Origin: a virus | Strand: one strand, 5' to 3' | Virus record (IMG/VR): IMGVR_UViG_3300032050_010539 | Length of the DNA stretch: 64,000 bases | Shown here: positions 1-64,000 of the stretch, one piece after another | Position numbering within the stretch: position 1 is the stretch's first letter | Layout: each line of letters opens with the position of its first letter | Translations under genes and position numbers: made by a program | The notes under the pieces: generated by a model | What the model was told of the DNA's origin: nothing | Database searches by the model: none | Seen by the model: the letters and a program-made list of their open reading frames with translations, nothing else

Positions 1-98
1 GAAACCATTACAGCACCATTAGGAAACAGGGTGCCACTAAATTGATATTCAGTATTGTCAAAGTCTTTAGCGAGAAAAGTGACTTGTTGAATGATCAT
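1..98 (-). CDS. 5' part of hypothetical protein (runs off window); duplicate of the 745..1035 gene
   Basis: nt 1-127 are identical to 938-1064; ATG of MIIQQVTF at 98. Confidence 0.7.
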   Translation of the reverse strand, partial: MIIQQVTFLAKDFDNTEYQFSGTLFPNGAVMV

Positions 99-128
99 TG
101 TTTTTACTGCTGATAATTGACTAATTGA

Positions 129-689
129 TTAATTGTCACAGACTACTCGAAAACCACCATTGTTGCCGCAGAAGTCGCGGCGGAAGAAGAAGGTGCGAAT
201 TACGGAACGGCAGTCATAAGGAGTGTCCCACCAGGAACCGCCCCGCAGACAACTGACATCTTCACACCATTCCCAGACGTTGCCACTCATGTCATAGAGT
301 CCCCAAGCATTAGGTAATTTTTGCCCTACAGGATGGGTTGTCTTCTGAGAATTATCACAATACCAAGCGTAATCTCTTAATTGATGATAATTATCTCCAA
401 AATAATAGTTAGTAGTAGTCCCTGCACGACAGGCATATTCCCATTCCACTTCTGTCGGTAAGCGATAAGTTTTGCCGATTATTTCACTCAATTTCTGACA
501 AAAAACTTGGGCATCGTTCCAACTAACAGTTTCTACTGGATTTTGAGGATTACCTTGAAAATAAGATGGATTAACTCCCATTACTACTTCATATTGTTCC
601 TGAGTTACTGGATATTTACCAATTTTAAAACTACTAATTTCTTGATCTTGACTTGATGGTACCTCTACCATTTCAATTTTAATCATCAT
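129..689 (-). CDS. FGE-sulfatase (SUMF1/C-type lectin fold) protein, DGR target type
   Basis: [49 protein letters not shown]...GFRVVC motifs; C-terminal region rich in NNC codons. Confidence 0.92.
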   Translation of the reverse strand: MMIKIEMVEVPSSQDQEISSFKIGKYPVTQEQYEVVMGVNPSYFQGNPQNPVETVSWNDAQVFCQKLSEIIGKTYRLPTEVEWEYACRAGTTTNYYFGDNYHQLRDYAWYCDNSQKTTHPVGQKLPNAWGLYDMSGNVWEWCEDVSCLRGGSWWDTPYDCRSVIRTFFFRRDFCGNNGGFRVVCDN

Positions 690-744
690 TTTTACTCCTA
701 GTTATGTTTTTACTGACTAATAACTAACTGACGCTAAAAGATAA

Positions 745-1035
745 TCAAAGCAACTTAAATCCTTTTTTTGTACCTCTGTCTGATCCAAATTCTCGCACAG
801 CACCTTTTAGGGATTCTCTTACAGAAGCCCTTGACATTCGAGACTTTTTCCCTAGTTCCCAATTGATTACACTTGCATTTCCACAAGCGTCAACACTTTC
901 AAGACTCTCAAACCAACCGTCGTTGGTATGGGCGTAAGAAACCATTACAGCACCATTAGGAAACAGGGTGCCACTAAATTGATATTCAGTATTGTCAAAG
1001 TCTTTAGCGAGAAAAGTGACTTGTTGAATGATCAT
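745..1035 (-). CDS. hypothetical protein with GTLFPNGAVMVSY motif
   Basis: ORF 745..1068; likely start MIIQQ at 1035; duplicated at window start. Confidence 0.7.
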   Translation of the reverse strand: MIIQQVTFLAKDFDNTEYQFSGTLFPNGAVMVSYAHTNDGWFESLESVDACGNASVINWELGKKSRMSRASVRESLKGAVREFGSDRGTKKGFKLL

Positions 1036-1057
1036 TGTTTTTACTGCTGATAATTGA

Positions 1058-2116
1058 CTAATTGTCACAGACTACCCGAAAACCGTAATCGCTGATGCGT
1101 TCGTAGAGGCTGTAGTTATCGTAGTAGCAGTAAGTGGAACGGCAGAGATCAGGATTGCTGTACCAAGAACCGCCCCGATTCACGCCGTCTTCGCACCACT
1201 CCCAGACATTGCCACTCATATCATACAGTCCCCAAGCATTGGGCTTTTTCTGGCCCACAGGATGAGTTGTCTGCTGAGAATTGTCGTAATACCAAGCGTA
1301 ATCTCCTAACTGATTAGCATCATCACCAAAATAATAGCGAGTGGTTGTCCCTGCACGACAAGCATATTCCCACTCCGCTTCCGTTGGTAGACGATAGGTT
1401 TTGCCAGTTATTTGACTTAATTTCTGACAAAAGGCTTGAGCGTCATCCCAACTAACCTTTTCTACCGGATTTTGTGGATTATTTTTAAACCGAGAGGGAT
1501 TGGTTTCCATTACTGTTTCATATTGCGCCTGAGTAATTGGATATTTCCCAATCGCAAAACTACTGATTTTTTGATCCTGACTTGATGGTATTTTTACCAT
1601 TTCAATTTTAATCATCACTTTTACTCCTAACTCTAATTGATTTTTTAGTCGCTTATTTTCCTGTTGCAGTAGCCAAACTGAGGATTCTAAATCGTGAACC
1701 TTTTGTTTTAAGTTGTCAATCCATGCTTCGTTGTATTCTTTGCTCTGTTCTAATTCTTGATTTTTTTTCTCCAGAATTTCATTTTTTGTTTCTAGTTCCT
1801 CAACTAATTTGCTTAAGTTGTCAGAGTTTTGATCTTCTGGCGTGTACTTGCAATAATCTAAATAGTCCCATAGGTCATAAGGAGAACTAAGAAGCTCCCG
1901 AACTTCTTCAATAAAATCTTCTAGAGCGTCAAAAAGCTTTTGAGTGTCATAATCTGCTAAGTAAACACCTTGTTTTTTGACAGTGAGGTAATCACCGTTA
2001 TCAGTCACTGATAATATCACGTGGCCTCCCTCAAAATATCTTTGGTTAATTTTATTGAGATTGTTTTCGATACGCTTGATAAGCGCCGTTCTTTCGTAAA
2101 AATTAATAGAAGTCAT
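1058..2116 (-). CDS. N-terminal domain + coiled coil + FGE-sulfatase/C-lectin domain, DGR target type
   Basis: heptad-rich residues ~100-165; [38 protein letters not shown]; RBS GAGG upstream. Confidence 0.9.
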
Positions 2117-2182
2117 GTTTTGTTACCTCTTGTGTGTTTGTTTACTTGATCCTGTCTTACGATATTCTCCCAGAAATATCAA

Positions 2183-2383
2183 CTATTTGAGAGAATTATT
2201 TCTGTTAATCCCTTGCTTTTTGATTATCTTAGGATGCTTATCACAGATTAAAGCTATTCTTGTCAGCGGTATGCCTGATAGAGAGTAATCTTGTAACTTA
2301 ACAAGATTTAAGACAGAAGATTTTAAAGTTTTAAAATCTTCTGTTCTAAGAGAGATAATTAAGATCATAAGGTTACAAATCAC
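2183..2383 (-). CDS. hypothetical protein
   Basis: 66-aa ORF with a 4-nt overlap onto the previous stop. Confidence 0.5.
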   Translation of the reverse strand: MICNLMILIISLRTEDFKTLKSSVLNLVKLQDYSLSGIPLTRIALICDKHPKIIKKQGINRNNSLK

Positions 2384-3142
2384 TCTTGAGGTAAATAGAA
2401 AAATCCTTTAATTGCTGGAAGACAATTAAAACTAACAGGCAAAAAAACAACTTTTATACCATCGCAATACCAGCCATCATCATGTAAAAAAGTAAATCTT
2501 TTATCAAGATTAGCACCTTTGGTATAAATACACTTACTTTTGATGTACTCAAGTACATCTTGCGCTTTTTTTATGCAGTCATCAAAAGCTTTTTCTATTT
2601 GATGTGGTTGATATGGTCCGATAATAATTTCTTGACTATCGACCCGGCAACATTCAGCGTAAAACTCCCCTAAGATACCGCTAAGACTAGGATGCAAGTA
2701 GATCGTTTCTTCATTTCTAGTAGCTGTAGCAGGAACGACAGCGACAACAGAATCCGTCCAGGCATCTTTTAAATAACAGCAAGAATCAAACTTAATATTA
2801 TCTGTATCGACAAAACCTTGTTTGTTTAATGCCCATTTTACAGTTTCTTCACAGGGATTACCGTCTTCCCCGATAAACGGAGGTTTTGCGTTCCACATAT
2901 TAACCAAAGATACCGTTTTTGCGCCCAATCTTTTGTATATGTTCATAATCTTTGTTAATGCTAGTGTTAACATAAAACGGGAATAATTTCCCGTTTTGAC
3001 TTAATTGCTTGTTACCAAATGCTGTAAAAGTGATAGCCACCTTTATAACCTCTACGCTGAAATGGGCGTTATTGTTTTTGTAAACATTGCATATCTCTTT
3101 CGTTGTCGGCAACTCTAGAGACAAATCAACTAAAGCCGTCAC
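2380..3142 (-). pseudogene. possibly split hypothetical gene (overlapping ORFs 2900..3142 and 2380..2973)
   Basis: two same-strand ORFs overlap by 74 nt; the upstream frame continues without a start codon to ~3200. Confidence 0.35.
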
Positions 3143-3358
3143 GCTGTAGAGTGTGTCGTGGATGCCACAAGATAAACCTTCCGCAGGAATTATAACTAGC
3201 TATGAAACATAGATAGTGATGTAATCTAGAACGTCAGCCATATTATGACTGTGTTTTGTGTGAATAGCCTTTGCTATAAAACTAGCCACGCATAGTTTTA
3301 GTTAGTGCATGCCTGCCTAGTGCCTGCCTAATCCTGTATGTGTAAATTATAATCAACG

Positions 3359-3835
3359 ATGTCTCTCATGAGCCCACCAATTACTCTAGTAATCCCGGAT
3401 TCGGGTCAGACCAGTTTAATAATAACGGATACGCCCAGCGACCTCATCACCATAGGTGGAGGTAATCTATCAGAGGCTGCCAGTGCTATTGGTATACGCG
3501 ACAAGATAGGTAGTCTTCAGGGAGAACAGCGTCTAAGTGCGTTAGTGCTTAAAGATATTCCTCCTGGATTTCCTGGCCCGCCTGGTCCGCCTCTATTAAT
3601 TAAAGGTAATCTTAATTCTATAGGCGATCTGCCTACTAACCCCTCTATAGGACATGGTTATTTAATTCAAGGTATTCTTTACACTTGGTCGGGTATAGCG
3701 TGGATTAATGGCGGACAACTGCAAGGCCCTATTGGGCTATCCGCTTATCAAGTAGCCCTGGACAATAGTTTTATTGGCACGGAGCAAGAATGGCTCGATA
3801 GCCTAAAACAACAATGGATTGTTACAGACTGGTAA
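3359..3835 (+). CDS. collagen-repeat tail fibre/virion accessory protein
   Basis: PPGFPGPPGPP repeat; GxSAYQVAL...GTEQEWLDSLK motif typical of phage fibre proteins. Confidence 0.7.
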   Translation: MSLMSPPITLVIPDSGQTSLIITDTPSDLITIGGGNLSEAASAIGIRDKIGSLQGEQRLSALVLKDIPPGFPGPPGPPLLIKGNLNSIGDLPTNPSIGHGYLIQGILYTWSGIAWINGGQLQGPIGLSAYQVALDNSFIGTEQEWLDSLKQQWIVTDW

Positions 3836-3839
3836 AAAT

Positions 3840-4418
3840 ATGAGTACAACTTTTAAGCCCTCTAAATTAACTGCAGTCCCATCGCTACCCTGCGAGGGTA
3901 ACGCTGTGTTTTTTGTTGCGCCTCAGGGCAAACCGAACTATATTGAAATATATGTAAGCAATACTTCTGGGACTGCTCTAAAGCGACTACTGACAGACAC
4001 CGATATTCAGTCTTTAATCGATGCTTCAATTTCTGGATTAGCTGGCGAAATGCCGATTGTAGCTAATATAGCAGCTAGAAATGCCCTATCTCCAACTGAG
4101 AATACTCAGGTTCTGGTACTAGACGCAACTGGCGATGCCACTGTGGCAAGCGGCGCAGCCACTTATATCTATCGATTTTCTACAACTTCTTGGATTAAAA
4201 TAAGTGAAGCGGAATCACTCGATCTAATTCTTCAGTGGGCTAATATTCAGGGAAGGCCTATTAGCTCTCCTAGTGCTATCGATACGGCAGTATCTAATAG
4301 CCACGTTCACAATGGGAATTTGAGCCAACTTAATAAAATAGGAGAAAATGCTGACGGACTTTTTACCTATAATAATGCCTTGCCTAAGACTGCATGGGAG
4401 GGAACGATTGCATGGTAG
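3840..4418 (+). CDS. virion/tail-fibre associated protein
   Basis: IVANIAARNAL...VLDATGDATVASGAATYIY and LQWANIQGRP..SHVHN motifs common in phage fibre modules. Confidence 0.65.
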   Translation: MSTTFKPSKLTAVPSLPCEGNAVFFVAPQGKPNYIEIYVSNTSGTALKRLLTDTDIQSLIDASISGLAGEMPIVANIAARNALSPTENTQVLVLDATGDATVASGAATYIYRFSTTSWIKISEAESLDLILQWANIQGRPISSPSAIDTAVSNSHVHNGNLSQLNKIGENADGLFTYNNALPKTAWEGTIAW

Positions 4419-4633
4419 TTTTTCACTCTGAAAAAGTATTAGGAGGCCTCCCCCTTACTTTAACGCCTAATGCCGTTTATTTTGTCAGAGTAGGGAGTGG
4501 AATCATGATTTATGTCGCCGATGCTACGGGAAGCGTGGCTTATCCTATAAATCAGGAGGGTGGGGGCGGCAGCGGCTCTGAAATTACCTCTCTGGCTACT
4601 TACGAGTACCTCCTAGCTATAGGATTAGGATAA
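4412..4633 (+). CDS. small fibre-module protein
   Basis: LPLTLTPNAVYFVRVG resembles the N-terminus of the preceding gene. Confidence 0.55.
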   Translation: MVVFHSEKVLGGLPLTLTPNAVYFVRVGSGIMIYVADATGSVAYPINQEGGGGSGSEITSLATYEYLLAIGLG

Positions 4634-4636
4634 TAA

Positions 4637-4963
4637 ATGGCACTAAATAACGCTACTTTTTCAGGACTGACGACATCCTTTCAGGATGTGTACGTCCCTC
4701 CTAGCGGCGTATCAGTCGTATCTGTCTTCTCAATTCTTTGTTGTAATAGGGCGTCGACGGCAACCGACTTAAATCTGGTTTTAACTAATAGCGAAAACGT
4801 GACTTTGTGCTTCATTAGCTTTACGATACCTATCCCAGTTGGGTCCAGTTTTGTTCCTATTTCTAGCCCTATTATCATCAAGCCGAATCAGAAGTTAAGG
4901 GCTTCAGCTTCTGCCCCTAATGTAATAGATATGTTAATAGGTTGTTCGGAGTTTATGCCATGA
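4637..4963 (+). CDS. small beta-rich virion/fibre-module protein
   Basis: YVPPSG..SILCCN..IPVGSSF..IIIKPNQKLRA pattern of small phage beta-sandwich proteins. Confidence 0.6.
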   Translation: MALNNATFSGLTTSFQDVYVPPSGVSVVSVFSILCCNRASTATDLNLVLTNSENVTLCFISFTIPIPVGSSFVPISSPIIIKPNQKLRASASAPNVIDMLIGCSEFMP

Positions 4964-5709
4964 CACGTGAAGGTGGCTTCATGGGCTCTCAACCCCTTTG
5001 GGATGGAGCCAATAGACCGGGGAATTGGAGTGTTCTTGACGTTTACAATCGACAAAGACGGAATCTTTGGATTCAATCCAGTGATCCTTTTATTAATAAT
5101 GTTGTTTGCGATCTTAGGTTTGAGGGACTAAATAATGGAACCGTGTTTGCTGACAGTGGTCCACTGTTACTACCAGTTTCGCGACTGGGAACCACGGGTG
5201 TAGTAACGAGTACCACTCAATCTAAATATGGGTCTGCTTCTGGCTTATTTCCTGGCACAAACGGGTATTTAAGTGTCACCCATCCCAACCTAGCATTGGG
5301 AACTGGGAATTTTACTATTGAGATGTGGTTATTTGCCGCTACATCTCGCTCTAATAATGGAATTATATCGCTTGGGACAAGTGATAGCATTTTTACTGTT
5401 ATTTTATCTGCTATTAGTAATTACTTAAGAGTGGCGGGTAGTTCCAATATAGCTTCAGTCCCCCTTAATAGTTGGTTCCACCTTGCTTATGTTCGCGAGG
5501 GTACTGGAACTAGTCAAGCAAAATTATATTTAAATGGAACCTTAATCAATCAAGCCATTAATAGCACTAACTATCTTCAAACCTTTTATAATATTGGAGT
5601 ATATTCATCCAGTCTTTGCTGGGGCGGCAATATCGACAATTTTAGAGTGACTAAAGTTGCTAGGTATCTAACAAACTTTAATCCTGAAACCGACACTTAT
5701 ATGGAGTAA
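4960..5709 (+). CDS. LamG/concanavalin-A-like lectin domain receptor-binding (tail fibre) protein
   Basis: QSKYGSASG, GTGNFTIEMW, WFHLAYVR, LYLNG, GNIDNFRVTKVARY. Confidence 0.85.
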   Translation: MTREGGFMGSQPLWDGANRPGNWSVLDVYNRQRRNLWIQSSDPFINNVVCDLRFEGLNNGTVFADSGPLLLPVSRLGTTGVVTSTTQSKYGSASGLFPGTNGYLSVTHPNLALGTGNFTIEMWLFAATSRSNNGIISLGTSDSIFTVILSAISNYLRVAGSSNIASVPLNSWFHLAYVREGTGTSQAKLYLNGTLINQAINSTNYLQTFYNIGVYSSSLCWGGNIDNFRVTKVARYLTNFNPETDTYME

Positions 5710-5711
5710 TT

Positions 5712-6197
5712 ATGATTCTTTATTCTTTACGAGGGCAATACCCTCAACAACTACCAGATAGAATTATTCTCAGTAACGGGTTCACTCGTACTGGGGGAAA
5801 TTACACCGCTGAAGAGATAGCCGATGCTGGCTACCTTCCAGTTGAAGTGCCAGACTATGATCCAACTATCTATCAATTGGGCTGGAATGGGGCCGAGTTT
5901 GTATTAGAACTAATCCCTCCTTCCCTTCCTATTCCTGATTGGGTAGAATTTGCCCGGCTAATGTTAGTAGATGTCGAGTTCAACCAATTCTATCAACAAT
6001 TGGTTCCTTTAAATCCACTACTTGCAGGGAGTCTACAAGTAGCTCTATCTCAAGCAAGTCTGGGACGGCCAGAATCTTTTGCAATGGTTTGGGGCCTGGT
6101 CGCTCCTAACATCGCGCTGGAGCATAAAAGTCAATGGGCTGGGTATGCTCAGATCTGTAATCTACCTAGTGACTTTATTGCTATTCTACTCTCTTAA
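5712..6197 (+). CDS. putative tail-fibre assembly chaperone
   Basis: follows the fibre gene; LPDRI.LSNGFTRT..YTAEEIADAGY..VEVPDYDP..QLGW pattern. Confidence 0.6.
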   Translation: MILYSLRGQYPQQLPDRIILSNGFTRTGGNYTAEEIADAGYLPVEVPDYDPTIYQLGWNGAEFVLELIPPSLPIPDWVEFARLMLVDVEFNQFYQQLVPLNPLLAGSLQVALSQASLGRPESFAMVWGLVAPNIALEHKSQWAGYAQICNLPSDFIAILLS

Positions 6198-6286
6198 GAG
6201 AGTGGTAAAATCTTGCCACTGATTAATTGACTTAGCGTATGGTCCCTCTCTTGAGTATCAGCGAATTATTCTAGAGAGGGATTATA

Positions 6287-6436
6287 TTATTTATTTTTTC
6301 GAGTATTGACAAAATCTTCAAGAGCTTCAATAAACCCATCAAAAAAACTAATTGTATAAACCATAATAAAAGCAACAATTAGTACAAGTATTGTGAGTAC
6401 TACAATAGATAAAATAACATTAAGAATGATGTTCAT
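6287..6436 (-). CDS. small membrane protein (49 aa, MNIILNVILSIVVLTILVLIVAF...)
   Basis: translated by hand; one long hydrophobic segment. Confidence 0.5.
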   Translation of the reverse strand: MNIILNVILSIVVLTILVLIVAFIMVYTISFFDGFIEALEDFVNTRKNK

Positions 6437-6616
6437 AATTAATCAGCGCAACTAGGGTGGTTATTTTTAAAGTTGTCCTTTTTTTAAAAGAACAGTACAT
6501 TTGTATGGCGCTGTCTTGATTTTCTTTAGTTTGTAGTAAAGAAAATAATAGATGCTCACTATTGTAGTTAAAACTAATTTAAATTTGATAGAATATAGTA
6601 AAGCCAAGAGGTAATT

Positions 6617-6769
6617 ATGTCGCTAAAAGCTTATGTTGTTTCTGATTCTAATGGCAGTGTCGTAGTCGCCAATATGACTGAAGTGGAGAGAATTAAAGCT
6701 TTAGAAGATGAAGTGTATGAGTTAAAGTCTCATATTAAATTATTAACTGATGAGCTTGATAAAGCATAA
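6617..6769 (+). CDS. small coiled-coil protein (50 aa)
   Basis: RBS GAGG + ATG; IKALEDEVYELKSHIKLLTDELDK heptads. Confidence 0.55.
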   Translation: MSLKAYVVSDSNGSVVVANMTEVERIKALEDEVYELKSHIKLLTDELDKA

Positions 6770-6827
6770 AGAGAAGCGTACACTGGATTAGGAGACTAGT
6801 AGCGCATTGATACTAACAGCGATATAC

Positions 6828-7209
6828 TAATAGCACACAAGTTAGCTTGTGTGCTATTATAATTATTTGTAGATTATTAATTGATTTAATCTTTGGAGAT
6901 TATTTGTGCTCAGAGAAAAACTTGCAGAATATGCCCACGAAGCTTGGTCAAGGTAGATGCGCTATCTCTTTTCAAAATCTATAGTAAATAGTGACGGCTC
7001 TGTAACGATACCTGCATCACTGGTAAAGAGGTGGGCCAGACAGATGAATACTAATTATCACATGCTTCCAAACAGTGAGCAGCAGAGTGATATTCTAGAA
7101 GCAGATAAAATGCTTAGTATAATAAATGCCAATCATACAGCCGCATAGAAAGATCGTAGAGTAACTATTTGTTTAATTAATAGCGCACAAGTCAATTTGT
7201 GTGCTATTA
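6828..7209. repeat. two copies of a 13-6-13 palindrome (6828-6859, 7178-7209) flanking one gene
   Basis: TAATAGCACACAA-GTTAGC-TTGTGTGCTATTA and TAATAGCGCACAA-GTCAAT-TTGTGTGCTATTA. Confidence 0.85.
6906..7148 (+). pseudogene. conserved small phage protein interrupted by in-frame TAG (6954-6956)
   Basis: GGAG RBS + GTG; reads LREKLAEYAHEAWSR*MRYLFSK...RWARQMNT; the stop sits where a Trp (TGG) is expected. Confidence 0.6.
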
Positions 7210-7253
7210 ATGGTTGTATGCTATTATTAGAATAATTACTTTAGGATTCAAAT

Positions 7254-8195
7254 ATGCCAGCTGCACTACCAGATTTATCTACGGCCATTCTTAAGGAGTA
7301 CCCTAATTGCGCGGGCCCCATACTAGACCAATTAGTTCATTGGGTTGATGAATACCAACTCACCTGGGTACCTGATAGAGACGGTAAAGATGCTTACTTC
7401 TTAATGCCTGAAATAGCGCAAAGACTCAAGATGTCGACTAGCAATGTCAGGAACTTATTTAACCCTATTGTACGCACCTGGGCAGATAGACCTGGCCTAC
7501 CTAAACCACGTTTGATTAAATTAGATGCCTTAGCTATTAAACCATTTCAAAGAGCACTATGTACTTATTACGATGTCAATTACTATAATAATCACTTATG
7601 GGTATGTAATTGGACAGCGGCTTATGGGCGTATAGCCCTCCATAATAATATTAGGTTGGGCCCCGCTCTCTCTCGTGTAGAGGGAACTAAGACAGCACCT
7701 GCACCACAAGCTGCACCTATACGTAACGTAGAGACATTGAGCCCCACCTATAACTCTGAGCTTGAGTTACAGATGGATCTAGTATTATTAGCTAGTTATA
7801 CTACTAACCCTTTCACTAGAGAGTTAACAATAATCAACACACTAGAGAGTCGGGCCCGCACTCGCCGCTTTGACTTATGCCGTTCTAGCAATGGTAAGAC
7901 ACAGGTCATTGAGATTAAGATTAACCCTATTGGCGTAGAGGACGTAGTATCTACTATAGCTGATAAGGGTTATATAGAACTAGCCAATAATCATTTTGAT
8001 ACACCAGTTGAGTTCATATTTGTGGGGCCCAGCATTACCCCTCAAGCACAACGTTTATTGCACGAGCCTGTTTCATTTATGACTGTACAAGGGGTGCGCG
8101 ATATGTTATTCCAGGAAGCATTAGATAACACTCCTCCTGAAGGCCACTGGTATATACATAAGTGCAAGGAGATGCTACCTCGCTTATGGAGCTGA
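7254..8195 (+). CDS. putative DNA-binding protein with C-terminal PD-(D/E)XK nuclease domain
   Basis: SELELQ..RRFDL..QVIEIK motif; N-terminal HTH-like MPEIAQRLKMSTSNVR. Confidence 0.6.
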   Translation: MPAALPDLSTAILKEYPNCAGPILDQLVHWVDEYQLTWVPDRDGKDAYFLMPEIAQRLKMSTSNVRNLFNPIVRTWADRPGLPKPRLIKLDALAIKPFQRALCTYYDVNYYNNHLWVCNWTAAYGRIALHNNIRLGPALSRVEGTKTAPAPQAAPIRNVETLSPTYNSELELQMDLVLLASYTTNPFTRELTIINTLESRARTRRFDLCRSSNGKTQVIEIKINPIGVEDVVSTIADKGYIELANNHFDTPVEFIFVGPSITPQAQRLLHEPVSFMTVQGVRDMLFQEALDNTPPEGHWYIHKCKEMLPRLWS

Positions 8196-8341
8196 TTAGC
8201 TATTTATATACCTCCCTGTTAGCGGGGAGGTAATTGATAATAGATGTAGTCTATTAGAGCTGTATGTAGATGAGAGTGAGGCGGGCCCCTTGTGATATAC
8301 TACACTATGCTGATTACGCTACGCTGTATACACGCCTCTGA

Positions 8342-8546
8342 TTAACGTAGTAGTTTATCTGTATATGCCGTTGGCACTATTAGTACCGTAGAGCCATCAG
8401 TATATACTAACTTATGCAACCTGATCATAAACCCATCCTCGTGTTCTGTATACTGTAGCTTCAGTGTGTCGAATAGGTATCTCATCAGCTGGACACTGCG
8501 GGCCCCATTATTGGGCCACATCACCGTATCAATCTCTACGCTGATT
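8342..8546 (-). pseudogene. 5'-truncated paralogue of 9389..9679
   Basis: ISVEID...VPT.YT.KLL shared; homology stops at ~8546 where the AT-rich gene 8550..8933 begins. Confidence 0.6.
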
Positions 8547-8549
8547 AAA

Positions 8550-8933
8550 TTAAGAATCACGATCAAATAATTCTACAGATATATCGCACATACAATAGTC
8601 CTCCTTATGTGTTACGACAATATCTTCAGAATTAGTCAAAGGGTGATCCCACCCTTTGGGAGTGATTACTTGTAAAGCAATATACTCTTCTATTTCATCC
8701 CAATTAACATCTAAAAACAAGTTTTCTTTAGATATTAATTGACGACCACATCCGTGGTGTTTTACTAAATTAATCACTAAGTCGCATAATTTAGTTGCTC
8801 CTTCTGCATTCTCAGCGTAAGATGCAATGGGAACATTTATACGCATCTTATCGTAATAATTATCGGTTTTTTGCCCTTCACTTAGCCAATAAGCTCGCTG
8901 AATATCTGGGCGATCATTGTCGATGCCGTACAT
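8550..8933 (-). CDS. hypothetical protein (AT-rich insert)
   Basis: 127-aa ORF. Confidence 0.65.
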   Translation of the reverse strand: MYGIDNDRPDIQRAYWLSEGQKTDNYYDKMRINVPIASYAENAEGATKLCDLVINLVKHHGCGRQLISKENLFLDVNWDEIEEYIALQVITPKGWDHPLTNSEDIVVTHKEDYCMCDISVELFDRDS

Positions 8934-9018
8934 ATTGATTGCTTTTCCCCTACTTAAGCTTCAGGGTATCCCTAATAAGGATTAGATAAAGCGCACGCGA
9001 CTACGACTATAGTACATA

Positions 9019-9040
9019 GTTTCAATTCCTAATAGGAGTT
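9019..9040 (-). CRISPR. solitary CRISPR-repeat-like unit (type I-D-like 3' half)
   Basis: minus strand AACTCCT-ATT-AGGA-ATTGAAAC: 4-bp stem followed by the canonical ATTGAAAC handle. Confidence 0.5.
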
Positions 9041-9088
9041 CTTTGTGCGATTAACTCTAATATATCCTGCATTCCTAACCCGTGAGAG

Positions 9089-9310
9089 TTAGATTATGCA
9101 ACTATCCCAATTGTCCCAAATCCAATCATCGAATTTTTTATAAAGCCTCGATTCTGATTCTTGATCAGTTGTATCTAGAAAAGAGCATGAGTATTTTTCC
9201 CAAAATCCAAAGTTTTGATCTTTCATAAAACTTAATGCTTGTTTAAAAGCTTCTTCTTTAGTTTTATGCTTCGAGATGAATTTGTTGTTCCAAAAAAACT
9301 GAATTGTCAT
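9089..9310 (-). CDS. hypothetical protein
   Basis: 73-aa ORF with AGGAG RBS. Confidence 0.65.
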   Translation of the reverse strand: MTIQFFWNNKFISKHKTKEEAFKQALSFMKDQNFGFWEKYSCSFLDTTDQESESRLYKKFDDWIWDNWDSCII

Positions 9311-9388
9311 GATTTCTCCTGTTTTTCTTCTACTTAAGCTTTAGGGTATCTCTAATAGGGGGGCCCCTCGTGATATACTACGCCCTAA

Positions 9389-9679
9389 TTACTGTAGTAG
9401 TTTATTCGTATACTTTGTTGGCACTATTAGTGTTGTGGGGCCATTGGTAAACGTTAACTTATGTACTTTGATGTCAAATCCATTATCGTGTTCTGTATAT
9501 TGTAGCTTCAGACCTTTAAACAGGCGTCTCATCCGCTGAATACTGCGGGCCTCATTATTAGGCCACGTTACTATATCAATCTCTACGCTGATGATGTGCT
9601 TCGTGAAGCACGCGTACCTATTAATGTTGATATGCTCGTCTGGCGATGGATATAAAACGTAAGAGGTTAATACTTTCAT
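9389..9679 (-). CDS. hypothetical protein
   Basis: 96-aa ORF, AAGGAG RBS, paralogue at 8342. Confidence 0.7.
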   Translation of the reverse strand: MKVLTSYVLYPSPDEHININRYACFTKHIISVEIDIVTWPNNEARSIQRMRRLFKGLKLQYTEHDNGFDIKVHKLTFTNGPTTLIVPTKYTNKLLQ

Positions 9680-9733
9680 AGCTCTCCTTAGTATTATGGT
9701 ATTCCTAATAGGGGGGCCTATATTAGTTCTGAA

Positions 9734-9806
9734 TGCAGGATAGCGGAATCGAACCGCTCTAAGCCGTCTTATGAGGACGGTGCCTCCACCTATCGGCCAA
9801 TCCTGC
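9734..9806 (-). tRNA. tRNA with CAT anticodon (elongator Met or Ile2)
   Basis: GCAGGAT acceptor stem; CCGTC-CTCATAA-GACGG anticodon arm; GGTTCGATTCC T-arm; no encoded CCA. Confidence 0.92.
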
Positions 9807-10045
9807 TTGGGGTGCAGCCCCGGGGGCCACGTTATCGGCCCTAACTGAGGGGGCCGCGTTATATCTAGTATGCCGTTACTTACCCTTTCTTATCAATCTA
9901 TCTGTATTCTTGTCCCACGCCGCTACATAGAAGTGATGTAACAGCCTGTGAAGCAGAATTACAAAGAAGATTAATCCACCAATCCGCGAAAGCAATAAAA
10001 TCACTATCTTCCTCCTGAGCTTAATTCTTGATAAGGTTTACTGTA

Positions 10046-10064
10046 TGCAGGATAGTGGAGTCGG
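10046..10064 (-). pseudogene. 3' remnant of the CAT tRNA
   Basis: TGCAGGATAGTGGAGTCG resembles the tRNA 3' ends at 9734 and 10860, and shares CTGTAT context with the 10860 copy. Confidence 0.5.
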
Positions 10065-10106
10065 TTACACTATTCCACTTATCCTTATTATGGCGCGGGC
10101 CTTGTG

Positions 10107-10310
10107 TTATAGCCTGGATGTAGAGTAGTGTAACATTCTACTACATGTATCACTGGCGGGCCCTCCATTAGACATGATCGATATCCATACCAACGCTATG
10201 ACGCATATTAACGCGACAAGGCCCCACTTAACGCGGGGCCCTACTCTAGGAATTAGATACATCAGGAATACTATGTACACGATAAAGAACGCTATTACTG
10301 TTATTGACAT
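10107..10310 (-). CDS. small two-TM membrane protein
   Basis: two hydrophobic helices; AAGGA RBS. Confidence 0.65.
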   Translation of the reverse strand: MSITVIAFFIVYIVFLMYLIPRVGPRVKWGLVALICVIALVWISIMSNGGPASDTCSRMLHYSTSRL

Positions 10311-10859
10311 GCTTGTATATCCTTAATAATTGAGTGGCTACACACTCTACTACATGTATCGCTGGCGGCCCCTCCAGCAGGTATGATTGATATCATTAGA
10401 TACATTAGAATCACTATGAACACGGTAAGGGTCACATATAAAGCTAATACTGTTTTTGACATGCCTATATCTCCTTAATAATTGAGTGGCTACACACTCT
10501 TGTCTATCCCTCTGCCTAGGTTTCGCTCGCATTTGATAGCTTAATATATGTTTAAATATAGCTAGAATATGGCGATATTTGCCGTATTTTCAACGCTGTA
10601 TTAAAAACCCCATTTTTATTGTTTAAATTGTTACATATTCTAACTGTATGTTATGGGCATATTTATTTGAGGTGAGAGAAGCTGTGGTTAATTGATAAGT
10701 ATAACTTATCGATATACAATACTATACTCTATACTAAGTAGCGCTAGCATAGACTACAATCAATAGTTAATAGGTTTGCCTCAGGGAGTAGAATGGCACT
10801 TTGATAGTGACTCATAGGTTTAACTTATATAACGTTGTGGGTTTTGCTCTAACGCTGTA

Positions 10860-10932
10860 TGCAGAATAGCGGAATCGAACCACTTTGAGCCGTCTTATGA
10901 GGACGGTGCCTATACCAATCGGCCAATTCTGC
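10860..10932 (-). tRNA. second tRNA with CAT anticodon
   Basis: GCAGAAT acceptor stem, identical anticodon arm CCGTCCTCATAAGACGG, GGTTCGATTCC. Confidence 0.92.
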
Positions 10933-11391
10933 TTATTGGGAAACCGTAGCTATGGTCTCATAGTCTATTATTCAGTAGGTGCTTCTATGGGGGGCCCCGC
11001 TCGTGCTAAGGCCACTACTACGGGTTAGGGGCCCGCGGGTTTATCGCCCCTCATGTTGAGTTATTACTTGCTCGAGGGCCATGGATAGTGCGGGCCCGCA
11101 GTCTAACTCTATACGGTAGCTTATCACGCTATTGACCTTAATCTTATCGTTCTCGAACCAATCACAACTGCGCTAGGCTCGAACTCACCGTATGCTTCTA
11201 CACTGGTATCCATTACGTAGCTCAGCGCTACGCTTCCACAGTGAAATCAGTCTGGCCCGCGCATAGCAGCTGTGCGTCTTCTACACGATAGTAGAAGGCC
11301 CTGTTACTGTAATTAGCTGGGCCCACAGTAAGTCCTACACAGTACTGAGTTAATGTGGCGCGCCTTGATATCTATGTTGTTTATGCTCAGG

Positions 11392-11613
11392 TTAATCATT
11401 ACTTAGAAGCTCTACTAGATAATCAATGGAACGGATACTATATTCTTTATTCGAGCCCTTGGCCCGCCAGCGGTTACGCGTCGGATAGTAGTAGTAGAAG
11501 CGGCCCTTAACGTTAATCAGTAGGGACCCATTACCAACAGAGGACCATTTAATGCCGTGTTTATCTAGGCACTCCTTAGCGTGATCAAACTCAGGGAAGT
11601 TTTCATTATTCAT
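11392..11613 (-). CDS. hypothetical protein, paralogue of 12205..12426
   Basis: MNNE..AK..LD.H.I.W...YYYY..R.RWRA.GSN.EY...SID.L shared. Confidence 0.75.
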   Translation of the reverse strand: MNNENFPEFDHAKECLDKHGIKWSSVGNGSLLINVKGRFYYYYPTRNRWRAKGSNKEYSIRSIDYLVELLSND

Positions 11614-11641
11614 GGGCTCATCCACTTTAATTAATAGGGTA

Positions 11642-11670
11642 TTGACAGGGCGGGGGCCCTGTGCTATAAT
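11642..11670 (+). promoter_or_regulatory. consensus sigma70/SigA promoter
   Basis: TTGACA-17nt-TATAAT with extended TG. Confidence 0.85.
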
Positions 11671-11676
11671 ACACGC

Positions 11677-12100
11677 ATGTGTATAACACATCTGCAGACG
11701 TAAGGCGAAGCTTTATACTGCGTACGCCGTGCCCCTAACTCACGAGAGCACGAAGGGAATGAGGCCAGGACTGCCTCACTACCACCTGGGTACCCGACAC
11801 CCACCTGCCATCGATAAGGTGATGATGGTAGGTAAGTCAAACGGCATACCGATAGGTATGTAGCCCCACACGGGGCGGAGGGGATGACCCCTTGCAGGCG
11901 GGAGGGGGCAGCGCACGCAGGTAATGAGAGCCACGGAGCAGCGACCGACTGGGGGGAGGGACTCCCGTAAGGGAGTTAGGCCTATCCTCTCCTCAGGATG
12001 ACATATAAACCGCCCTTGGCGATTCCCCCAATCGGGTGAAGCTATTTATTAGACGCTGTAACCAATAAATTATTGGCCCCCTTACGTTATCGGGGGGGCC
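11677..12100 (+). ncRNA. candidate large structured non-coding RNA
   Basis: no ORF; directly downstream of the consensus promoter; many stems, e.g. ACCTGCCATC/GATGGTAGGT, CATACC-GATA-GGTATG, GACTCCC-GTAA-GGGAGTT, GCCCC-ACAC-GGGGC. Confidence 0.55.
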
Positions 12101-12195
12101 CACCACAGGCCCACAACAGCTAACTTAATCCCTACTAGGGATTGAAACTCTAGGATGGGTCCCTCTGATTAGCTGTTGTGGGCCTGTGGTGGGCC
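12097..12195 (+). CRISPR. solitary type I-D-like CRISPR repeat enclosed in a 27-bp inverted repeat
   Basis: CTTAATCCCTACTAGGGATTGAAAC (12124-12148) between GGCCCACCACAGGCCCACAACAGCTAA and its reverse complement. Confidence 0.7.
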
Positions 12196-12204
12196 GTTAG
12201 TTAA

Positions 12205-12426
12205 TTAAGGGATCCTGGAGAGGAACTTTATTAGGTGGTCGATAGAGTGTGTATTATACTCCCTATTGCTTCCTCTGGCCCGCCACCTCCCCCGGCGCAG
12301 GTAGTAGTAGTAGGAGCGCTCTCCTACTGTGATACGAAGGCACTCATCGCTGATAGGCGCCCAGGGTATGCTGTGTGCATCTAGTCGCGCCTTAGCGTAA
12401 TTTATATCATTACTCTCATTATTCAT
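12205..12426 (-). CDS. hypothetical protein, paralogue of 11392..11613
   Basis: shared motifs with its paralogue. Confidence 0.75.
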   Translation of the reverse strand: MNNESNDINYAKARLDAHSIPWAPISDECLRITVGERSYYYYLRRGRWRARGSNREYNTHSIDHLIKFLSRIP

Positions 12427-12926
12427 TGGCTGTTCTATTATATTGGCACTATTATACTATCATTTGGCCGCCTAGACTATCGTATGGCACTATTGTGTCC
12501 ATTATTCTAATTGGGGCTCGCGGATAGTCCCTGTTCTATACCTGCTCTGCCCCTCGCCCTTATGAGAGTGGTTATAAGGGGGCTGTTATAAGGAGGGGGC
12601 CACCACGGAAGGGGTGGCGGTAATACCTACACGATCAACATAGTTCAGTCGTCATGTCCTTGTCTTCCTTATATTGATAGTCCACGAGGAGGGAAGGGGC
12701 CGCCTGATTATAGAGCGGGCCCCCCTCTACCGCAGGGCCCACTGTGTTATAACATCGCGGGCCCCATATGCATTGGTATATAACAGTAGCTGAGCTTATA
12801 CACTGGTTCCTTATACCGTAGTAGAGCCCACCATCGTGACAGTATGGCCTCAATACTGAGCTACACCGGCCGCGTACCGTTATACCGCGGGCCTTATGTT
12901 AGTTGACTGTATCCTCAATGTTGGGG

Positions 12927-12955
12927 TTGACACCACTGCAGGGGCGTGGTATAAT
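12927..12955 (+). promoter_or_regulatory. consensus sigma70 promoter
   Basis: TTGACA-17nt-TATAAT, extended TG. Confidence 0.8.
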
Positions 12956-13143
12956 GGATGTATTGGATTATAGAGGTGCGGCCGCTAGACTATTTAGGCC
13001 CATCTTGCTAGCATATCCACAAAATTAGCCTAATACATCACCCCCCTTCACAGAGATGCGGCCGGCGCCCAGATAGCACCACCTATGGCCATCGAGGGTT
13101 CCTAGAGCCCGGGCCTTCCTCGCTAATTAGTACATCGGCATTA

Positions 13144-13172
13144 TTGCCACGACGATAATTTCGATGTATAAT
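13144..13172 (+). promoter_or_regulatory. sigma70-like promoter
   Basis: TTGCCA-17nt-TATAAT followed by hairpin GCTCACTGA..TCAGTGAGC. Confidence 0.6.
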
Positions 13173-13269
13173 ATAGATATGCTAGTGCTCACTGAATATC
13201 TGGTCAGTGAGCATGATCTAGACCTACTGAATATCTGGCCAGTAGGTTGAACCTATCCCTAGATTGCGA

Positions 13270-13417
13270 CCCCGGCCTCCGATGGAGGGGGGGACCCGCG
13301 ATCAACGGATAATCAAATGCCCTATAGATGGCGTCCCGGCCTCCGATGGAGGGGGGATATGCATCTGTAGGGCATTTTCTTATCTCTCGATCCCGGCCTC
13401 CGATGGAGGGGGGACCC
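13270..13417. repeat. three direct repeats CCCGGCCTCCGATGGAGGGGGG
   Basis: copies at ~13270, ~13335, ~13392; internal palindrome CCTCC-GAT-GGAGG. Confidence 0.9.
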
Positions 13418-13502
13418 AGAGATAAGAAAATGCCGGGGGCCCATCGTGGGGGCTCCCGGCAACACAGTAGTAAAAAAGGAAGGAATACCCCCAGTATAAC
13501 AT

Positions 13503-14192
13503 ATGGAAACAAAATATTCAAGTAGCGGATTCGAACCTCGTCCATCTTATCACGCCATGTATATTATGCTAGGCGGGGCCCGCCGTTATCTCGCGGCTGC
13601 CACTATTCGTACCAATGCCAGTGGCTACCAGTACGTTCTCGCTAAGGAGAATAAGCGGCTATTCGACTATCTCGAGCAGTGTCGCTTCTTCGCGTTCCAC
13701 TGCACTAACGTCCGTAAGGAGTTGGTATATGTTCACCAGATAGTGCTCTACATTGATAGGCGGCCCGCCGCTGGTTGGAGACGAGAACGCCGCGGTGAGG
13801 TCTGCCGCGCGGGCCTCATGGAGGTACATCACCTCGATGGTGATACCTCTAATAACGACTATAGTAATCTCTGGTACGTGAGCCCCATCGAGAATAAGCT
13901 CCTGGCCCACGCTACTCAGAATCCTGAGGTTATCGCTGACCCCTCTCAGTGGGTAGCACACTACGGTACCGATAGTGGTGATATACGCCCCCTCGCTCAG
14001 TTCACCCGCCTGCTTGAGCGCACACTACAGTGCACTATGACGCGGTTGGGCCTCGATTGGGCTCAGGAGAAGGTGCAGCGCTGGTGGCGGGGCCTACCTA
14101 CTAATGCAGCTCGTCATCTCATGGCTGGCCTTAGATCTACTATCGATCCCCTACTTGATATCTTCAGGAGGGAGCAGGCTGCTTACGTGTGA
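13503..14192 (+). CDS. HNH endonuclease
   Basis: YVHQIV...EVHHLDGDTSNNDYSNLWYVSPIEN (HNH_3-type motif). Confidence 0.85.
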   Translation: METKYSSSGFEPRPSYHAMYIMLGGARRYLAAATIRTNASGYQYVLAKENKRLFDYLEQCRFFAFHCTNVRKELVYVHQIVLYIDRRPAAGWRRERRGEVCRAGLMEVHHLDGDTSNNDYSNLWYVSPIENKLLAHATQNPEVIADPSQWVAHYGTDSGDIRPLAQFTRLLERTLQCTMTRLGLDWAQEKVQRWWRGLPTNAARHLMAGLRSTIDPLLDIFRREQAAYV

Positions 14193-14272
14193 CGCTGTTG
14201 CTATGAGGCTGTACTCACAATTACGACGGGCCCCTCTACCTCTCGGCTCTATCCCTTATAGGGGCTGTTTAC

Positions 14273-14518
14273 TTATAAGGAGCGGGGCTGTTCGGCGGTA
14301 GCTGTTGTCTTATTATTATTTATTAAATCATCACATAAGTGCTGGCAATCATATATCACGTATTGACTGACGGCAAACGCGCTGTCTGCTACCATTATGT
14401 ACCCGTCCTCGCTATCCTTCTTAATTAGACCGCTCTTTAGTAACTCCTCTGCTTCCTCTCTAGTAATGGGAGAGAGGTACCTACCATCCTTTGCTCGTAT
14501 TGTGTATTTAATTTGCAT
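14273..14518 (-). CDS. hypothetical protein
   Basis: 81-aa ORF coupled to the upstream gene. Confidence 0.6.
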   Translation of the reverse strand: MQIKYTIRAKDGRYLSPITREEAEELLKSGLIKKDSEDGYIMVADSAFAVSQYVIYDCQHLCDDLINNNKTTATAEQPRSL

Positions 14519-14915
14519 ATGATTTGTTTAGTCTAGTACTGCTTGCCCGCGTGGCTCTCTCTCTAGCCGCATTTATTATCTTATTGTCTAGTTCTCTGTA
14601 AAACTCGTGGTCTCCTAGGGCCATGAAGTAGCCCATCGCTTCTACTAACTCGGGCCTCTCTCGGAAGTATTCTACTCTTCCTCCTCCCTCTAGATACCTC
14701 CCCAGTAATATCGCGATCTGCACCTCCTCATCATTGGCCTCTATCCATAGGCTCTTGAACGCTGTTGTACATATATTAATATCGTGGCCCATCTCTCGGG
14801 CCTTCGTTAATGTGTATCTCTCTAGTAAGGCGTATCGCATTAGAATGGGGAGATGGGCCGGGCCATACTCCTCTAACCATTCTGCTATTACCTCTAGTGC
14901 TGTATTTAGTTTCAA
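14508..14915 (-). CDS. hypothetical protein
   Basis: 135-aa ORF. Confidence 0.65.
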   Translation of the reverse strand: MKLNTALEVIAEWLEEYGPAHLPILMRYALLERYTLTKAREMGHDINICTTAFKSLWIEANDEEVQIAILLGRYLEGGGRVEYFRERPELVEAMGYFMALGDHEFYRELDNKIINAARERATRASSTRLNKSYAN

Positions 14916-15017
14916 TGTATTACGCGCCCTCTGGTATGAGCGGGGTTGGCCCGCTAGTAGCCGCGGGCCGTGTAATTTATAGCTAGGCTACTCTAGCTCT
15001 CTATTAACACTGGTGAG

Positions 15018-15452
15018 TTACATGGTCACCTTTTGGAAGAGCACATTTATATCTCCCTCGTGAATGAGGGTGTCATCACTACTACAGGCCTCATAATAAA
15101 CGGAGTCAATGTCGTCCTCCATGATTATGATATTATCCTCAGCCGTGGGTTCTTTGATTTTACATTCAATCACCATCGTGATGAATGGGTTATCATTTCC
15201 ATACATCTTGTAGCCATCAGCTACGCTCTTGGCTATATAATTGCTATGCGGGAACACTAGGTTGACAATCATACCAATGGCCAGCTCACTGATATCAATA
15301 GAACGGCCGTCTGCTAACTCCAAGTAATAGTCTTGTGCTCCAACGCAAGTTCCAGTTAATACGGCGTTGCCGCTGCGGTTAGTCGTAAATGTAACTTGTT
15401 TGGTTTCACTCGAACGGGTTAATTTGATTCTTAGTTTCATTCTTGGTTTCAT
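15018..15452 (-). CDS. hypothetical protein (possible OB-fold), tandem paralogue
   Basis: KQVTFT..GNAVLTGTCVGA.DY.L.LA.G.S shared with 15550..16071. Confidence 0.75.
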   Translation of the reverse strand: MKPRMKLRIKLTRSSETKQVTFTTNRSGNAVLTGTCVGAQDYYLELADGRSIDISELAIGMIVNLVFPHSNYIAKSVADGYKMYGNDNPFITMVIECKIKEPTAEDNIIIMEDDIDSVYYEACSSDDTLIHEGDINVLFQKVTM

Positions 15453-15549
15453 GGCAGTCCTGCTTAATTATTTGATGGGGTGACCCTCTACCTAGTAGAG
15501 GGTCACTCTTCCCCTCGGCGAGCCGTGTAATTTATACTCTAGCTCTCTA

Positions 15550-16071
15550 TTAGTGTCTCTCTTGGAGAGTTACCTTACGGTTGAAACAGTTGGGAGCACC
15601 TGAAGTAGGAACACTTGCTTCACGCGCTGCTCCACTTGCTCCCTTAGTTCCTGCCCCCTTCTGGAAGAGCATATCTAACTCATCCTCGGTCACGAGGGTA
15701 TCATCATTCATCGCCTCATAATTAACTGATGTGATGTCTGCCATCATGATTATGAGGTTACCTTCAGCCGTAGGCTTCTTGGTCTTACATTCAATCACCA
15801 TCGTGATAAATGGGCTACCGTTTCCATATTCCTCATAGGCCGAGGCTATACTCTCGACTGCACTCTGAGCATCGCGCGAAGAGAATACTACATTGACAGT
15901 TAGCCCGACGGCTAGATCACTAGCGTCGACAGAACCACCGTTTGCTAGCTTCAAATGATAGTCAGAGGCCCCCACACAGGTGCCGGTTAGCACCGCGTTG
16001 CCCTTTTCGGTGAAGGTAAAGGTGACCTGCTTGTTTGATGTTTTACGAGTTAATTTGATCTTGAGTTTCAT
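15550..16071 (-). CDS. hypothetical protein (possible OB-fold), tandem paralogue
   Basis: GAGG RBS; paralogue of the previous gene. Confidence 0.75.
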   Translation of the reverse strand: MKLKIKLTRKTSNKQVTFTFTEKGNAVLTGTCVGASDYHLKLANGGSVDASDLAVGLTVNVVFSSRDAQSAVESIASAYEEYGNGSPFITMVIECKTKKPTAEGNLIIMMADITSVNYEAMNDDTLVTEDELDMLFQKGAGTKGASGAAREASVPTSGAPNCFNRKVTLQERH

Positions 16072-16290
16072 AATACACCTCGGTTAGTTGGTTAATTGAT
16101 AAGGCGGGACCTGGGGTCTCTTAATGATGCGGCCACTCTTCCCCGCGGCGGGCTCCGTAGTATGGCCATACTTGACGGCTGGTCCCCCCCTGCGGGGGCC
16201 TTCTTCATCTCTAGACATGCCTTGGATACGAGAACTACTAGTCCTCTATATCGCGGCTTAATGGCTAGACTATATAGATGAATGGGGTAG

Positions 16291-16533
16291 CTAGACATTT
16301 CCTACCTCCCCTATCTTCCAGTAGCTCTTCCCGCCTACTCGACTCTCTACACCATTAGGTGATAGTATGATACGCGCATTGCTCCGCTTGGAGCTCGATA
16401 GATAGAGCGCGCGGGCCAGGAATGCTACGATTACTAGTATTGCTACACTATGTGTGATGACCAGCACTGCCATCATGAACATGAACAGTGATAGATACGC
16501 TACGTGACGCGCATCTAACTCTATAGGCTTCAT
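16291..16533 (-). CDS. small membrane protein
   Basis: hydrophobic helical hairpin; GGAG RBS. Confidence 0.6.
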   Translation of the reverse strand: MKPIELDARHVAYLSLFMFMMAVLVITHSVAILVIVAFLARALYLSSSKRSNARIILSPNGVESRVGGKSYWKIGEVGNV

Positions 16534-16634
16534 ATAGCTCTCCGGCGTATGTAGTTAATGGATGGGTACACCCAGTGCCGCCGATTAGGCCGCAGTCGAT
16601 GTCCCCTAGTGCCCCACTGGGGCCTAGTACCACA

Positions 16635-17678
16635 CTAGGAGACCCATTGGCTTATATAACTGACGACTATTAGTATGGGGAAGGGTAGCATCTTATCTAT
16701 CCCTGATATCTCCTCTACCATATACATCAGTCCTAGACATACGGCCCCCGGTAGGAATAGAATACTAACGTGAGTCGATGCCATCAACACGACCAGCGCG
16801 GCCGCCGTTACACCTAGATTGATAAGGCGAGTGGGGCCGGCGTGTAACCAGCGTTGCCACATAGGGCTCCTTATCATCCAGATGGTCAGCCAATAGGCTG
16901 ATAAGAATAGGGGTGTCAGTAACACTACTACGCCGACGAAGGCGGGCCAATTCAACTGATCTACATCCGTTAGGGCCAGATAGGAACTCATGGCATCTCG
17001 CCCACTACTATTACCTAACATGACTAGTCCCAATGATATGCCCCGCACAACGGCCTCGAGGTAGGATTCAGTCTTACCATCAGGGGCGGCTGCAGCTACA
17101 GGTAACCCAATAGCGAAGAATGGTCCTAGTGACATAGCGATTCCCAGCGCATTGCTGGTCTCACAGTCCTCAGTCTTACGTCTAGCGGGGCGTATTAGGC
17201 TGGCCATAACGTAGCCCCCCATACCTAGGATGGTAGTAGCGTGGGGCTGACTATGTAGCAGCCATAGGAAGATAGCCGTTATAACGGCTAGACCTATTAG
17301 CCTAGGCCGGCCCCAACACTGCACTAATATGAAGATGGCCATCATTAATGGCGTTATCCACATATGAGATACACCGAGGTATTGGTCCATCACTATTATG
17401 CCTAGACTGGCTACTATACCACCAATTAGGCTGGTGATGCGTATTAACAGCGAAGCCGATGCGTCGTACCCGCTAGTGGCGGTAACTACCCTCATACCAG
17501 TAAAGGCCGGGCTACTCATGCGGGCCTCACTGGTTATAGTTCCAATTATCACTATAGCTAATACGCCCATTGCGTTATCGCCGCTAATAAGCGGCATAAG
17601 CGCCATCAACAGAATCTCGATACTCAGATATGGTATCAGAGATACTATGAGGGCCAGTGCCCCCAATACGATTGTCAT
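16635..17678 (-). CDS. polytopic integral membrane protein
   Basis: about 10 hydrophobic segments in 347 aa. Confidence 0.8.
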   Translation of the reverse strand: MTIVLGALALIVSLIPYLSIEILLMALMPLISGDNAMGVLAIVIIGTITSEARMSSPAFTGMRVVTATSGYDASASLLIRITSLIGGIVASLGIIVMDQYLGVSHMWITPLMMAIFILVQCWGRPRLIGLAVITAIFLWLLHSQPHATTILGMGGYVMASLIRPARRKTEDCETSNALGIAMSLGPFFAIGLPVAAAAPDGKTESYLEAVVRGISLGLVMLGNSSGRDAMSSYLALTDVDQLNWPAFVGVVVLLTPLFLSAYWLTIWMIRSPMWQRWLHAGPTRLINLGVTAAALVVLMASTHVSILFLPGAVCLGLMYMVEEISGIDKMLPFPILIVVSYISQWVS

Positions 17679-17688
17679 GTGACTTACC

Positions 17689-17991
17689 CTAAGGTAATGT
17701 TTTAAAGGTAACGTTAATTAACGTGCCGTTACTAACGTTACCCGTTACTTCTATAAACCTACCGCTGCGTATTCTCCTAGCCAGGATAAGTAAACTGCAC
17801 CTGCTAGTGCCCGCATCCTCGTATAGGAGGACGTAGGCATGATTGGGTAGGGTAGGGTTAGAGTATGTAGTGCTCTTAACCCAGGCTCTGGTTGTCACGT
17901 GGGCGCCATTATAGCGCCTTATATCACATAGCTCCACTGGTATGGGCGGGGGCCTTCTCCCTAGTATAAGGGCGAGTAGTGTATCTAGCAC
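17689..17991 (-). CDS. hypothetical protein (OB-fold-like)
   Basis: YNGAHVTTRAWV...GRFIEVTGNV. Confidence 0.55.
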   Translation of the reverse strand: MLDTLLALILGRRPPPIPVELCDIRRYNGAHVTTRAWVKSTTYSNPTLPNHAYVLLYEDAGTSRCSLLILARRIRSGRFIEVTGNVSNGTLINVTFKTLP

Positions 17992-18550
17992 GTTTTATGG
18001 CCTCATTGAACTCGGTCTCGTTAACGAAGGTCATACTATACACTACACCTTGGTCCCATTCGATGATGGCGTATACGACACCGCCGTGTCGTAACGCATA
18101 ATTGATGGCCCGCACGTCGAGCGCATCGACGCGTAGGCTGAGGTTACCTAACAGATAGTAACCAGAATCAGGTTCGGTCTCTTGTAAGGGCTCCTCTATT
18201 CTGAGGAACCGCTTCTTAAGCCTAGGGTTGCTATCACTATCATAGTCTAGATAAGTACGGTTATAGGTGCCCTTAAACTCACCATTCACTACTCTCCCTT
18301 GTATATTTAACCGCTCGCCTATCTCAGGCGGGGGCCCATCTAAGGGTATATATACATAACAGCCTCTCCTATTAGAGGCAAGTAGGGGATCGGTGGATGT
18401 GATTACCTTAACTCTATCTACTACCTTGTCATTATTAGCGCTACATATGGAAGGCGAGGCCTTCGATAAGTTAGATCCTACGCCAGCGAATGCAGCTACG
18501 CCGAGTGCCATTATTGCACATATTATTAAGGCACTTAAGGGTTTTCTTCC
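17924..18550 (-). CDS. secreted/membrane-anchored hypothetical protein
   Basis: N-terminal signal-like hydrophobic segment. Confidence 0.6.
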   Translation of the reverse strand, partial: GRKPLSALIICAIMALGVAAFAGVGSNLSKASPSICSANNDKVVDRVKVITSTDPLLASNRRGCYVYIPLDGPPPEIGERLNIQGRVVNGEFKGTYNRTYLDYDSDSNPRLKKRFLRIEEPLQETEPDSGYYLLGNLSLRVDALDVRAINYALRHGGVVYAIIEWDQGVVYSMTFVNETEFNEAIKRARYTTRPYTREKAPAHTSGAM

Positions 18551-18720
18551 CATCTGCTGCACTCCTTAACAGAATATACTTCTTTATCCCATACCCAAGG
18601 AGGTACCTTCTCCAATTCGGACCGAACTACTGGAGTTCCCCAATAGTAATGCCCGTCAGAGAATTGACCCATACATGGATCTTGGTCATTACGACGGGCG
18701 CATGATAGGCAGAGGCTCAT
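18535..18720 (-). CDS. small Cys-rich protein
   Basis: CLSC...C...C; GGAG RBS. Confidence 0.55.
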   Translation of the reverse strand: MSLCLSCARRNDQDPCMGQFSDGHYYWGTPVVRSELEKVPPWVWDKEVYSVKECSRWEENP

Positions 18721-18734
18721 TTTTTACTCCCTAA

Positions 18735-19052
18735 TTACTTCTTTAATTGGTTAAAAACAGCAATTTCTTCTTTTATACTTTCCTCTGTTCTTTGTGCAAG
18801 AACTTCTATTGCTTGAGGCAATAACTCAGTAATACACTTACAGGCCTTGTCATATCTTTTAACACAAATCCAGTGGCCATAGTAACAGTTTTCAGGGTCT
18901 GTTACATATTTGACTGCAAAAAATAACCACTGGCAATTAGTGTAACTAATTTCTGCAACGAAACCGTACGAGAAATTATAAAAATCACACTCTCTTTTAG
19001 AGGCACCGAATACTTTTAAGACCTGGTTCTGAAACTCTTCAAATGATAGCAT
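18735..19052 (-). CDS. hypothetical protein, tandem paralogue
   Basis: MLSFEEFQNQVLKVF and upstream DNA identical to the next gene. Confidence 0.8.
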   Translation of the reverse strand: MLSFEEFQNQVLKVFGASKRECDFYNFSYGFVAEISYTNCQWLFFAVKYVTDPENCYYGHWICVKRYDKACKCITELLPQAIEVLAQRTEESIKEEIAVFNQLKK

Positions 19053-19103
19053 AACATCTCCTGTTGATAGATTAAATCTTGATTACTGATAGCTGATAAC
19101 CAA

Positions 19104-19421
19104 TTACTCTTCTATTTTTTTAAAGATAGCATTTTCTTCCTTGATGCTTTCTTCTGTTTTTTGTGCAACAACTTTTATTGCTTGCATCAAAGAATCTGAA
19201 ATGTTTCTGTAAGCTTTGTCGTATTCTTTTATAACGATCCAACGACCATAATTACAGTTTTCAGGGTTTGTTACATATCTGACTCTAAAGAATAAATAAT
19301 GGCCATTGGTGTAATTAATTAATGCCGAGAAATAATAAGAAGAATCCCAAAACTCACATTCTTCTTTGGTGCATTTAAATACTTTTAAGACCTGGTTCTG
19401 AAACTCTTCAAATGATAGCAT
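19104..19421 (-). CDS. hypothetical protein, tandem paralogue
   Basis: duplicate of the previous gene. Confidence 0.8.
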   Translation of the reverse strand: MLSFEEFQNQVLKVFKCTKEECEFWDSSYYFSALINYTNGHYLFFRVRYVTNPENCNYGRWIVIKEYDKAYRNISDSLMQAIKVVAQKTEESIKEENAIFKKIEE

Positions 19422-19487
19422 AACATCTCCTGTTGATAGATTAAATCTTGATTACTGATAACTGATTACTGATTGATTAATCACAAA

Positions 19488-19766
19488 CTATTCGAAAACC
19501 AATGCACCCAGAACCTCTGTCTCGGTCTTGGTTAAATTTATACAGACAATACTCTGGACCGGTGGCCCAATAACCGCACCGTAAACTCCCGCAATTGATC
19601 CACCTAGGGCTGCACCTCCTACCGTCACCACCATCAAGCGATCAGCTTTATCCCAAAATCGAGGGGAATCAGCGCCCTCGCGATCAAGGGGGATCCCCCC
19701 GGTATGACAACTATTTCTAAGGTGATGGCTGAAGGATTGCTTCCGAAACTCTTTAAATGGCAGCAT
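19488..19766 (-). CDS. chimeric small protein with glycine-zipper TM segment
   Basis: MLPFKEFRKQ start resembles its neighbours; VGGAALGGSIAGVYGAVIG. Confidence 0.45.
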   Translation of the reverse strand: MLPFKEFRKQSFSHHLRNSCHTGGIPLDREGADSPRFWDKADRLMVVTVGGAALGGSIAGVYGAVIGPPVQSIVCINLTKTETEVLGALVFE

Positions 19767-19792
19767 GATCTCTATTTAATATTGAAACTAAT

Positions 19793-20167
19793 CTAGGATA
19801 CTTGTAAAAACAGACAACCTAGAATTACGCCTGTCTTTTTATCCCGAACTAGCGCGCCGGGGGCTAAACAGTCCACGCGACCTATCTTAGCGGCCGCGGC
19901 GGCCGCTAACCCAGATACAATGTAATAAACCCCTTCCTGGGGTTCTGGTAGTCCTTCGATCTCTCCGTAAGTGACGGACTCGATGGCAATACCATCGATC
20001 TCCCCCGCAGGGAAGTTGACCATTGAAACTCGTGCGAGAATCCCCGACGGAGGTATCTCTCTCAGAATTTCAACAGTTTCAGCAAGAAACTGTCTTCTAT
20101 TGTCCTGTTCGACGCCCTCTCTAGAGACGAGGGTGATAGAGTGAGGGGTTGCGTTGATTAATGTCAT
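19793..20167 (-). CDS. conserved phage protein with N-x-T-P-H motif; possible Crn4-like ring nuclease
   Basis: INATPH, IPPSG..ARV, YGEIEGLPEP..GVYYIVS, R.DCLAPG..VRD...ILGC; function is from recollection only. Confidence 0.5.
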   Translation of the reverse strand: MTLINATPHSITLVSREGVEQDNRRQFLAETVEILREIPPSGILARVSMVNFPAGEIDGIAIESVTYGEIEGLPEPQEGVYYIVSGLAAAAAAKIGRVDCLAPGALVRDKKTGVILGCLFLQVS

Positions 20168-20268
20168 TTGTTCTCTCTGTAGTACGGTATATACGTCCTC
20201 TACTAGTAGAAGGGCTCAGCCGGCCTTATCAAAGGTCGGCTGATTACTATTCCATCAAGGAAAAAGGG

Positions 20269-21129
20269 TTAGGGAGTTCTTCTGAATACGCAGACCACCC
20301 GAAAACCGCCATCGTTGCCGCAGACGTCGCGGCGGTTGCTGCTGCCGCGAATCGCGGAACGGCAGCTATCAGGATTGAAGCCCCAGGAACCGCCCCGCAG
20401 AGAAGAATGATTATCATCCTCATTTTCTATCCAAGCACTGCCATCCGTCGGCGCACCATCATAATTATCATGCCAAGTATCGGCGCACCATTTCCAGACA
20501 TTGCCATGCATATCGCACAGTCCGAAGGCATTGGGGGGAAATTGTCCCACGGGAGTCGTTTCTTCTCGATATTCTCCCTTCGGTTCTCCAGCGTAGGTAT
20601 AGCTGGCACGGTAGTTAGCCAATTCCCCCGTAATGGTTTCCCCAAAGTGAAATGGGGGGGTGGTTCCAGCACGACAAGCGTATTCCCATTCCGCTTCACT
20701 CGGTAGTCGGTATTCCCTTCCCGTCAGTTTCGATAATCTCGCACAAAATTCAACGGCATCGTACCAGTTGACTTGTTCTACGGGGCGGCGATCACTATCG
20801 GGACGGTCTTTAAAATGGGCCGGGTTGAGATTAAGGTCTTGTTTAACTTTTAAATCTGTGCGAGAGGCAACCTCTTTCCACTGAGCCTGGGTGATGGGGT
20901 ATTTACCCATGAAAAAGGTGGAGACAGTAACCTCATGTTGAGGGCGTTCATCATCGTAACTATCTTTCTCATTTGGCGATGAACCCATCAGGAAAGTTCC
21001 CCCCGGGATGGCAACCATTTCTAAGGTGATGCCATTGCCCAAATCTTCCCCGAAGGGTTGTTCTTTAAACTGTCTTCTATTCTGTTCGACGCCCTGTCTA
21101 GATATTATTGTGTGTGGTATAGCGTTCAT
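20269..21129 (-). CDS. FGE-sulfatase/C-lectin-fold protein, DGR target type
   Basis: [57 protein letters not shown]; likely start MNAIPH at 21129 with AAGGA RBS. Confidence 0.92.
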   Translation of the reverse strand: MNAIPHTIISRQGVEQNRRQFKEQPFGEDLGNGITLEMVAIPGGTFLMGSSPNEKDSYDDERPQHEVTVSTFFMGKYPITQAQWKEVASRTDLKVKQDLNLNPAHFKDRPDSDRRPVEQVNWYDAVEFCARLSKLTGREYRLPSEAEWEYACRAGTTPPFHFGETITGELANYRASYTYAGEPKGEYREETTPVGQFPPNAFGLCDMHGNVWKWCADTWHDNYDGAPTDGSAWIENEDDNHSSLRGGSWGFNPDSCRSAIRGSSNRRDVCGNDGGFRVVCVFRRTP

Positions 21130-21218
21130 TTCCTTCTCTCTGTAGTAGAACGATATATACGCCTCTCTATTAATAGAGAGGCGTATATCAGCCGACCTCC
21201 GATAAGGTCGGCTAATTA

Positions 21219-21917
21219 CTAGTCCATAGGATTGGTGCTTGCGGCAGGGGTCGTCGCCGCCCACTCTGCATCGTTATTTGCAGCAGCGACAACAGCTTGT
21301 GCAGCTTGTGTTGCTTGTAGCCGAGCAGTGCGCTCTACTTGCCGGCGCTTCTGCCGAGCATTATTCTGAGACCGCGCCTTTGAGAACCAGTTATCCATCT
21401 CATTCTTTGAATCAAAGCCTCGGCCGCTAATGGAAGTATGATTGACCTCCATGCCTACCAAGGCCATAGCGTAAAAGACAATGCTATTGACTTCCTCACC
21501 GTTTACGGTGAGTTCGGATAAGATGGGCTCCCCGACCTCGAAGAGAACGGATAAGCCCGCTCCTACCATGCCTTCAGCGCCATCAGAGATAATCTCAAAT
21601 TGGTCCGGTGTTACCCGGACTTCAACTGTCATATCAACAAGCTGGTCGTTAGCAATTGGGAAACCCTGGCGGGTAATATTGTTAGTCCGCGTGACTGTGC
21701 CTACTAGCCGGACGGTTCCGTCGGAGCATTCTTTGTTCCAAAAGCGTTCTGGAAGGAACTTAGTTGTAAACGCTATTGAGAAAAGCAGTTGCGCTTTGGA
21801 TTCCTGTGGTTTAGGTTCTGCTACCGCTGCTTTGAATGCTTCTATAGGGGATAGAGTAGTAGTGGTTTTGGCGGTGGTTCCTGCGGTGGTTTTGGCGGTG
21901 CGTTGTGTTGTTCTCAT
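21219..21917 (-). CDS. hypothetical protein (possible ssDNA-binding, low-complexity termini)
   Basis: 232-aa ORF with beta-rich core and Thr/Ala-rich ends. Confidence 0.7.
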   Translation of the reverse strand: MRTTQRTAKTTAGTTAKTTTTLSPIEAFKAAVAEPKPQESKAQLLFSIAFTTKFLPERFWNKECSDGTVRLVGTVTRTNNITRQGFPIANDQLVDMTVEVRVTPDQFEIISDGAEGMVGAGLSVLFEVGEPILSELTVNGEEVNSIVFYAMALVGMEVNHTSISGRGFDSKNEMDNWFSKARSQNNARQKRRQVERTARLQATQAAQAVVAAANNDAEWAATTPAASTNPMD

Positions 21918-21954
21918 GGCTAGCTAATAGGTAATAATGAGTAATTAGAGGTTA

Positions 21955-22205
21955 TATCCCTCCGTTGGGGAGTGGTATCGACTACTTTCGCAGCTCGAGT
22001 ACCATAGGCCCTCCCCAACGGAGTGGCTAGAGCAGCTAGTGCAGCTATAGTAGTTATCACGACTAGTGCGACACAAGCCCCTCTGTTGGGGAGTGGCACT
22101 GGCTACTTTCGCAGCTCGAGTACCATAAGCTCCTCCGTTGGGGAGTGGCTAGTATAGCTATGGTAGCTATCGCGACAATAGCTCTTCTGAAAGGGAGTGG
22201 CTAAT
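21955..22205. repeat. array of five CCTCCGTTGGGGAGTGG(CTA)-like repeats separated by hairpin spacers
   Basis: GAGTGG at ~21970, 22021, 22091, 22143, 22195. Confidence 0.8.
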
Positions 22206-22421
22206 GAAACTAACGCAGCTCTTGCTGGGTGCTTAGGGAGTACGCATAACAGATAGTTTATTGCCACCGCTAATAGAGTTCGCCGTCACGGGCATAAGCC
22301 GCCGCTAGTAACATTCGCTGTCATGAGCAATATTAGATACTACCTATCATATGGAGGGAAGAGCTCCACTAAAAGAAAAAGGGGCCAGGTGGCCCCCAGG
22401 GGTCATATGACCCCATTGTAA

Positions 22422-25400
22422 TTAGAAATCAGGATGATCTTCAGCTTCAGCGAGTTCTAGTTTATAGTCGCCGAGGTCGAGATGTACAACAGTTGCGATT
22501 TCCAACAGCTGCTTAAGTTGAGGGTTCCTGACATAGTTAGAGAGTTGGAACTCACTTACCATGTCGAACACACTAACGGGGACGATATCATCAGCGCCAT
22601 AACTGGCTGCGTCATCCTGGGTCATAGGAACCACAGGATCATGGCCCTGGCCAGTACGACGGAAGGCTCCGTATATGGCAGATGACATGATAAGGCTCTC
22701 GCGAGCGAAGTTGCCCCGTTCGAGAGCACCGTATGTGAGAGTACGGGCGCGGGCCTTTATAAGCTGGTAGATTACCGCGGGCTCCTTAGCCAGCTTAGCG
22801 GGCATAAGGTCAGCCATAGCCCGAGCAGGAGGTACACCACCTCCTTGGCGATCCGTATCCAAAAGCTTAGTGGAATTGGCAGAGTAGTATAACCCGTCCT
22901 GCGACGACTTATACATAGGTACGCCAGCAGCCCAGGCGCGGGCTGCTTGCACTAAAGTAGCCATGAAGATCTTAGCCTCAGGGGTATAGCCCCCGAGACC
23001 CATGCTTTCATAGACGAAACGCCAGGCGATAACACACGCTTTAAGTGCGTCGGTATCGACGCCGCTAGCACGGTACATACTATCCCAGGTTTGGAAGGCA
23101 AGTGCAGAACAGATACCATAGCCAACACCTACGGCTACTTTATAATGCGTGTGCACCTCAGCAGCGTCGCTGACGTACTTATCGACAGCGATAGCAGTAG
23201 CTACAGGCTTATCCCACTTAGTGAGGGATTTCTTGCCTATCTTATCTTCATAGCTCATGAAGGCGAAGAACGGCAGGTCATCTGCTTCGTAGCAGTAGAA
23301 GTAGCCGCCTATGCCCATGAGACTAGCATTGATAGTGAGGGCACTCTCAGCGTCGATACCGTATTTGTGAGCATTAATGCCGCCGCACTGGTCACCATCA
23401 GCATCGCCTTCGTTAACGGCGTGCCATAGGAGAGGGTTGACTGTGTAGTGTGCGACGAAGGCATCGGTAGTAGATAACTTAACGCGGCCGCATAGGACGA
23501 AGCCCATAGGAGTCCGTTGTATCCCAATAACCTGACCTTCTTCGATGCCAAGCATACGTACCATAGGGCAATTGGGGTGCATGAGAATTACAGGCACGCC
23601 ATCAGCGCTATGGAGCAAGGGGCTATAGCTGGTCTTGACCTTACCAACGACCACATCGCCAGCGCGGGCCATACTCTTCATAATGCCTTTGGATTTAACC
23701 ATGGTGTTACACCATGTGCGTAAACCGCGGCTGACCTTAGCGGTCATGGAGTAGATTTTACTATCCAAACCGCTTTGGTCTTCAATTCCTACATCAGTAA
23801 CGTAGGCCAACAGTGTCAAGAGGTCTAGCATAATACCAGTAGCGGAGGCGCCAGAGAAGGTACCGAACGCGCTTAGGGCCTTACCATTGATATGAAGAGA
23901 GACTTCATTACCGTTATTCTGAGCAACGATATCCACTCCATCGGGGTAGACGGTAGCAAAACGATCTAGCAGATTGCGGTCACTGCCAGGGGTGCTATCA
24001 GAAACATAGTTGTTAACTACGCCGATAATGTCCCGTAGATGGTCACGCCCCTCAGTAGTGCTGATGTTAATACAAGCATCACATTCCTTAGATGTGATCA
24101 TACTAACTATGGACATGACGTTATCGTATTTAACCTCCTCCATGAGCGCTTCGCCCCAACCGCGGTTCTGTAGAGCCACAATACCTATCTGCTCCATAGT
24201 CATTTTGGAGAATGCTACGGACTCACGAGGAGTGGCTATCTCGATATCGTATGGCAGATAGCCGTATATAACCTCTACTGTTTCTTCGATACGGACGCTG
24301 GTATCGTCGATGTCGATTACCTTGATGTCATCGTTAGTTACTACGGAGGAGATGGAATCCCACAGGTCGCGGGCCATATCAAAGGAGATGACCTCTTTAA
24401 CACTGGCTCCAGTATCATCAGTAGCCAGTTTGGCTTGAGCCCACTCAGTAAAGGTATTACTCTTAGTCATAAGATCAATAACTTCACCAGTATCATCGAT
24501 GGTGAGAAGCGCACCTTCGGGAGTATAGGTGCAGCCCCCCTTCTCAATGGCGAACATCTCTATGAGCGCGGGCCATCCCTTGGTGGTCTCGTTATTTAGG
24601 ATGATATCCCAGGGTTGAGATAGTCCCTCAACGTCATAGGGAAGAGTGGTAAGCTTCTTACCTAGACCGCGGAGTTTGAGGGCTTGGTCGCGCCCCACCA
24701 TCTCGGTCTCAAGTCGAATAGTGACGCTATCAGCGCGGCCCTCGACGCCATTACGCGTGACAGTCCCGCCTATTACGCGGATGTCCTGCGCGAATGTCTC
24801 GTTCTTCACTATGCAGTACTTGCCCTGCATAATGCTAATGATAGAGTTACCAGGAGCATAAACCTGGCCCTTCGCTTTCTCTATCTTGCCTTCGATGACT
24901 TCCATGAGTTTACTCGTGGGGTCATCTAGATCAGCAGCCATAAGAGCGCGAACTGAGCTAGGAATACGGAGTACGTGAAACTCCTTAGTAATGGTCTTCG
25001 GTACGGTGTATTCGAACTCAAGGTCGCGGCGTATAGCAGCAACACCACTGCCAAAGCCAAAGCGGCTATTGGTGAATGCGGTGCGTAGATAGAGGCCACC
25101 ACCACAACTATAGTTACCATCACCTAAATCAACGCGAAGTAGACTATCACGACGATCTATAATCTCAGCACGAGTGTATTTACCCGAGCTAGGCGGACGG
25201 TTGTACACCTTAGTGGGCTTGCTAAAATCATGGATGGAGTATATCTTACTATCCTTAAGTCCGAGGAACATGGCCTTGGCACCCTTACCTACAGCGATCC
25301 ATTTTGCATTGTATTTATCAGGTGCTGCTATGACATTGGCTTTGAGCGACAATTCAAGATCGCTGGGTGCGAGGCCAACGTTCTCCACTTGCAGGAAGGG

Positions 25401-27518
25401 GAAGGCCTTATCCCAAGGCTTGAACGCTACAGGACGGGACATACAGCGATTAATCTCAAATAGAGATTGACCCTCTTTAGGCTGAGCGCCGTAGTTGATG
25501 TCCTCGCGCCACAGGTTAGTTACCTCATTGAGGATAGCACGCGCACCAGTGGCGTTATACGCTACCTTCATACAGAGCGCCACAAGGGCTACACGACCAC
25601 TGTAGTCTTTGCCTCCGACTTTAACGAGTTCATTAGCGATGCGACTCTGACGACCATCATTGACGCTACCTGTACTAAAGTTGAAAGTAGTGCTGCGGTT
25701 ATTACCTTTGATAACCACACAGGGGCCCTCAACACTAACAGTACGATGCTGCTTGACACATAGACAGCCTACAAGAGCGGCTAAATCGTCACCAGACCAC
25801 GTGGCTAACTTAGTGAGGAAGTGCTCACTATACATGCTAACTAAGCATTCGGTCTTAGTAGTATAGGTATGCTTGTCGTCTTCATAGGGAATAGACTTAG
25901 TTACACCTAAGTTAATGACCTTAGGATTCATTTTAGAATCCGTGGTGTAAACAACCCGATGGTCTAGAAGCGCAAGGAACTTCTTACACATACGGTTGTA
26001 ACCAGATACGACATAGAGAATCGGACCTTCAGGCAGAAGGTCGAAGTTATTAGCCCCAAACAAGCGGGTTAACTCTTTACGAGCTGCTGTGATGCGCGCC
26101 TCCTGCTTAGGAGACACGACTCCACCGAGAGTACTAGGGTCAGGAATTAACATCTCGATAATGCTCTTCATGGTAGTGCTAGTGTTGGTGGTATTGTTAG
26201 AGGAGCTATCACTCTCTAACCCCTTAGTAGGGGCTCCTATGTTAGAGAGCGGGTGGGTAGGAGTTACTGCTGCGGGCGCCGCACCAATAAGACCATCAAT
26301 TGCTTGAATGGTTAGCGCAACAGCATTATCGTTGTTGACACTATTGTTAAAGACAAATTCCCAGTCTAATAACGTATTAGTGTCATCATATCCAACGGCT
26401 TCAGCATATTCGCCATAGGTTTTATAATCGAGTACGCGATCATCGAGACCTACGACTTCACGACAAATCGCAGGATCTAAACTATCTACTACATCCATCC
26501 ATATATCATCAGGACCAGGTGCCCCGCTTTCTACAAACGCGGTCATGAGGTAGTGAGTGCATAAGAGGCGGGCCACTAATGCCGGGTCGTACATAAGCAG
26601 AGCTGCTTCGTATTCGTCGTTCTCGTGTTCAGTACCTTCGTAGTAAGATTTAGTGTCATGCCATTGAGCCGAGCCCGCGCCAATAGCGGCCTCAGACACC
26701 AGAGCTATATCTAGGTCTTCAGTAAGACCTAGAGCTTGGCAGTGGTGGACAAGCTCGTGAGTTATCGCGTATATATCTTCGAATGAAGGTACAGTAACGA
26801 CATTGTCACAATAAGACGCTATGTCCCCTTGTACAAAGGTCACACCGCATAGTTTGCCTACGATTCTCATGCGGCAAGCCAGTACATCACTTGGTAATTC
26901 TGGTACTACAACGCTCATACAGCGTTTAACGCGTGCTGCTTTATCAGTAGCTTTAGCAGCTTTAGTTATCGCTAAAACGGCTTTAGCGTTTTTAGTTTTG
27001 TACTTCTTGCCTACACACGTGCGGCCGTTGCCGCGGTAGTTTACGCGGCCTTGGTCGAGGGCAGCGATAATACTATCAGCAGCATTATTTACGGTAGCAA
27101 CGGCTTTAGCGCCGGTGCTAATAGAACGCGAGGGACGCGCAAATACTGCGCTGACAGCGCGCAGTATAGGTTTGGCCTTACGTTGTCGTAAGACAAGTTT
27201 GTCTACGACGTTACGGTTACGTAATACGGGTTTGCGGGCGGCTGAAGCTGCGGCAGCTGCGGCACGACGTAGCGCACGTCGTGCTGATTTTACAACGCAG
27301 GGACGTTGACTTTGAGGTAGAGAGCGGATGGGGCGGCCGGCTGACGCTATACGACGAGAGCGACGGCGTACTACGCGATTAGCGCGACGGCTCGCTATCT
27401 GCTGAGCGCGGCGACCAGGGCCTACACGTCGTGTAGTAGGAGCACCTGCGATGATAGCGACGCTGATAGAGGCTACGAGAATATTGGATTGAAAGACGAT
27501 AGAGTTGATGGTACTCAT
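22422..27518 (-). CDS. single-chain double-psi beta-barrel DNA-dependent RNA polymerase with N-terminal basic region and HExxH zincin-like domain
   Basis: catalytic-like NEGDADGDQ (23391-23405) preceded by VIGIQRTP; beta-like KLRGLGKK...WDIILNN (~24590-24680); HELVH (26745-26759). Confidence 0.78.
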   Translation of the reverse strand: MSTINSIVFQSNILVASISVAIIAGAPTTRRVGPGRRAQQIASRRANRVVRRRSRRIASAGRPIRSLPQSQRPCVVKSARRALRRAAAAAASAARKPVLRNRNVVDKLVLRQRKAKPILRAVSAVFARPSRSISTGAKAVATVNNAADSIIAALDQGRVNYRGNGRTCVGKKYKTKNAKAVLAITKAAKATDKAARVKRCMSVVVPELPSDVLACRMRIVGKLCGVTFVQGDIASYCDNVVTVPSFEDIYAITHELVHHCQALGLTEDLDIALVSEAAIGAGSAQWHDTKSYYEGTEHENDEYEAALLMYDPALVARLLCTHYLMTAFVESGAPGPDDIWMDVVDSLDPAICREVVGLDDRVLDYKTYGEYAEAVGYDDTNTLLDWEFVFNNSVNNDNAVALTIQAIDGLIGAAPAAVTPTHPLSNIGAPTKGLESDSSSNNTTNTSTTMKSIIEMLIPDPSTLGGVVSPKQEARITAARKELTRLFGANNFDLLPEGPILYVVSGYNRMCKKFLALLDHRVVYTTDSKMNPKVINLGVTKSIPYEDDKHTYTTKTECLVSMYSEHFLTKLATWSGDDLAALVGCLCVKQHRTVSVEGPCVVIKGNNRSTTFNFSTGSVNDGRQSRIANELVKVGGKDYSGRVALVALCMKVAYNATGARAILNEVTNLWREDINYGAQPKEGQSLFEINRCMSRPVAFKPWDKAFPFLQVENVGLAPSDLELSLKANVIAAPDKYNAKWIAVGKGAKAMFLGLKDSKIYSIHDFSKPTKVYNRPPSSGKYTRAEIIDRRDSLLRVDLGDGNYSCGGGLYLRTAFTNSRFGFGSGVAAIRRDLEFEYTVPKTITKEFHVLRIPSSVRALMAADLDDPTSKLMEVIEGKIEKAKGQVYAPGNSIISIMQGKYCIVKNETFAQDIRVIGGTVTRNGVEGRADSVTIRLETEMVGRDQALKLRGLGKKLTTLPYDVEGLSQPWDIILNNETTKGWPALIEMFAIEKGGCTYTPEGALLTIDDTGEVIDLMTKSNTFTEWAQAKLATDDTGASVKEVISFDMARDLWDSISSVVTNDDIKVIDIDDTSVRIEETVEVIYGYLPYDIEIATPRESVAFSKMTMEQIGIVALQNRGWGEALMEEVKYDNVMSIVSMITSKECDACINISTTEGRDHLRDIIGVVNNYVSDSTPGSDRNLLDRFATVYPDGVDIVAQNNGNEVSLHINGKALSAFGTFSGASATGIMLDLLTLLAYVTDVGIEDQSGLDSKIYSMTAKVSRGLRTWCNTMVKSKGIMKSMARAGDVVVGKVKTSYSPLLHSADGVPVILMHPNCPMVRMLGIEEGQVIGIQRTPMGFVLCGRVKLSTTDAFVAHYTVNPLLWHAVNEGDADGDQCGGINAHKYGIDAESALTINASLMGIGGYFYCYEADDLPFFAFMSYEDKIGKKSLTKWDKPVATAIAVDKYVSDAAEVHTHYKVAVGVGYGICSALAFQTWDSMYRASGVDTDALKACVIAWRFVYESMGLGGYTPEAKIFMATLVQAARAWAAGVPMYKSSQDGLYYSANSTKLLDTDRQGGGVPPARAMADLMPAKLAKEPAVIYQLIKARARTLTYGALERGNFARESLIMSSAIYGAFRRTGQGHDPVVPMTQDDAASYGADDIVPVSVFDMVSEFQLSNYVRNPQLKQLLEIATVVHLDLGDYKLELAEAEDHPDF

Positions 27519-27577
27519 GGTTAGTGGTAATATAGGGCCACTAAAGGAAAAAGGGGCCCTGCTTGGGCCCCTTTTTA

Positions 27578-28318
27578 TTAGTCAAGTAGATCGTTGATGT
27601 CGATGTCGACTGATAGGTCAGCCGGCACTTCCCAATCAGTAGCAGTATCATCAGATGCTACTACTGACTTAGCAACAGTACCTGGCTTAGATACTATTGC
27701 TGCAGTATCTCGTGCAGCCTTAGCAGCCTCCCGTTTGCGTTTGCGGGCGGCCGCTTTACTATGTAACTGTTCCGTAGTTACCACGTTAGATTTTGCCGTT
27801 CCCTCAAACCCGTCTAGTATAGACGGGTCTATTTTCGGACGGACAACTTCCCGATGAAGTTGGATTTCCGCACCTTCAAGGTGAAAGTACTGGGTTATTG
27901 TGCCCTTGTATTCCGTTTCGCGTCCAACGCGGAGGTCTTCCGCGCTGAAGCTAACTTTTACACACCCCCACGAGCTGTCCCACCCGTCTTCAAAATCTGT
28001 AGATAACTCTACAGACATTATCACGTCATCGCTGGCGTCTCCGGAGAGAAGCTTTACAAACTCGGCTGTAGATAAGCTACGGCCATCGGAGGTAGTGAGA
28101 GGTACCTCTCCGTTTTTACTGGATATCAGCCGGAACTCCAGCCAGTAGCTAGACCCATCCAGGCGGCGCTTGATAGCGCCATTGTGCACGTAAGTAACAA
28201 CGCCAGGCTTAGTGCTGGCAGAGCGACTTACGTTAAGGGTAAATACGTAGTTTTTGGAGTTGGTGGGTTGGTTAGAGGCTTGATTAGAGGCCTGGTTGTC
28301 GTTGTTGTTGTTTCTCAT
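27578..28318 (-). CDS. hypothetical protein with acidic C-terminal tail (SSB-like architecture)
   Basis: start MRNNNND follows the motif; ends VDIDINDLLD. Confidence 0.7.
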   Translation of the reverse strand: MRNNNNDNQASNQASNQPTNSKNYVFTLNVSRSASTKPGVVTYVHNGAIKRRLDGSSYWLEFRLISSKNGEVPLTTSDGRSLSTAEFVKLLSGDASDDVIMSVELSTDFEDGWDSSWGCVKVSFSAEDLRVGRETEYKGTITQYFHLEGAEIQLHREVVRPKIDPSILDGFEGTAKSNVVTTEQLHSKAAARKRKREAAKAARDTAAIVSKPGTVAKSVVASDDTATDWEVPADLSVDIDINDLLD

Positions 28319-28485
28319 TGTGTATACTTGGGTGTATAGGACTACTAAAAGAAAAGGGGCCAATTGCTGGCGTACTTAACGAACTCAGGTGCTGAACTTC
28401 ATTCCTCTTCTTTTTAAGGCGCTATCATTTAAAGACGAGGGGCCCGCCTCTATCTTGAATAAGAAGTAGAGACGGGCCCATAGTA

Positions 28486-28593
28486 TTACCCTATTAGAGT
28501 AATAATCTCCAAATCACCATCTGGTGCAACATACCAGCGATGACCATTGAGGTCTAGATGACATGCCGGCCCATTTACAGACCGACGCTGAAT
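28486..28593 (-). pseudogene. start-less paralogue of the 49-aa gene at 29439..29588
   Basis: RBS AGGAGG directly followed by IQRRSVNGPACHLDLNGHRWYVAPDGDLEIITLIG*. Confidence 0.6.
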
Positions 28594-28617
28594 TTACCTC
28601 CTAGAATAAATGTTTAA

Positions 28618-29376
28618 TTATTCAGGTAAATCTACAGCGGGAGCCCAACCTGCTTCTAACATCGACACGTAATCGATGTCGGGATGGTAGTCCCGTCCAA
28701 CATAAACTCCTTTACCCCGCTGGTAGCGGCAGAGGGGTAATGGCACGTACTTAAGAGGCCGAATGAAGGCATAGTTACCCTCATTCCAGGTAGCCACCTC
28801 CCAGTAAGTAGCCCACTCAGGAACTACCTCCGTTGTGGGTACCTCTACTTCCCACACGGTCGTGAAGGCACGACCAGGATTGAGCTTGACCAGATCCTTT
28901 TCACAGATAATTAGCTCTCTTTTATTTTTCTCGTAGAAGACCTCTATACCTACCTTCTTGGCCAGAGAAGATATTGCACTCGCTAGACGAGGCGAACAGG
29001 GTAGCTTTAGGAAATAAGAGTTGGGATTGAAGTTCCACGTGTCACGACACTCCACCTTAATCGTGTCGGGACCTACCGCCAAAATGCGGTAGTTGAAGTT
29101 ACCGATGGCCCCCTTTAAAGAAGACCACCAACCGTTTTCTATATTTATGTCCACGAAAGTAACTAGAGAGCGGCGGCTTACCCCTTCGTCCTTAAGACGA
29201 GCCTTGAGGTTTCGTATTACCGCATCGCGTGTCTCAGCGATGTCGGCTTCAGATAGAGTCGGGGGCTGGGAACCTCCCATGAAATAGTACGAGATGAACG
29301 CCCACGTCGTTGGGTGGACGTAGACGCCCGCTGCCTGTAATGCGGCGTAGATTGACGCTGCTAGGATTTTATACAT
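28618..29376 (-). CDS. hypothetical early protein
   Basis: 252 aa; motif + AGGAGG. Confidence 0.8.
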   Translation of the reverse strand: MYKILAASIYAALQAAGVYVHPTTWAFISYYFMGGSQPPTLSEADIAETRDAVIRNLKARLKDEGVSRRSLVTFVDINIENGWWSSLKGAIGNFNYRILAVGPDTIKVECRDTWNFNPNSYFLKLPCSPRLASAISSLAKKVGIEVFYEKNKRELIICEKDLVKLNPGRAFTTVWEVEVPTTEVVPEWATYWEVATWNEGNYAFIRPLKYVPLPLCRYQRGKGVYVGRDYHPDIDYVSMLEAGWAPAVDLPE

Positions 29377-29438
29377 GTGTCCTCCTGGGACTAAAATTCA
29401 CCAGAAGGAAAAAGGGGAGCTATATACTCCCCATAGTG

Positions 29439-29588
29439 TTAGTCTATTAGAGTGATGACCTCGAAGTCACCATCTGGTAGAACATACCAGCGGTGACCAT
29501 CCAGGTCTAGATGACATGCTGGCCCATCTACGGACCGGAGTTGAATCGTTTGATGATTTAATTGAAGATAAGTGTGATAAGGGGACAT
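29439..29588 (-). CDS. small early protein (49 aa, MSPYHTYLQLNHQTIQLRSVDGPACHLDLDGHRWYVLPDGDFEVITLID)
   Basis: translated by hand; motif + AGGAGG; has a paralogue. Confidence 0.7.
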   Translation of the reverse strand: MSPYHTYLQLNHQTIQLRSVDGPACHLDLDGHRWYVLPDGDFEVITLID

Positions 29589-29797
29589 GGATTTACCTCC
29601 TAGAGTAAATATTCACTAGAAAGAAAAGGGGAGTGGGCCCTCCTGAGTATTAATTGATTACATAGATGCACTTAGCGTCTATGTAATCGAGTGAGTGGAA
29701 CCACAGCCGTGACTCCACTCAGGTAGCGTAGGCATCCCATTTACTCTGAGGAGTATTCGATTAATAGACTCCTCAGTAACTAGGACTTTATACCCTA

Positions 29798-30313
29798 TTA
29801 CTTTAACCAGCTTAGATCTAGCTGGTAGTGAAAGAGCTTGTCACTCTTCTCTATTGTCTCAAACATCTCATAGAGGCACTCCTCGAGATGATCTCGGTCC
29901 ACCCGGCTAGTCAGGCCGAGCCCCTCCCAGGTAGGCTGAGGGGGTTTAATCTCCACCAAGCAGGTCTTGGCGATGCCAACAGCCAGACGAAGACTATCGG
30001 TACTATAAAGCTGGCCCAGCTTCTTATATACCGCCTCGGCATCGGTAGTAAGCTGAAGAGCCCATAATTCCCCAGTATACTGGCAGACTATTACGTCCAC
30101 CTTGTATACCCGGTCTAGGACTCCCCAATCATCAGTGGGGACGAGACGACGAAGGACACCGCCTCGGGAGTTGAGCTCTAGATGCTTATTCGCGAGCTCA
30201 TGGGCGGCGTTATACAAGTAACCCTCCCCCCATACCTCACGGGGCTTGGGACATTTAAAACCTAATTCTTCAATCACACGCAACACTACTTTCTCCATTT
30301 GTAGACCATTCAT
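29798..30313 (-). CDS. hypothetical protein, possible PD-(D/E)XK-like nuclease
   Basis: LDRVYKVDVIV...WALQLT; motif + AGGAG. Confidence 0.6.
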   Translation of the reverse strand: MNGLQMEKVVLRVIEELGFKCPKPREVWGEGYLYNAAHELANKHLELNSRGGVLRRLVPTDDWGVLDRVYKVDVIVCQYTGELWALQLTTDAEAVYKKLGQLYSTDSLRLAVGIAKTCLVEIKPPQPTWEGLGLTSRVDRDHLEECLYEMFETIEKSDKLFHYQLDLSWLK

Positions 30314-30379
30314 GATGTACTCCTAGGATTATAAACTACTAGAAGGAAAAAGGGGCCTGCCCAGGCCCCTTAACTACTA

Positions 30380-30511
30380 CTATTTGTCTACCTTACATAG
30401 TGAGGTAGGTAGAGGCCCATAACAGGCCTCATGGTATACTCCACCAATGATGGCACCGCATGTGCCAAGAATTACCGCAATAGCTGCTATGTAAGATAAT
30501 GTGTATTTCAT
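30380..30511 (-). CDS. small membrane peptide (43 aa, MKYTLSYIAAIAVILGTCGAIIGGVYHEACYGPLPTSLCKVDK)
   Basis: translated by hand; own motif and AGGAGG; paralogue adjacent. Confidence 0.75.
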   Translation of the reverse strand: MKYTLSYIAAIAVILGTCGAIIGGVYHEACYGPLPTSLCKVDK

Positions 30512-30573
30512 AATCCCTCCTAGGGTTATAGATCACTAGAAGGAAAAAGGGGCCTGGGCAGGCCCCTTAACTA

Positions 30574-30708
30574 CTACTCTTTGTCTACCTCGCACGCCGT
30601 CACGGGGTAGTTACTGTGACAAATGCCTACGTATACTCCACCAATGATGGCAGAGCATGTTAGTAAAACGGCACTGACAGCAATAACAATTGATAGTTTA
30701 GTATTCAT
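30574..30708 (-). CDS. small membrane peptide (44 aa, MNTKLSIVIAVSAVLLTCSAIIGGVYVGICHSNYPVTACEVDKE)
   Basis: translated by hand; own motif and AGGAGG. Confidence 0.75.
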   Translation of the reverse strand: MNTKLSIVIAVSAVLLTCSAIIGGVYVGICHSNYPVTACEVDKE

Positions 30709-30789
30709 AATACCCTCCTTGGGTATAAAGATCACTAAAAGAAAAGGGGCTACGAGGCCCCTTTTCTTTTATTTCATGTCCAGATACTC

Positions 30790-30927
30790 CTAACGTACAG
30801 ATGGTATGTTTTGACCGTCTCCACGGCTAGGTAATTGATTAGTTATTACCGGATTAGTTATTACCGTTATGAAGATGACGGGAATTATAACTATGGATAC
30901 TACTAATGTTAATGCTAATGATTTCAT
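30790..30927 (-). CDS. small membrane peptide (45 aa, MKSLALTLVVSIVIIPVIF...)
   Basis: translated by hand; own motif and GGGAGG. Confidence 0.65.
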   Translation of the reverse strand: MKSLALTLVVSIVIIPVIFITVITNPVITNQLPSRGDGQNIPSVR

Positions 30928-30987
30928 AATCCCTCCCGGGTTAATAGTTCAATGAAAGAAAAAGGGGCACTGTGCCCCTTCTATCAA

Positions 30988-31311
30988 CTACTTAACAAGG
31001 ATGTAGTTGATGTCGAACTGGAGTATATCCTCCTCCGTCCATCGTTCTCCTTCTGCCAACCGCCGAGGGCTGACAAATAAACATACAATATACTCGGCCC
31101 CTGGGGGCACCTGTACCCGATTCACGGGTACGGTTACTCCGAGACGGGCGGAGAGTAGCTCCGCCGTAGAGAGGTGCCCTATAGCACTTGTCCAGTCAGT
31201 AATGGAGAGGAGAGCGCGGGCCTCTTCCTCTGAAATACAAGTGCTGGTTATAACCCCACCTGGTGTGGTGGGGTACAAAGAATTGGGAAAAGAGTTCAAA
31301 ACGTAAAGCAT
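30988..31311 (-). CDS. acrIII-1: AcrIII-1 (DUF1874/STIV B116-like) cyclic-oligoadenylate ring nuclease
   Basis: LYVLNSF, SAIGHLSTA, VPVNRVQV, RRLAEG match the family's N-x-F, GH, NR and RL-x-EG motifs; 107 aa from ATG 31311 with GAGGAG RBS. Confidence 0.88.
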   Translation of the reverse strand: MLYVLNSFPNSLYPTTPGGVITSTCISEEEARALLSITDWTSAIGHLSTAELLSARLGVTVPVNRVQVPPGAEYIVCLFVSPRRLAEGERWTEEDILQFDINYILVK

Positions 31312-31492
31312 AATCTCCTCCTTAGAGATAAGGTTCACTACGAGGAAAAAGGGACCCGAGGCCCCTCCTTATCTACTCTACTTATTTAGCTCCGCTCACT
31401 CACGGTGGAGCTTCGCTATTTCCTGCTTTATCTGTTCCATCTCGCGGCGTAAAGCCACGAGATTAATAACAGGAGCGGGGAGGCGTTGTTGA

Positions 31493-33463
31493 TCAGTTAT
31501 GACTGATCACATAGACGCGCTTAGCATCCGTATACCCTTTGTAATCTTGTGGTAGAAGAGACCCTCCTACTTTAAGTACCTTGCCCCATGCGGCGAGGGC
31601 ACCATAAAGATCCCCGTTTGCTCCGAGGAGCACCCGGTTGACGAAGGCACTATAGAGATCCCCACTTTCTCCCATGATCACCCCTTCGATGAACCACATC
31701 TTAAGAATCTTCTGGGCTATCTCTTCGTAGAGAAGAATAACCGTGGGCTCTCGTTGCTCTAGCCCAAGTGCTTCGCAATTGTCGAAGCACAAATCCCCGG
31801 ACTTGTTAATCCAGGTCCAGGACTGGGCTATTATGGTTCCTATATCATCTTCAAATACGAGGAATCCAGAATTGGGCTTTTCTTGCCCATACCAAGCGCA
31901 GGCCCCCCCATCTCCGTCTGGGTGCTGACAACAGTTGGTATATTCACCGAGGAAGAGCCCTCGCGTATCCTCCCGGGGGAGGAAGTACGCCCGTATTCCA
32001 TCCCGGGTTGCACTAATCCCCGGGAGGAAGTTGGGTTGTTGTAGGGAACGTATAAAACGCCCCTCGTAGTACTCGAAATCCCGGGTAGATACGCCCCAAT
32101 TGGCGCACTCAAAAGCAAACTCTTGGTGCTTAATATTTGTGTACTTACGTACTTTACATGCCGTCACTAGTTGACGGAATGGCAGAGAGCGCTCCTCTGT
32201 ATTTAGTTTGTGCCAGACTCGGCATATTAAGCCGAGTTCAGAAACTGAGGTAGAGCGCTGGCGTAGGCGCTCCCCCTGTGCGAATAGAAACTCGCTCAAT
32301 CCCTGCCCGCCGAGGGGTAACCAGTAGGTGGCGTCATGCTCGCTGTAGCCGAGCTTGGCCATCTTACTGAGCCACTCCTCAGAGCGGCCTCCAAAAGTAA
32401 CCACCAATGGGACAATGTACTCTAGAGGATTCTCACGTAGCAATAGCTTATTAGCTGCTGTTACCTTCAAGGTAGGTATATGCCCGCCCTCCCCAAATAT
32501 AGTTTCTTCGTTTTCTTTAAAGGCCTTGAGCAGAGGGCGCTCAATAGCACAACTAAGTTCCCCGTACAATTTACGGAGGGCTAGGCGCTTGTGCCCATTA
32601 AGCCACAGGTACTGAGCTATGGCCGTGCGCCCCAAGTGGCACACCTCATTAAAGCGCTGCCAGAACGCATTAACGCGTTCGGTACGGGAACGGCGGCGTG
32701 CCCGATCCCATTGTTTCCCCTCCTCTTTCCAGATGACCCCAGCAAGGGCTCGGAGGTCTGGGCGGGACTTGTACAGAGTTCCCAGCCGTACAGCCAGAGA
32801 CTTAGGAATCTCTGTATTGTACTTCCACACGCTCGCAGCTGGGATTAGATCCCAGACGTTACCAATGCGGGTGGAAACAGGCATACGAACTAGTACACGC
32901 TTAACCCAAATGGGTAAGCGGTTATAGTTCGGGGTGCATGCTACTGCCAATACCGTACTGTGGTCTGGTTGGTAACCAGAGTTCCATACCCGCCCAGGGG
33001 CGCGGACACCCTCCCATAGAGGGAGAAAGCGCTTTACTTCCCACCAGTGTTTAACACCTAGATCTACTAGGCGTTCAGCTAACTGAGGAGTTCTTAGCTC
33101 CTCGAACCAAATTCCCTCTTTCTCGTAGGGGAGTTTAATACCTTCGTTTAAATGAAGGTATCGGATAAGGCGGAGGCGCACTTTATTTGCTTCCTTTGCC
33201 TCCTCCAAGGCTACTTCTCGGGTGATGACCCGAGAGATAATCCAGCGCTGGGAGCTAGATAGACTATTCCACTCCTCCCATTCACTCCAGGGAGTGAATG
33301 GATTGAGTTCCAGCCACTCCCGGAACTCAAGTAAAACGTTATAAAGAGAGAAGTAGTAGGGAGCGGGGTCAGCTCCCAACTCAGCTCCCAACTCCCACTC
33401 AAAGGAGTAGGCAAGCTGAATACGGCCCGCTTTGGTTTTGGCAGATTTGATAAACTTAGACAT
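31493..33463 (-). CDS. large hypothetical early protein with C-terminal PcfJ-like/GNAT-like domain
   Basis: LFLGEYTNCCQH..G.GGAC...SGFLVF...IIAQSWTW...LCFDNCE pattern. Confidence 0.65.
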   Translation of the reverse strand: MSKFIKSAKTKAGRIQLAYSFEWELGAELGADPAPYYFSLYNVLLEFREWLELNPFTPWSEWEEWNSLSSSQRWIISRVITREVALEEAKEANKVRLRLIRYLHLNEGIKLPYEKEGIWFEELRTPQLAERLVDLGVKHWWEVKRFLPLWEGVRAPGRVWNSGYQPDHSTVLAVACTPNYNRLPIWVKRVLVRMPVSTRIGNVWDLIPAASVWKYNTEIPKSLAVRLGTLYKSRPDLRALAGVIWKEEGKQWDRARRRSRTERVNAFWQRFNEVCHLGRTAIAQYLWLNGHKRLALRKLYGELSCAIERPLLKAFKENEETIFGEGGHIPTLKVTAANKLLLRENPLEYIVPLVVTFGGRSEEWLSKMAKLGYSEHDATYWLPLGGQGLSEFLFAQGERLRQRSTSVSELGLICRVWHKLNTEERSLPFRQLVTACKVRKYTNIKHQEFAFECANWGVSTRDFEYYEGRFIRSLQQPNFLPGISATRDGIRAYFLPREDTRGLFLGEYTNCCQHPDGDGGACAWYGQEKPNSGFLVFEDDIGTIIAQSWTWINKSGDLCFDNCEALGLEQREPTVILLYEEIAQKILKMWFIEGVIMGESGDLYSAFVNRVLLGANGDLYGALAAWGKVLKVGGSLLPQDYKGYTDAKRVYVISHN

Positions 33464-33614
33464 AGAATTGTCCTCCTGGGACTAAAATTCACCAGAAGGA
33501 AAAAGGGGCCCGCAGGCCCTATTATTAATGCTATACCATCATCTACTTGAAGCAAATGATATCAATACCCAAGAGGATCGAGCATCCCTATATTAGTTGG
33601 AATGGATAACCTCT

Positions 33615-33794
33615 GGGTGGGGGAGGGGGTATACCCTATAATACACCAAAATACCGCCAGCAAATATCGAGAATCTAAGAGCTCTAGGTATTAATACGTA
33701 TATAGTTTAATACCGCCAGCAGGAGGGTGGGGGAGGGGGTATACCCTATAATACACCAAAATACCGCCAGCAAATATCGAGAATCTAAGAGCTC
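33615..33794. repeat. 70-bp perfect direct repeat x2 at the strand-switch point
   Basis: 33615-33684 = 33725-33794 (GGGTGGGGGAGGGGGTATACCC...AAGAGCTC). Confidence 0.95.
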
Positions 33795-33849
33795 AGTAAT
33801 AAGCTGTAGAGGTATGGCAGTATGGAGCAGTTATATAGGAGGTAATGAT

Positions 33850-34476
33850 ATGTTAAAGGACATCAAAGGAACAGTGAAGATAGAGGACCTAAGTGAAGAG
33901 CAAATAAGAGAATTACAGAGGAGGCTAGGGATACAGCAGACAGGAATAATGGGGCCAATGACGAGGAAGGCCTGGGAGGACTGGAAGAGGAGTAAGGGTA
34001 TGGGGGAACCGGGGTTAATAGGGCCGGGTTCTATAGGTCTATTACTAGAGGAGATAGACTGGACGGATATGACGAGTAAGGTAAGCAAGTACTTTACTGT
34101 GGGAGAGGTAACGAAGCGGCAGGCGGCGCGCATACCAACGAGTAAGGTCATCCAGGACAATATAGTGAGACTAGCTAAGGAGTTAGATAAGGTAAGGGAG
34201 GAGTGGGGTAAGCCCATTATAGTAACGAGTTGGTATAGGCCCCTCGCGATTAACAGGGCAGTAGGAGGAGTGGATAATAGTCAGCATATAGAGGGGTTAG
34301 CGGTAGACATAGTGCCCATAGACCCCGTCGAACTAATCGAGTTCGAGAGGTGGTTAGACGAACATTGGTACGGTCCGCTGGGGTGGGGGGCCCAGAGTGG
34401 GAGGGGCTTCACGCACCTAGGGTTAACGAAAGGGTGGAGAGCAGGAGGAAAGAAGGGGCCCCGCTGGAGATACTAA
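33850..34476 (+). CDS. endolysin: peptidoglycan-binding domain + peptidase M15A
   Basis: SKYFTVGE, PIIVTSWYR..NRAVGG..SQH..GLAVDI, FTHL; AGGAGG before ATG 33850. Confidence 0.9.
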   Translation: MLKDIKGTVKIEDLSEEQIRELQRRLGIQQTGIMGPMTRKAWEDWKRSKGMGEPGLIGPGSIGLLLEEIDWTDMTSKVSKYFTVGEVTKRQAARIPTSKVIQDNIVRLAKELDKVREEWGKPIIVTSWYRPLAINRAVGGVDNSQHIEGLAVDIVPIDPVELIEFERWLDEHWYGPLGWGAQSGRGFTHLGLTKGWRAGGKKGPRWRY

Positions 34477-34533
34477 TGCCTACCCCTCCCCACACAAGAC
34501 AAGGAGCATTAGCATACTGATACAAATAGAAGT

Positions 34534-35289
34534 ATGCTAAGAAACATTGATAGAGCAATGCGGCTGCAAGAGTTAAATAGTCAGCAGGTGCGGGAGCTAC
34601 AACAGGAGCTAGGTGGTTTAGTAGTAGATGGAGTAATGGGGCCGAGGACAGAGGCTAGGTGGAAGGAGTGGAAGAAGGCAAATAATCAAGCAGAGCCCAA
34701 CCTAATAGGACCAGGCTCTGTGCGTCTATTACTATCAGATGAGGAAGTAATGACGAGAGGAGAGTACGATCTAGCGTTAGCCCCCGCCTCTAAGAAAGAT
34801 AGGGATCGATACTACAGGCCTCTAATGGCAGCGATGGAGGAGTGTAATATAAAGGGGCCCGCGCGTATGGGGATGTTCTTAGCTCAGCTGATGCACGAGT
34901 CGGGGAACCTACGTTACGATGAGGAGATATGGGGGCCCACACCAATACAGAGGGGATACGAGGGCAGGAGAGACCTCGGTAATATAAAGGTAGGAGATGG
35001 GCGAAGATTCAGGGGTAGAGGTTTATTTCAGTTAACGGGCCGGGCCAATTACCAAAACATGGGGAATATGCTAGGGCTACCGCTAGTAGATAACCCAGAA
35101 CTAGCAAGGGAGCCCGTCAACTCAGCACGCATAGCGGCGCACTACTGGAGAACACGGGGGCTAAATGAAATAGCAGACAAGAATGATATAAACGCATTCA
35201 GGCAGGTAACACGACGTATCAATGGCGGGCTGATAGGGTTATCAGATAGACTAGAGCATTGGAAAAGAATACAGGCGGTGCTGACATGA
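34534..35289 (+). CDS. endolysin: peptidoglycan-binding domain + GH19 (chitinase/lysozyme) domain
   Basis: FLAQLMHESG, YEGRRDLGN, DGRRFRGRGLFQLTGRANY, TRRINGG. Confidence 0.92.
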   Translation: MLRNIDRAMRLQELNSQQVRELQQELGGLVVDGVMGPRTEARWKEWKKANNQAEPNLIGPGSVRLLLSDEEVMTRGEYDLALAPASKKDRDRYYRPLMAAMEECNIKGPARMGMFLAQLMHESGNLRYDEEIWGPTPIQRGYEGRRDLGNIKVGDGRRFRGRGLFQLTGRANYQNMGNMLGLPLVDNPELAREPVNSARIAAHYWRTRGLNEIADKNDINAFRQVTRRINGGLIGLSDRLEHWKRIQAVLT

Positions 35290-35696
35290 TAACAGGAAGG
35301 TTCCGTATATATCCGAGTAGAGACAACTATATGTTAGAGGAAGACGGTCACTACTATGAGGCCCGCATTCACGACACTGTGGGATCTCTACTATTATGGG
35401 GGCACCAGAAGAGAGAGGGGCATACAGTAGACTATAAGGCCATAGTAATACCAGACGATAATATAAATGAGGACGGCCATATACATAGTAGAGTGGGATG
35501 GGTAGGGTTATGTCTTCCCTACCTAGATGCCGGTATAATAGCGCACGAGGCCCTACACATAGCCACATCATATCTGAGACTGAAGGGTCTACTTAAACTA
35601 GGAGAAGATATAGATGATGATGAAGAGACATTAGCGTATACGTTAGGTACGGTAATGAGCCAGATAGGGGCGTATATACACAAGAGATACAGATAG
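35286..35696 (+). CDS. HExxH-motif putative metallopeptidase
   Basis: IIAHEALHI...DEETLAY; ATGA coupling to the endolysin. Confidence 0.65.
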   Translation: MITGRFRIYPSRDNYMLEEDGHYYEARIHDTVGSLLLWGHQKREGHTVDYKAIVIPDDNINEDGHIHSRVGWVGLCLPYLDAGIIAHEALHIATSYLRLKGLLKLGEDIDDDEETLAYTLGTVMSQIGAYIHKRYR

Positions 35697-35767
35697 TATT
35701 GGCAGAGGCGGCCCCGCAAATTTATTGTAGTTCCTCTGTAATTTAATTATTTAATTAGGAGTAATTT

Positions 35768-36694
35768 ATGACGTTACCTATTGTCGGCTCGAGATACGGA
35801 TTTGCCACTTATGGTTGGCGTACATCTGAGGTTGGCGGAGCATATTTTAATATGCCTGATTTTCTTTTATTCCTGGATGCTATTGGTATCACCTCGACGC
35901 ATCGATTTGTCAGTGCAGATGGGACGCTAATTAATCTTCGATTCCCAGAGGTTGATACTGACTTAATCCAGTTGGGAAATGTAACTGAAAGTTCTAGCGA
36001 TGGGAGGTATCGGGTGTCGATGGTACGTGCTAATAATAATGTTGGAACTAACCCATTTTTCTGGTCGCTTTTGGCGCATACCTATGCCACAAGAACCCAG
36101 CTTAATGACACAAGATCTACAGTAGTAGGTACGTTTGGCGCAGTCTCAGGATACTTATACGCCTGTGCCGATGATATGGGGATTGCTATGTTCGCGGCGA
36201 CTAATACCGGATTATCTACATATAGTGGCCAAACATCTTTTCACTATTTTGGACACTGCGGGGATCCAGCATCCGTAGCTTATTTTGGCAATAATGACCG
36301 CTATCCACTGGACTATGTTGCAGTTGGATCTGGCGGTGATTTTAGAAGAATTAAGGAGATAGCATTACCTGGAACACCAGGGGGCATACAATCCCCTCAA
36401 CCTGTGGTAGTTATTGGATCTATTAATTGCGTCAATCCTACTCCTGGTGCCAATAGTACTGATCTTATGTTTAGGGACAACGGTCCCTCAGACTATGGGA
36501 CTAATTATCCCCTAGGAAGAGCCAGACCCTTTTTATTATTTATTAACCAAAATCTAGCAGTGAATAGTCTAGTAAGGGTTCTAAACGAAGAAGAACCGAC
36601 ACCAGAAGATCACTTTCACATAGTAGTTAGTAGTGTTACTGGTGGCGGCAGCATATTAATGCCAATTATTACTGAAAATTACACCTTGCCATAG
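35768..36694 (+). CDS. hypothetical beta-rich protein (possible virion/receptor-binding)
   Basis: 308 aa, G/S/T/N-rich; AGGAG RBS; composition differs from neighbours. Confidence 0.6.
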   Translation: MTLPIVGSRYGFATYGWRTSEVGGAYFNMPDFLLFLDAIGITSTHRFVSADGTLINLRFPEVDTDLIQLGNVTESSSDGRYRVSMVRANNNVGTNPFFWSLLAHTYATRTQLNDTRSTVVGTFGAVSGYLYACADDMGIAMFAATNTGLSTYSGQTSFHYFGHCGDPASVAYFGNNDRYPLDYVAVGSGGDFRRIKEIALPGTPGGIQSPQPVVVIGSINCVNPTPGANSTDLMFRDNGPSDYGTNYPLGRARPFLLFINQNLAVNSLVRVLNEEEPTPEDHFHIVVSSVTGGGSILMPIITENYTLP

Positions 36695-36746
36695 CAGATT
36701 GATTGAGGGCGCAACACTTAACCTTCTCAAAGTCAATCAATACTAA

Positions 36747-37466
36747 TTAGTCTTGAGTTAGGTATGGCTTTGAAACAAGTGTCTTAAGTTTGTTGAATAC
36801 CTGTATTTTATGGGCTACGCCGTGTACCGGTATGACTATGTTCTTACCTGTATTACCATTACATTTAAGGCACGCGCTACACTGAGTCTCGTTAACTGAA
36901 TAGAGACAAGCCTGCTCTCCCCTAATAGGTAGCTCACCATCTATAGCAACCCGATAGGTAGCCCAACCCATAGAGTGGGCCAGCTTTAAATCCTCATATG
37001 ACTCTACACTAGCATGGAGATAGTTGCGCCACTCAGGGTCACAATCACGCCATCGATGAGTATAACCAGTCCATCCCGGTGCCTTATTAATTAGAGGTAG
37101 CCAAGCAGAGAGGGGCACCATAGCTGGATCGCCATAGGCTCCCAAGCGCAGGGGGAATGGTAGTGTAGTGTTCTTCCAGGTATCGAGATCACCACGTTCC
37201 CACATACGCCATAGGTTATTAGAGGCCCGCGGATCCACATAACACACCCGTTTCCGCAGAGGACAATCACCGCATATACTACTATCAGCACCAGACTGTA
37301 TATTAGATATAGGCGAGCCCTCCTGACGCAGGATATATGTCTGTATCATAAAGCCCGTCTTACGGTTCATACTGGGGCGCTGGAATCCACTGGCGAGAAC
37401 TACTATAGGTTGACTGTCCCAGAGAGAAGGACCACTCCATATAACGAGGGTACTACTTTTATACAT
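36747..37466 (-). CDS. Cys-rich putative Fe-S (radical-SAM-like/Gp88-like) phage protein
   Basis: NRKTG.MIQTYI, ICGDCPL..CYV, LRLGAYGDP, GYTHRW, ASVES, C..C.KC. Confidence 0.6.
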   Translation of the reverse strand: MYKSSTLVIWSGPSLWDSQPIVVLASGFQRPSMNRKTGFMIQTYILRQEGSPISNIQSGADSSICGDCPLRKRVCYVDPRASNNLWRMWERGDLDTWKNTTLPFPLRLGAYGDPAMVPLSAWLPLINKAPGWTGYTHRWRDCDPEWRNYLHASVESYEDLKLAHSMGWATYRVAIDGELPIRGEQACLYSVNETQCSACLKCNGNTGKNIVIPVHGVAHKIQVFNKLKTLVSKPYLTQD

Positions 37467-37493
37467 AGAATATAGTCTAGAATGGATTGAGGT

Positions 37494-37856
37494 ATGGTAT
37501 TATCATTGAAAAATATGCACACACAACTCGAAGATTGTGCTAGTCAACTACTAGTAGCAGCAGTAATCAAGAGAGATGAGGAGGCCACTGAGGCTATTCT
37601 AGATGTCATCGCCCTATTATTCAGCGAGGCCGAGCAGGTAGAAGCAGCTCATATGGCTTACAATAGCCTAGATGAGAGTGGATGTGACTGGCTTCAGGAG
37701 CAGATAGAATTGCTAGACTGCCCCTCAGCCGAGGTTAATCAGAAGGACTTGATGCAAGCACTAGAAGACGAGGGTATCTTTGTAACAGAGCAGGCCCTAG
37801 AACACACGTACGGTAAGTCGGAGCATGATGATGAAACTAATACGATTCTTAAGTAG
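37494..37856 (+). CDS. hypothetical acidic protein
   Basis: 120-aa ORF, GAGG RBS. Confidence 0.65.
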   Translation: MVLSLKNMHTQLEDCASQLLVAAVIKRDEEATEAILDVIALLFSEAEQVEAAHMAYNSLDESGCDWLQEQIELLDCPSAEVNQKDLMQALEDEGIFVTEQALEHTYGKSEHDDETNTILK

Positions 37857-38106
37857 TTTACTAGCTCTAGTACGCCTACTGAGTCGAGCTCATCTTACAT
37901 GGGCCGGCCCGTATCTCACAGTAGACTATGAGGGAGTGATAATCCGCGTAGGTCAGGGGGAGTTGAGTATAGATACCAGTAATCATATGATGATTAACTG
38001 CAATCACAAGGAGGATAGTAGACCAGATGTTTCCAGCGTGCAGGATAGGAGATATGGTGAGGAGCATATGCCCCAGGATACCCGACGGGCCTTTCTACAC
38101 AGGTAG
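37825..38106 (+). CDS. hypothetical protein
   Basis: 93-aa ORF overlapping its neighbours. Confidence 0.4.
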   Translation: MMMKLIRFLSSLLALVRLLSRAHLTWAGPYLTVDYEGVIIRVGQGELSIDTSNHMMINCNHKEDSRPDVSSVQDRRYGEEHMPQDTRRAFLHR

Positions 38107-38284
38107 TCCTGATACTATGATTAATGGTAGACCCGCCATACGAATAGGGGACATGTCAGTGCCGGGCCCTGCTATCACTGGTAGCCCGCGCACATTTATT
38201 AATGGCATACCCGCCGTGAGTATTATAGATAACGTCTTCTGTGGCGTTATAATAACAGGTAGCGAGGACACCTTCATAGACTAA
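38027..38284 (+). CDS. PAAR-repeat baseplate spike tip protein
   Basis: PACRIGD, TGSPDTMINGRPAIRIGD, TGSPRTFINGIPA, ITGSEDTFI. Confidence 0.9.
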   Translation: MFPACRIGDMVRSICPRIPDGPFYTGSPDTMINGRPAIRIGDMSVPGPAITGSPRTFINGIPAVSIIDNVFCGVIITGSEDTFID

Positions 38285-39192
38285 TGCTTACATTTAATAG
38301 AGATCCACAACCTGCCACCATAAGCGCACCCCCCACTACTACTAATGCCGTCATACAACAGTTCAATAGTGAATTGGAGGAGGAATGGGTAGTAGGAGAG
38401 CAGCAGGTTACCACACAGGAGGCCCGCGTGTATAGTCGACGATATCACGAGATACGCTTCAACGAAACAGATCTCGTACGATTAGATATGGTCAGCCTGG
38501 GTCAATATTCTAGTATGTATGAGGCAGATCACTACTACAGACTCATACGCCCCTTCTACGAGGACGTATACTCTGGCTCAGTGTCTAATCCCTATAATAT
38601 GGGCCCGCCCAGTGATAGTGATTTCCTGCAGTGGCAGAAGCGTATTAATACGTATAGGCAGGAGAAGCACTATAAACCTAAGTGTGTGGATACGCTGGTA
38701 TGGCAGCGTCCCGCTGATTGGCCATCACTAGGAGAGGATCAAGAGCAGGGTACCCTTCCTACTACACCCTATGTACTACCTCTAATCAATGTAGGTAAGA
38801 GGGTGGCCGCCCGTGTAGTCGTAGATCCCCCTGTATCTCACACGGTAGAGATACTACAGACTCCTGATGGGCCGGCCCAGGTAGTCAGTGGTATATTCTT
38901 ATTGCACTGGCCTATTATACGTATTAAACTACTAGAATTATCACTAGAGGCTCCCTCTACCGTAACCGTGGAGTTCTGGGGAGAGTATCTATTCTCTCGC
39001 TTCAGTCCCGAGATAAATCACTCAGGAGAGAGCGATATACTACAGCACCCCGTAGGCTCTAGTCTAGAGACCAGATTATTACCCCCCAATAGGAGCGGTA
39101 TGCCGCAGAACTTCTGGAATAACGGTGGGGATACAGCCCCATTAGTAGATGATTACTGGGCTCGCCAGGGGAATGGATCATGGACAAGCTAA
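38284..39192 (+). CDS. hypothetical protein
   Basis: 302-aa ORF coupled to the PAAR gene. Confidence 0.7.
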   Translation: MLTFNRDPQPATISAPPTTTNAVIQQFNSELEEEWVVGEQQVTTQEARVYSRRYHEIRFNETDLVRLDMVSLGQYSSMYEADHYYRLIRPFYEDVYSGSVSNPYNMGPPSDSDFLQWQKRINTYRQEKHYKPKCVDTLVWQRPADWPSLGEDQEQGTLPTTPYVLPLINVGKRVAARVVVDPPVSHTVEILQTPDGPAQVVSGIFLLHWPIIRIKLLELSLEAPSTVTVEFWGEYLFSRFSPEINHSGESDILQHPVGSSLETRLLPPNRSGMPQNFWNNGGDTAPLVDDYWARQGNGSWTS

Positions 39193-39948
39193 TACTACTA
39201 GATAAGCTAGCGCCACTAGATAAGGTGAAGTTAGAGGAGTTGGAGCCAGAGGACATGTGCCAGCTCCTACATTTATATTACCTAGATACACCAACTGATA
39301 TAGATATCCTTAGGATTAGAATAAGTAAGAGATTACTACGTGGAGTTAACCGTACCTATCTTCAGCACCTTAAGCTACTATATGTTTACTTAGGACACTA
39401 CCTTAAGAAATCAGGAGTTATACGTTGATTTATATATCAATTACATTCTCACAGCATCAGTCCCTTGATTGGTCACATACAGTAGGAGAGGATGCCTTTG
39501 GCTGGCTACAGACAGCGGGGGAGGATAATATTATAGTAGAGAAGTTAGAACCATACGAGGCAGTACTAGCTATAGAAGATGATATAGCGGATAATATAGG
39601 ATATATATGCGCCATGCTAATAGAGTACGGCGTAGTAGAATTTAATGTTCACGTAAGTCCTACTCAATTAGCATGGTAACACTCTCAGACTACAAACTCA
39701 CATACGAGATAACATCACTACCGACTATAATATTCGCTGGGATGACCGCGGCGGATGAGCCATTTCACTTCACTCGCTTTGAGGTGCCCCCCATTAATGG
39801 TCCTATCGAGTGCCGCTTTTCACTATTCGATAAGTCAGGTAATTTAATAGAGTTATCTAATCAATATGTGCACAGTACTACGCTAGTGGCTACCTGCAAT
39901 ATAGTGCCACTGCGTATGATAGAGAAGCTAGTTAAACCAGATCCATAG
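39180..39948 (+). CDS. three coupled small hypothetical genes (39180..39428, 39425..39679, 39673..39948)
   Basis: overlapping stops and starts. Confidence 0.6.
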
Positions 39949-42900
39949 AGTAACTCTCACTCTCATCTCGATAGGCCATACTATTAGGACGATCTACTGT
40001 TAGGTCGCTCATGTAGAGGGCGTCATAGGTGTCGTATTCATCACCATTGAATATAGTTTGTACGAAGAACTCAACAGGGGAGCCCGTGTCATCTACGACC
40101 TCGGTTTCAGCATTATCCTCTCGTTCCATGCGAGCTCGATTCATACCTTCTTGAGTAGCGCGTATACCAGCACTAACAGCGTCTAGAGCCGCGGGGGCTA
40201 CACTACGCTGCATACTGACCTCTAACCCACGATGAAGTAACTTATTTACGAAGCCTGCTGATACGAGACTCAATGCCCCCGTGATGACGTTGCTAGCTAC
40301 ATTACGCAGGCCCGCGAATGGGTCAGAGTCTATTGTGGGCGCCTTACCGAGTGTCTTCTCTACGAATGGGTTGATAATATAGCGGCCTGCGAGTTGAGCT
40401 GTTGCGCCAAAGGCTATCTCCTGTGCTAGTAGCATACCGACACCAATTGTATAGTCCTCGTGTAGTTGACCTGCTAGGCGGCCCTTGAATCCCATACTCA
40501 TCAGAGTACCTGCAGCGAAACGTCCCATCTGGTTACCTGCTGGGGCGCTTACGTAGGCCATAGCGCCTAGCATATTACCCATAGTCTGCTGCATTGCCTC
40601 GGGGCGGGCTCCGCCACTACTAATCATATCTCCTGCCAGTGCCATTAGGGGGAATAGAAGTACATCCATTAGATTACCGGCAGTATTGTTAAGAATAGGT
40701 AGATCATCTGCTACGCGTAAGAGGGGGCGGTCTGGTCGCGGGCGAGGGTCTAGTGGGTCTACATCAGGGGGTGAGCCGGCCAGTAGATAGTCGCGCCGAC
40801 GAGCTGATAACTCCTTAGCTCTATCTGGGGCGACCCCCATATCCTGTAGCAGTTTTATATAGCGCGTATCGACGTCACGGCTCTCATAATCTCGTAGCTC
40901 CTCTACTAGTCTATCGGCTGTATCTACCTGCTGACCTAGTGCTGTAGCGCGAACATAAGTAACTAATCGACTAGTGGCTGTCTCATCTGTGAGAACTGTC
41001 TTCTGAATAAATTCTGCTATCTCCTTATCAGCTGGGCTAGGGGTACCGCTATTGAGTAACACACTAAAGATATCTGCTATTTCATAGCGCTTACCATCAG
41101 CGTGAGTGAAGGTATCCATAAGAGACTCGAGGGCCCGTGTTACCTGCTCAGGCTCGTTTATCTTCCCGGCTGATACAGCCTGTAACAGTGATCTAACTAG
41201 CGGACTAGCTCCTGAGCCAGTAAGGTCACCAGCGGTAGTAATCAGATCCTGACCGAGTACATCCTCTAGTTGTCCTCCGTATAGTGTGGAGCGGGTACTA
41301 TCATTAATAGCGAAGCGCAGTAGTTTACTGCCATCAGTATTAGCCCAGAGTGATGCACTCTCCCTACTACGTAGGAAGTTCATAGCTAATATACGCTTAG
41401 TATCCGTACCCATATCCTGGAAGCGCTTATCTCCTATTACATCACGAGTGAAGTTCTGGAACTCTTCTACTTCTATCTCCATCTCGGTGAGGCCATTAGT
41501 GATGCCGCCTGCTATGAGAGTATCTATCTGAGCGGCCCGCGCGGGCTCACTATTTATGTAGGTCTCTACACTCTCTGCTAGGCCTCTACCAGAGCTAATG
41601 GGGTTACCTGCCTTATCGGTTGGCATAGCCCGCTCGAAGGCGAATACAGCCGTCATACCTACTAGGTCCTGACGTAGTTGATAACTGGCTATGAGGGCGC
41701 GGCTATGAGTACCTATTTCATCTCCTCGCAGTACGCTCAATCGACGAGATAAATCTAACTGCTCAGTTTCTCCAATGGATAGCTTAGTCAGCAGATCATT
41801 AATCTTAGAGTCCTGGGCATCATTAGTAGCTGATGCCAGTAATTCTTTATGAGCCCCTATATACGCATCTAACTTGAATAGAGGAGTTATAGATGGTAGT
41901 AGTCTACTCATATCATCTACTACACGCTGGCGCTCCACATCATCGACAGCATCTACAAAGCGCTTATGGTACTGCGATAAGTTCTCTAGGAACTCAGCAC
42001 CCCCCATCTTAGGCTTAATAGCGTCCCGCAGCATTTGCTGTATCTCTTGTAGGAATGTGCCTACCTCGCCTACCTCTGTTCTACTCTGGCGGGCCAGTCT
42101 CTGTATATCCACTATCTTACTATCGGCCTCTAGGTTAACATCACTCGCGCTCATGCCTCCTGCCATACCCTGATCGATTAGTATACGACGCATGTCATCC
42201 TGTAGGGCCGAGCTATTCTCTAGTGCGTGAGACACAGCCATGATGGGGGAGCGCTCGTATAGCATACCCACGGTAGTGTTATACGTCTTACCGAGGATTA
42301 CACTACCTGCCTGGCCCAGTACCTTCTGCATCATATCGAATTGGCCGCCGCTCATGACACTACCATCAGCGCGCTTCATGTACTTGCTGAGATTATCGCG
42401 GGCATTAACAGCAGTTAGTTTATGCAGGAAGTCATAGGCCTTCTCTTCCTGATCATTACCTGTAGCGCTCAGGATATCATGTAGACTAGCCCGCACGAAT
42501 GGCCCCGTATCAGGGTTATTAACAAGATCGGTTAGTATGTTCTGATCCGTAGAGGTAGATAATCTATTGACTATATCAACTGCACTATCAGTTCTGCTCT
42601 GCTGTATTAATTCTAATAAGGGCTCATGGGCCGGCTGTATACGCGCGTATACGTCCTCCATCATACCGAAGAGACCGCGGGACTGTTCTACTAATACCAG
42701 GGCATGTTCTATACCTCGCTGTTCCAGCATACCCTTATCTAATTTCATATAGCCCGCTACCCAGCTATACACTGAGTCGGTATACTCATTCCAATTAGCA
42801 TTAGTGGCTACCTGCTGTATAGTATCCAGTAGAGCACTGGCACGCATATCTAGGTCATTAGCTTGCTTCTCTAGAATGGTGCGCTTAGCGGGATCAGCAG

Positions 42901-45900
42901 CCTGAGATGCCATCTCCCGCCGCTCCTTAGCGCGTTCCAGCATATCATCACGCTGCAACTTCATCTGAGAGTAATTGAAGAATATAGCGCTGAAGGTATC
43001 CCCGTCGAAGTCCCCTAGGTTACTAGTTATAAAGCTGATGGGATTAAGTAGAGTCAACGACTTATTACGAGTATCATCAAAGAAGTTAAAGCCACTGCCA
43101 GTTAGGTCCCGGTATATGTTATTGATACTATTGAGCGTATCTAAGCCGAACACCAGCTTATCGAGATGGGTGTTCCCAGGAGGCGGGCTACGTTGAATCC
43201 AGGCTCTTGTTAACTCTAGCTCAGTGAAGAACATACTCATATCAGCCTGTAGAGTACTATTCATTATGAGTAATGAATCGCGCGCCGCACGATTAGCCAT
43301 TACTGTATCTAGTTCCACTGCATAGGCAGCGTTTGCATCACTTACCAGCTTCCTATACTGAGCTATGAGAGCTACACCTCTATTATGTAAATCAGTGCCC
43401 CGCGGGCTCTTACCTTCTAAATACGTATCTACAGCAGAGGTCACGGCATTAATAGTTCTCTCTAGACTATCTAGTCTAGTAGAGAATGTATTCAGCATCT
43501 CAGCACCATCCTTACCACGCGTATCGCTGAAGAAGGATAGGTCTATGGGATTCTTACGTATACGGCCCTGTAGTAGATCCAGGTTATCAAACCTATTACC
43601 TAATGCATTAGTGTCAATGTAGATCCGCATATTATCAGGTATGATAGAGCGGGACGGGCCCTGACTACCTATCATGAGCCCAGAGATAATAACAGGTAAG
43701 TGACCCAGATCTCTATACTTATGAGTTTTAGCTCCAGGCAGAGATTCTAATATTGTTCCCATCTCGGCTTCACCTAGAGTAGATATTAGAGAATCCCCGC
43801 TACCGCTGAATTTCATGCTACTGAATCTATCCATCTCAACTTTAATTTCTATCTCTAGTTGAGCGTATTCAGCTGCCTGTGAATCAGGAGCCAGTTTTCT
43901 TATACCGGCTGCTTTGCTCTGGAAGTTCTTACTTTTATCTACTACTGTCTCTAGCCCATACATACCCGCTATACTGAGACCCTCAGTTATAGCGTATATC
44001 TGCTGTTGTATTAACCTGCGACCAATTCTCTTATCACCTGACTGGCTAATAACAGACAGGTTATTCTTAAGATGGTCCCCTAATCTACTAAGTATCTCCT
44101 CTCGTGTCTGACTACCTCGCGTACCAAAGCGCTCCATAGTGGCCTCTGCTAGTACGGCGCCGCGCACAGGTACATACCAGCTAGCGGCCCCTACACCAGT
44201 AGTACCTGTCACACCTATCTTATTACCAGTGATAGACTGCAGATATGCACTCGCCAGGTCATTATAAACGCGGGCCTCATAAGTGTTATTGAGTTCCTGG
44301 AACCGAGTCAACTCCTGTATCTGGAAGTCACTGAGGCCCTCTAGTTCAACAGTAGTCCTCGAGCCAGACTCAATGGCCACCTTCTCGAAGATATCGCGTA
44401 CTGCACTACCGGGGGCCAGCATAATCCACTTATCTACCGTAGCAGCGGCTATCTCATTCTCGTGGCTACCGAACTGGATACCTGCTATCCTCACGTCCTC
44501 AGGACTCAAGATAAATCCCCTATCCTTAATAGTTGTATTGAATACAACGTTATTCCCCTCTATACGGAAGGAGGGGAACTCATAGGCTATACGACGAAGA
44601 CCCTTCTGGCCCATTGACTGCACGGTAGCTTCAGTAGCCTCTACACCCAGTACCTTATCCCCTGCTAGACGCCAGCGAGACGCATGGGCATATACATCAT
44701 TCTTCAGGACACGAAGTGACTGGCGCACTACATTACGCAGAGTATCTCTATCGGTCCCAGCAGGTTGCCCCATCCATGTAGCTATCTCATCAAGTATAGT
44801 ATGAGTAACATTAGTAGTATCGAGGCCCGACCCTCTAGTATATGACACCATGTCAGTATCACTGGCACTCTCGAGTAGAGACAATGCAGTGTGGAACTGC
44901 CTGTATCGTTCGCGTAGATTAGTTATATCACTTAATGGGGCCCGCGCATCGTTATATGCTCCTAGTAGTATCTCTCCCAACGTAGAGTTAGCGTGGAAGT
45001 CCAGACTAGCCAGGTCATACATAGGGATATCATCCACCGCTATTTTATTGGGGTCTGCCCCTATGGCCATCTTCATGACGCCAAGGATAGCCCTACGCAT
45101 ACTATCAACACTACCATCACGCTTGAATTTATCCACGTTAGCCATGAAGGGACTAGATACTATATGCTGCATTTCTAGTTGCGCAGTGTCCTTACTACTC
45201 AATGGCACCTTAGAGCTACTACCCATCACGGCATTATATAGCACTACATAGCGAGAGTAATTACTCAATCTATCGAGCATAACGGCCACGTTCTCCTGGC
45301 CTACGCTTATCTCATCTGCCTGCGTAACACCTGCTATAGCGCTCATAGCCGCATACGCATGACGAGATATACTATCGCTACCAGTCACTGGCGTAGTCTT
45401 GAGCTCTAGGGTATTATTAAGTGACATGAGCTGCATCATAATCTCTAGATTACCGGCTATAGCAGCACGCTCAAAGCCGCGACCCATAGCCCCAGTATCT
45501 ACATAACCCCTGCGCGCTGCATCTGCTGCATCTACTATCAGACCTACCTTATTAGATAGTGCCCCGCTACTAGTTCCACTGCGCAGGGCCATCATTATCT
45601 CTGATATATCAATGGCCCCTAGAACAGGACTCTGTAGTCTATTAATAGCACCATCACCCCCGCGTACTAGCTTCTTACCTATTTCGAGATGAGGGGGGCC
45701 ATCTCCTAGTTTATCATTCCGCATAAGTTCCAGCATAGTAGACATATAGAGGTCACGATAGTAATTACCGAGCCGCCCCTGCGCTGCCAACTGCGCTATC
45801 TCTATATGGACACTGTCTATATTAATATTGCTGCTATTACTAAAGAGACGCGAATCAGTTATGGAAAGGAGAGCGGCCGCTATCTGCTGATCATTCCGTT

Positions 45901-48900
45901 CTAGTACCCCCCGACGGAATAGCTCCCCGCCATTATAGGTAAGTAGAGTAGCCCCGTGGTTGAATGCGTAGCTCTTCAGGTTAGTGGGGCTGATTATATA
46001 CTGGATGTCCTCTATCTCGAGGGCACTATGATAGCCCCCCTGCTGTATAGTGGGGAACACCTCACTACGCATAACGTCCTCGCTCAGGAACACAGGGACT
46101 ATCTTAGCCAGACCGCGCTCTGCCTCTACCCTTCGAGAGCCACCCTCAAGTAGAGTGCGTAGGAATTGTATCTGCACCTGCACCTCATTAGTAGCATCGC
46201 TACCAGTCAGCCTACTGACCTGTAGTAGCTGCTCAATAGCGTACTCGCCTCGTATACCAGCTGCGGCACTAGTAGCCATAGCGGCCCCCATATTAGGATT
46301 ACGGGATGTACTCTCTATCTGGTCTAGGAATACACGCATCTCACTACGACTAGTGATAGCCTGCTTACGGCGCCCCTCTCTATCTAGTAGATAGTAGCGC
46401 TGCTCTCTCTCATCGAATACAATACGGTCATCGCTACTCACCAGTATATTATCGAATGTCCAATCCCGCCCTAGTAGACTAGCCTTACTACTCTTAGTAG
46501 CCTGATCTAGGAAGCCGCGTCTTACCCTATGTAGAGGGTTAGCATACGCGTAGTCACTATAGGCTCCCTCCAGTGCCATAATCATAACAGTAGGACGGGC
46601 CTGTCCAGAGCCTATCAATCCCCGCTCTCTACTAGCGAATAGCTGAGATTGCACTATAGTGGCGCGGAATAACTCGGCCAGTACGCTATCATCCTCAGTG
46701 GGTATATCCTCACTATCGATACCCAGGCGGTCGGCCAATTCATACCGTATAGCCTCTAATTCTACAGCTGCCTCACTACTCATAAAGCGAGATATTCTAC
46801 CACTGAATATAGCACCATAGCGATAGCTATCATCTACGATACTACTATCTAGTCCACGTGCCTCTAACCCGGCGCGCAGGTCAGCTAGGTATGCGTCCTG
46901 ATACATGCTGCCCTGCAGTACATCTACATCGCTACCTCCGTAACGGGCTTGATACCTAACGGGGGTCAACTCAGGTATGACCCTACCGGTATCAGTGGGA
47001 CTAACTAACTCCAGCACCCGGGTATAACCCTCGCTTATATCCATGAGCGGGCGCATACCAATCACGTTCTTGAGACGCTGAGGCACCTGATCCGGCTTAT
47101 TAGGATCAAAGAAGAACCGGAGTAGATTATCGCCGCGGGCATCGAACTCTGCTTCTAGCAGGGAGCGGTCTATGCCCAAATGGCTCACTGCCTTCATGTA
47201 TTCACTCAGCTCATCTCGTCGTATGATATCTCCCACACCAGTACTGCGTATGATGGATAGGTCGAAGACCTCACTGGCAGTGGCACGGCGAGATAGAGGT
47301 AGCACATTATTATAACCAGTAAAGTACTGGCTCTCATCAGTAGCCGTAGGGCCTGCATTACCTTCAGCAACTCGTACAAAGAGAAAGTCATCGCCTACAC
47401 CAAGATCAGATACCGGACCTACAGGCAGTGGGCTGGCAGTATAAGCAAAGGCACTCAGGTTACTAAAGGTAGTCTCATTAGCCTTAATACGACGTAGTGC
47501 GGCATTAACTATAGATATACCAGCGGGCTGCCTATCCTGACCAAAACCGTAGGCTAGTAAGCGATTACTTGCTTGTGTAGAACCATAATTACGAGCCTGT
47601 GTAGGGGTAAGGAACGCGGCGAATGCACTATCATGTATCTCCTTTAACCTCTCGCGCGCATCAGTCTTATAGCGACTATCATTCTGGGATTCGATAAACT
47701 TGAATAACACATCAGCGAACATAGGGCCCTGATCCATAATCTCATATAGCTTATTAGCAGCAAGATTAAGGGCCCCTCTGCGGTGTGCCTCTAGGTCTAT
47801 TATGGGCTGGCCTCTTTCATCTGCAGACCGCGCATAGGTAAGAAATATGTTAGATAGTTCCTCGAAGGCCACTCTACGGCGGCTATCAATACGAGATATA
47901 CCCGCTAGGTCTCGTATACGATCTAGATCGGGGTCACTAGAGTAAAACAAGGAGGTCAGGTTACTGAGGCCCTGCTGTACTCTACTAGTACCCTCGTCCG
48001 TGGTTAGGTCAAGACCACTCACGCCCAATAGCTTCTCGAAGAAGTTCATGGCACTCTGATACTGAGCGCCAGGGTCGCGCTGTACGGCTTGGGCAGCGCG
48101 TATATTATCAGGGCTATAGTACCTCTGGTACTCTATAAGTGGGGCCCGCACTAAACGAGTAGTCTCACTCTCTAACGCAATAGAGCTCATGAGACCCACT
48201 ACTACATCCAGTGGATTAAGGCGCAGGCGTCTACGGGGATCCAGACCCACACCAAGACCATCACGTTCTATAGCCAGCTCCATACGCATTGTGCCAGTAT
48301 TGAACAGCTCAGCTGACTCTATCTGACGACCCCCGCTTATATCTATGAAGGCGGCGGGCCCCTGTCCACTAGCGTTCTTATAGGCACCCCATCTATATAC
48401 ACGCTGAGTAGGTAGGCCCTTATTGAGCGTTAGAGTAGCGCCCTCTAGGTTAAGACCATCGTAGTCTCGCTGTACGCCTATGACCTCAGAGCCTACAGCC
48501 GCGTTAACTCTCTCTATTTCGTTGATTAGGTCCAGTATGGCTCCTCTATCTACTCTATTACCGTACATAGACCTACGGTCCCGTTCACTATAATGAGTCT
48601 CACCTATTCGTTGTATTCCCAGGGAGCTCTGTAATTTATAGAAGGCCCGCGCGTATTCTCTATTCTCCTCATTACGCTCCTCATTAGAGAGACTGAGAGG
48701 GCTTGTACCCCCCACCCTATCGTAAATTATATTGATCTCCTGGTTAACGAATTGGCGGCTCAGGGGATCATCATTATCTGCCAGAGAATTAAGACCATAG
48801 TTACTAGATCCCTGGCTACCACCCAGGATATCGAAGGCCTGGCGATTGTTTATATTCTGCATGTCAGGCCCGGCCCCTTGATTTATGGCGTCATTCTCGT

Positions 48901-50548
48901 AGGTCGCCAGATATGCCTTAACGTGGCTGCGCGGTACTGCAGTCGGCTCTATATTACCGCTAGCTATAGCTAATAGTTGTCGGGCCATACGCTGCTGGCC
49001 TTCGAGATCTCCACTATAGAAGCCATACGTGCTCAGCACGTTAGCCATATCACTAACATCAGTGCCCCGGCTCTCCTTAATCCAGCGGGCCACGTCATAA
49101 TTAGATTGAGATAACTCAGCAGCTAGTTTCTGGTTGCTTAGTAGTAAGCGGCTCATAGGGTCCTGCACATCCTCTCGATAGGTATGTACATCTACTCCTA
49201 TACGAGCGCGACCCTCTATAACCAAATCTAATACATTAGCCTGGAGCTTAGAGTATTCCTGCTCTCTGGCTTGCATGTATGCCTGGTAACCCGATAGTGT
49301 TCTCTCGTGCTCAGGATTCTCTCCCATCTCTCCCTTAAGCTGGCTTGCCATTAGGGTCTTATCGTGTTTGAGTAGGAACACCTGATTGAGTACCATATAG
49401 AGGCGGCCCGTCTTACCATCGATAGTAGGCCTATTAATGAGCTCACCTACATGGCGGCGTAGAGCAGTATTAATATCACCAGCACCGCCTATACTATCCT
49501 GCCCCGTGAATAGAACTCTATCGCCACCATCTAATCTATCCATAACATCACGAGCCTGTAGGTATAACTTATCGGCCCGCGTTATGGTGTCAGGCAGTAT
49601 ACCCCTATCGGCATCCTGTATTTGGCTATAGGTCAGGTTAGTGCGTATAGTCCGCGTGAACTCTACATTAGAGCCCGCCTGTTCTAGCGATTGTCCTAGT
49701 GGCCGCGTCACGTTCATCGTACCTATGAGAGCGGACCTATCACTAACGAAGAACTTAGGGTGATTACGTCTATCAGCCCATTGGATATCTATATCTACAT
49801 CAGTCCCGAAGCGGTCCCGTAGATAGGACAGCCGCTTATAAAACATAATGTTGGGGCCCAGGATATCATAATTCTTACGAGAGTCCCCATCAGTCTCAGA
49901 TGGGGCAGCCATACGAACTACCACACGACCACCCTGGCCACTACCAGCTATCCTCTCTACAGCTTCACCCACCATATCTATAGCGCGCTCATTCTGGAAC
50001 TGATAAATATCTATACGCAGTTCTCTCTCTGCTGTATCTACTAGCGCGGCAATAGGTAGTAAGCCGGGCCGTACATTATAACCATCATCAGATAGTAGAT
50101 CCAACATGCTAGAACGATTCTCTAGTAGTAGGCGGCGTTCATCGTCTATGCCCTCTAGGTTAGACCGCATAGTGAGCTGATCTCGCTGGGCCATCCAATT
50201 AAGCATATCATCAGTCTGGGTACGGGCAGGAGTAGCTGTACCCCCCATACCTGCTATGTATTCGAAGTACTCCTGACGAGCGGGGCCCTCTATACTATCC
50301 CATAGACTCGAGATAGCAGCTCGACTACTACTAGTATCAACTACCCTATCATAGAAGGCATCAGCTAGCACCATCTCCATAGAGGCGTCGGTACCAGGTG
50401 GTATAAAGTTAGGGTCCATTAATACTTCTAGAGGATTGTAGCCCTGTAATAATCTACTGCGCGTATCCTCAGGAATACGGTAGAGGGCATTCCAACGAGC
50501 ACTGTCATTAAATCGATTACTAGAGAATAGTGAGCTATTGATATCCAT
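39932..50548 (-). CDS. giant protein: two PLD (HxK) domains + single-chain two-barrel RNA polymerase + hydrophobic C-terminus; putative virion RNA polymerase
   Basis: HPKFFVSD..IGTMN (~49710-49762) and HVK..GSSN (~48800-48925); AWIQRSPP then SNLGDFDGDT (42998-43012); likely start MDINSS at 50548 (ORF open to 50620). Confidence 0.75.
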   Translation of the reverse strand: MDINSSLFSSNRFNDSARWNALYRIPEDTRSRLLQGYNPLEVLMDPNFIPPGTDASMEMVLADAFYDRVVDTSSSRAAISSLWDSIEGPARQEYFEYIAGMGGTATPARTQTDDMLNWMAQRDQLTMRSNLEGIDDERRLLLENRSSMLDLLSDDGYNVRPGLLPIAALVDTAERELRIDIYQFQNERAIDMVGEAVERIAGSGQGGRVVVRMAAPSETDGDSRKNYDILGPNIMFYKRLSYLRDRFGTDVDIDIQWADRRNHPKFFVSDRSALIGTMNVTRPLGQSLEQAGSNVEFTRTIRTNLTYSQIQDADRGILPDTITRADKLYLQARDVMDRLDGGDRVLFTGQDSIGGAGDINTALRRHVGELINRPTIDGKTGRLYMVLNQVFLLKHDKTLMASQLKGEMGENPEHERTLSGYQAYMQAREQEYSKLQANVLDLVIEGRARIGVDVHTYREDVQDPMSRLLLSNQKLAAELSQSNYDVARWIKESRGTDVSDMANVLSTYGFYSGDLEGQQRMARQLLAIASGNIEPTAVPRSHVKAYLATYENDAINQGAGPDMQNINNRQAFDILGGSQGSSNYGLNSLADNDDPLSRQFVNQEINIIYDRVGGTSPLSLSNEERNEENREYARAFYKLQSSLGIQRIGETHYSERDRRSMYGNRVDRGAILDLINEIERVNAAVGSEVIGVQRDYDGLNLEGATLTLNKGLPTQRVYRWGAYKNASGQGPAAFIDISGGRQIESAELFNTGTMRMELAIERDGLGVGLDPRRRLRLNPLDVVVGLMSSIALESETTRLVRAPLIEYQRYYSPDNIRAAQAVQRDPGAQYQSAMNFFEKLLGVSGLDLTTDEGTSRVQQGLSNLTSLFYSSDPDLDRIRDLAGISRIDSRRRVAFEELSNIFLTYARSADERGQPIIDLEAHRRGALNLAANKLYEIMDQGPMFADVLFKFIESQNDSRYKTDARERLKEIHDSAFAAFLTPTQARNYGSTQASNRLLAYGFGQDRQPAGISIVNAALRRIKANETTFSNLSAFAYTASPLPVGPVSDLGVGDDFLFVRVAEGNAGPTATDESQYFTGYNNVLPLSRRATASEVFDLSIIRSTGVGDIIRRDELSEYMKAVSHLGIDRSLLEAEFDARGDNLLRFFFDPNKPDQVPQRLKNVIGMRPLMDISEGYTRVLELVSPTDTGRVIPELTPVRYQARYGGSDVDVLQGSMYQDAYLADLRAGLEARGLDSSIVDDSYRYGAIFSGRISRFMSSEAAVELEAIRYELADRLGIDSEDIPTEDDSVLAELFRATIVQSQLFASRERGLIGSGQARPTVMIMALEGAYSDYAYANPLHRVRRGFLDQATKSSKASLLGRDWTFDNILVSSDDRIVFDEREQRYYLLDREGRRKQAITSRSEMRVFLDQIESTSRNPNMGAAMATSAAAGIRGEYAIEQLLQVSRLTGSDATNEVQVQIQFLRTLLEGGSRRVEAERGLAKIVPVFLSEDVMRSEVFPTIQQGGYHSALEIEDIQYIISPTNLKSYAFNHGATLLTYNGGELFRRGVLERNDQQIAAALLSITDSRLFSNSSNINIDSVHIEIAQLAAQGRLGNYYRDLYMSTMLELMRNDKLGDGPPHLEIGKKLVRGGDGAINRLQSPVLGAIDISEIMMALRSGTSSGALSNKVGLIVDAADAARRGYVDTGAMGRGFERAAIAGNLEIMMQLMSLNNTLELKTTPVTGSDSISRHAYAAMSAIAGVTQADEISVGQENVAVMLDRLSNYSRYVVLYNAVMGSSSKVPLSSKDTAQLEMQHIVSSPFMANVDKFKRDGSVDSMRRAILGVMKMAIGADPNKIAVDDIPMYDLASLDFHANSTLGEILLGAYNDARAPLSDITNLRERYRQFHTALSLLESASDTDMVSYTRGSGLDTTNVTHTILDEIATWMGQPAGTDRDTLRNVVRQSLRVLKNDVYAHASRWRLAGDKVLGVEATEATVQSMGQKGLRRIAYEFPSFRIEGNNVVFNTTIKDRGFILSPEDVRIAGIQFGSHENEIAAATVDKWIMLAPGSAVRDIFEKVAIESGSRTTVELEGLSDFQIQELTRFQELNNTYEARVYNDLASAYLQSITGNKIGVTGTTGVGAASWYVPVRGAVLAEATMERFGTRGSQTREEILSRLGDHLKNNLSVISQSGDKRIGRRLIQQQIYAITEGLSIAGMYGLETVVDKSKNFQSKAAGIRKLAPDSQAAEYAQLEIEIKVEMDRFSSMKFSGSGDSLISTLGEAEMGTILESLPGAKTHKYRDLGHLPVIISGLMIGSQGPSRSIIPDNMRIYIDTNALGNRFDNLDLLQGRIRKNPIDLSFFSDTRGKDGAEMLNTFSTRLDSLERTINAVTSAVDTYLEGKSPRGTDLHNRGVALIAQYRKLVSDANAAYAVELDTVMANRAARDSLLIMNSTLQADMSMFFTELELTRAWIQRSPPPGNTHLDKLVFGLDTLNSINNIYRDLTGSGFNFFDDTRNKSLTLLNPISFITSNLGDFDGDTFSAIFFNYSQMKLQRDDMLERAKERREMASQAADPAKRTILEKQANDLDMRASALLDTIQQVATNANWNEYTDSVYSWVAGYMKLDKGMLEQRGIEHALVLVEQSRGLFGMMEDVYARIQPAHEPLLELIQQSRTDSAVDIVNRLSTSTDQNILTDLVNNPDTGPFVRASLHDILSATGNDQEEKAYDFLHKLTAVNARDNLSKYMKRADGSVMSGGQFDMMQKVLGQAGSVILGKTYNTTVGMLYERSPIMAVSHALENSSALQDDMRRILIDQGMAGGMSASDVNLEADSKIVDIQRLARQSRTEVGEVGTFLQEIQQMLRDAIKPKMGGAEFLENLSQYHKRFVDAVDDVERQRVVDDMSRLLPSITPLFKLDAYIGAHKELLASATNDAQDSKINDLLTKLSIGETEQLDLSRRLSVLRGDEIGTHSRALIASYQLRQDLVGMTAVFAFERAMPTDKAGNPISSGRGLAESVETYINSEPARAAQIDTLIAGGITNGLTEMEIEVEEFQNFTRDVIGDKRFQDMGTDTKRILAMNFLRSRESASLWANTDGSKLLRFAINDSTRSTLYGGQLEDVLGQDLITTAGDLTGSGASPLVRSLLQAVSAGKINEPEQVTRALESLMDTFTHADGKRYEIADIFSVLLNSGTPSPADKEIAEFIQKTVLTDETATSRLVTYVRATALGQQVDTADRLVEELRDYESRDVDTRYIKLLQDMGVAPDRAKELSARRRDYLLAGSPPDVDPLDPRPRPDRPLLRVADDLPILNNTAGNLMDVLLFPLMALAGDMISSGGARPEAMQQTMGNMLGAMAYVSAPAGNQMGRFAAGTLMSMGFKGRLAGQLHEDYTIGVGMLLAQEIAFGATAQLAGRYIINPFVEKTLGKAPTIDSDPFAGLRNVASNVITGALSLVSAGFVNKLLHRGLEVSMQRSVAPAALDAVSAGIRATQEGMNRARMEREDNAETEVVDDTGSPVEFFVQTIFNGDEYDTYDALYMSDLTVDRPNSMAYRDESESYSMDLV

Positions 50549-50676
50549 CAGTAGAGTACAAAACCTATTAAATAGAGCTATAGCTGAAAAACTGCCTACT
50601 TTAGCGGGCAGTGGCCTCATAGGATTATATCAATCAGCTTATCTGATATCTTATAGCACATACATGGAGAGACGTT

Positions 50677-51470
50677 ATGCACACTATCACATTACCGAAG
50701 GGCCAGTTTGAAGTTAGCTTTAAGCCGCCCCTGGTTTACGACCGCCGCGAGATGATCAAGCACTATAATAAGGAGTGCGGCCTATTACCTGAAGAAGTAC
50801 TAGCTATCCGTTGTATTGTTAACATCAATGGCCGGGTCCTGGATAGCGATGCCTACGACTACGAACCCGATGGTATCACCGACGACTGGTGTGTCGAGGA
50901 CCAACAATACTTCATGGAGTTATTCAGTACCCTATATCTCATTGACGATAAAGGGCGCGAGAAGGCCCAAGCGGAGGCAAAAAAGCTTATGGGTGTTTCC
51001 ACGCGAGCTACGACTACAAAATCGAAGCAAGTCACCTAAACCTTCATCTAACGTACTTCCACCTAATAAACACTGAGTTATTCTGTAAGAATGCTGCGCT
51101 CCAGCGTATAGCCGACCCTCTGCTACAAATTGCTGGCAGTATATTCCCTAGTGCTAGGTTTATAGTATCGCCGCCACCTGACCCCTATCTACCCGTTATT
51201 AAACATAACTATGTGGTTCGGGTGGCGCAGAACTATACCAAGTACTATCAACTAGAGAAGTGGGTTATAATAGCTAGCGTCACTGGTATAGGATTGCAGG
51301 AGTTCATTCAGCAAGACGAATATATGCAGGAGGCCGCTTATCAAGCGGCGTCTAACTATATTCAGAATCAGAATAAGAAACAACAGCAATCCCTAGAAGA
51401 AATGACTAAATCTTTAGAGAATATGAACTCTAACCCACTATCTGAAATTAAGAAACCCTCATTCTGGTGA
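50677..51470 (+). CDS. tail assembly chaperone pair: 50677..51039 plus a -1 frameshift product ending at 51470 (~264 aa)
   Basis: slippery A-AAA-AAG at 50979-50985; the -1 frame is stop-free from 50946 to 51467 with no ATG/GTG/TTG until 51213. Confidence 0.75.
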
Positions 51471-52807
51471 ATATGGAAGTACGTAATGCCACCACGCCAG
51501 CAATACGCCGGCGCACTATCTACGCTATGGAGCACCTAGGCCTAGCCACTAGTTATCTATCTGAGGATGGTGGCTATAAACGAGCAGGCAAGCCTACCTA
51601 CCAGCAGCTGAGTGCCTGGGATGAGGCAGCGCAGGCGGAGCCTATCATAGCGCAGGGCCTCGACTCTATAGCGCTAAGCGTGCTTAATAAAGTCGGGCCC
51701 TATCAACACGGGGATAAACGCATTAAGAAATTCATAGATGACCAACTACGCAATAGAGCCAAGACATGGATATCTCATTGCGTGAAGTCTATCATGACGT
51801 ATGGTTTCAGCCTAAGCGAGCAGATATACGCCCACGGCGAGCGTGATAGTATGCCGGCTACGGTATTAGACGACATAGTTAATTATCACCCACTACAGGT
51901 CATGCTCATCACTAACGACAATGGCCGTATAGTAGATGGTGATACAGTAACAGCTAGTCAATACAAGTCGGGCTACTGGGTGCCTCTGCCTCCCTATAGA
52001 ATAGGAGACCCCCCTAAGAGAGTAGATGTGGTAGGTAGTCATGTACGGCTCCCTAGTCACAAACGGCTATTCATTAACTACAACACTAAGGGTAATAATC
52101 CCTGGGGTACCAGTTGCCTCACTAGCGTGCTAGACTACTCTATCTTTAAGCGAGCCTTTCGAGATATGATGCTCATAGCTCTAGACCGCTATGGTACCCC
52201 TCTCATATACGTAATAGTGCCACCCGGTAATACGGGCGTAGTAGAGGAGGCCCCCGATGGTACAGAGATAACCACTACTATAGCAGAGCAGGCAGAGGAC
52301 GCACTCCGTCGTTTAAGCACCGACTCTGGTTTAGTATTAACACAGCTCAGTAAGGAGCAGCCGGTACAGGTGGGGGCCCTAACTACAGGTAATAACTTCA
52401 GCGACTCATTCGAAAGAGCCGTATCACTCTGCGATAACAATATGCTAATGGGTATGGGTATCCCCAACCTACTGGTGCAAAATAGAGAGGCTACCTTTGG
52501 TACAGGCCGGGCCAGTGAGATTCAACTAGAGCTCTTCGATGGTAAGATCAACAGTATATTCGATACAGTGATACACGCCTTCACTGAGCAGGTCATAGGC
52601 AACCTAATCAGGTTGAACTTCGACCCCACACTATACCCACTGGCCAGCAACACAGGCTATATAACTCGTTTACCAGGGAGGGCCACTGATCTAGCAGCAT
52701 TGATAGATGCCATTAAGCAGATGCACGACATGGGCTTCCTAGTAGATGGAGATAAGGATCACATACGTTCCATTACTGGATTACCCGATGCCATTAGCTC
52801 TACCTAG
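51467..52807 (+). CDS. portal protein (DUF935/Mu gp29-like)
   Basis: IMTYGFSLSEQIY, NNPWGTSCL, ALDRYGTPL, EQVIGNLIRLNF; position before protease and capsid. Confidence 0.85.
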   Translation: MNMEVRNATTPAIRRRTIYAMEHLGLATSYLSEDGGYKRAGKPTYQQLSAWDEAAQAEPIIAQGLDSIALSVLNKVGPYQHGDKRIKKFIDDQLRNRAKTWISHCVKSIMTYGFSLSEQIYAHGERDSMPATVLDDIVNYHPLQVMLITNDNGRIVDGDTVTASQYKSGYWVPLPPYRIGDPPKRVDVVGSHVRLPSHKRLFINYNTKGNNPWGTSCLTSVLDYSIFKRAFRDMMLIALDRYGTPLIYVIVPPGNTGVVEEAPDGTEITTTIAEQAEDALRRLSTDSGLVLTQLSKEQPVQVGALTTGNNFSDSFERAVSLCDNNMLMGMGIPNLLVQNREATFGTGRASEIQLELFDGKINSIFDTVIHAFTEQVIGNLIRLNFDPTLYPLASNTGYITRLPGRATDLAALIDAIKQMHDMGFLVDGDKDHIRSITGLPDAISST

Positions 52808-53198
52808 GCTTTACGCGATGACGTAGTTCGTTCTGCCGCGCTCGGTATGCTAGGTGCCAGTCTCGCAGTATGAGATGTTTACAGTAACCTCGCTGAGGGC
52901 AACTACAGTCTGTGCCATGTATTTGATAAATATTACCACGAGGTGACTCTACTATCTCACCTCCCTCAACTGCAGTATAAGTATAGCCCTCAGTTAGCAT
53001 ACGGCCGGCCAGGTAATTATAGTATGTAGACTCGAGCGTACCTTGTAGTAGGGAAGTTATATCTATCTTATAGGGCTTGGTACTCAACCCCTCATCGAGG
53101 TTGAAGACCAGAGAGGTATCCTTAATAGTCGCATTACGAATACGGCGAACGAGAAGTCGCTCTAGAGCTTCTAAAGCCAATAATCTTTCTAATTGCAT
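52800..53198 (-). CDS. SWIM zinc-finger protein
   Basis: YQI..DCSCPQRGYCKH; likely start MQLERL. Confidence 0.7.
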   Translation of the reverse strand: MQLERLLALEALERLLVRRIRNATIKDTSLVFNLDEGLSTKPYKIDITSLLQGTLESTYYNYLAGRMLTEGYTYTAVEGGEIVESPRGNIYQIHGTDCSCPQRGYCKHLILRDWHLAYRARQNELRHRVKPR

Positions 53199-53235
53199 AT
53201 TTCCTACCTTTAGTGATGTTAGTTGATACAGGCTA

Positions 53236-54609
53236 ATGGAGCCACCAGCAATTACGCTTATGCCCGAGACTATTGATACCTCTATTGTAGAGGATAATTT
53301 AAGTATAGATAGCTCTACCTTTGAGATATCAGGACCCCCGCCTAGCGCAGCCGAAGCCCCATTGGTTGAGACTACGCTTATCGAGATTGAAGCGGCCAAA
53401 GAGTGCACTGATGACTTCTGTCCAGTCAACATAGAGCATAACGGACCCAGATTATTCAGCTCAGCTGCCGTAGGAGACGCCAGTATAGAGTTACTAAAGG
53501 GTAAACTAAGAGTACCGCAGGCCAAGATAGGCACCTGGAAGCATAACATCTACGGTGAGGTAACCTTCACCATGGAGAAATTCACAGAAGCCATTACTAA
53601 CTTCGAGAATGATGTACTAGGCTTTGAGCCATACCTTACATTCGGCCACCCTATTGAGAGCTCCGACGTTAATAGCTACGATGAGTTCATAGAGACTGCA
53701 GAAGCACTTGATGGTCAGCGTAAGCGTGGGGACCTCGAGCAGTTACGCATTGAGGGCGACATGCTGGTGGGATACTACACACCTAAGTCAGAAGCCTACG
53801 ATGCAGTTAGCAAGGGAGAGTACGAATACAGCTCAGGTGAATTTCTGACTAATTTCACTGATAAGAAAACAGGAGTTAATCGAGGAACTGTATTAGTTAG
53901 AACTGCGTTAACTAATGCCCCATTTATTCCTCATAGAGAGAAGGTAGTGGCACTTAGCCAGAGCCCACAAACAATAGCCGGAGCAGTGTTTAAATTAAGC
54001 GCAGTTATACCTGAACAAACAATTTCTAATCAAACAACTATGTCGGATGAGACTATTATGGAAACTCCCGAGACCGAGATCGAGACCGTCCCGGCAATGG
54101 AGCCCTCACTAGCAGTGGCTAAAGATACCCTTGAGAGCATGCGCCTTAGTCTAGAGGCAGTATACGAAGAGAAGCTAGCAGCTATGACTAAGGCTCAGTC
54201 TGATGTAATAGCTACCCTCACTAGACAGTTAGAGACTATCGAGGAGAAGCTATCGATGACCCAATCTGTAGCTCAGGCCTATTCTACTGAGGTGAGTGTT
54301 AGGGAGAAGGCCACCCGTGCTAAGCGCTTACAAAACAGAGGCGTACCCCCTGCGTTAATTGAGCGTTTCAGTTTATTAGCCGATGCACTCCACGGTGGTT
54401 CTCGTGTTATCAAGCTCTCTACAGAGGCTGGCGGCGAGCGCGATGTAACCGATGAATTAGAAGAGCTATTAAATATTGCTGTTAACAGTAAGCCCGTAGA
54501 AGTACAACAGTATGGCCAGAGTGCAGCCACCCGCCCATCTGGTCTAGAAGCCCAGCTCCGCGAGCTAGCCCAGAAGAACTGGGATTCAGCTAAGAAATCC
54601 AAGGTCTAG
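53236..54609 (+). CDS. prohead protease/scaffold (Mu I-like)
   Basis: IGTWKH..YGEVTFT, LTFGH, GEYEYSSGEF, TALTNAPF; helical scaffold C-terminus. Confidence 0.85.
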   Translation: MEPPAITLMPETIDTSIVEDNLSIDSSTFEISGPPPSAAEAPLVETTLIEIEAAKECTDDFCPVNIEHNGPRLFSSAAVGDASIELLKGKLRVPQAKIGTWKHNIYGEVTFTMEKFTEAITNFENDVLGFEPYLTFGHPIESSDVNSYDEFIETAEALDGQRKRGDLEQLRIEGDMLVGYYTPKSEAYDAVSKGEYEYSSGEFLTNFTDKKTGVNRGTVLVRTALTNAPFIPHREKVVALSQSPQTIAGAVFKLSAVIPEQTISNQTTMSDETIMETPETEIETVPAMEPSLAVAKDTLESMRLSLEAVYEEKLAAMTKAQSDVIATLTRQLETIEEKLSMTQSVAQAYSTEVSVREKATRAKRLQNRGVPPALIERFSLLADALHGGSRVIKLSTEAGGERDVTDELEELLNIAVNSKPVEVQQYGQSAATRPSGLEAQLRELAQKNWDSAKKSKV

Positions 54610-54635
54610 TCCTAATTTACTAACTTCCCACTAAT

Positions 54636-55949
54636 ATGGCAGATATTCCGAGCCCCAACTTTCAAGCGCTTATCAGCAGCCCCTACTTAGTAGATAACAC
54701 TACGTTCCCTCGGGAGCCTGTATACACTGAGTTAGCCCGCTCTATTCTCGCTAAGTTACCTGCGACCCCTCTCAGCACTGTATTCCCCGATGAGACTATT
54801 GCTGAGCGCATTGTCATTGCTGAACACGTCATCGAAGGCGTCGATACTATTTTCCCTGTGGTTGAATGGGGTGCACCTGACCTATTCGTTGATGACGATG
54901 GCTATACAGTGTATCGCCAATCCTACCAACCCCTTCCTATCCGTCAATCGATGTACATGAGTTATGCCCAACTCAATAACACTGTGAGAGAGGGTACTAC
55001 TAATGAACGCGCTACTGCTGCTGAACAGATTGAGAAAAAACTCACCCGTCAAATGCAGAAGCATCAATTAACCTGGAACGTGTTCCAGGCTGCTATGATG
55101 CTCGGCGGCATCAATTACACTGATCCTCGTTCTGGAGTTCGTGTTAAGGCCCCTGCGTACATCCCCGCGCGTAACTTCTTTAACTTCAACACTACCCAAG
55201 GTTACCGTGGCCGTAATGAGGCCCGTTTATTCCGTAACCTCGTTGATTTAAACGCAGGCGGTACTCCCAGTTCAGGCATCCCTATCACTGATCCTCAGTT
55301 TGCTCTCTCTAACTTTGCACGTCGACTAAACCGTTGGTTTAGGGATACCAATAAATCGGATATCACCGATATGTATATGGGTCCCGAGATGCGCGACGTT
55401 ATCCTCATGTGTGAAGAAGCTCGTCTCGCACAAGGCGGTATTATCCCTAGGCTCGGCGCAGTGTTTGGAGACAGCACAATTGACTCCAGCGGTAGTGGTG
55501 GGTCCTTTGGCCCTCTCCCTCCTGGTGGATTAGGAACTGGCATGGGCCTAGTATTAGGTACCCGCGGCGAGATCCTCTCTATTGCGGGAATCAACGTTCA
55601 CGTAGTAGATACTATCTACAAGGACCCAGTTGATGGCGTTGAGAAGCGCGTATGGCCTAAGAACAAAATTGTAGCTGTCAGCTTCCGCGATAGCAATGGT
55701 AACGTAGAAGCACCGGGTAGAACTCAGTATTGCTCTAGTGAAAACAGCATTGATAGCCCCGGCTTATGGACTCGTACTGTTACTGATGTTCCTCCTCCGG
55801 CAGCACCTGGTATCGCGGTTCAGATGGGTAATGCAGGTCTTCCCTACTTCAAGTTCCCCTATCGCGTCTGCCATGTAACTCCCTGTACCGTACAGCAAAT
55901 CAATGAGCGTCTAGGTATCCAAGGAGACCTATTCTTCCCTGGTTTATAA
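54636..55949 (+). CDS. major capsid protein
   Basis: 437 aa after the protease/scaffold; highly expressed-type codon usage; capsid-E-like layout. Confidence 0.85.
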   Translation: MADIPSPNFQALISSPYLVDNTTFPREPVYTELARSILAKLPATPLSTVFPDETIAERIVIAEHVIEGVDTIFPVVEWGAPDLFVDDDGYTVYRQSYQPLPIRQSMYMSYAQLNNTVREGTTNERATAAEQIEKKLTRQMQKHQLTWNVFQAAMMLGGINYTDPRSGVRVKAPAYIPARNFFNFNTTQGYRGRNEARLFRNLVDLNAGGTPSSGIPITDPQFALSNFARRLNRWFRDTNKSDITDMYMGPEMRDVILMCEEARLAQGGIIPRLGAVFGDSTIDSSGSGGSFGPLPPGGLGTGMGLVLGTRGEILSIAGINVHVVDTIYKDPVDGVEKRVWPKNKIVAVSFRDSNGNVEAPGRTQYCSSENSIDSPGLWTRTVTDVPPPAAPGIAVQMGNAGLPYFKFPYRVCHVTPCTVQQINERLGIQGDLFFPGL

Positions 55950-55977
55950 TTCCTCACCCCCCACATATCTTTAAACT

Positions 55978-57084
55978 ATGTCTATCCACAACGTTTGGCA
56001 GGCTCTCCCTGGAGCGCGTAAGCCGATCTACGATACGCTGTATGTGTTGGGTGGGGTAACTACCACCCCCACCGCAGCTGTACAGGCCTCTCCTAACGAG
56101 GACACGATTAACTTCACTGGTGGAACCATCGAGTTCGATGGTATCCCTATTTCTCTCAATGGCTTATCTCTTGATTTCGGCGCTCTTGGTTCTCTTGTAG
56201 CAGAGGGACAGCGCTTTGTAATTAGCGCAGTACCTAGTTACTTAGAGCCGGCTGATAAAACTGCTGCTGTCACCGCTGGCGTCAATTACTTCGTTAACTA
56301 CGATGCTAATCTTGAGGCCTACGCTGAGGTATTCATCAGCCCCGCTGCCGAGGCTGCTGTAGCTGCTCTTGGTGGTATCGATAATGTGCGTAACCGCGTA
56401 TTCAAGGGATCGGCTAGCGCAGCTGATATTGTAGCCTTCAACAATTACGAAGAAGAGCGCGCTAAGAGTACCAGCCGTCCTTATGCTCCTTATCCTCTCG
56501 TTCCTTCTGGCGTGCGCCTAGTTCTCAAGGAAGTAATTCCCCAGACCAATGCAGCATCCCAGAATCTCTTAGAGAACATCACCTCTACTGGATTTCTCGA
56601 GTTGAGCGCTCAGGTACCTGAGTTCCCTGCAGTCCGTAAGGTATTTACTAAGGCCGAGGCTGTAGCTCGCTACAACACTGTTGGTAAATCCTTCTTAATT
56701 AAGCCCGGCACTGCGTTCCATTATGCTAACGTTGGCAACGCTAACTCTGGTACCGCGGGCACCGCGGTTGCTGACATCAGTAACATCAACGCTGCCTCTG
56801 GTACTCACGTCTCTGTGTTTGAGTATTACATGCCCAGCACTACTGCGTCTGCTCAGACTGGTAGCGAACCAGCTATCCAGCGCGTATTAACTCGTTCTGA
56901 CTCTGCATTACTAGGCCGTATCAATCCTATCTACTTAGCAAATGAGGCTCCTATGCGTAAGGTCGGAAAACCAGGTGACTCTCGCCTGACTAAATGGGCT
57001 GATCCCACTGACCTAGTTGAAGTGACTGTAGGCCCATCTGATGCTCTCACTATCTCCCGCACTATCTACAGAAGCCTAGTCTAG
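55978..57084 (+). CDS. abundant head protein (decoration/cement)
   Basis: follows the capsid gene, same codon bias, Ala/Thr-rich, followed by a terminator. Confidence 0.7.
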   Translation: MSIHNVWQALPGARKPIYDTLYVLGGVTTTPTAAVQASPNEDTINFTGGTIEFDGIPISLNGLSLDFGALGSLVAEGQRFVISAVPSYLEPADKTAAVTAGVNYFVNYDANLEAYAEVFISPAAEAAVAALGGIDNVRNRVFKGSASAADIVAFNNYEEERAKSTSRPYAPYPLVPSGVRLVLKEVIPQTNAASQNLLENITSTGFLELSAQVPEFPAVRKVFTKAEAVARYNTVGKSFLIKPGTAFHYANVGNANSGTAGTAVADISNINAASGTHVSVFEYYMPSTTASAQTGSEPAIQRVLTRSDSALLGRINPIYLANEAPMRKVGKPGDSRLTKWADPTDLVEVTVGPSDALTISRTIYRSLV

Positions 57085-57100
57085 TAGTGCGATGCCTATA

Positions 57101-57132
57101 TAAAACGCTAGGAGAAATCCTAGCGTTTTATA
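57101..57132 (+). terminator. intrinsic (bidirectional-type) terminator
   Basis: TAAAACGCTAGGA-GAAA-TCCTAGCGTTTTA. Confidence 0.85.
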
Positions 57133-57177
57133 TTATGGAATGTGTTAAATTGTATATGATATCCATTTTCCAAATAT

Positions 57178-57810
57178 ATGACTACATTAGTACTGACCAT
57201 CCTAAGTCCTTTTGACTATGAGTTCGGGGGCAAAAGTCGCGCTTACTTCACAGGAGATAGACCTCACTTTGACCTTAATGATGTACAGGCGAAAGAGGAG
57301 CTCAAGTTTCTAGTTAGCCCGCAGTCTATTCATCTGGATTACTTCTATCTCGATGAGTATCAACAGGGCTATAAGGAATTAATGGATGAAGTAAACCGCG
57401 AGGGCGCTAACTACGATTACATTGAAGGCGAGGTTACCCACGGCGTCTCTACTCAAGAAGAGAGTGTTATCAGTTACGAAGTATATGATATCCCGGTGGG
57501 TTTACCGGGAGAGCCTCTAGTACCTATTGAAGAGAAGGCTCCTGAGTTAGGAGAGTCTGGTATGCCTCCCGTAGAGCCTGAGATTTACGATGAGGATGAT
57601 GACGAGACTACGGTATTCCTGACAGCAGATGGAAAGGAAATTGAGGTTAGCACCGTTAATAGCCCTACCTTCATTAATGCTGCTAATTTAGATAGACGAG
57701 CCCAATTAGAAAAACTGACATCTGACAAAATCAAGGATATAGCTGTAGAAAAGGGTATTCGTTTCATAGGTAAGGCGCGTACTATTGATGCTCTAATGAA
57801 CCTTGAGTAA
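57178..57810 (+). CDS. acidic head-module protein with C-terminal HeH/Rho-N-like motif
   Basis: LEKLTSDKIKDIA.EKGI....KARTIDAL. Confidence 0.65.
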   Translation: MTTLVLTILSPFDYEFGGKSRAYFTGDRPHFDLNDVQAKEELKFLVSPQSIHLDYFYLDEYQQGYKELMDEVNREGANYDYIEGEVTHGVSTQEESVISYEVYDIPVGLPGEPLVPIEEKAPELGESGMPPVEPEIYDEDDDETTVFLTADGKEIEVSTVNSPTFINAANLDRRAQLEKLTSDKIKDIAVEKGIRFIGKARTIDALMNLE

Positions 57811-57822
57811 CCGGAGGTTACA

Positions 57823-59700
57823 TTGAACAGTTTTGGCCAGAGTGGTCCCATCCGCACCTATATAGAGACTAACCGCGAGGCATTCCTTGATATGGTAGTC
57901 TCTCACAGTGTTCTATTATCAGCCTATAGACGACGGCAGGATGAGGTAGTGGCTGTAGCGCTGCAACAGGCCTATCCGCGCATGGGCTTGATACTGAGCG
58001 CAGCCCGCGCTCTGGATAACACGTATCTATTCGGCGATACATATCCCATAGTATTCCAGCGAGTAGTCGAGATACTCAGCGATTCTAGCGGCCCATTCCA
58101 AGAGGGTCTACTGGCCATAGCAGCTACTCTCACTGCTAGTCGTCTAATAGCCTCCATTCCTATTGATGCTAATGTTAAGAATATAACGCTAGCGGAGAAT
58201 TTAGAGAAGGCGGCTATAACCGATCTAGAGCGTATCATAACTCTCTATAAGGATGGTTTAGTATCAGGAGACGGGGCACGTGAGCTAGATACTGATAAGG
58301 AGCGTACTCTCTACTTTGCACTTAACCTCAACCTAGACTCACTATCCTATACTGACTTCACATCTATCAATCTAGATACGAGCCGGCCCAACTCACCAGT
58401 ACGACAGTTAGAGACACTACATATAGATAGCGATAACTATAGCTATGTATATCTCTACTTATCTAATAAAACGGGCCCCACCGATGGATACGTAGTAAGT
58501 AACTCTAGTGCAGTAGAAGTCATAGTGCCTATGGTAGATGGCTATACTATTCACGACGTCATATCTAGTGTTACTATGGCTATTAATAATGCTACGCTAG
58601 GCGCACTAGACTGCACCAACCTATTGGTGGGCCCTAATAGTAAGAGGCCCCGCTCTGTGCAACTAGACATAGATAGTAAGAGTTATTTCCCGAATGAATT
58701 ACCTAAGCGCACGAGGGCCTCTGTATGGTTCGAGACGGTAGGTATGAGCCTGGGAGTACGGCGCCACGATGCTACTATTGGTAAAGAGCTGGTGATAATG
58801 TCGGCCCATACTATAGCGCTAAGCGCTATATTACCAGGCTATCTAGGCGGGTGGACCGCAGGCTCTACATACGCTATTGGTAATGTAGTCAGATATAATG
58901 GCCTATTCTACCGAGCGCTAGTAGCAGGTCTAAATACAGCTCCTCCCAGTGCACAGTGGGAAGTTGTTACTATAACACCTGCCACGGCTATAACGGCCCG
59001 TACCTCTAGTGAGTATCACATCCCAGGGCTACTCCATAGTACGGGACCCGACTTTAGTTCTATGGGGGAATGGGGGAGTCGTTCTCTTATACTCGAGGTC
59101 AAGGAGGGCAATTATAAGGCTATGGAGCCCACACCGACTACCGATTATGAGCTCAATACGTTTTACTTCAGAACTACGGGCCCCTTAGAAGGAACCGTAC
59201 GGCTTCGTATTAGTAGTAGTCAGCCTACGGAAGAAAGTTATACATTCTTAGATACGGACGATACATTACTCATAGAGGTAAATGGTTTAACACCTATGGC
59301 ACTAGTAGAGTCTCTACTACAGGCTACATACTCTATAAGCCCTTACACTGGGGTACTAGGCGCTATACATATTGATAGAGATGGCGTGCCGGGCATAACC
59401 TTCACGTCTTTCAGAGAGTCAGCTCTTGAGATAAGAGAGATAATCGATCTACTAGCAGGAGATGATGGCTTCCCTAGCAAACTCGAGGTAGGAGTAGGGG
59501 ATGAGGTAGCCAATAGATCAGCTTATACAACAAACCCCCGCTCTCTAATTATAATGGCTAAGAAGCAGGATAACTTGAATGAGAATAGGGCCGCCATACT
59601 AGACCCTAATAAGAAGAGCGGTAAGGTAGTTAGAGTAACTACAGGAGATATGAGCCCGCGCCTCCAGGATGTATTTGACCGTCTCAGGAGACTAAAATGA
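57823..59700 (+). CDS. virion protein (head-tail connector-like N-terminus) with a CBM5/12-like module
   Basis: WTAGSTYAIGNVVRYNGLFYRAL...PPSAQW; position in the neck module. Confidence 0.65.
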   Translation: MNSFGQSGPIRTYIETNREAFLDMVVSHSVLLSAYRRRQDEVVAVALQQAYPRMGLILSAARALDNTYLFGDTYPIVFQRVVEILSDSSGPFQEGLLAIAATLTASRLIASIPIDANVKNITLAENLEKAAITDLERIITLYKDGLVSGDGARELDTDKERTLYFALNLNLDSLSYTDFTSINLDTSRPNSPVRQLETLHIDSDNYSYVYLYLSNKTGPTDGYVVSNSSAVEVIVPMVDGYTIHDVISSVTMAINNATLGALDCTNLLVGPNSKRPRSVQLDIDSKSYFPNELPKRTRASVWFETVGMSLGVRRHDATIGKELVIMSAHTIALSAILPGYLGGWTAGSTYAIGNVVRYNGLFYRALVAGLNTAPPSAQWEVVTITPATAITARTSSEYHIPGLLHSTGPDFSSMGEWGSRSLILEVKEGNYKAMEPTPTTDYELNTFYFRTTGPLEGTVRLRISSSQPTEESYTFLDTDDTLLIEVNGLTPMALVESLLQATYSISPYTGVLGAIHIDRDGVPGITFTSFRESALEIREIIDLLAGDDGFPSKLEVGVGDEVANRSAYTTNPRSLIIMAKKQDNLNENRAAILDPNKKSGKVVRVTTGDMSPRLQDVFDRLRRLK

Positions 59701-60395
59701 CAGATCTCAGGATAGAGAACTCACTATACGACATCAGCCGTCGTCTATTCACATATTTATCTAATCACCCTCTACTCTACTACCCATTAGTAAAGCACCC
59801 TGTCACTGGAGACGTAGTGAATATAGAGTACTGGAGACAGGCAGCGGGACTAGCTACACAGCCGGGCCTCATTTGTTCTATATTCCCTAATAACGAATCG
59901 GAGACTAGCACCCCTCATAGCTCTATAGGTTATGAGGTTAGTAGTGTATATAAACCCCATACTATGGGAGGAATGGGGGGCTATGAACAGGCCTGCTTTA
60001 ACTTCATAATACGGTTCTCTATGCAAGAGGTTAGCTTCGATGATCTTGATATAGAAGAGTGTCCTATACTTATAACTGATAATTTAGAGCCGCGCCTGCA
60101 AGAACCCATAGTATCTACTGCTAGGCTGGCTATTAGTCCTCCACTAGCTATTATCAGTAACTACATGGAGCTAACGCGCCTTGCATTATACGATAATGAA
60201 CACAGCGTAGCGCTACCAGGCGATAATATACAGGTATTGAGTAGTAATTACTCAACTAGTAAATGGGAGGACAGTGGTAACGTTTACTTTCATCAGGGTA
60301 GTCTATTAATAGCTCTAGATAGTTACGTCAGCAAGGGCTGGCGGGATAGATTAAGACAACCCCTAGAGAGATTTATCATATTAGGTCCTACTTGA
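59697..60395 (+). CDS. putative tail terminator/neck protein
   Basis: position directly before the sheath gene. Confidence 0.55.
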   Translation: MTDLRIENSLYDISRRLFTYLSNHPLLYYPLVKHPVTGDVVNIEYWRQAAGLATQPGLICSIFPNNESETSTPHSSIGYEVSSVYKPHTMGGMGGYEQACFNFIIRFSMQEVSFDDLDIEECPILITDNLEPRLQEPIVSTARLAISPPLAIISNYMELTRLALYDNEHSVALPGDNIQVLSSNYSTSKWEDSGNVYFHQGSLLIALDSYVSKGWRDRLRQPLERFIILGPT

Positions 60396-60446
60396 GTCTA
60401 TCTAATAACTGATAAGACTACTAAGTCCCTATGGATATATAGATAA

Positions 60447-62771
60447 ATGGCTCGCGCCCCCTTTATAGAATTTCAAGATAGCAATGTAGGTTTAGCCTTG
60501 CCGCGGCCGAACGTATTGAATCGGATTGCCATCATAGACCGATTTAATCGAGGGCCGGCTAACCTCCTGACCTACATTGGTAACTTCTCAGACTTTGCGA
60601 ATCGCTATGGCTCCGACACTAGTCCAGGTTCATTACAATACCAGGTTGTATATGATCAATTCACTAATCCAGATGATGCTAACATTGCCCTAGTACGAGT
60701 TACTGGTCGGGGCCGCCCTGCTTCTGCGTCCCTCACATTCTCTGGTGTAGCGGGAGTTAATAACACTCTCAATATCCACACCAATTTCGTGGGAGAGGTC
60801 ATTGCTCGCGAGGATGGAGCCGCTGATATAGTGTGGCCTATGCTCACTAATACTACCGTAGCGCCTGTAGTCAATAATAAAGAAACGGTAACTGCAGAGG
60901 GCCCGTATACTGGTTCTACCAGTGGCCGATACTTCCTTCGTGTTGATGATGTCGATGCTGGTGTAGCTACTATTAAATGGCAGTTTGTACCACTGGGTCA
61001 GAATCCACTTAACTGGGCGGCTGTCACTACGGATATTGATGTTAATATCGCTGCTGGTGTAGATAGTTCTAGTAACATTCTCATTTCACTAATTAGTAGT
61101 AACATCAGAGTTCGCTTCGGCACTGTAGCCGGTGCGGCCCTCAATCTAGTAGAAGGTAATAGCTGGAGTATTAGAGTTAATAAATATGTAGTCCCTGTGC
61201 CTATCTCTAGTGGCGACCTACCTAACCAGATTGTCACTAGTCTGATCAGTGCCTCTGTAGGTGTGGAGCCTTTTGGTGAGATTACTCGTAATGTTGAGGA
61301 CAACGGAGTAGTCATTCAATTAGAGCCCTCCCTCACTGGTTCTATCAGCAATCGCTTCTCGTTCTACGTAACGACAAACGATAACACTGCTAATAGAGGT
61401 TTTACCGCTAGTCCTGCATTAGTCACTACTATTCCGGATCCCGTTACTCATTTCACTTCGTTCCAGGGCGGATTGGATGGTCCTCGTAGTGCATTCCGTG
61501 ATTTCTATACCTTCAATGGTACCCCTCTCCTACGCCTCCAAGCAGTCAGTGAGGGTAGCTGGGGTAATCAAGTTACGGTTAGTATCTATCCTGTGAGTAA
61601 TAGCGAGTTTCGCCTTACTGTACGAGACCTAAGTGGTAGTGCCTTCGACCCACCTCTCGCTGATGAAGTTTACACTGTTAAGCTGGAGGATACAAACGAA
61701 TCAGGTGAATTAAATGCACTCCTCGATTCGAAGTTTATCCGAGGCTTCTTCTTACCTAAGTCCATCGACTCGATTAATTACGACGCCGCTCTAGTACGTC
61801 AGTCACCGCTGAGAGTAGCCCCGCCCGACGAGAGTGAGACTGATGTTGAGAACCCTACCCACGTGGATTTCTATGGTCCTAATGTGTTAGTGAATGTGAC
61901 ACTAGAGAATGGCTACGACGGGCCTCCTGTAACTAATGATGACTATGTCAGCATCATCCGTACTCTAGAGAACCAACCTGTGCATATTCTTCTAGTGGGC
62001 ACTACTAACGTAGGTGTTCAGCAGGCTCTTATTACTGAAGCCGAACGTGCTCGTGATAGTGATGGCCTTCGTATTGCAGTATTAGCTGCTCCTCCGCGCA
62101 CTACCCCTTCTCTGGCCGCCAATATTACACGTGGATTCAACTCCACCCGTGCGGTTATGGTGGCAGGCTGGTTTACGTACGCTGGCCAACCTAATAGTAG
62201 TCGCTATGGTGTGCCTGGTGCTGCTGTTTACGCAGGTAAATTAGCTGCTATTGACTTCTTCGTCAGTCCCGCAGCGCGGTCTCTTGTCGGGCCCCTCTTT
62301 AACATCATAGAGTCTGATACGGATAACTATGCTAGCCGCAGCAATCAGGACATTTATTCAGCTGCGCGGTTAGAGGTACTGACTCTGGATACAGTTGATC
62401 GTACCTACCGCTTTGCTAGTGGTGTTACACTATCTACTGATCCTGCATGGGAGCGTATATACTTACGCCGGGCTCACGACGTTGTTAGGCAAGGGGCGCA
62501 CGCTATCCTACGGAATTATGTGGCTATGCCTAATAGTCGTTTAGTCCGTAATCAGATAGCCGCCGCTCTTAATGCCTTTATGGGCGAGCTCAAGCGGAAT
62601 GGCAGCATTGTTAGCTTCCGGCCTGCCATTATCGATAGCAACAATAATAGCGCAGCGTCTTACTTTAGCCGCGAACTATACGTTAGTTTACAATTCCAGC
62701 CCCTTTATAGCGCGGATTATATCTACGTGACGATTAGCCGCGACACAGAATCCAGTCCCTTAGGCGAGTAA
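60447..62771 (+). CDS. contractile tail sheath protein (Ma-LMM01 gp091-like)
   Basis: RGPAN, FANRYG, EGSWGN, LENGYDG, IYLRRAHD, LYVSLQFQPLYSADYIYV; 774 aa. Confidence 0.95.
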   Translation: MARAPFIEFQDSNVGLALPRPNVLNRIAIIDRFNRGPANLLTYIGNFSDFANRYGSDTSPGSLQYQVVYDQFTNPDDANIALVRVTGRGRPASASLTFSGVAGVNNTLNIHTNFVGEVIAREDGAADIVWPMLTNTTVAPVVNNKETVTAEGPYTGSTSGRYFLRVDDVDAGVATIKWQFVPLGQNPLNWAAVTTDIDVNIAAGVDSSSNILISLISSNIRVRFGTVAGAALNLVEGNSWSIRVNKYVVPVPISSGDLPNQIVTSLISASVGVEPFGEITRNVEDNGVVIQLEPSLTGSISNRFSFYVTTNDNTANRGFTASPALVTTIPDPVTHFTSFQGGLDGPRSAFRDFYTFNGTPLLRLQAVSEGSWGNQVTVSIYPVSNSEFRLTVRDLSGSAFDPPLADEVYTVKLEDTNESGELNALLDSKFIRGFFLPKSIDSINYDAALVRQSPLRVAPPDESETDVENPTHVDFYGPNVLVNVTLENGYDGPPVTNDDYVSIIRTLENQPVHILLVGTTNVGVQQALITEAERARDSDGLRIAVLAAPPRTTPSLAANITRGFNSTRAVMVAGWFTYAGQPNSSRYGVPGAAVYAGKLAAIDFFVSPAARSLVGPLFNIIESDTDNYASRSNQDIYSAARLEVLTLDTVDRTYRFASGVTLSTDPAWERIYLRRAHDVVRQGAHAILRNYVAMPNSRLVRNQIAAALNAFMGELKRNGSIVSFRPAIIDSNNNSAASYFSRELYVSLQFQPLYSADYIYVTISRDTESSPLGE

Positions 62772-62775
62772 TATA

Positions 62776-63486
62776 ATGTCATCTAAAGATGCTCTTTTCC
62801 TCACTCCTGCTGTCAATAACTTTGGTCTCGATCCCTTTAGTGGGTTTGACTTCGAGGTCTGGGTTAATGACACTAGTAGCGGACAGATTGCCTGGTTCGG
62901 TAAGTTCCAGTCCCTGACGCTCAGTATTAGAAATTCAACTGAGACCTATTTAGAATTAGGCCAACGCGTACCTGTCTATCTAGACGGGGAATTTAACATC
63001 GCGTGGGTACTAGAACAAGGTTTAGTTGATGGTGAATTTATGGGCCGCACGTTCGGCACTAATGAAATTGGTCGTGATCAAGTACTAGGTCGGAGCCCCC
63101 GGTTCCAGATTACCTTCGATGCTAATGCAGCTGAGTTAGTATCTTCACCCCTAACTCGTAGTGGAACAGATAGCCGTAGATTAGGATCCCTTGACTTCTG
63201 GAATATCGATTCTAATGTCGATAACCAGAGTGGCATTGAGTTCCCTTCTAATAGTGCTGCTAGTCGTAATCGTAGGGCGAAATTCAGATATGAAATAACT
63301 AGATGCAAGGTAGATAACTACAGCGTCGGCTTCATGCCTGGTCGACGCGTACCTGCACAACGTTGGGAGGGTGTAGCTGAAGGTATTCGGTATATTCCTG
63401 AATCTGTTCAGCAGTTCAAAAACAATACTCGTCCTATATCTGTGGGAAGCTCTTCTTCATCGTTTGGGAATAGTATTACACAATAA
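62776..63486 (+). CDS. tail tube protein
   Basis: directly after the sheath; GKFQSLTLSI..ETYLELG, ITRCKVDNYS. Confidence 0.85.
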   Translation: MSSKDALFLTPAVNNFGLDPFSGFDFEVWVNDTSSGQIAWFGKFQSLTLSIRNSTETYLELGQRVPVYLDGEFNIAWVLEQGLVDGEFMGRTFGTNEIGRDQVLGRSPRFQITFDANAAELVSSPLTRSGTDSRRLGSLDFWNIDSNVDNQSGIEFPSNSAASRNRRAKFRYEITRCKVDNYSVGFMPGRRVPAQRWEGVAEGIRYIPESVQQFKNNTRPISVGSSSSSFGNSITQ

Positions 63487-63507
63487 TCCCACATTCTCTC
63501 CGCTCAT

Positions 63508-63537
63508 GGGACTCAGGATTTCCTGAGTCCCTTTTTT
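63508..63537 (+). terminator. intrinsic terminator
   Basis: GGGACTCAGG-ATTT-CCTGAGTCCC-TTTTTT. Confidence 0.9.
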
Positions 63538-63544
63538 ATTAATT

Positions 63545-64000
63545 ATGCGTCCTAAGACACCTGCTGCAGTAATAACGCTGGCCACAGCTGTTAGTGATAT
63601 ACAACCTATATTATTTGGCACTCAGATATGCGCTACTGATATAAACAAGAGTCGCTGGACTGTACGCGCCGTAGATGTTATAATCAATGCCGATAACTGG
63701 AATATAAATAGAGCTCGCGTAACGCTAACCGTACCAGATGCACCAGGATTACTACCAGCGCTACCTGATGTTAGTAAGTACAGGGGCGGGCGCTACCCCT
63801 ACCTCAGCGAGGAGGATGAGATTCGAATTTACATGGGGATGGTAGGGTCAGATAAGCAGGTACTGGATATCAGTAATCTATCTGATATACCATTTCCTAT
63901 ACCAGATACAGATATGAAACCGAAGGAGGGCGCTACTCTATTCCCTGTATTCTGGGGCTTCATTGAGAAGGTAGAGGTAACGGCTGATGCTAATACAGGT
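63545..64000 (+). CDS. 5' part of putative baseplate hub/tail protein
   Basis: ATG 63545 MRPKTPAAVIT..., later EIRIYMG and FWGFIEKVE; open to the window end. Confidence 0.6.
   Translation, partial: MRPKTPAAVITLATAVSDIQPILFGTQICATDINKSRWTVRAVDVIINADNWNINRARVTLTVPDAPGLLPALPDVSKYRGGRYPYLSEEDEIRIYMGMVGSDKQVLDISNLSDIPFPIPDTDMKPKEGATLFPVFWGFIEKVEVTADANTG

Follow-up and report, generated by a model that had tools for sequence, protein, structure and literature searches.

The window (the whole stretch of DNA that was analyzed, 64,000 nucleotides of IMG/VR record IMGVR_UViG_3300032050_010539) derives from a Ma-LMM01-type Microcystis myophage (Fukuivirus) and contains three lectin-type genes, all on the minus strand. 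Gene A (positions 129 to 689) is an ORF whose translation of 186 aa consists solely of a short-form FGE-sulfatase/C-type-lectin domain (PF03781, E = 6e-37; phrog_18508, E = 2e-65); in a quick tree, read qualitatively, its clade is made up almost entirely of phage sequences. Gene B (1058 to 2116) encodes 352 aa, with a coiled-coil-like N-terminal region ahead of a short-form lectin domain (PF03781, E = 4e-39, residues 180 to 349). Gene C (20269 to 21129) encodes a long-form lectin protein (PF03781, E = 3e-62) that is orthologous to Ma-LMM01 gp062, as judged from synteny and alignment, and its relatives in the PDB include PvdO (E = 2e-44) and the DGR protein TvpA (2y3c; E = 6e-20). The listed ORF of gene C reaches a GTG at 21264, but the ATG at 21129, which the initial annotation had taken as the start, is the more plausible of the two. 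All three ORFs are open, their PF03781 matches stop 3 to 7 residues short of the C terminus, and Microcystis proteins are 72 to 76% identical in amino acid sequence to the phage lectin-type proteins. The protein kinase label carried in GenBank and PHROG (gp037, gp062, and phrog_18508) was rejected: Pfam recognizes FGE-sulfatase alone in genes A, B, and C, and the label appears to be inherited from cyanobacterial kinase-lectin fusions. Downstream of gene B lies a partner ORF (745 to 1068, minus strand; 107 aa) that has no match in Pfam or PHROG searches and whose first 127 nt are repeated exactly downstream of gene A (positions 1 to 127 equal 938 to 1064, 127/127).

Each lectin-type gene ends in a variable region (VR), all again on the minus strand. 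VR_A (137 to 248) is the part of gene A that is homologous to a template (TR), spanning CTGCGGGG to GGTTTTCG and a further 11 nt, and VR_C (20289 to 20400) is the TR-homologous part of gene C. From CTGCGGGGCGGTTCCTGG to GGTTTTCG (148 to 248 in gene A, 20300 to 20400 in gene C), a gapless alignment of the two covers 98 nt and contains 21 differences, 18 of which are in codon positions 1 and 2, much as the initial annotation had described, and 16 of which fall on adenine sites of the host TR considered below (hypergeometric P = 3e-7). VR_B (1077 to 1180), with 26 codons on a TAC-type scaffold, carries the same anchors at 1077 to 1177 (101 nt, one codon more than in genes A and C). A degenerate VR/TR pattern matches the window at 148 to 245 and 20300 to 20397 only, i.e., at VR_A and VR_C (shuffled sequences, 0 matches), and similarity between the paralogs, which are otherwise ~40% identical, jumps exactly at the TR boundaries. 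The claim that the window holds three DGR-type VRs on C-lectin domains is thus borne out by the PF03781 matches, the TvpA homology, and the adenine footprint, which show genes A, B, and C, at the level of sequence, to encode predicted C-type-lectin (FGE-sulfatase) binders whose C-terminal VRs bear the marks of adenine mutagenesis. Likewise, the earlier suggestion that gene B depends on a different template agrees with its 26-codon scaffold, which resembles TAC-type TRs, and with the failure to find a cognate TR for VR_B.

Neither an RT nor a template had been noticed in the window, and directed searches returned the same answer: as tblastn queries, two RTs from Microcystis DGRs and an Avd gave a best E of 1.6, tblastn with the Avd of the host plasmid p1FD4 gave E values of at least 2.5, and the degenerate pattern found no TR within the window. 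The same holds across the phage group. Five complete Fukuivirus genomes lack any match to RVT_1 or Avd (PF05635) even at E ≤ 1, no RT was found in the nearest IMG/VR record, and a TR search found none in 2.9 million IMG/VR contigs and only VR-level matches (77 to 81% identity) in 50,697 phage records. In the genomes searched, therefore, no RT, TR, or Avd of a complete phage-encoded cassette (BPP-1 type) was detected.

A TR of nearly exactly the form predicted in the initial annotation, which had proposed such a search, does lie beside an RT in a host genome. Plasmid p1FD4 of Microcystis aeruginosa FD4 (genome G017) carries the cognate TR adjoining intact RT and Avd genes, next to a MoxR/TIR conflict system, and its two VPs have VRs with 14 to 16 adenine and 0 non-adenine mismatches to the TR. 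Host lectin VPs are regarded as conflict-system sensors in studies that also supply the criterion for calling trans targets (PMC10907252, PMC7159879). Relative to the p1FD4 TR, VR_C has 16 mismatches, 15 at TR adenines and 1 elsewhere (94%; P = 3e-9), and VR_A has 23, 17 at adenines and 6 elsewhere (74%; P = 2e-7), the latter short of the >80% of mismatches on TR adenines that the rule for DGR targets requires (PMC7517822). Mismatches away from adenines had been named in advance as evidence against the initial reading; in both regions, most mismatches lie at adenines instead. The VRs of three other Fukuivirus contigs (L124, L125, and L128) depart from the TR at 12 to 13 adenines and at no other site (100%), and in several phage VRs none of the 67 non-adenine sites departs from the TR, whereas identity to the best host gene over the neighboring 150 nt is only 88 to 93%. 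The 5′ boundary of the TR is also the start of the alignment between genes A and C; in VR_A, TR homology begins exactly at CTGCGGGG, and the 5′ limit of VR_C coincides with that of the TR.

RT homologs are present in 6/17 Microcystis species genomes, and the exact p1FD4-type TR was seen in only 1/17. A scan of metagenome contigs returned two contigs only, both with a neighboring TR type. In a collection of genome contigs, an exact scan for the central motif of the TR returned 0, although that motif occurs in the FD4 TR; this collection and the one holding the FD4 genome evidently differ. The TRs of two further Microcystis genomes (G008 and G009) were rejected as templates, being of a different type with 24 codons and non-adenine mismatches, as was a guessed TR form, AAN AAN AAN after TGG, which misses the real TR (beginning GGC) in five Microcystis genomes. 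CRISPR-spacer-like matches to positions 22000 to 41999 of the window, sought in five DGR-bearing Microcystis genomes, numbered zero, which is uninformative. Six IMG/VR contigs were left out of the evidence on the phage group: L110 and L112, which look like host DNA, and L103, L104, L105, and L111, which are not Fukuivirus.

Comparison of orthologous VRs indicates that they have changed within phage genomes. Contigs L124 and L125, both 92 to 94% identical to the window over 9 to 10 kb, differ from one another at 11 of the 28 TR-adenine sites but at 0 of the 70 other VR sites and 0 of the 150 positions of the upstream flank (Fisher 5e-12), and these 11 changes fall in 8 codons; given identical local flanks and differences at adenine sites, the VRs were altered in place. 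Between Ma-LMM01 and MaMV-CH02, 15/28 adenine sites, 7/70 other sites, and 9/150 flanking positions differ (a similar ungapped count for the flanks of the window and the L124 group is invalid owing to an indel). As read from these alignments, orthologous phage VRs are shown to have been rewritten at TR-adenine sites, with the surrounding phage DNA unchanged.

Stasis is seen as well. VR_C is identical in contigs from three metagenomes, one of which has 25 substitutions in adjacent DNA, although the material consists of Logan contigs, which abundant host paralogs break up across gene C and in which minor variants are invisible. Six cultured isolates of related phages share a single VR_C allele, different from that of the window. 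VR_B is nearly identical in three phage contigs (L106, L109, and L114), and the changes specific to the window are at non-adenine-type positions; VR_B thus appears frozen, and change in the VRs is apparently episodic. The initial view that captured host targets may still be diversified in trans is supported in part: adenine-restricted change inside phage genomes is seen only between lineages, where the sequences fit either host cDNA or gene conversion, and with VR_C constant across three metagenomes, ongoing diversification in this phage is at most conjectural.

The 3′ end of gene C has a history of its own. Its host-type tail (20259 to 20288, minus strand) consists of the final codons with the stop and CCCTTTTTCC. 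This tail is similar to what follows host VRs on their 3′ side, down to ~13 nt that are present in host VRs and missing from the TR, and no other Fukuivirus ortholog has it; homology of the window to its closest relatives breaks at 20288. Since TR cDNA could not supply these bases, at least this piece was acquired by DNA recombination. Beyond the VR, homology to the TR extends over ~35 nt in all host VRs examined and over ~19 nt in every phage VR but that of gene C in the window (31/35 nt), such that the targeting signal of phage VRs, which keep only 19 nt, may be incomplete. Mosaicism reaches into the VRs themselves. The VRs of L124 and L125 have derived 3′ codons in common but diverge in the middle, and genes A and C of the window have in common a 3′ patch that includes one non-adenine change; both are mosaics, unlike what simple 3′-anchored full-length retrohoming predicts. 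The VR of the MaMV-DC group appears to combine two TR types in one chimera. Long-form genes of hosts and phages interleave in the quick tree, and which host paralog matches (at 88 to 94%) depends on the 150-nt segment compared.

Such patterns are what would be expected if the diversity were made in host genes and reached the phages by gene conversion without retrohoming, that is, by short-patch recombination with host paralogs, coinfecting phages, or paralogs in the same genome. The central patch in which L124 and L125 differ, the 3′ patch common to genes A and C, the chimera-like VR of the MaMV-DC group, the host-VR-specific tail with its breakpoint at 20288, and the interleaved long-form genes with their segment-wise host matches all fit this explanation, but no donor was identified: among 21 sampled host VRs, none shares adenine-site states with a phage VR above background (maximum, 9, in the same tail as host-host pairs). 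Conversion would also require both crossovers to fall within identical stretches of ~15 to 20 nt, since the flanks remain phage-like (0/150 between L124 and L125), and we consider it possible but doubtful.

It is improbable that the VRs are frozen relics, captured already diversified and not rewritten since, with their differences reflecting separate captures and drift. This reading suits gene B, whose VR is conserved in four phage genomes with drift at non-adenine positions, and could accommodate the six non-adenine mismatches of VR_A and the two VR_C alleles, one constant in three metagenomes and the other in six isolates, but it does not suit the family as a whole. Same-locus orthologs with identical local flanks differ at TR-adenine sites only, and several phage VRs fit the TR at its 67 non-adenine sites even though the neighboring 150 nt have diverged from the best host gene to 88 to 93% identity; for the orthologs of gene C, the comparison of L124 with L125 already appears to contradict it. 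Point mutation with diversifying selection on binding-site codons, and no DGR involved, is barely credible: the variable codons do sit where the lectin fold binds its ligand, a place at which selection could concentrate changes, but the changes coincide with the adenines of an independent host TR (P about 1e-9), similarity between paralogs otherwise ~40% identical rises sharply at the TR boundaries, and 11 changes in 8 codons separate sequences with identical flanks. A DGR of the phage's own, with RT and TR located outside the 64-kb window, is very improbable; the genome of this particular phage was searched within that window only, but its five complete relatives lack RVT_1 and Avd, and the TR is absent from the IMG/VR contigs and from all phage records searched.

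We therefore favor, with a probability of about 0.5, the reading that genes A, B, and C are orphan phage DGR targets that a host DGR acting in trans rewrites from time to time, where the rewriting step is what we infer. Under this reading, the phage would infect a Microcystis cell possessing a matching DGR, and mutagenized cDNA of the host TR would occasionally replace a phage VR, wholly or in part, guided by the shared ends CTGCGGGGCGGTTCCTGG and GGTTTTCGGGTAGTCTGCG. With a matching DGR probably missing from most hosts, rewriting would be episodic, and between rewritings VRs would stay fixed, like VR_C, or decay, in part for VR_A and completely for VR_B. The products would be early-expressed intracellular binders, acting either as mimics or decoys of the DGR-diversified lectin sensors of the host or as adaptable binders of variable host proteins. 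The fuller proposition, that a virulent phage hypermutates its own early lectin binders with the RT, Avd, and template RNA of its host (cross-genome retrohoming), possibly turning the diversifier against host sensors, is tentative, and we hold it to be somewhat short of an even chance.

DGRs are known from two settings: phages, where a self-contained cassette retargets the tail fibers, and cells, where the sensors of a single genome are diversified. The orphan targets described here correspond to neither. BPP-1, a Bordetella phage with the Mtd protein, and the Bacteroides hankyphage (PMC6199706) each encode the full set of RT, TR, and Avd, by which a tail-fiber receptor binder is diversified; Fukuiviruses, unlike these, have no machinery, and their gene C ortholog is early and nonstructural. 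TvpA of Treponema denticola is homologous to gene C by sequence but is a surface lipoprotein encoded beside its own DGR. Closer are the remote (trans) targets of DGRs in multicellular bacteria, cyanobacteria among them, which also bear a C-terminal VR on an FGE-sulfatase/C-type-lectin domain and are host proteins in MoxR/vWA/TIR conflict systems (Vallota-Eastman 2020, PMC7517822; Dore 2024, PMC10907252). As in the phages, a distant TR is matched at nearly all non-adenine sites, and several paralogous targets have one scaffold; however, described remote targets reside in the same genome as the DGR, whereas here the target is in a virulent phage and the TR and RT are on a host plasmid, and most phage copies retain the 3′ homology only in part, in contrast to every host target examined. 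With a near-perfect non-adenine match to a TR in another genome, the phage VRs seemingly act like remote targets while standing outside the same-genome definition.

With respect to function, gp062, the Ma-LMM01 ortholog of gene C, is an early gene, as validated by qRT-PCR (PMC5780444), which argues that the gene C product is not a tail fiber and fits the initial proposal of a non-fiber, putatively intracellular binder. The published account of the early genes of Ma-LMM01 gives them no homologs in databases (PMC5780444), and our literature search found no paper linking Ma-LMM01 or MaMV phages to DGRs. Like host-derived mimics and decoys of other cyanophages, the phage lectins are homologs of host genes and early expressed, such that they may have a decoy or counterdefense role. 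An entire genus of phages that control Microcystis blooms contains 2 to 4 target-type genes and no machinery, with VRs that fit a host-plasmid template base for base at non-adenine sites. If host machinery is responsible, hypermutation crosses the boundary between host and virus, and a phage can exploit a defense-associated diversifier of its host. For gp062 itself, the analysis identifies the fold and family and proposes a role open to testing, in place of its annotation as a kinase.

The first 22,000 nt of the window (1-22000) match, by megablast, only Ma-LMM01-type Microcystis myophages of the genus Fukuivirus (MaMV-CH01/02, DL01/02, DH01, DC, and Ma-LMM01; 83 to 87% identity over 62 to 67% of the query). 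Within the window, tblastn finds only three copies of the FGE-sulfatase gene, all on the minus strand: gene A (129..689), gene B (1058..2116), and gene C (20269..21264 with a GTG start, or to 21129 with an ATG start), each with FGE-sulfatase (PF03781) as its sole Pfam domain; the five complete Fukuivirus genomes carry 2 to 4 such genes each. Genes A and C lack an effector domain, no fibre domain was detected, and the N-terminal addition of gene B is coiled-coil-like on visual inspection only. GenBank and PHROGs label A, B, C, Ma-LMM01 gp037/gp062, and phrog_18508 as “kinase” or “serine/threonine protein kinase,” where the FGE-sulfatase lectin domain alone is present; the label was probably inherited from cyanobacterial kinase-lectin fusions.

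Positions 1-127, downstream of gene A, are identical (127/127) to positions 938-1064, downstream of gene B, and the lectin bodies of A and B are ~85% identical, with the variable regions (VRs) the most divergent portion. The array of lectin-plus-partner cassettes probably extends left beyond the window. Gene C shares an N-terminal GVEQ.NRRQF motif with the downstream gene 19793..20167 (window 20960-21130 versus 20060-20170), and its lectin domain seems to have been attached to the duplicated start of a phage gene. Positions 19052-20288, comprising three small ORFs and a host-type gene C tail, have no counterpart in the nearest Fukuivirus contigs (L107, L124, L125, and L128), where the gene C frame stays open beyond GTCTGCG and gains a longer C-terminal extension, for a protein of 360-363 aa.

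The initial annotation described VRs of the diversity-generating retroelement (DGR) type in all three genes, and this description is borne out: the stretch from CTGCGGGGCGGTTCCTGG to GGTTTTCG aligns without gaps between A and C, and gene B has the same anchors plus 3 nt, the additional codon claimed for it. Of the 98 aligned positions, 21 distinguish A from C, and 18 of those lie at codon positions 1-2; outside the stretch their proteins are ~40% identical, and similarity jumps at its edge. A degenerate pattern of VR and template repeat (TR) has two matches in the window and none in shuffles; the shared A/C variable stretch is real and far above chance. Also as claimed, the window is without reverse transcriptase (RT) or template: tblastn with DGR RTs from two Microcystis genomes and an accessory protein (Avd) returned no RT or Avd (best E=1.6). 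In the five complete Fukuivirus genomes, RVT_1 and the Avd family were both unmatched, even at E≤1.

On the host side, 6 of 17 species-representative Microcystis genomes encode homologs of the Microcystis DGR RT P0004, with several TR types among the adjoining sequences. The predicted TR beside an RT was found in M. aeruginosa FD4, on plasmid p1FD4 (NZ_CP046974.1, 43.6 kb; contig 2 of G017), and its length and scaffold are those of VR_A and VR_C. Annotated features of the plasmid comprise a 1239-aa SAV_2336-N/lectin protein, Avd, an IS5 insertion, RT, TR, and a second FGE-family protein, and MoxR ATPase and TIR genes neighbor the DGR cassette. Mismatches between the TR and the two p1FD4 VRs (14 in one, 16 in the other) are all at adenines, the pattern that TR-templated adenine mutagenesis leaves behind. 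Host TR-VR homology begins at CTGCGGGG, the exact start of the window A/C alignment, and extends ~35 nt past GGTTTTCG. The 3′ half of the TR has no exact match among 2.9 million IMG/VR contigs, and blastn of the TR against 50,697 phage records matches only the nine Fukuivirus records, at VR-level identity (77 to 81%).

In the main p1FD4 cassette, an ISMae4 copy separates avd from RT, and positions 8834-11319 of the plasmid hold a second FGE-family gene and a second avd gene with no adjoining RT. Plasmid p1 of M. aeruginosa NIES-2481 has a TAC-type TR in an unannotated stretch (37201-37395), with no RT annotation within 5 kb, and an FGE gene carrying a p1FD4-type VR. An identical p1FD4-type VR prefix, which looks like a frozen, conserved host VR, occurs at G005:C31:13486, G008:C1:3811563, and G009:C153:148, in three different Microcystis species genomes without a p1FD4-type TR, and also in L024.

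Measured against the p1FD4 TR, mismatches fall mainly at adenines, as the initial annotation anticipated: 15 of 16 in VR_C (hypergeometric P = 3e-9) and 17 of 23 in VR_A (P = 2e-7). The sole non-adenine change in VR_C (C to T, position 76) is also present in VR_A, as are the next codons, TGC GGC AAC; either the true TR allele differs there or a 3′ patch was swapped between VRs. VR_B has a scaffold like that of TAC-type TRs from other strains, in keeping with the different template proposed for gene B, but it contains one more codon and departs from those TRs at several non-adenine positions. Phage contigs L106, L109, and L114 carry almost the same VR_B, whose window-specific changes are not adenine-type. 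We read VR_B as frozen, VR_A as partly decayed, and VR_C as recently written.

An IMG/VR scan yielded 27 contigs for comparison. Five of these (L107, L124, L125, L128, and L129) are pieces of Fukuivirus genomes, with 92 to 99% of their length covered by the window, and most of the five are 92 to 94% identical to it over 4 to 10 kb (L129, 82 to 88%). Between L124 and L125, differences occur at 11 of 28 TR-adenine sites, versus 0 of 70 other VR sites and 0 of 150 upstream flanking positions (Fisher 5e-12); between Ma-LMM01 and MaMV-CH02, the counts are 15/28, 7/70, and 9/150. None of the 67 non-adenine sites of the p1FD4 TR is mismatched in L124, L125, or L128, and over the 150 nt upstream these contigs reach just 88% identity with the best host gene sampled. 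Adenine-only change, unchanged flanks, and complete non-adenine matching together indicate, from sequence comparison, that replacement confined to the VR and to adenine sites took place within phage DNA. Such rewriting is episodic: the L124 and L129 VRs are one base apart, with wider flanks 86% identical, and one VR_C allele is common to six Chinese isolates. Diversification in trans by the host, as initially suggested, is favored by this adenine-restricted turnover between lineages but not by the window VR_C, which is unchanged in contigs (contigs only) from three metagenomes of different studies, one of them bearing 25 substitutions across the neighboring 330 nt. Two “viral” IMG/VR contigs, L110 and L112, bear host-type VR tails, and L112 upstream of its VR is 98 to 100% identical to a Microcystis metagenome contig; both probably come from the host or some other element, not from Fukuivirus.

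Host TR cDNA may have rewritten phage VRs by retrohoming in trans, or phage VRs may have been exchanged as DNA through gene conversion. The perfect match to the host TR at non-adenine sites, the coincidence of VR and TR boundaries, and a search among host VRs that identified no donor all favor cDNA, and trans DGR action has been accepted on like evidence, but within one genome (PMC10907252). Against cDNA and for conversion, the L124 and L125 VRs are mosaics, with derived codons in common at the 3′ end and differences in the middle, although this central-patch pattern would, as speculation, fit annealing-type integration of end-trimmed single-stranded cDNA. Likewise, the window C tail (20259-20288) is host-VR-type and not encodable by TR cDNA, and homology to the closest relatives stops exactly at 20288; of the roughly 35 nt of 3′ homology present in all host VRs examined, every phage VR other than that of window C retains just 19 nt. 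Conversion is further favored by the MaMV-DC allele, which joins a G008-type TR 5′ scaffold to a p1FD4-type 3′ scaffold, and by the interleaving of long-form host and phage genes in a quick tree. In that tree, the short-form family (A and B) is almost phage-only, the exception being the variable protein (VP) of the G008 DGR. The gene C VR common to the six Chinese isolates (including MaMV-DC and CH02) looks chimeric, its 5′ half on the TGT CGT TCT GCC scaffold of the G008-type TR and its 3′ half of p1FD4 type in scaffold and length.

What is solid is the combination of orphan phage DGR targets, a cognate host plasmid DGR, and VR turnover that, from one phage lineage to another, is limited to adenines. 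The initial interpretation is supported in part: host cDNA may be what rewrites these targets, and diversification may be under way in the window phage. Our literature search found Ma-LMM01/MaMV phages nowhere connected to DGRs, lectin, or FGE domains, and no account of a phage-borne target whose cognate TR is carried by a host.

The gene C ortholog in Ma-LMM01, gp062, lies in gp054-gp063, the early “host-takeover” cluster, and was itself validated by qRT-PCR; gp037-gp041, within which the short-form lectin gene falls, form a separate expression cluster (PMC5780444). Host lectin VPs have been proposed as invader-binding sensors or neutralizers in MoxR-vWA ternary conflict systems (PMC7159879, PMC10907252). 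Given early gp062 expression, the sensor role proposed for host VPs, and the lack of effector or fibre domains, a role for the phage lectins as putative intracellular binders or decoys is plausible. The early genes of Ma-LMM01 were stated to be without database homologs (PMC5780444); contrary to that statement, gp062 clearly has them.

Follow-up and report, generated by a model that had tools for sequence, protein, structure and literature searches.

Within a 64,000-nt stretch of viral DNA (IMG/VR record IMGVR_UViG_3300032050_010539, hereafter the window), a perfect sigma70 promoter, P1, leads into an element of about 370 nt that is sharply bounded, strongly constrained and non-coding. We consider it somewhat more probable than the opposite, at roughly 55%, that this element is a real plus-strand gene for a structured non-coding RNA, undescribed before and restricted to the lineage of Ma-LMM01-like Microcystis phages, a reading that we draw from sequence comparison. 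In sister phages P1 drives a mini-CRISPR array, a point that an earlier note on this DNA, made from its letters, had missed and that changes the likely biology of the locus. Neither the structured RNA nor the mini-arrays of Ma-LMM01, CH01 and DL01 are described in the literature that we searched, the original Ma-LMM01 genome paper and Kuno et al. 2012 being outside that search.

BLAST against a phage collection identified the window as a Ma-LMM01-like Microcystis phage of the genus Fukuivirus. The whole locus aligned in MaMV-DC and MaMV-DH01, and the left flanking gene alone in Ma-LMM01, MaMV-CH01/CH02 and MaMV-DL01/DL02. One copy each of the structured element occurs in MaMV-DC, in MaMV-DH01 and in about ten metagenomic contigs, and the element is missing from Ma-LMM01, MaMV-CH01 and MaMV-DL01. 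Relative to CH01, DL01 and LMM01, the RNA and the convergent paralogue gene to its right form an insert of about 1.2 kb, present in some phages and absent from others, with a sharp left junction at CTGCAG. We aligned 11 distinct copies of the element, namely the window's own, those of two isolates and those on IMG/VR and JGI contigs, and used two covariance models, R1 for domain B and R2 for inner domain A, each of which matches this site only.

Searches beyond this group of phages gave no further copies. BLAST of the element returned only Fukuivirus matches from the phage collection, and only chance matches of 18-31 nt from 201 host-order genomes and 17 Microcystis species genomes. The covariance models found no second copy in MaMV-DC and DH01, and no additional or diverged copies in the entire Ma-LMM01, CH01 and DL01 records or in other cyanophage contigs; run against 151 cyanobacterial genomes, R2 reached a best per-genome E of 0.16, i.e. 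noise. Exact-pattern scans of IMG/VR and JGI metagenomes recovered near-identical copies only, with no diverged homologues from which covariation could be read, and the loci retrieved via the flanking small protein again came from one phage group. The element is confined to one phage genus, and so narrow a distribution counts against its being a non-coding RNA gene.

The perfect TTGACA-17-TATAAT promoter to which the earlier note had pointed is present on the plus strand, with a TG before its -10 hexamer (Table 1). P1 was found in all six isolates and is one of two perfect sigma70 sites in the 64-kb window, the other being P2 at 12927. Its 17-nt spacer contains the palindrome CAGGGC-N4-GCCCTG. 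Promoters of the same design (TTGACA, a GGG-N-CCC palindrome, TGTGCTATAAT and ACAC) precede protein genes in other cyanophage contigs, which suggests that P1 belongs to a shared type of strong early promoter whose spacer palindrome may be an operator. Early genes of Ma-LMM01 are reported to be driven by host SigA-type promoters (PMC5780444), and the transcriptome in that study comes from a phage without the element. The position of the -10 hexamer would place the transcript start at about 11677, at the foot of a small 5' hairpin. Variants of this hairpin keep their pairing: DH01 has a U-A to U.G change, and phages of the L005 type have a 4-nt deletion that leaves a shorter hairpin.

Table 1. 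Features of the P1 locus in the window and of the related loci in other phages and contigs.
Feature	Position	Strand	Remarks
gp048-like 73-aa gene	11392-11613	-	phrog_27453; divergent from P1
Promoter P1	11642-11670	+	TTGACA, 17-nt spacer, TG-extended TATAAT; scores 12/12
Protospacer	11646-11684	-	39/39 to CH01/DL01 spacer; 5' GTT (complement of 11685-11687)
Predicted transcript start and 5' hairpin/palindrome	11677-11691	+	ATGTGT-ATA-ACACAT, then CTGCAG; common to array-bearing phages
Domain A (predicted)	11692-11941	+	long interrupted closing helix, 11692-11749 with 11894-11941, around six hairpins
Domain A hairpins (predicted)	11755-11783, 11788-11802, 11803-11833, 11844-11861, 11863-11876, 11878-11893	+	MFE, RNAalifold consensus
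Domain B (predicted)	11945-12035	+	three-way junction; CCGA/UCGG and GGGGG/CCCCC closing; CUCCC-GUAA-GGGAG hairpin
Variable hairpin block	12045-12101		AT-rich hairpin, then GGCCCCC-loop-GGGGGGGCC
Perfect 27-bp inverted repeat	12097-12195		45-nt loop (12124-12168) holds the solitary CRISPR-repeat unit
Solitary CRISPR-repeat unit	12125-12150	+	80 nt downstream of core
Paralogous 73-aa gene	12205-12426	-	convergent with RNA; part of ~1.2-kb insert
tRNA-Met(CAT) genes	9734-9806, 10860-10932		ARAGORN
656-aa accessory gene	31493-33463	-	no Pfam or PHROG family
Ma-LMM01 mini-array	L003:3728-3962 = Ma-LMM01 35708-35942		annotated only '56 bp repeat unit'
CH01 and DL01 mini-arrays	L148:3281-3393 (CH01), L149:3279-3391 (DL01)		
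P1-type promoters, other cyanophage contigs	L162:163-205, L164:3820-3862, L165:1296-1338, L166:781-823		

In Ma-LMM01, an identical P1, 5' hairpin and CTGCAG are followed directly by three 37-nt host-type repeats with two spacers, and in CH01 and DL01 two perfect repeats with one 39-nt spacer come after the promoter, hairpin and CTGCAG. The 3' half of the repeat is a common cyanobacterial array repeat, found in at least 120 stretches of the genome collection; among the matches listed, nearly all are cyanobacterial and most lie in arrays spaced at about 72 nt. Genomes that bear the RNA have no full repeat under P1, and genomes that bear an array have no RNA. This alternation leads us to regard P1 as an early promoter that is itself conserved and whose non-coding cargo can be exchanged.

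The spacers of these arrays match sibling phages. Spacer 1 of Ma-LMM01 has no other match in Ma-LMM01 and has antisense matches in all five sibling genomes, with one mismatch in MaMV-DC, two in DH01, CH01 and DL01, and three in the window (13051-13086), where the target falls inside the expected P2 transcript. The CH01/DL01 spacer is an inverted copy of P1 and matches the P1/RNA 5' end of the window, DH01 and Ma-LMM01 at 39 of 39 positions. Four differences separate it from the own P1 of CH01 and DL01, in which the hairpin centre is flipped, and four from the P1 of MaMV-DC, in which the centre of the spacer palindrome is flipped (11652-11655). The type I-D system of M. aeruginosa has 5'-GTH-3' as its PAM (PMC7648086), and the GTT beside the window protospacer conforms to it. 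The use of host Cas proteins by viral mini-arrays against related viruses is a known phenomenon (PMC11656645), with which these sibling-directed spacers agree. The inverted P1 copy in the CH01 and DL01 arrays could also act as promoter of the gp048-like gene. As a separate observation, palindrome centres are recurrently flipped between otherwise near-identical phages, and at two sites the match to sibling spacers changes with them.

P1 drives repeats directly in the sister phages, and in the window the solitary repeat unit lies on the same strand as the core (11692-12038), a short distance downstream of it (Table 1). Solitary repeat units are known RNA anti-CRISPRs, called Racr (PMC10651486; also PMC11656645), and the core might accordingly be no independent RNA but a structured 5' carrier or leader that stabilises or presents this repeat, in a long Racr or crRNA-like precursor whose active part is the repeat. 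The locus does resemble Racr (PMC10651486) in being a phage non-coding locus with its own promoter, beside tRNAs and with a solitary host-type repeat just downstream. However, MaMV-DC and DH01 carry the repeat-bearing loop in the opposite orientation to the window, and L007 has a rearrangement of the region, with the core invariant throughout; terminator-like hairpins stand between core and repeat; the repeat is itself enclosed by the perfect 27-bp stem; and a near-invariant length of 370 nt goes far beyond the needs of stabilisation. Unlike Racr, moreover, the core is about ten times the size of a repeat unit and has no repeat-like sequence: a search of 11677-12044 that allowed up to 3 mismatches to the 3' half or up to 8 to the full 37 nt found nothing. 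We therefore regard the carrier explanation as unlikely.

The hairpins between core and repeat, at 12045-12101, likely terminate transcription from both sides, that of the RNA and that of the convergent paralogue gene, given their position and the U-rich tails that they have on the minus strand. Phages of the L005 and L142 types have the terminator loop at 12083-12092 flipped. The core was no more complementary to the CRISPR repeat, or to the spacers of Ma-LMM01 and CH01, than shuffled sequences were. This gives no support to a simple antisense or sponge mechanism and leaves protein binding to be inferred. Beyond position, nothing mechanistic links the core to CRISPR.

We also compared the element with known RNA families and systems. 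The earlier note could assign it to no family, and Rfam 15, whose families include GOLLD, ROOL, HEARO, OLE, raiA, RNase P, 6S, tmRNA and group I/II introns, likewise gave no match at gathering score over the whole window; at E<=10 over 11300-12500, the only hits fell on the inverted repeat and solitary repeat (12096-12195) and none on the core. GOLLD and ROOL are large ornate phage non-coding RNAs, often near tRNA genes, whose function was long unknown. The element is like them a large, ornate, ORF-free phage-borne RNA candidate, and the proximity to tRNAs that had brought them to mind holds, with two tRNA-Met genes 0.7 and 1.8 kb upstream. The suggested kinship does not hold, as neither model matched even at E<=10, and unlike GOLLD and ROOL the element is shorter (~370 nt), occurs in one phage genus and is near-invariant in sequence rather than covarying. 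Incidentally, the Rfam gathering-score scan of the window returned no tRNA match, unlike ARAGORN.

With viral mini-arrays (PMC11656645) the locus has in common the identical promoter, 5' hairpin and CTGCAG junction seen in Ma-LMM01, CH01 and DL01, but the window carries a structured RNA there, with no spacers and no full repeat. A likeness to guide-RNA scaffolds (tracrRNA, TnpB/IscB omega RNA, TranC-type) lies in a long structured RNA upstream of a CRISPR-type repeat, in phages that carry TnpB; unlike those scaffolds, the element shows no anti-repeat complementarity, no adjacent nuclease gene and no HEARO or other Rfam hit. A tracrRNA-like scaffold was rejected, the best core-repeat duplex reaching -17.4 kcal/mol against a shuffle mean of -17.8. 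TnpB/IscB omega RNA was rejected as well, since neither the window nor MaMV-DC has a nuclease gene next to the element and TnpB is not co-inherited with the RNA. So was retron, DGR or group II intron RNA, there being no RVT_1 match in the MaMV-DC, DH01, Ma-LMM01 and CH01 records.

On the plus strand the predicted minimum free energy (MFE) is -175.3 kcal/mol (z = -3.8), and none of 100 shuffled sequences folded equally well. As a local control, the adjacent P2 transcript gave z = +0.75, not better than shuffles. The minus strand folds at least as well (z = -5.5), the core alone giving -153.7 kcal/mol on plus and -162.4 on minus, and as a test of strand thermodynamics is uninformative. The MFE and consensus folds contain hairpins with the GUAA, GAUA and AUGA loops that the earlier note had read from the sequence, together with one with an ACAC loop. 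The nested stem GGGGAGGGA/TCCTCTCC that it proposed (GGAGGG/CCUCUCC) can form, but only in place of the pairing that domain B has in the MFE fold.

The details of the consensus fold are predictions. None of the 106 predicted pairs shows a compensatory double change, as the family is too uniform, with only about 10 sites varying at all; the fold is therefore a purely thermodynamic one. Two of the variable sites, 11807 and 11829, are each other's predicted partners, a point in favour of a plus-strand RNA; they give G.U, G-C or A.C, and the one variant with A.C counts against such an RNA. The one-sided changes fit wobble pairing on the plus strand: besides the U-A to U.G change in the 5' hairpin of DH01, the L005 type has G-C to G.U at 12033 in domain B, and a loop change at 11701 turns GUAA into GAAA. 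In L132 and L140, the GUAA loop of domain B (11966-11969) is flipped to UUAC, which counts against it.

These folds bear on whether the functional molecule might instead lie on the minus strand, as a long structured stretch between cistrons or a 5' UTR that leads into the gp048-like gene, or as an antisense RNA. Both flanking genes are on that strand, its fold is slightly better, and the gp048-like gene has no obvious promoter of its own. Nevertheless, no sigma70-like site of 8/12 or more occurs on the minus strand of 11600-12110, hairpins with U-rich tails follow the paralogue gene, and the gp048-like gene is expressed in phages without the element. Moreover, the three substitutions that are wobble-neutral or GNRA-preserving on plus become A.C mismatches, or a non-GNRA loop, on minus. 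These few substitutions lean towards a plus-strand RNA. Since P1 lies on plus and minus has no comparable site, we assign the element to the plus strand and hold a minus-strand function to be quite unlikely.

Sequence constraint was compared over ten sequences spanning 11392-12426. In the core, 11 of 347 columns are variable, with a mean pairwise difference of 1.1%. The core is tighter than both flanking genes: the gp048-like gene has 36 of 222 columns variable and 5.0% difference (Fisher p = 6.5e-8), although it is itself rather conserved (mean identity 95%), and the paralogue gene has 71 of 222 and 14.3% (Fisher p = 8e-22). The near-invariant block runs from the promoter to about 12038, and in the terminator/inverted-repeat block that follows (12045-12204) 120 of 188 columns (64%) vary.

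Such uniformity could also reflect recent exchange between co-circulating phages rather than function, if the element were a selfish or DNA-level feature, i.e. a recombination cassette, a palindrome-rich hot spot or a recent mobile insert. Its presence/absence polymorphism and sharp left junction would suit such a feature, as would the frequent inversions of palindrome centres at the locus and the TnpB elements inserted nearby in DH01, CH01, DL01 and L141. The insert, however, is old: its remainder has diverged by 14-29% and the core alone has been kept constant, which is better explained by selection than by recent insertion. The core is associated with neither terminal repeats nor a transposase, and no copies exist elsewhere in the phage genomes or in the 17 Microcystis and 201 same-order genomes. 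We consider a selfish origin of the uniformity improbable.

The earlier note had described the stretch as ORF-free and GC-rich, and the core has 58% G+C compared with about 40% directly upstream, the longest ORF on either strand of 11692-12100 being 58 aa. That the core codes for one or more small proteins is, judging from these sequences, highly improbable: there are short ORFs (44 aa on plus; 58, 51 and 37 aa on minus) and the predicted start at 11677 carries an AUG, but most relatives lack the stop codon of the 44-aa ORF (11862 A>G), which varies at codon positions 1 and 2, indels of 1 nt (in G-runs), 4 nt and 6 nt occur within the stretch across relatives, and a frameshift disrupts the 8-codon leaderless ORF in the L005 type, the ORF running into a CRISPR repeat in Ma-LMM01.

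For the structured plus-strand RNA, we infer transcription, 3' end, trans action and target as follows. Host SigA RNA polymerase would start at about 11677 from P1, strongly and early in infection, and the transcript of about 370-420 nt would fold into the 5' hairpin, the large domain A and the three-way-junction domain B, ending in the hairpin block 12045-12195, which would also close the convergent paralogue gene. The folded RNA may then act in trans by binding protein, as a stable scaffold or a decoy, and may interfere with host CRISPR-Cas or RNA-processing factors.

Ma-LMM01-type phages shape the blooms of Microcystis, whose defence arsenal is among the largest known. Of the jobs that the RNA might have, we rank first, with considerable doubt, a role in counter-defence or inter-phage competition, because the RNA replaces a CRISPR weapon at P1 in phages that are targeted by such weapons. 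Just as tentatively, it might be a weapon or shield interchangeable with the mini-array at P1, for example by sequestering Cas6, Cascade, a type III component or an RNA-processing enzyme, maybe together with the 656-aa GNAT-fold protein described below. If so, it would protect a phage whose P1 and P2 transcript are both targets of sibling arrays. At this locus a single conserved early promoter carries alternative non-coding cargos, a sibling-aimed mini-CRISPR array or a tightly constrained 370-nt structured RNA. If the element is a counter-defence or competition factor, such factors, known so far as short repeat mimics, would gain a large structured RNA; if it does something else, it would still be a new class of orphan RNA, whose promoter and borders are clear and for which natural knock-outs exist. 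Since there are cultured phages with the RNA (MaMV-DC, DH01) and without it (Ma-LMM01, CH01, DL01), these proposals are directly testable.

Protein partners for such an RNA were sought around the locus and across the genomes. The flanking small proteins are paralogous, as had been noticed along with their YYYY..R.RWRA motif: both are 73-aa ORFs, 49% identical, and belong to phrog_27453, of unknown function in PHROG. The further suggestion that they bind the RNA fared less well. The gp048-like gene is present in Ma-LMM01, CH01 and DL01, all without the RNA, and therefore the idea of a specific partner fails; a relative of the right paralogue is also found on contig L141, again without the RNA. 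TnpB was rejected as a partner too, TnpB-type genes occurring in all five compared genomes, with or without the RNA, and thus being unrelated to its presence.

The 656-aa protein is, by its co-occurrence, a possible partner. Among MaMV-DC segments of 120 bp or more, just three are shared with DH01 and absent from Ma-LMM01, CH01 and DL01, and two of the three are also in the window, namely the RNA insert and the 656-aa gene. The RNA and the protein occur together in six genomes (the window, DC, DH01, G359, G360 and G367), the RNA without the protein in one contig (G363), and neither in four (Ma-LMM01, CH01, DL01 and G364); the protein without the RNA was not seen among genomes spanning both sites. 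This co-occurrence is a lead and not evidence, since the lineages are few and related. The C-terminal 200 residues give a confident model that resembles a GNAT acetyltransferase (weak Foldseek E of 0.05-0.3, probability up to 0.99), and PcfJ-like entries are among the Atlas matches. Distant homologues with 33-39% identity exist in other phage and bacterial contigs, and R1 and R2 gave no match on three contigs that carry them.

Several further features of the region were observed. P2 (12927-12955) and an 11/12 site at 13144-13172, both on the plus strand, have an ORF-poor stretch downstream; P2 is kept in CH01, DL01, DC and DH01 and missing from Ma-LMM01. In DH01 (L002:1755-2963), CH01 (L148:1755-2963) and DL01 (L149:1755-2963), the gp048-like gene has a tnpB-only IS605-type element at its 3' end, as does a gp048-like remnant on contig L141 (L141:2880-3500), where the insertion is an ordinary one and lies beside a solitary repeat. 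The 3' end of the gp048-like gene is thus a recurrent tnpB insertion site, empty in the window and MaMV-DC. Finally, the window has a second solitary CRISPR-repeat-like unit on the minus strand at 9019-9037, with 2 mismatches to the 3' half of the repeat, and in some relatives that side holds a complete solitary repeat of 37 nt (L004:1390-1426, L132:3183-3219).

Follow-up and report, generated by a model that had tools for sequence, protein, structure and literature searches.

A partial type I-D CRISPR repeat in the loop of a long hairpin of a Microcystis phage, a candidate RNA decoy

In an intergenic region of a Microcystis phage, the loop of a perfect inverted repeat carries 25 nt that, by alignment, genuinely copy the host type I-D CRISPR repeat at its functional 3' end. 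We tentatively read the element as a Racr-like RNA decoy against the host type I-D system, with a probability of roughly 0.4. A leftover of recombination with a host array is nearly as likely as an RNA decoy.

The window, by which we mean the whole 64,000-nt stretch of viral DNA analyzed, is by its sequence a Fukuivirus, i.e., a Microcystis myovirus of the Ma-LMM01/MaMV type. Positions 11000-13000 match MaMV-DH01 and MaMV-DC at ∼89 to 90%, and parts match Ma-LMM01 and the MaMV-CH and MaMV-DL phages. The hairpin region is gene poor, with short open reading frames (ORFs) only and two tRNA-Met genes in the stretch. Near-perfect promoters on the plus strand at 12927-12955 (12/12) and 13144-13172 (11/12) lead into short-ORF and repeat DNA related to the 56-bp repeat region of Ma-LMM01. 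The host genus forms toxic blooms and relies heavily on CRISPR, chiefly on types I-D and III-B. The Microcystis type I-D repeat DR1b (37 nt) has been published, and its 3' end is CTTAAACCCTACTAGGGATTGAAAC (PMC4428289). FACHB-524, the laboratory host of MaMV phages, has a I-D system with the same repeat and 200 spacers (PMC11855584). Cas6d binds the repeat stem-loop and cuts 3' of it to leave an 8-nt 5' handle, and the protospacer-adjacent motif (PAM) of the Microcystis aeruginosa I-D system is GTH (PMC10212523).

The repeat copy and its hairpin

Positions 12097-12195 form a perfect inverted repeat of 27 bp, with 100% complementary arms and a 45-nt loop (Table 1). The sequence reads as the original prediction had described it, with a repeat with an ACT loop followed by 20 nt inside the inverted repeat. 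The predicted RNA fold of the hairpin has an energy of -72.8 kcal/mol (z = -9.06), which none of 200 shuffled sequences equaled. At gathering thresholds, Rfam returned no family in the whole window. In E-value mode, it returned only plant microRNA-precursor models, which fit any generic long hairpin, and sub-threshold CRISPR-DR models; CRISPR-DR5 aligns at model positions 16-37 of 37 with 25.9 bits, below its gathering score of 40.

Table 1. Features of the hairpin locus and of the second repeat unit, in window coordinates
Feature	Positions	Strand	Sequence, basis or remark
Second I-D-like unit	8968-9040 (repeat 9019-9040)	-	AACTCCTATTAGGAATTGAAAC, 19/22 to host repeat
Paralog of the 73-aa gene, phrog_27453	11392-11691	-	Likely start Met at 11613; diverges from the 11642 promoter
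Consensus sigma-70-type promoter	11642-11670	+	TTGACA-17-TATAAT, TG before second hexamer; 12/12; conserved in MaMV-DC
GC-rich structured non-coding RNA, ∼420 nt	11678-12100	+	Fold z = -4.77; conservation; RNA-library contigs
Small GC hairpin	12075-12100		GGCCCCC, 12-nt loop, GGGGGCC; overlaps first 4 nt of the long arm
5' arm	12097-12123	+	Two tandem 11-mers GGCCCACNACA
I-D repeat copy (3' 25 nt of the Microcystis repeat)	12124-12148	+	CTTAATCCCTACTAGGGATTGAAAC
Inner stem-loop of the repeat copy, at the hairpin tip	12125-12145	+	9-bp stem; RNA fold
8-nt handle	12141-12148	+	ATTGAAAC; by repeat alignment
20-nt loop tail ("spacer" position)	12149-12168	+	TCTAGGATGGGTCCCTCTGA
3' arm	12169-12195	+	Inverted-repeat search
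73-aa gene, phrog_27453	12205-12426	-	Ends 10 nt from the hairpin; convergent with the ∼420-nt RNA

The original prediction had assigned the repeat to type I-D and proposed aligning it to Microcystis repeats, and the alignment bears the assignment out. The loop 25-mer agrees at 24 of 25 positions with the 25 nt that end the Microcystis I-D repeat DR1b, GTTCCAATTAATCTTAAACCCTACTAGGGATTGAAAC. Of 17 Microcystis genomes searched, 12 contain array repeats that it matches, and these number in the hundreds. Within the window it is single even at 3 mismatches, and 0 of 100 shuffles match. Of window positions 11600-12450, only 12124 to ∼12149 matched in the 17 genomes (to array repeats), so the host homology begins with the first loop base and stops where the repeat stops. 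Phage specific are the parts without a match in these genomes, namely the arms, the 20-nt tail and the RNA upstream. Retained are the Cas6d stem-loop and the 8-nt handle, while the 5' 12 of the 37 nt are missing; a Cas6d cut would be expected between 12140 and 12141. The single difference from the host repeat is an A-to-T change at 12129, which turns the A.A mismatch of the host into a U-A pair and yields an uninterrupted stem.

The element had been described as solitary, with neither an array nor a cas gene nearby. At the locus itself, the absence of an array was confirmed. Elsewhere in the window, however, a scan with seven Microcystis repeat types gave matches, all of them I-D-like, at 12127-12148 (+) and, 3.1 kb away, at 9019-9040 (-). 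The claim about cas genes holds for 9.0 to 15.5 kb, where all ORFs are ≤229 aa and none has a cas-like family match. In the second repeat, the handle is identical and one stem pair has changed in a compensatory way (C-G to U-A); the repeat is followed by a 34-nt "spacer" and then a partial second repeat. The cassette is shared by 17 IMG/VR contigs, in which it is conserved and the DNA upstream varies, and lies within a segment (∼8546-9356) missing from sequenced relatives. The presence of this second mimic raises the odds of selection on repeat mimicry in Fukuivirus phages.

Scanning IMG/VR for the repeat yielded three further kinds of viral copy, namely leader captures (considered below), a mini-array and an array fragment. 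The mini-array, on a small unrelated viral contig without a match in the phage collection (L016:505-740; also L013 and L015), consists of three I-D-type repeats 73 nt apart. Its last repeat has the window 25-mer exactly, including the stem-closing T, and its last two "spacers" are near-identical. The array fragment (L011) is an ordinary stretch of CRISPR array with DR1 repeats and spacers. The same stem-closing T recurs in a solitary full-length I-D repeat on a Microcystis chromosome, far from arrays (L047:1490-1526; G403:C1:1049094-1049130). This chromosomal repeat lies behind a TATAAT box, ∼75 nt upstream of a gene start, and resembles a crRNA-like regulatory RNA.

Transcription and variation among relatives

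The original prediction had placed the repeat downstream of the promoter at 11642. That promoter matches the consensus perfectly, but its role is doubtful: it lies ∼480 nt upstream of the repeat, it drives a separate abundant RNA, and the repeat is antisense to it in inverted relatives. The ∼420-nt RNA is nearly 100% identical among relatives, compared with ∼88% in the flanks. It had no Rfam family and no homolog in the 17 Microcystis genomes. RNA and hairpin are always jointly present or absent among relatives.

Contigs with the element and its neighbors occur in several small metatranscriptomes, and expression was read from the assembled contigs of four of these; the contigs are strandless and lack RNA ends, with DNA carry-over into the RNA libraries possible. 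Contigs at 11685-12101 (X18) and 11706-12043 (X19) fit an RNA starting just past the 11642 promoter. Summed contig depth in X15 reaches up to 37,000 at 11810-11860 (core, 11800-11922), compared with 440 in the left flank (11300-11798). The hairpin is bridged by contigs in two of the four metatranscriptomes: X16 (11850-12429) and X15 (11893-12209; depth, ∼2,200 versus 440 in the left flank). In the two low-depth metatranscriptomes, contigs end at 12101 or 12043 and restart only past 12130 or 12182. Because the contigs lack strand and ends and may include carried-over DNA, we regard transcription through the hairpin as plausible only.

The RNA-plus-hairpin module is flanked by two phrog_27453 paralogs sharing the conserved motif YYYY..R.RWRA.GSN. 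The 73-aa protein has no Pfam family. AlphaFold predicts an alpha-beta5-alpha fold for it (pLDDT 80), which matched nothing in the PDB at E ≤ 0.001; small nucleic-acid-binding alpha/beta domains are among the weaker PDB rows, which we do not count as evidence. Homologs of this protein are confined to the same phage group.

Ten relatives carry the element: MaMV-DH01, MaMV-DC, seven IMG/VR contigs (L005-L010), and the metagenome contig L085. In Ma-LMM01, MaMV-CH01, MaMV-CH02, MaMV-DL01 and MaMV-DL02, homology to the window is interrupted at ∼11698-12925, so that both the RNA and the hairpin are missing. A scan of metagenomes with a 16-nt arm pattern gave at least 119 matches and was unspecific; among the matches listed, only L085 had paired arms. 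We also observed, at window position 11400-11403, a ∼1.4-kb insertion in MaMV-DH01 and MaMV-CH02 (L001:2074-3282, L003:2072-3280), which the window lacks. The insertion contains a 402-aa ORF, which has a transposase annotation in DH01 and is called hypothetical in CH02.

In L005, L006, L007-L010 and the window itself, the repeat is sense to the promoter at 11642. Three of the 10 relatives (MaMV-DH01, MaMV-DC and L085) carry the element in the opposite orientation between its flanks; thus, the repeat is antisense to that promoter and sense on the strand of the 73-aa gene, where it takes a 3' untranslated region (UTR) position. One inversion on the tree is enough to explain the two orientations.

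Within the element, the handle is invariant (10/10 relatives), and the repeat shows 0 to 2 differences among relatives. The inner loop is ACT in window-type sequences and AGT in inverted ones, and the only stem change of MaMV-DC gives a G.U pair on the repeat-sense strand. The arms covary, with an A-T pair of the window type replaced by G-C in L007-L010; in the inverted type (DH01 and L085), an arm change on one side makes a G.U pair in the repeat-sense RNA, which reads A.C on the opposite strand. The tail is the most variable part, with 3 variable sites and a 21-nt insertion in L007-L010, the last 17 nt of which are an inverted copy of the arm/right-flank junction. The same four contigs also have the small GC hairpin with its loop flipped. 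Taken together, the insertion with its inverted junction copy, the flipped GC loop and the inversion of the element indicate that fold-back template switching operates at this locus.

Decoy, recombination scar and other readings

As a decoy, the element would act through transcripts that run through the hairpin and present the repeat stem-loop. The window would make them by read-through from the 11642 promoter, and in inverted relatives they would correspond to the 3' UTR of the 73-aa gene. RNase III could cut the long double-stranded stem and release a small hairpin RNA. Host Cas6d would bind the repeat stem-loop and cleave before ATTGAAAC. Cas6d, along with Cas5d and Cas7d on the handle-bearing stub, would then be tied up in useless complexes, as shown for Racrs of other subtypes. 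We infer the expression of the sense strand, its processing, the binding of Cas proteins and the resulting inhibition.

Several features argue for a decoy. The Cas6d stem-loop and handle module is kept exactly, its handle does not vary, the arms covary, the window holds a second mimic, and the host has a matching system. The sole change strengthens the stem, and this variant recurs in the solitary chromosomal repeat and in the viral mini-array. RNA-library contigs bridge the hairpin, and viral repeat units of other subtypes provide a precedent (PMC10651486). Against these stand the strandless contigs, which in two metatranscriptomes break off at or before the hairpin, the distance of the promoter, the inversion in 3 of 10 relatives, the retention of only 25 of 37 nt and the absence of the element from Ma-LMM01 and four MaMV phages. 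Moreover, the repeat is no more conserved than the neighboring RNA, which gives no sign of purifying selection on it. Because the element sits between convergent units, inversion need not abolish function; we note that this is a rationalization and not a result.

The strongest rival, which we consider somewhat unlikely in itself, is that the repeat fragment was left behind when a phage recombined with a host I-D array at a spacer/protospacer and that its RNA has no present role. Such recombination would remove the PAM and let the phage escape the spacer, and the hairpin cage and the inversion would be by-products of fold-back template switching at a palindrome. Evidence for a scar comes from the siblings L006 (1250-1470), L012, L014 and L017, two of which carry the hairpin as well. 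They have captured ∼175 nt from a host I-D array, made up of the leader and the first repeat. The captured repeat is full length (36/37), and the ∼138 nt before it match the I-D leader of 10 Microcystis genomes at 90 to 95% identity; in one host genome, this match stops a single base short of where a NIES-843 array is published to begin (PMC4428289). The captured repeat is joined exactly at its end to the anticodon loop and 3' half of a phage tRNA-Met, the 5' half of which has been replaced by the capture. The captured leader includes the promoter, and the other junction shows GCGGGGC microhomology. As these captures show I-D leader and repeat DNA entering the family by recombination with host arrays, a non-functional scar is a serious rival to the decoy.

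Local features are divided between scar and decoy. Template switching is visible at the locus in the 21-nt insertion and flipped GC-hairpin loop of L007-L010, and the tail varies more than the rest of the element. The repeat is truncated, differs in orientation among relatives and is no better conserved than its surroundings, and its few differences are compatible with neutral drift in a slowly evolving region. However, a scar would not be expected to keep precisely the functional module, nor to bear as its only change one that strengthens the stem and is shared with other solitary and mini-array repeats. The stem change in MaMV-DC, which is G.U compatible on the sense strand, and the second, independently placed repeat with its compensatory pair also argue against a scar. 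Neither a sibling with an "empty" hairpin nor a host spacer matching the tail was found among the relatives, IMG/VR, and the 17 Microcystis and the species-representative genomes. A preexisting hairpin would put the arm end CTAA before the tail, and CTAA is not a GTH PAM. When host I-D spacers were compared with 20 kb of the window, matches were swamped by a multicopy host-like gene and only 17 candidates per genome were scored, so that we give this comparison no weight.

Alternatively, the long hairpin may be a functional unit for another purpose, with the repeat as a passenger in its loop, a reading that we find improbable. The hairpin could mark a transcript boundary or be cut by RNase III between the convergent units, or it could bind a protein as a DNA site made of four GGCCCACNACA 11-mers. 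All four exact copies of this 11-mer in the window sit in the hairpin arms, and the tandem pair in each arm is spaced one helical turn apart. The arms are perfect or compensated across relatives. The position of the hairpin between the abundant plus-strand RNA and the minus-strand 73-aa gene, 10 nt past the stop of the latter, would suit a boundary, as would the RNA contigs of X18 and X19 that end just before it. An intrinsic terminator was rejected, as the consensus scan made no call at the hairpin, the 45-nt loop is atypical, and no U-tract follows the stem on the plus strand. A DNA site is disfavored by the absence of an adjacent recombinase or obvious DNA-binding gene, the 73-aa protein having neither a Pfam family nor a significant structural match. 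Above all, a passenger leaves the intact fragment of host repeat unexplained. Two mobile or switching explanations were also considered. A miniature inverted-repeat transposable element (MITE) was rejected because, despite its terminal repeats, the element is single copy in the window, absent from the 17 host genomes, set in the same flanks in relatives and without a flanking duplication. We found no clear support for an invertase-driven switch: both orientations occur among relatives, but one inversion suffices and no recombinase gene is adjacent.

The original prediction had offered, as a second option, a short guide that redirects host Cascade. After the Cas6d cut, handle, tail and 3' arm would load the host I-D Cascade and aim it at a host gene, a rival phage or a promoter. 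A handle followed by unique sequence is indeed the layout of a crRNA 5' end, but the tail is the least conserved part of the element and carries the insertion in four relatives. Alone or extended into the 3' arm, it has no second copy in the window at up to 3 mismatches and no target in IMG/VR outside the same element. The 20 to 35 nt after the handle had no match in the 17 Microcystis genomes, and in species-representative genomes the repeat end joined to the tail or to the tRNA half gave only chance matches in unrelated taxa. A search for a target with a GTH PAM plus seed gave one match per host genome, within a conserved coding gene; it stops after 11 nt and occurs at chance frequency, as often as the reversed control. 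We take this gene, by eye, to encode a Uma2-type endonuclease. Because the tail lacks a target in host genomes, the window and IMG/VR, the guide reading is unsupported, and we consider it highly improbable for this element. The window has an intact tRNA-Met at 10860-10932 (-), in which GTC, fitting the GTH PAM, precedes the 35 nt that match the sibling leader-repeat-tRNA-half units. Window-type phages would thus be targets if the sibling unit makes a crRNA, and guide-like units may exist in the Fukuivirus family.

A bolder form of the decoy reading, which we hold to be rather unlikely, is that Fukuiviruses carry a set of RNA countermeasures against bacterial I-D systems derived from captured host repeats. 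The set would comprise the two window mimics (12124-12148 and 9019-9040) and the sibling leader-repeat units; the caged mimic would be freed by cleavage of the 27-bp stem and would still be expressed after inversion, as it sits between convergent units. If true, this would be the first case of a bacterial type I-D system being countered by an anti-CRISPR of any kind; the sole type I-D inhibitor listed in a 2023 review is an archaeal-virus protein (PMC10212523). An I-D repeat mimic would help explain how Ma-LMM01-like phages persist against hosts with hundreds of I-D spacers. For the genome-editing system based on M. aeruginosa type I-D, which is already in use (PMC7648086), it would also provide an inhibitor of small size. 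Even as a scar, the element would, with the sibling leader captures, record direct exchange of DNA between a lytic phage and host CRISPR arrays.

Relation to known systems

The sibling leader captures are one close comparison. They share with the window element the phage family, the host repeat, the 3-kb tRNA and non-coding region, and the question of whether the unit is a decoy, a guide or a scar. The sibling unit is full length, with leader, promoter and a clear recombination junction, whereas the window element has 25 nt of host DNA, no leader and a hairpin cage.

In chloroplast non-coding DNA, fold-back or intramolecular recombination is well known to cause small inversions in hairpin loops. 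As there, both orientations of the element occur between perfect inverted repeats, and a neighboring small loop has flipped too. Loop inversion of this kind is a mutational process and not a function; it explains the change in orientation of the element but not the presence of the repeat. Virus-borne mini-CRISPR arrays, reportedly described by Medvedeva et al. in 2019, are said to act in interviral conflict; in them, a spacer matching related viruses lies between two or more repeats. The window element likewise has a host-type repeat on a virus, with no cas gene nearby. It has one partial repeat, however, and its tail had no match in the window, IMG/VR or the 17 host genomes, so that we do not class it as a mini-array.

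CreA and other crlRNAs (bioRxiv 10.1101/2024.12.27.630466) also consist of a solitary repeat followed by a pseudo-spacer. In contrast, the present element is on a phage and not beside a toxin or defense gene, and no partly matching promoter target was found for it; the only GTH-plus-seed match, of 11 nt and at chance frequency, is inside a host coding region. A regulator of this type was thus rejected.

The nearest published pattern is that of solitary repeat units (SRUs) and Racrs. SRUs were first listed by Faure et al. 2019, as cited in PMC10651486. They have since been cataloged on viruses, with I-D-type units included in IMG/VR, and units of several other subtypes inhibited CRISPR-Cas (PMC10651486). 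The original prediction of a Racr candidate is partly supported, in that the element fits this pattern: it is solitary, intergenic, on a phage and covered by RNA-library contigs. It resembles the host-subtype repeat, and its coverage of 25/37 nt (68%) is "partial" by the 90% rule of SRUFinder. It has one copy within 3 kb, with no other repeat within ∼100 bp, and lies on a mobile element with no cas-like gene between 9.0 and 15.5 kb. Adjacency to acr genes is frequent among Racrs; the neighbors here are the two paralogous phrog_27453 genes, which have no Pfam family. In the accessible portion of the supplementary lists of PMC10651486, neither the repeat variant of the element nor its reverse complement was found; I-D-type SRUs from lake viromes are included there.

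Like the units of Camara-Wilpert et al. 2023 (PMC10651486), the element is a single intergenic viral repeat mimic with no cas gene in the surrounding 6.5 kb. It matches the subtype and repeat of its own host, keeps the Cas6 stem-loop and handle, and has small genes adjoining. Unlike them, it retains 25 of 37 nt, has no promoter directly ahead, sits inside a 27-bp perfect hairpin and varies in orientation among close relatives. SRUs and Racrs, including I-D-type units in lake viromes, are already known (PMC10651486). What is new is that the repeat is truncated and caged in a hairpin, that it occurs in two orientations, that it goes with an abundant phage RNA, and that it belongs to a phage family that has repeatedly taken up host I-D leader or repeat DNA.

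Follow-up and report, generated by a model that had tools for sequence, protein, structure and literature searches.

Repeated two-hairpin units in a gene array ending in a predicted RNA polymerase gene of a Ma-LMM01-type Microcystis phage

Introduction

Among the cultured lytic phages of bloom-forming Microcystis, those of the Ma-LMM01 type are the main ones. They have been described as devoid of an RNA polymerase (RNAP) and as reliant on sigma-70 promoters of the host type for every class of genes (PMC5780444, PMC9927357). The window analyzed here, a stretch of 64 kb which as a whole represents a Ma-LMM01-type (Fukuivirus) Microcystis myovirus, raises the question of what function is served by a GC-rich hairpin with a conserved tail that precedes gene after gene on its minus strand. 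An earlier note had interpreted these elements as immediate-early promoters that are read by an injected phage RNAP, in analogy to phage N4. Our analysis favors, with a probability of about 55%, a two-hairpin RNA module in the array transcript which insulates the genes and masks their Shine-Dalgarno (SD) sequences, with the units acting as recombination points. The units are probably real regulatory cassettes, because relatives have swapped genes at them and because the array ends in an RNAP gene, and N4-style immediate-early promoters are unlikely.

Results

All eleven elements that had been noted on the minus strand were found between positions 22367 and 33519, each combining a GC hairpin with a T-run and the box TTTTYCYTYTRGTG. 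If up to two mismatches are allowed, the box has 16 matches in the window compared to 2.47 expected (largest number in a shuffle, 8), and 11 of these 16 are located on the minus strand from 22367 to 33503. A clear GC-rich hairpin with a ΔG of -5.9 to -26 kcal/mol precedes the box in ten copies, the exception being the copy at 28356 with a stem of merely 4–5 bp. Stems of 5–11 bp followed by T4-5, as in intrinsic terminators, are present in 10 of the 11 copies. In ten copies, 20–26 nt separate the box end and an ATG, in agreement with the earlier note, and no real gene directly follows the eleventh (22380), which lies behind a gene for a 1698-aa protein. An SD sequence was likewise said to be usual after the box, and a strong one of the AGGAGG type is present in eight copies and lacking in three (28356, 27552, 22380). 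The spacing to the start codon is thus fixed, whereas the gap between the upstream stop codon and the unit ranges from 2 to about 250 nt. Neither strand of the window yielded further copies with a covariance model that spans box to SD, and the other terminator-like hairpins of the window lack the box.

The units belong to a variable array of nine genes (27578..33463, minus strand), mostly ORFans, in which every gene is bounded by elements and three genes encode membrane peptides of 43–45 aa. Each array gene is preceded by a repeated unit of ~55 nt in which a terminator-type hairpin (hairpin 1) is followed by a second hairpin covering the SD of the next gene (hairpin 2). The last gene of the array (22422..27518, minus strand) encodes the 1698-aa protein, a homologue of Ma-LMM01 gp064.

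All elements are given here in transcriptional order on the minus strand. Element 1 (33461..33519) has its hairpin at 33519-33506, a CTGG-type box at 33503-33490 and the SD arm CCAGGAGG; it precedes ATG 33463 of a 656-aa gene and has no gene on its upstream side. The hairpin of element 2 (31309..31370) contains a G·U wobble, and its box (31349-31336), a CTCGTAG variant, shows a shifted pairing with GAGGAGA ahead of ATG 31311 of a 107-aa STIV B116-like gene. Element 3 (30925..30981) starts its hairpin 6 nt past the upstream stop codon and has a degenerate box (30963-30950) before ATG 30927 of a 45-aa membrane peptide, and element 4 (30706..30764), before ATG 30708 of a 44-aa membrane peptide, is a perfect 14-bp palindrome over A-run, stem and T-run with its box at 30746-30733. 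Hairpins of 9 bp are found in element 5 (30509..30568; 5 nt past the upstream stop codon; CTAG-type box 30547-30534 with the partner CTAGGAGGG; ATG 30511, 43-aa peptide) and in element 6 (30311..30371; box 30350-30337; SD arm CTAGGAG; ATG 30313, 171-aa gene). Element 7 (29586..29643) has a weaker hairpin, a box at 29627-29614 and the SD arm CTAGGAGG before ATG 29588 of a 49-aa gene, and element 8 (29374..29432) combines a hairpin at 29432-29414 with a CTGG-type box (29412-29399) that pairs with CCAGGAGG (ΔG -14.5 kcal/mol) before ATG 29376 of a 252-aa gene. Element 9 (28316..28371), with its 4–5-bp stem, a box at 28356-28343 and no SD, precedes ATG 28318 of the gp065 homologue and is kept in all relatives. 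Element 10 (27516..27575) also lacks an SD; its 11-bp hairpin begins 2 nt past the upstream stop codon, its box is located at 27552-27539, and TTAGTGG pairs with CCACTAA immediately ahead of the RNAP start codon (ATG 27518). Element 11 (22367..22414), behind this gene, consists of tandem hairpins (22414-22399 and 22397-22380) and a box at 22380-22367.

The folds of hairpin 1 contain 50 G·U pairs on the sense strand vs. 17 on the antisense strand, and in 37 of 53 units the sense-strand fold is the more stable one, the margin reaching 10 kcal/mol. In the relatives, the helices show C-G/U·G/U-A covariation, which places the helix on the sense strand. The loops of 3–8 nt have no conserved bases, and the stem sequences differ. 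Several stems run into the A-run and the T-run, so that little free U-run remains, which is unfavorable for termination.

These properties bear on the N4 analogy, according to which the GC hairpin would be extruded from supercoiled DNA and recognized by an injected virion polymerase. Like N4, the phage has a hairpin shortly upstream of each gene and encodes a giant polymerase-like protein. However, N4 virion-RNAP promoters are template-strand DNA hairpins with a fixed 3-nt loop that are read by a T7-like enzyme (PMC4496689), and none of these features is present here; the combination of a 5–7-bp stem, a 3-nt loop centered at -11, a conserved purine at -11, G at -10 and G at -8 was not found in the units. 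As the helix belongs to the sense strand, a template-strand hairpin would carry A·C mismatches. The polymerases of the phage are predicted to be of the two-barrel type (see below), and the corresponding genes are not early in Ma-LMM01. Loops, wobble strand, polymerase fold and Ma-LMM01 timing largely refute a DNA-hairpin promoter of the N4 type, which we regard as very improbable.

Conservation beyond the T-run, which had been taken as a promoter sign, mostly reflects the 5′ arm of a helix with the next SD. The box CCUUCU(A/G)G is complementary to the downstream SD C(U/C)AGGAGG, with compensatory A:U/G:C changes. With 31 distinct units aligned by MAFFT (unfitted), box and SD pair in 86% of the cells compared to 47–70% after sliding of the partner; neither the observed pairing score nor the covariation score was matched in any of 500 shuffles, and a model-fitted alignment agreed. 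When 29 distinct units with an SD were folded one by one to minimum energy, the box base that varies forms G:C in 9 and A:U in 15, is unpaired in 5 and mismatched in none, and hairpin 2 has a mean ΔG of -10.3 kcal/mol (z = -2.6 vs. shuffled 5′ arms). The orthologous first unit illustrates the exchange, with CTAG...CTAGG in MaMV-CH01 vs. CTGG...CCAGG in the window. The box is thus largely accounted for as RNA structure. The pairing leaves a part of it unexplained, since the three units without SD retain TAGTG/TAGTA and since the bulged T and the next G are nearly invariant.

With respect to host-type promoters, the earlier observation that no space for a sigma-70 promoter exists between hairpin and SD holds: no -35/-10 pair fits there in any unit, and a promoter scan of 14.5–34.4 kb gave 21 sites vs. 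26 expected, none of them inside the units. Upstream of element 1, two identical promoter-like 49-nt units (33615-33663 and 33725-33773, minus strand) contain TTGCTG-N17-TATAGG followed by a C-rich run; the homologue of this unit is the gp067 promoter predicted by Morimoto. In addition, a sigma-70-like match (TTGATA-16-GATGAT, 9/12; 33538..33565, minus strand) is located ~20 nt upstream of the first hairpin. The first copy indeed has no gene upstream, as had been argued against a terminator, but the duplicated promoter-like units lie upstream of it, so that it possibly resides in a leader RNA.

That the phage encodes RNAP was borne out. The C-terminal ~1000 aa of the 1698-aa protein correspond to a single-chain two-barrel RNAP (invariant K..K..K, RxP, DxDGD), the residues K249, K256, K281, R636, P638 and D673-x-DGD677 being invariant in 36 sequences with 21–38% identity to the query, one 94%-identical close relative apart. 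Its structure model (pLDDT 89.7) has RNAP beta/Rpb2 subunits as top Foldseek matches, with probabilities of 0.99–1.0 and low TM-scores (0.14–0.18), and crAss-like gp66 is also among the matches. Based on this model, we assign the gp064 homologue as a two-barrel RNAP and a real phage polymerase. The gp080 homologue (39932..50620, minus strand), a 3562-aa protein, contains RSPPPG...GDFDGD, with RxP and GDFDGD invariant across 7 sequences. Comparison with the gp064 family by hhalign (probability 99.2%, E = 6e-20, 174 columns) indicates that both share the catalytic barrel; the pLDDT of the predicted structure is only 40.7. This 3562-aa protein is the putative “injected RNAP” of the earlier note.

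Published RNAseq data of Ma-LMM01 argue against immediate-early timing: gp064-gp067 are low at 1 h and form a low-level middle class, whereas the early genes are gp054-gp063, just downstream. With a log2 FPKM of 6.6–7.9 at 3 h, gp064-gp067 are among the lowest-expressed genes, most middle genes reaching 10–12, and this low expression fits throttling. From gp067 to gp064 the FPKM values at 3 h are 235, 109, 99, and 181, that is, without polarity, and five hairpins intervene within this block. In Ma-LMM01, the true early cluster lies behind the last unit, whose box is identical. Efficient terminators without re-initiation would be expected to cause strong polarity. The flat profile despite the hairpins therefore indicates either that these terminate weakly for the transcribing polymerase or that the units also initiate transcription.

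The flat profile is also what would be seen if the array were a single long transcript with the hairpins as processing or stability signals rather than terminators. If the RNA were cut within the single-stranded U-run, the upstream message would end in a 3′ hairpin and the downstream message would begin with a 5′ hairpin, comparable to the RNase III sites that separate early genes of T7. Both hairpins being sense-strand RNA structures, the stems that reach into A-run and T-run and the promoter-like units upstream of the first copy agree with such punctuation. We nevertheless consider it improbable, as a 5′ hairpin burying the SD would hinder translation of the processed message and the last copy protects nothing downstream.

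If the units also initiate, hairpin 1 would terminate transcription and the T-rich box would be a promoter for one of the phage's own two-barrel RNAPs, yielding self-sufficient cassettes; transcripts would begin immediately behind the hairpin or else at the TAGTG purines. Such cassettes would explain the flat expression across five hairpins, and they agree with the fixed position of the unit before the start codon at a variable distance from the upstream stop codon, with a first copy lacking an upstream gene and with the RNAP homologues encoded by the phage. With a start at TAGTG, the anti-SD arm would silence read-through transcripts only, as in the fold-back inhibition of IS10. However, this start would drop the covarying arm from the main transcript, and the box has no purine before TAG for initiation. 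Moreover, the genes preceded by the units are not early in Ma-LMM01, and in one relative the tail motif is only 13 nt away from the ATG. We therefore give this possibility distinctly less weight than the two-hairpin RNA module.

To the relatives the arrangement is common. In each of four complete genomes of Fukuivirus and in a viral contig, 6–12 copies of the box are gathered on a single strand within one interval of 8–13 kb, which in the four complete relatives is the gp067-to-gp064 block. The sole match outside is a one-mismatch match in MaMV-DC, and the reversed pattern gave no match in the same four genomes and contig. The relatives differ in the gene content of the array, and the cassettes of the window appear in permuted order in MaMV-DH01. 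Ends of homology blocks lie within 35 nt of a box center in 23 of 42 distinct cases vs. 6.9% expected (p = 3e-16). Together with the terminator-type hairpins, this supports the gene-by-gene functional cassettes that had been proposed.

An independent lineage (L013), whose polymerase is 28% identical, has the same design of a terminator followed by SD pairing, its units using four different complementary arm pairs. Phages with gp064-type polymerases of 26–38% identity have a hairpin and a conserved tail of the type CCCTTATTTTGTA without SD pairing, located before genes adjoining the polymerase gene; these tails resemble a sequence-specific signal linked with the polymerase. Overall, hairpins with conserved T-rich-GTA units are found beside the genes of homologous polymerases in six or more divergent lineages, the polymerase gene lying within the element-bearing array. 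This recurrence speaks for initiation at the units, and the finding of this layout in uncultured phages of distant lineages points to an expression module of a general kind.

Discussion

In the two-hairpin module, hairpin 1 with its U-run would attenuate or end incoming transcription, or cap the 3′ end of the upstream message, and in hairpin 2 UCCUUCU(A/G)G would lie on C(U/C)AGGAGG(A), hide the SD of the next gene and reduce its translation. Jointly, the hairpins would insulate the small genes from their neighbors and hold expression low. Because the ~55-nt unit recurs before every gene, the units would also be the sites at which homologous recombination among related phages inserts, deletes and reorders genes.

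Neither the hidden two-barrel RNAP gene, nor a two-hairpin control unit before every gene up to it, nor evidence for such units as seams of accessory-gene exchange is part of the existing descriptions of Ma-LMM01-type phages (PMC5780444, PMC9927357). It is conceivable, although we consider it rather doubtful, that the units are cis-signals, for start, stop or both, used by single-chain two-barrel phage RNAPs that form a large family not described so far, and that the polymerase-containing array is a conserved bootstrapping module in which a giant virion-delivered polymerase transcribes self-contained and swappable cassettes including a second polymerase gene. If the units are RNAP cis-signals, this would overturn the view that these phages rely wholly on host sigma-70. 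In any case, they provide a defined set of sites for mapping the start and stop points of these polymerases.

The closest parallel in gene shuffling are the PeSLs (promoter-early stem-loops) of T4-type phages, composite stem-loop/promoter/SD units mediating modular shuffling (Arbiol 2010, PMC2839356; Comeau 2014, PMC4122927). Like the units described here, PeSLs are short repeated intergenic sequences with a stem-loop terminator or attenuator that run up to and include the SD and start codon of the gene behind them, and they are concentrated in a hyperplastic ORFan region where genes are inserted, deleted or replaced by recombination. Stem-loop, SD and start of the downstream ORF, and breakpoints within the units are all found in our array. 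In contrast, an early promoter of sigma-70 consensus type and of demonstrated activity is part of the PeSLs, and such a promoter (-35, -10, AT-rich upstream part) is absent from the units here. Conversely, the anti-SD:SD helix has no PeSL counterpart, and only the array here terminates in a phage RNAP gene.

In Thermus phage P23-45, which also has two two-barrel RNAPs (the second one here being predicted from homology of its catalytic barrel), numerous small genes of the pre-early class, among them that of the non-virion RNAP, are transcribed from a conserved motif by the virion RNAP, and a 26-nt motif is common to seven termination sites (Chaban 2024, PMC10770324). Small genes and a non-virion RNAP gene thus share a block with conserved cis motifs in both phages, and transcription of such genes from a conserved motif favors promoter activity of our units. 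However, the block is pre-early in P23-45 and of the middle class in Ma-LMM01, mapping of the P23-45 motifs relied on ONT-cappable-seq and ChIP, and the text of Chaban (2024) mentions neither a hairpin nor SD pairing.

The two-hairpin logic itself is known from the left end of IS200, where, in the account of that region by Ellis (2015, PMC4513863, citing Beuzon 1999), a Rho-independent terminator against impinging transcription is immediately followed by a leader inverted repeat that sequesters a near-consensus SD. The same order, with compensatory changes in the box-SD helix, is seen in our units. According to this account, the tnpA start was mapped about 6 nt past the terminator, a precedent for initiation directly behind hairpin 1. 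IS200 differs in comprising a single transposase gene and an antisense RNA, whereas the module described here is repeated before 8–17 unrelated phage genes.

Distribution of the units in the window and in related phages

Megablast searches with window positions 22000-34000 matched only Microcystis myoviruses of the Ma-LMM01 group (Fukuivirus), namely MaMV-DH01, MaMV-DC, MaMV-CH01/CH02/DL01/DL02, and Ma-LMM01, with 87-91% identity. On the minus strand, the 1698-aa ORF at 22422-27518 is a homologue of Ma-LMM01 gp064, the 3562-aa ORF at 39932-50620 is a homologue of gp080, and the genes at 27578-33463 are counterparts of gp065-gp067 together with additional genes. The latter genes form an array that ends with the gp064 homologue and contains a repeated unit of about 55 nt, composed of a GC-rich hairpin (hairpin 1), a T-run, a conserved sequence termed the box, a Shine-Dalgarno sequence (SD), and the start codon.

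These units are real and functional. The eleven copies proposed in an earlier note on this DNA were all found as described on the minus strand. A search for the box TTTTYCYTYTRGTG with at most two mismatches gave 16 matches in the window compared to 2.47 expected, and 11 of these were located on the minus strand at 22367-33503. A clear GC-rich hairpin precedes the box in ten window copies, the spacing between box and ATG is 20-26 nt in ten, and a strong SD is present in eight. Four complete relatives and one viral contig each carry 6-12 boxes, on one strand and in the same block; the sole match outside this block, with one mismatch, was found in MaMV-DC, and a reversed-pattern control gave no matches. 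A covariance-model search of the window revealed no copies beyond the known units, Rfam holds no family for them (the single match with E = 0.94 is noise), and a literature search found no description of them for Fukuivirus phages. The possibility that the box is just a generic terminator tail was rejected, as it is missing from the few convincing terminator-like hairpins found in the rest of the window.

The units combine a terminator-type hairpin with a probable SD-masking hairpin

The stems of hairpin 1 vary in sequence while pairing is kept. In 53 distinct units, the sense-strand folds contain 50 G.U pairs and the antisense folds 17. For 37 of these units the sense strand folds more stably, with differences of 7-10 kcal/mol in some. 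Six of ten hairpins begin 2-8 nt past the upstream stop codon. A location just past the stop codon is the usual position of a terminator; judging from this proximity, a ribosome terminating 2-8 nt before hairpin 1 could disturb its folding.

The second hairpin arises from complementarity between the pyrimidine stretch of the box and the SD of the following gene: UCCUUCU(A/G)G pairs with C(U/C)AGGAGG(A), and these two arms enclose an AT-rich loop of 9-13 nt. In a MAFFT alignment of 31 distinct units, for which no structure was used in fitting, 86% of the cells pair compared to 47-70% when the 3' partner is slid, and none of 500 shuffles matched the observed pairing or covariation score. The pairing result was unchanged with a model-fitted alignment. 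In the 29 distinct SD-bearing units, the helix has a mean ΔG of -10.3 kcal/mol, and according to minimum-energy folds (one per sequence) the variable purine of the box forms a G:C pair in 9 units and an A:U pair in 15, is unpaired in 5, and is mismatched in none. A compensatory double change is evident in the orthologous first unit, which reads CTAG...CTAGG in MaMV-CH01 and CTGG...CCAGG in the window. Since G.U pairs occur in the box:SD helix of nearly all units, this helix must form on the sense strand, i.e., in RNA. The units are RNA-level elements, with a terminator-type hairpin and a probable SD-masking hairpin, and are very probably not the N4-type DNA hairpin promoters that the earlier note had proposed.

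Three units lack an SD and have a T-richer box, located before the gp065 homologue, before the gp064 homologue, and after gp064. In the gp064 unit of the window, TTAGTGG pairs with CCACTAA immediately upstream of the ATG. The T and G following CTAG in the box are nearly invariant, for which a bulge and one extra pair offer only a partial explanation. In some units the loop of hairpin 2 contains TATAAT. A host sigma-70 promoter inside the unit was nevertheless rejected as a general explanation: the spacing between the TATAAT-like loop and TAGTG varies, a -35 region is absent, and a promoter scan gave no enrichment.

Expression of the unit-bearing genes and flanking candidate promoters

For gp064-gp067 of Ma-LMM01, log2 FPKM values of 1.6-2.8 at 1 h, 6.6-7.9 at 3 h, and 7.3-8.4 at 6 h were reported, and these genes were assigned to class B5, middle; the early class gp054-gp063 showed values of 5.4-7.9 at 1 h and 9-12.5 at 3 h (Morimoto et al., 2018, Table S3, PMC5780444). 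In Ma-LMM01, the one relative with data, the unit-bearing genes are therefore not early, which contradicts the immediate-early role formerly suggested for the units; the early class begins immediately past the last unit. According to the same table, the unit-bearing genes are among the lowest-expressed phage genes. Their expression is flat along the block, which would not be expected if termination were efficient and no re-initiation occurred.

Window positions 21960-22210 (minus strand), which lie past the last unit and before the gp063 homologue (the first early gene) begins, contain a short CCACTCCCCAACGGAGG-type motif with small CTCC/GGAG hairpins in four or five copies; in Ma-LMM01, 42-bp repeats occupy the corresponding place. 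The stretch may serve as an early promoter or a regulatory region. Upstream of the array, the divergent region contains a 49-nt unit in two identical copies (TTGCTG-N17-TATAGG followed by a C-rich run; 33615-33663 and 33725-33773, minus strand), which match the gp067 promoter predicted by Morimoto et al. (PMC5780444).

Two polymerase candidates

Phages of the Ma-LMM01 type have been described as lacking an RNA polymerase and using host sigma-70 throughout (PMC5780444, PMC9927357), and a literature search found no polymerase described in Fukuivirus phages. The 1698-aa protein contains the motif GDADGD at position 1372 and the 3562-aa protein GDFDGD at position 2537. Pfam and PDB sequence searches gave no match for either protein, PHROGs assigned the giant proteins only to families of unknown function, and an ESM Atlas look-up gave no lead. 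In an exhaustive HMMER search, 156 cluster representatives matched residues 700-1698 of the 1698-aa protein, most of them 1200-1800 aa and a few about 3000 aa in length. In an alignment of 36 family members (21-38% identity to the query, except for one close relative with 94%), three lysines, RxP, and DxDGD are invariant. The AlphaFold model of the 1698-aa protein had a pLDDT of 89.7 and a pTM of 0.88. Its top Foldseek matches were RNAP beta/Rpb2 subunits with probabilities of 0.99-1.0 and low TM-scores (0.14-0.18), and the virion polymerase of the crAss-like phage phi14:2 was also among the matches. With this confident model and its invariant catalytic residues, the gp064 homologue is classed as a single-chain two-barrel RNA polymerase; its family, which has no Pfam or PDB sequence match, comprises at least 156 cluster representatives.

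The gp080 homologue contains RSPPPG...GDFDGD, and its RxP and GDFDGD motifs are conserved without change across seven sequences. As BLASTP of the two candidates against each other detected only the DxDGD segment (E = 0.05), a profile comparison was required. With hhalign, the 3562-aa protein matched the gp064-family profile over the catalytic barrel with a probability of 99.2% (E = 6e-20). A fold of its residues 1400-2599 obtained with 7 sequences was unusable (pLDDT 40.7). Judged by the profile match, the RSPPPG...GDFDGD region is very probably homologous to the gp064 catalytic barrel.

Similar arrays in distant relatives

On contigs encoding gp064-type polymerases with 25-41% identity, the polymerase gene belongs to an array of small genes that all lie on one strand. 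Ahead of most array genes, at 13-40 nt from the ATG, there is a GGGYC...GRCCC hairpin with a T-rich tail. The tail follows the pattern CCCTTATTTTGTA in L008, L010, L011, L012, L014, and L018, where it does not pair with the SD. In L013, the SD region is paired with the U-run and the bases just beyond it through four different complementary arm pairs, and the same pairing was seen by eye in L015 and L016. One stem position of the L014 hairpins is occupied by C-G, U.G, and U-A, which points again to sense-strand RNA.

That a phage polymerase also starts transcription at the units is a possibility which we regard as less likely than not. It is kept alive mainly because similar units occur beside gp064-type polymerase genes in distant relatives, where these genes lie within the unit-bearing arrays. 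A precedent is phage P23-45, in which conserved promoter and terminator motifs surround small genes and a non-virion polymerase gene (PMC10770324). Action at the RNA level remains our preferred reading.

Contigs L008, L010-L016, and L018 represent uncultured phages with distant gp064-type polymerases and small-gene arrays, with a hairpin and a conserved T-rich tail before each gene. In L014, 12 nearly identical units have the form GGGYCTTCGGRCCC followed by TTATTTTGTA. In the more divergent metagenome scaffold L007 (5316-13717), two long genes of 1268 and 1238 aa, the second being the gp064 homologue, are close neighbours separated by a 219-aa gene, and the same leader is found ahead of both long genes and of an upstream 246-aa gene.

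Units as seams between gene cassettes

When the window block was compared with seven relatives by blastn, homology blocks began and ended at the units: 23 of 42 distinct block ends are no more than 35 nt away from a box centre, compared to 6.9% expected (p = 3e-16). The cassette order also differs; the 656-aa gene, for example, heads the array in the window but follows nine units in MaMV-DH01. A chimera is seen in the first unit of the window, whose hairpin half matches the first unit of Ma-LMM01 and whose SD half matches the MaMV-DH01 unit ahead of the 656-aa-type gene. The units mark seams between swappable gene cassettes. Their likeness to the PeSL (promoter-early stem-loop) cassettes of T4-type phages lies in this shuffling at repeated units.

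The only array gene with a family assignment encodes a 107-aa protein (30988-31311, minus strand) with a Pfam match to STIV_B116-like (E = 1.5e-12). Three hydrophobic peptides of 43-45 aa (30380-30511, 30574-30708, and 30790-30927, minus strand) each have their own cassette, and two of them are clear paralogues. Positions 28372-28617 (minus strand) represent a cassette remnant, in which an SD (CTAGGAGGTAAAT) precedes a copy of the 49-aa gene at 29439-29588 that comprises only its C-terminal part and has no start codon. A long separate hairpin is present within this remnant at about 28450-28490.
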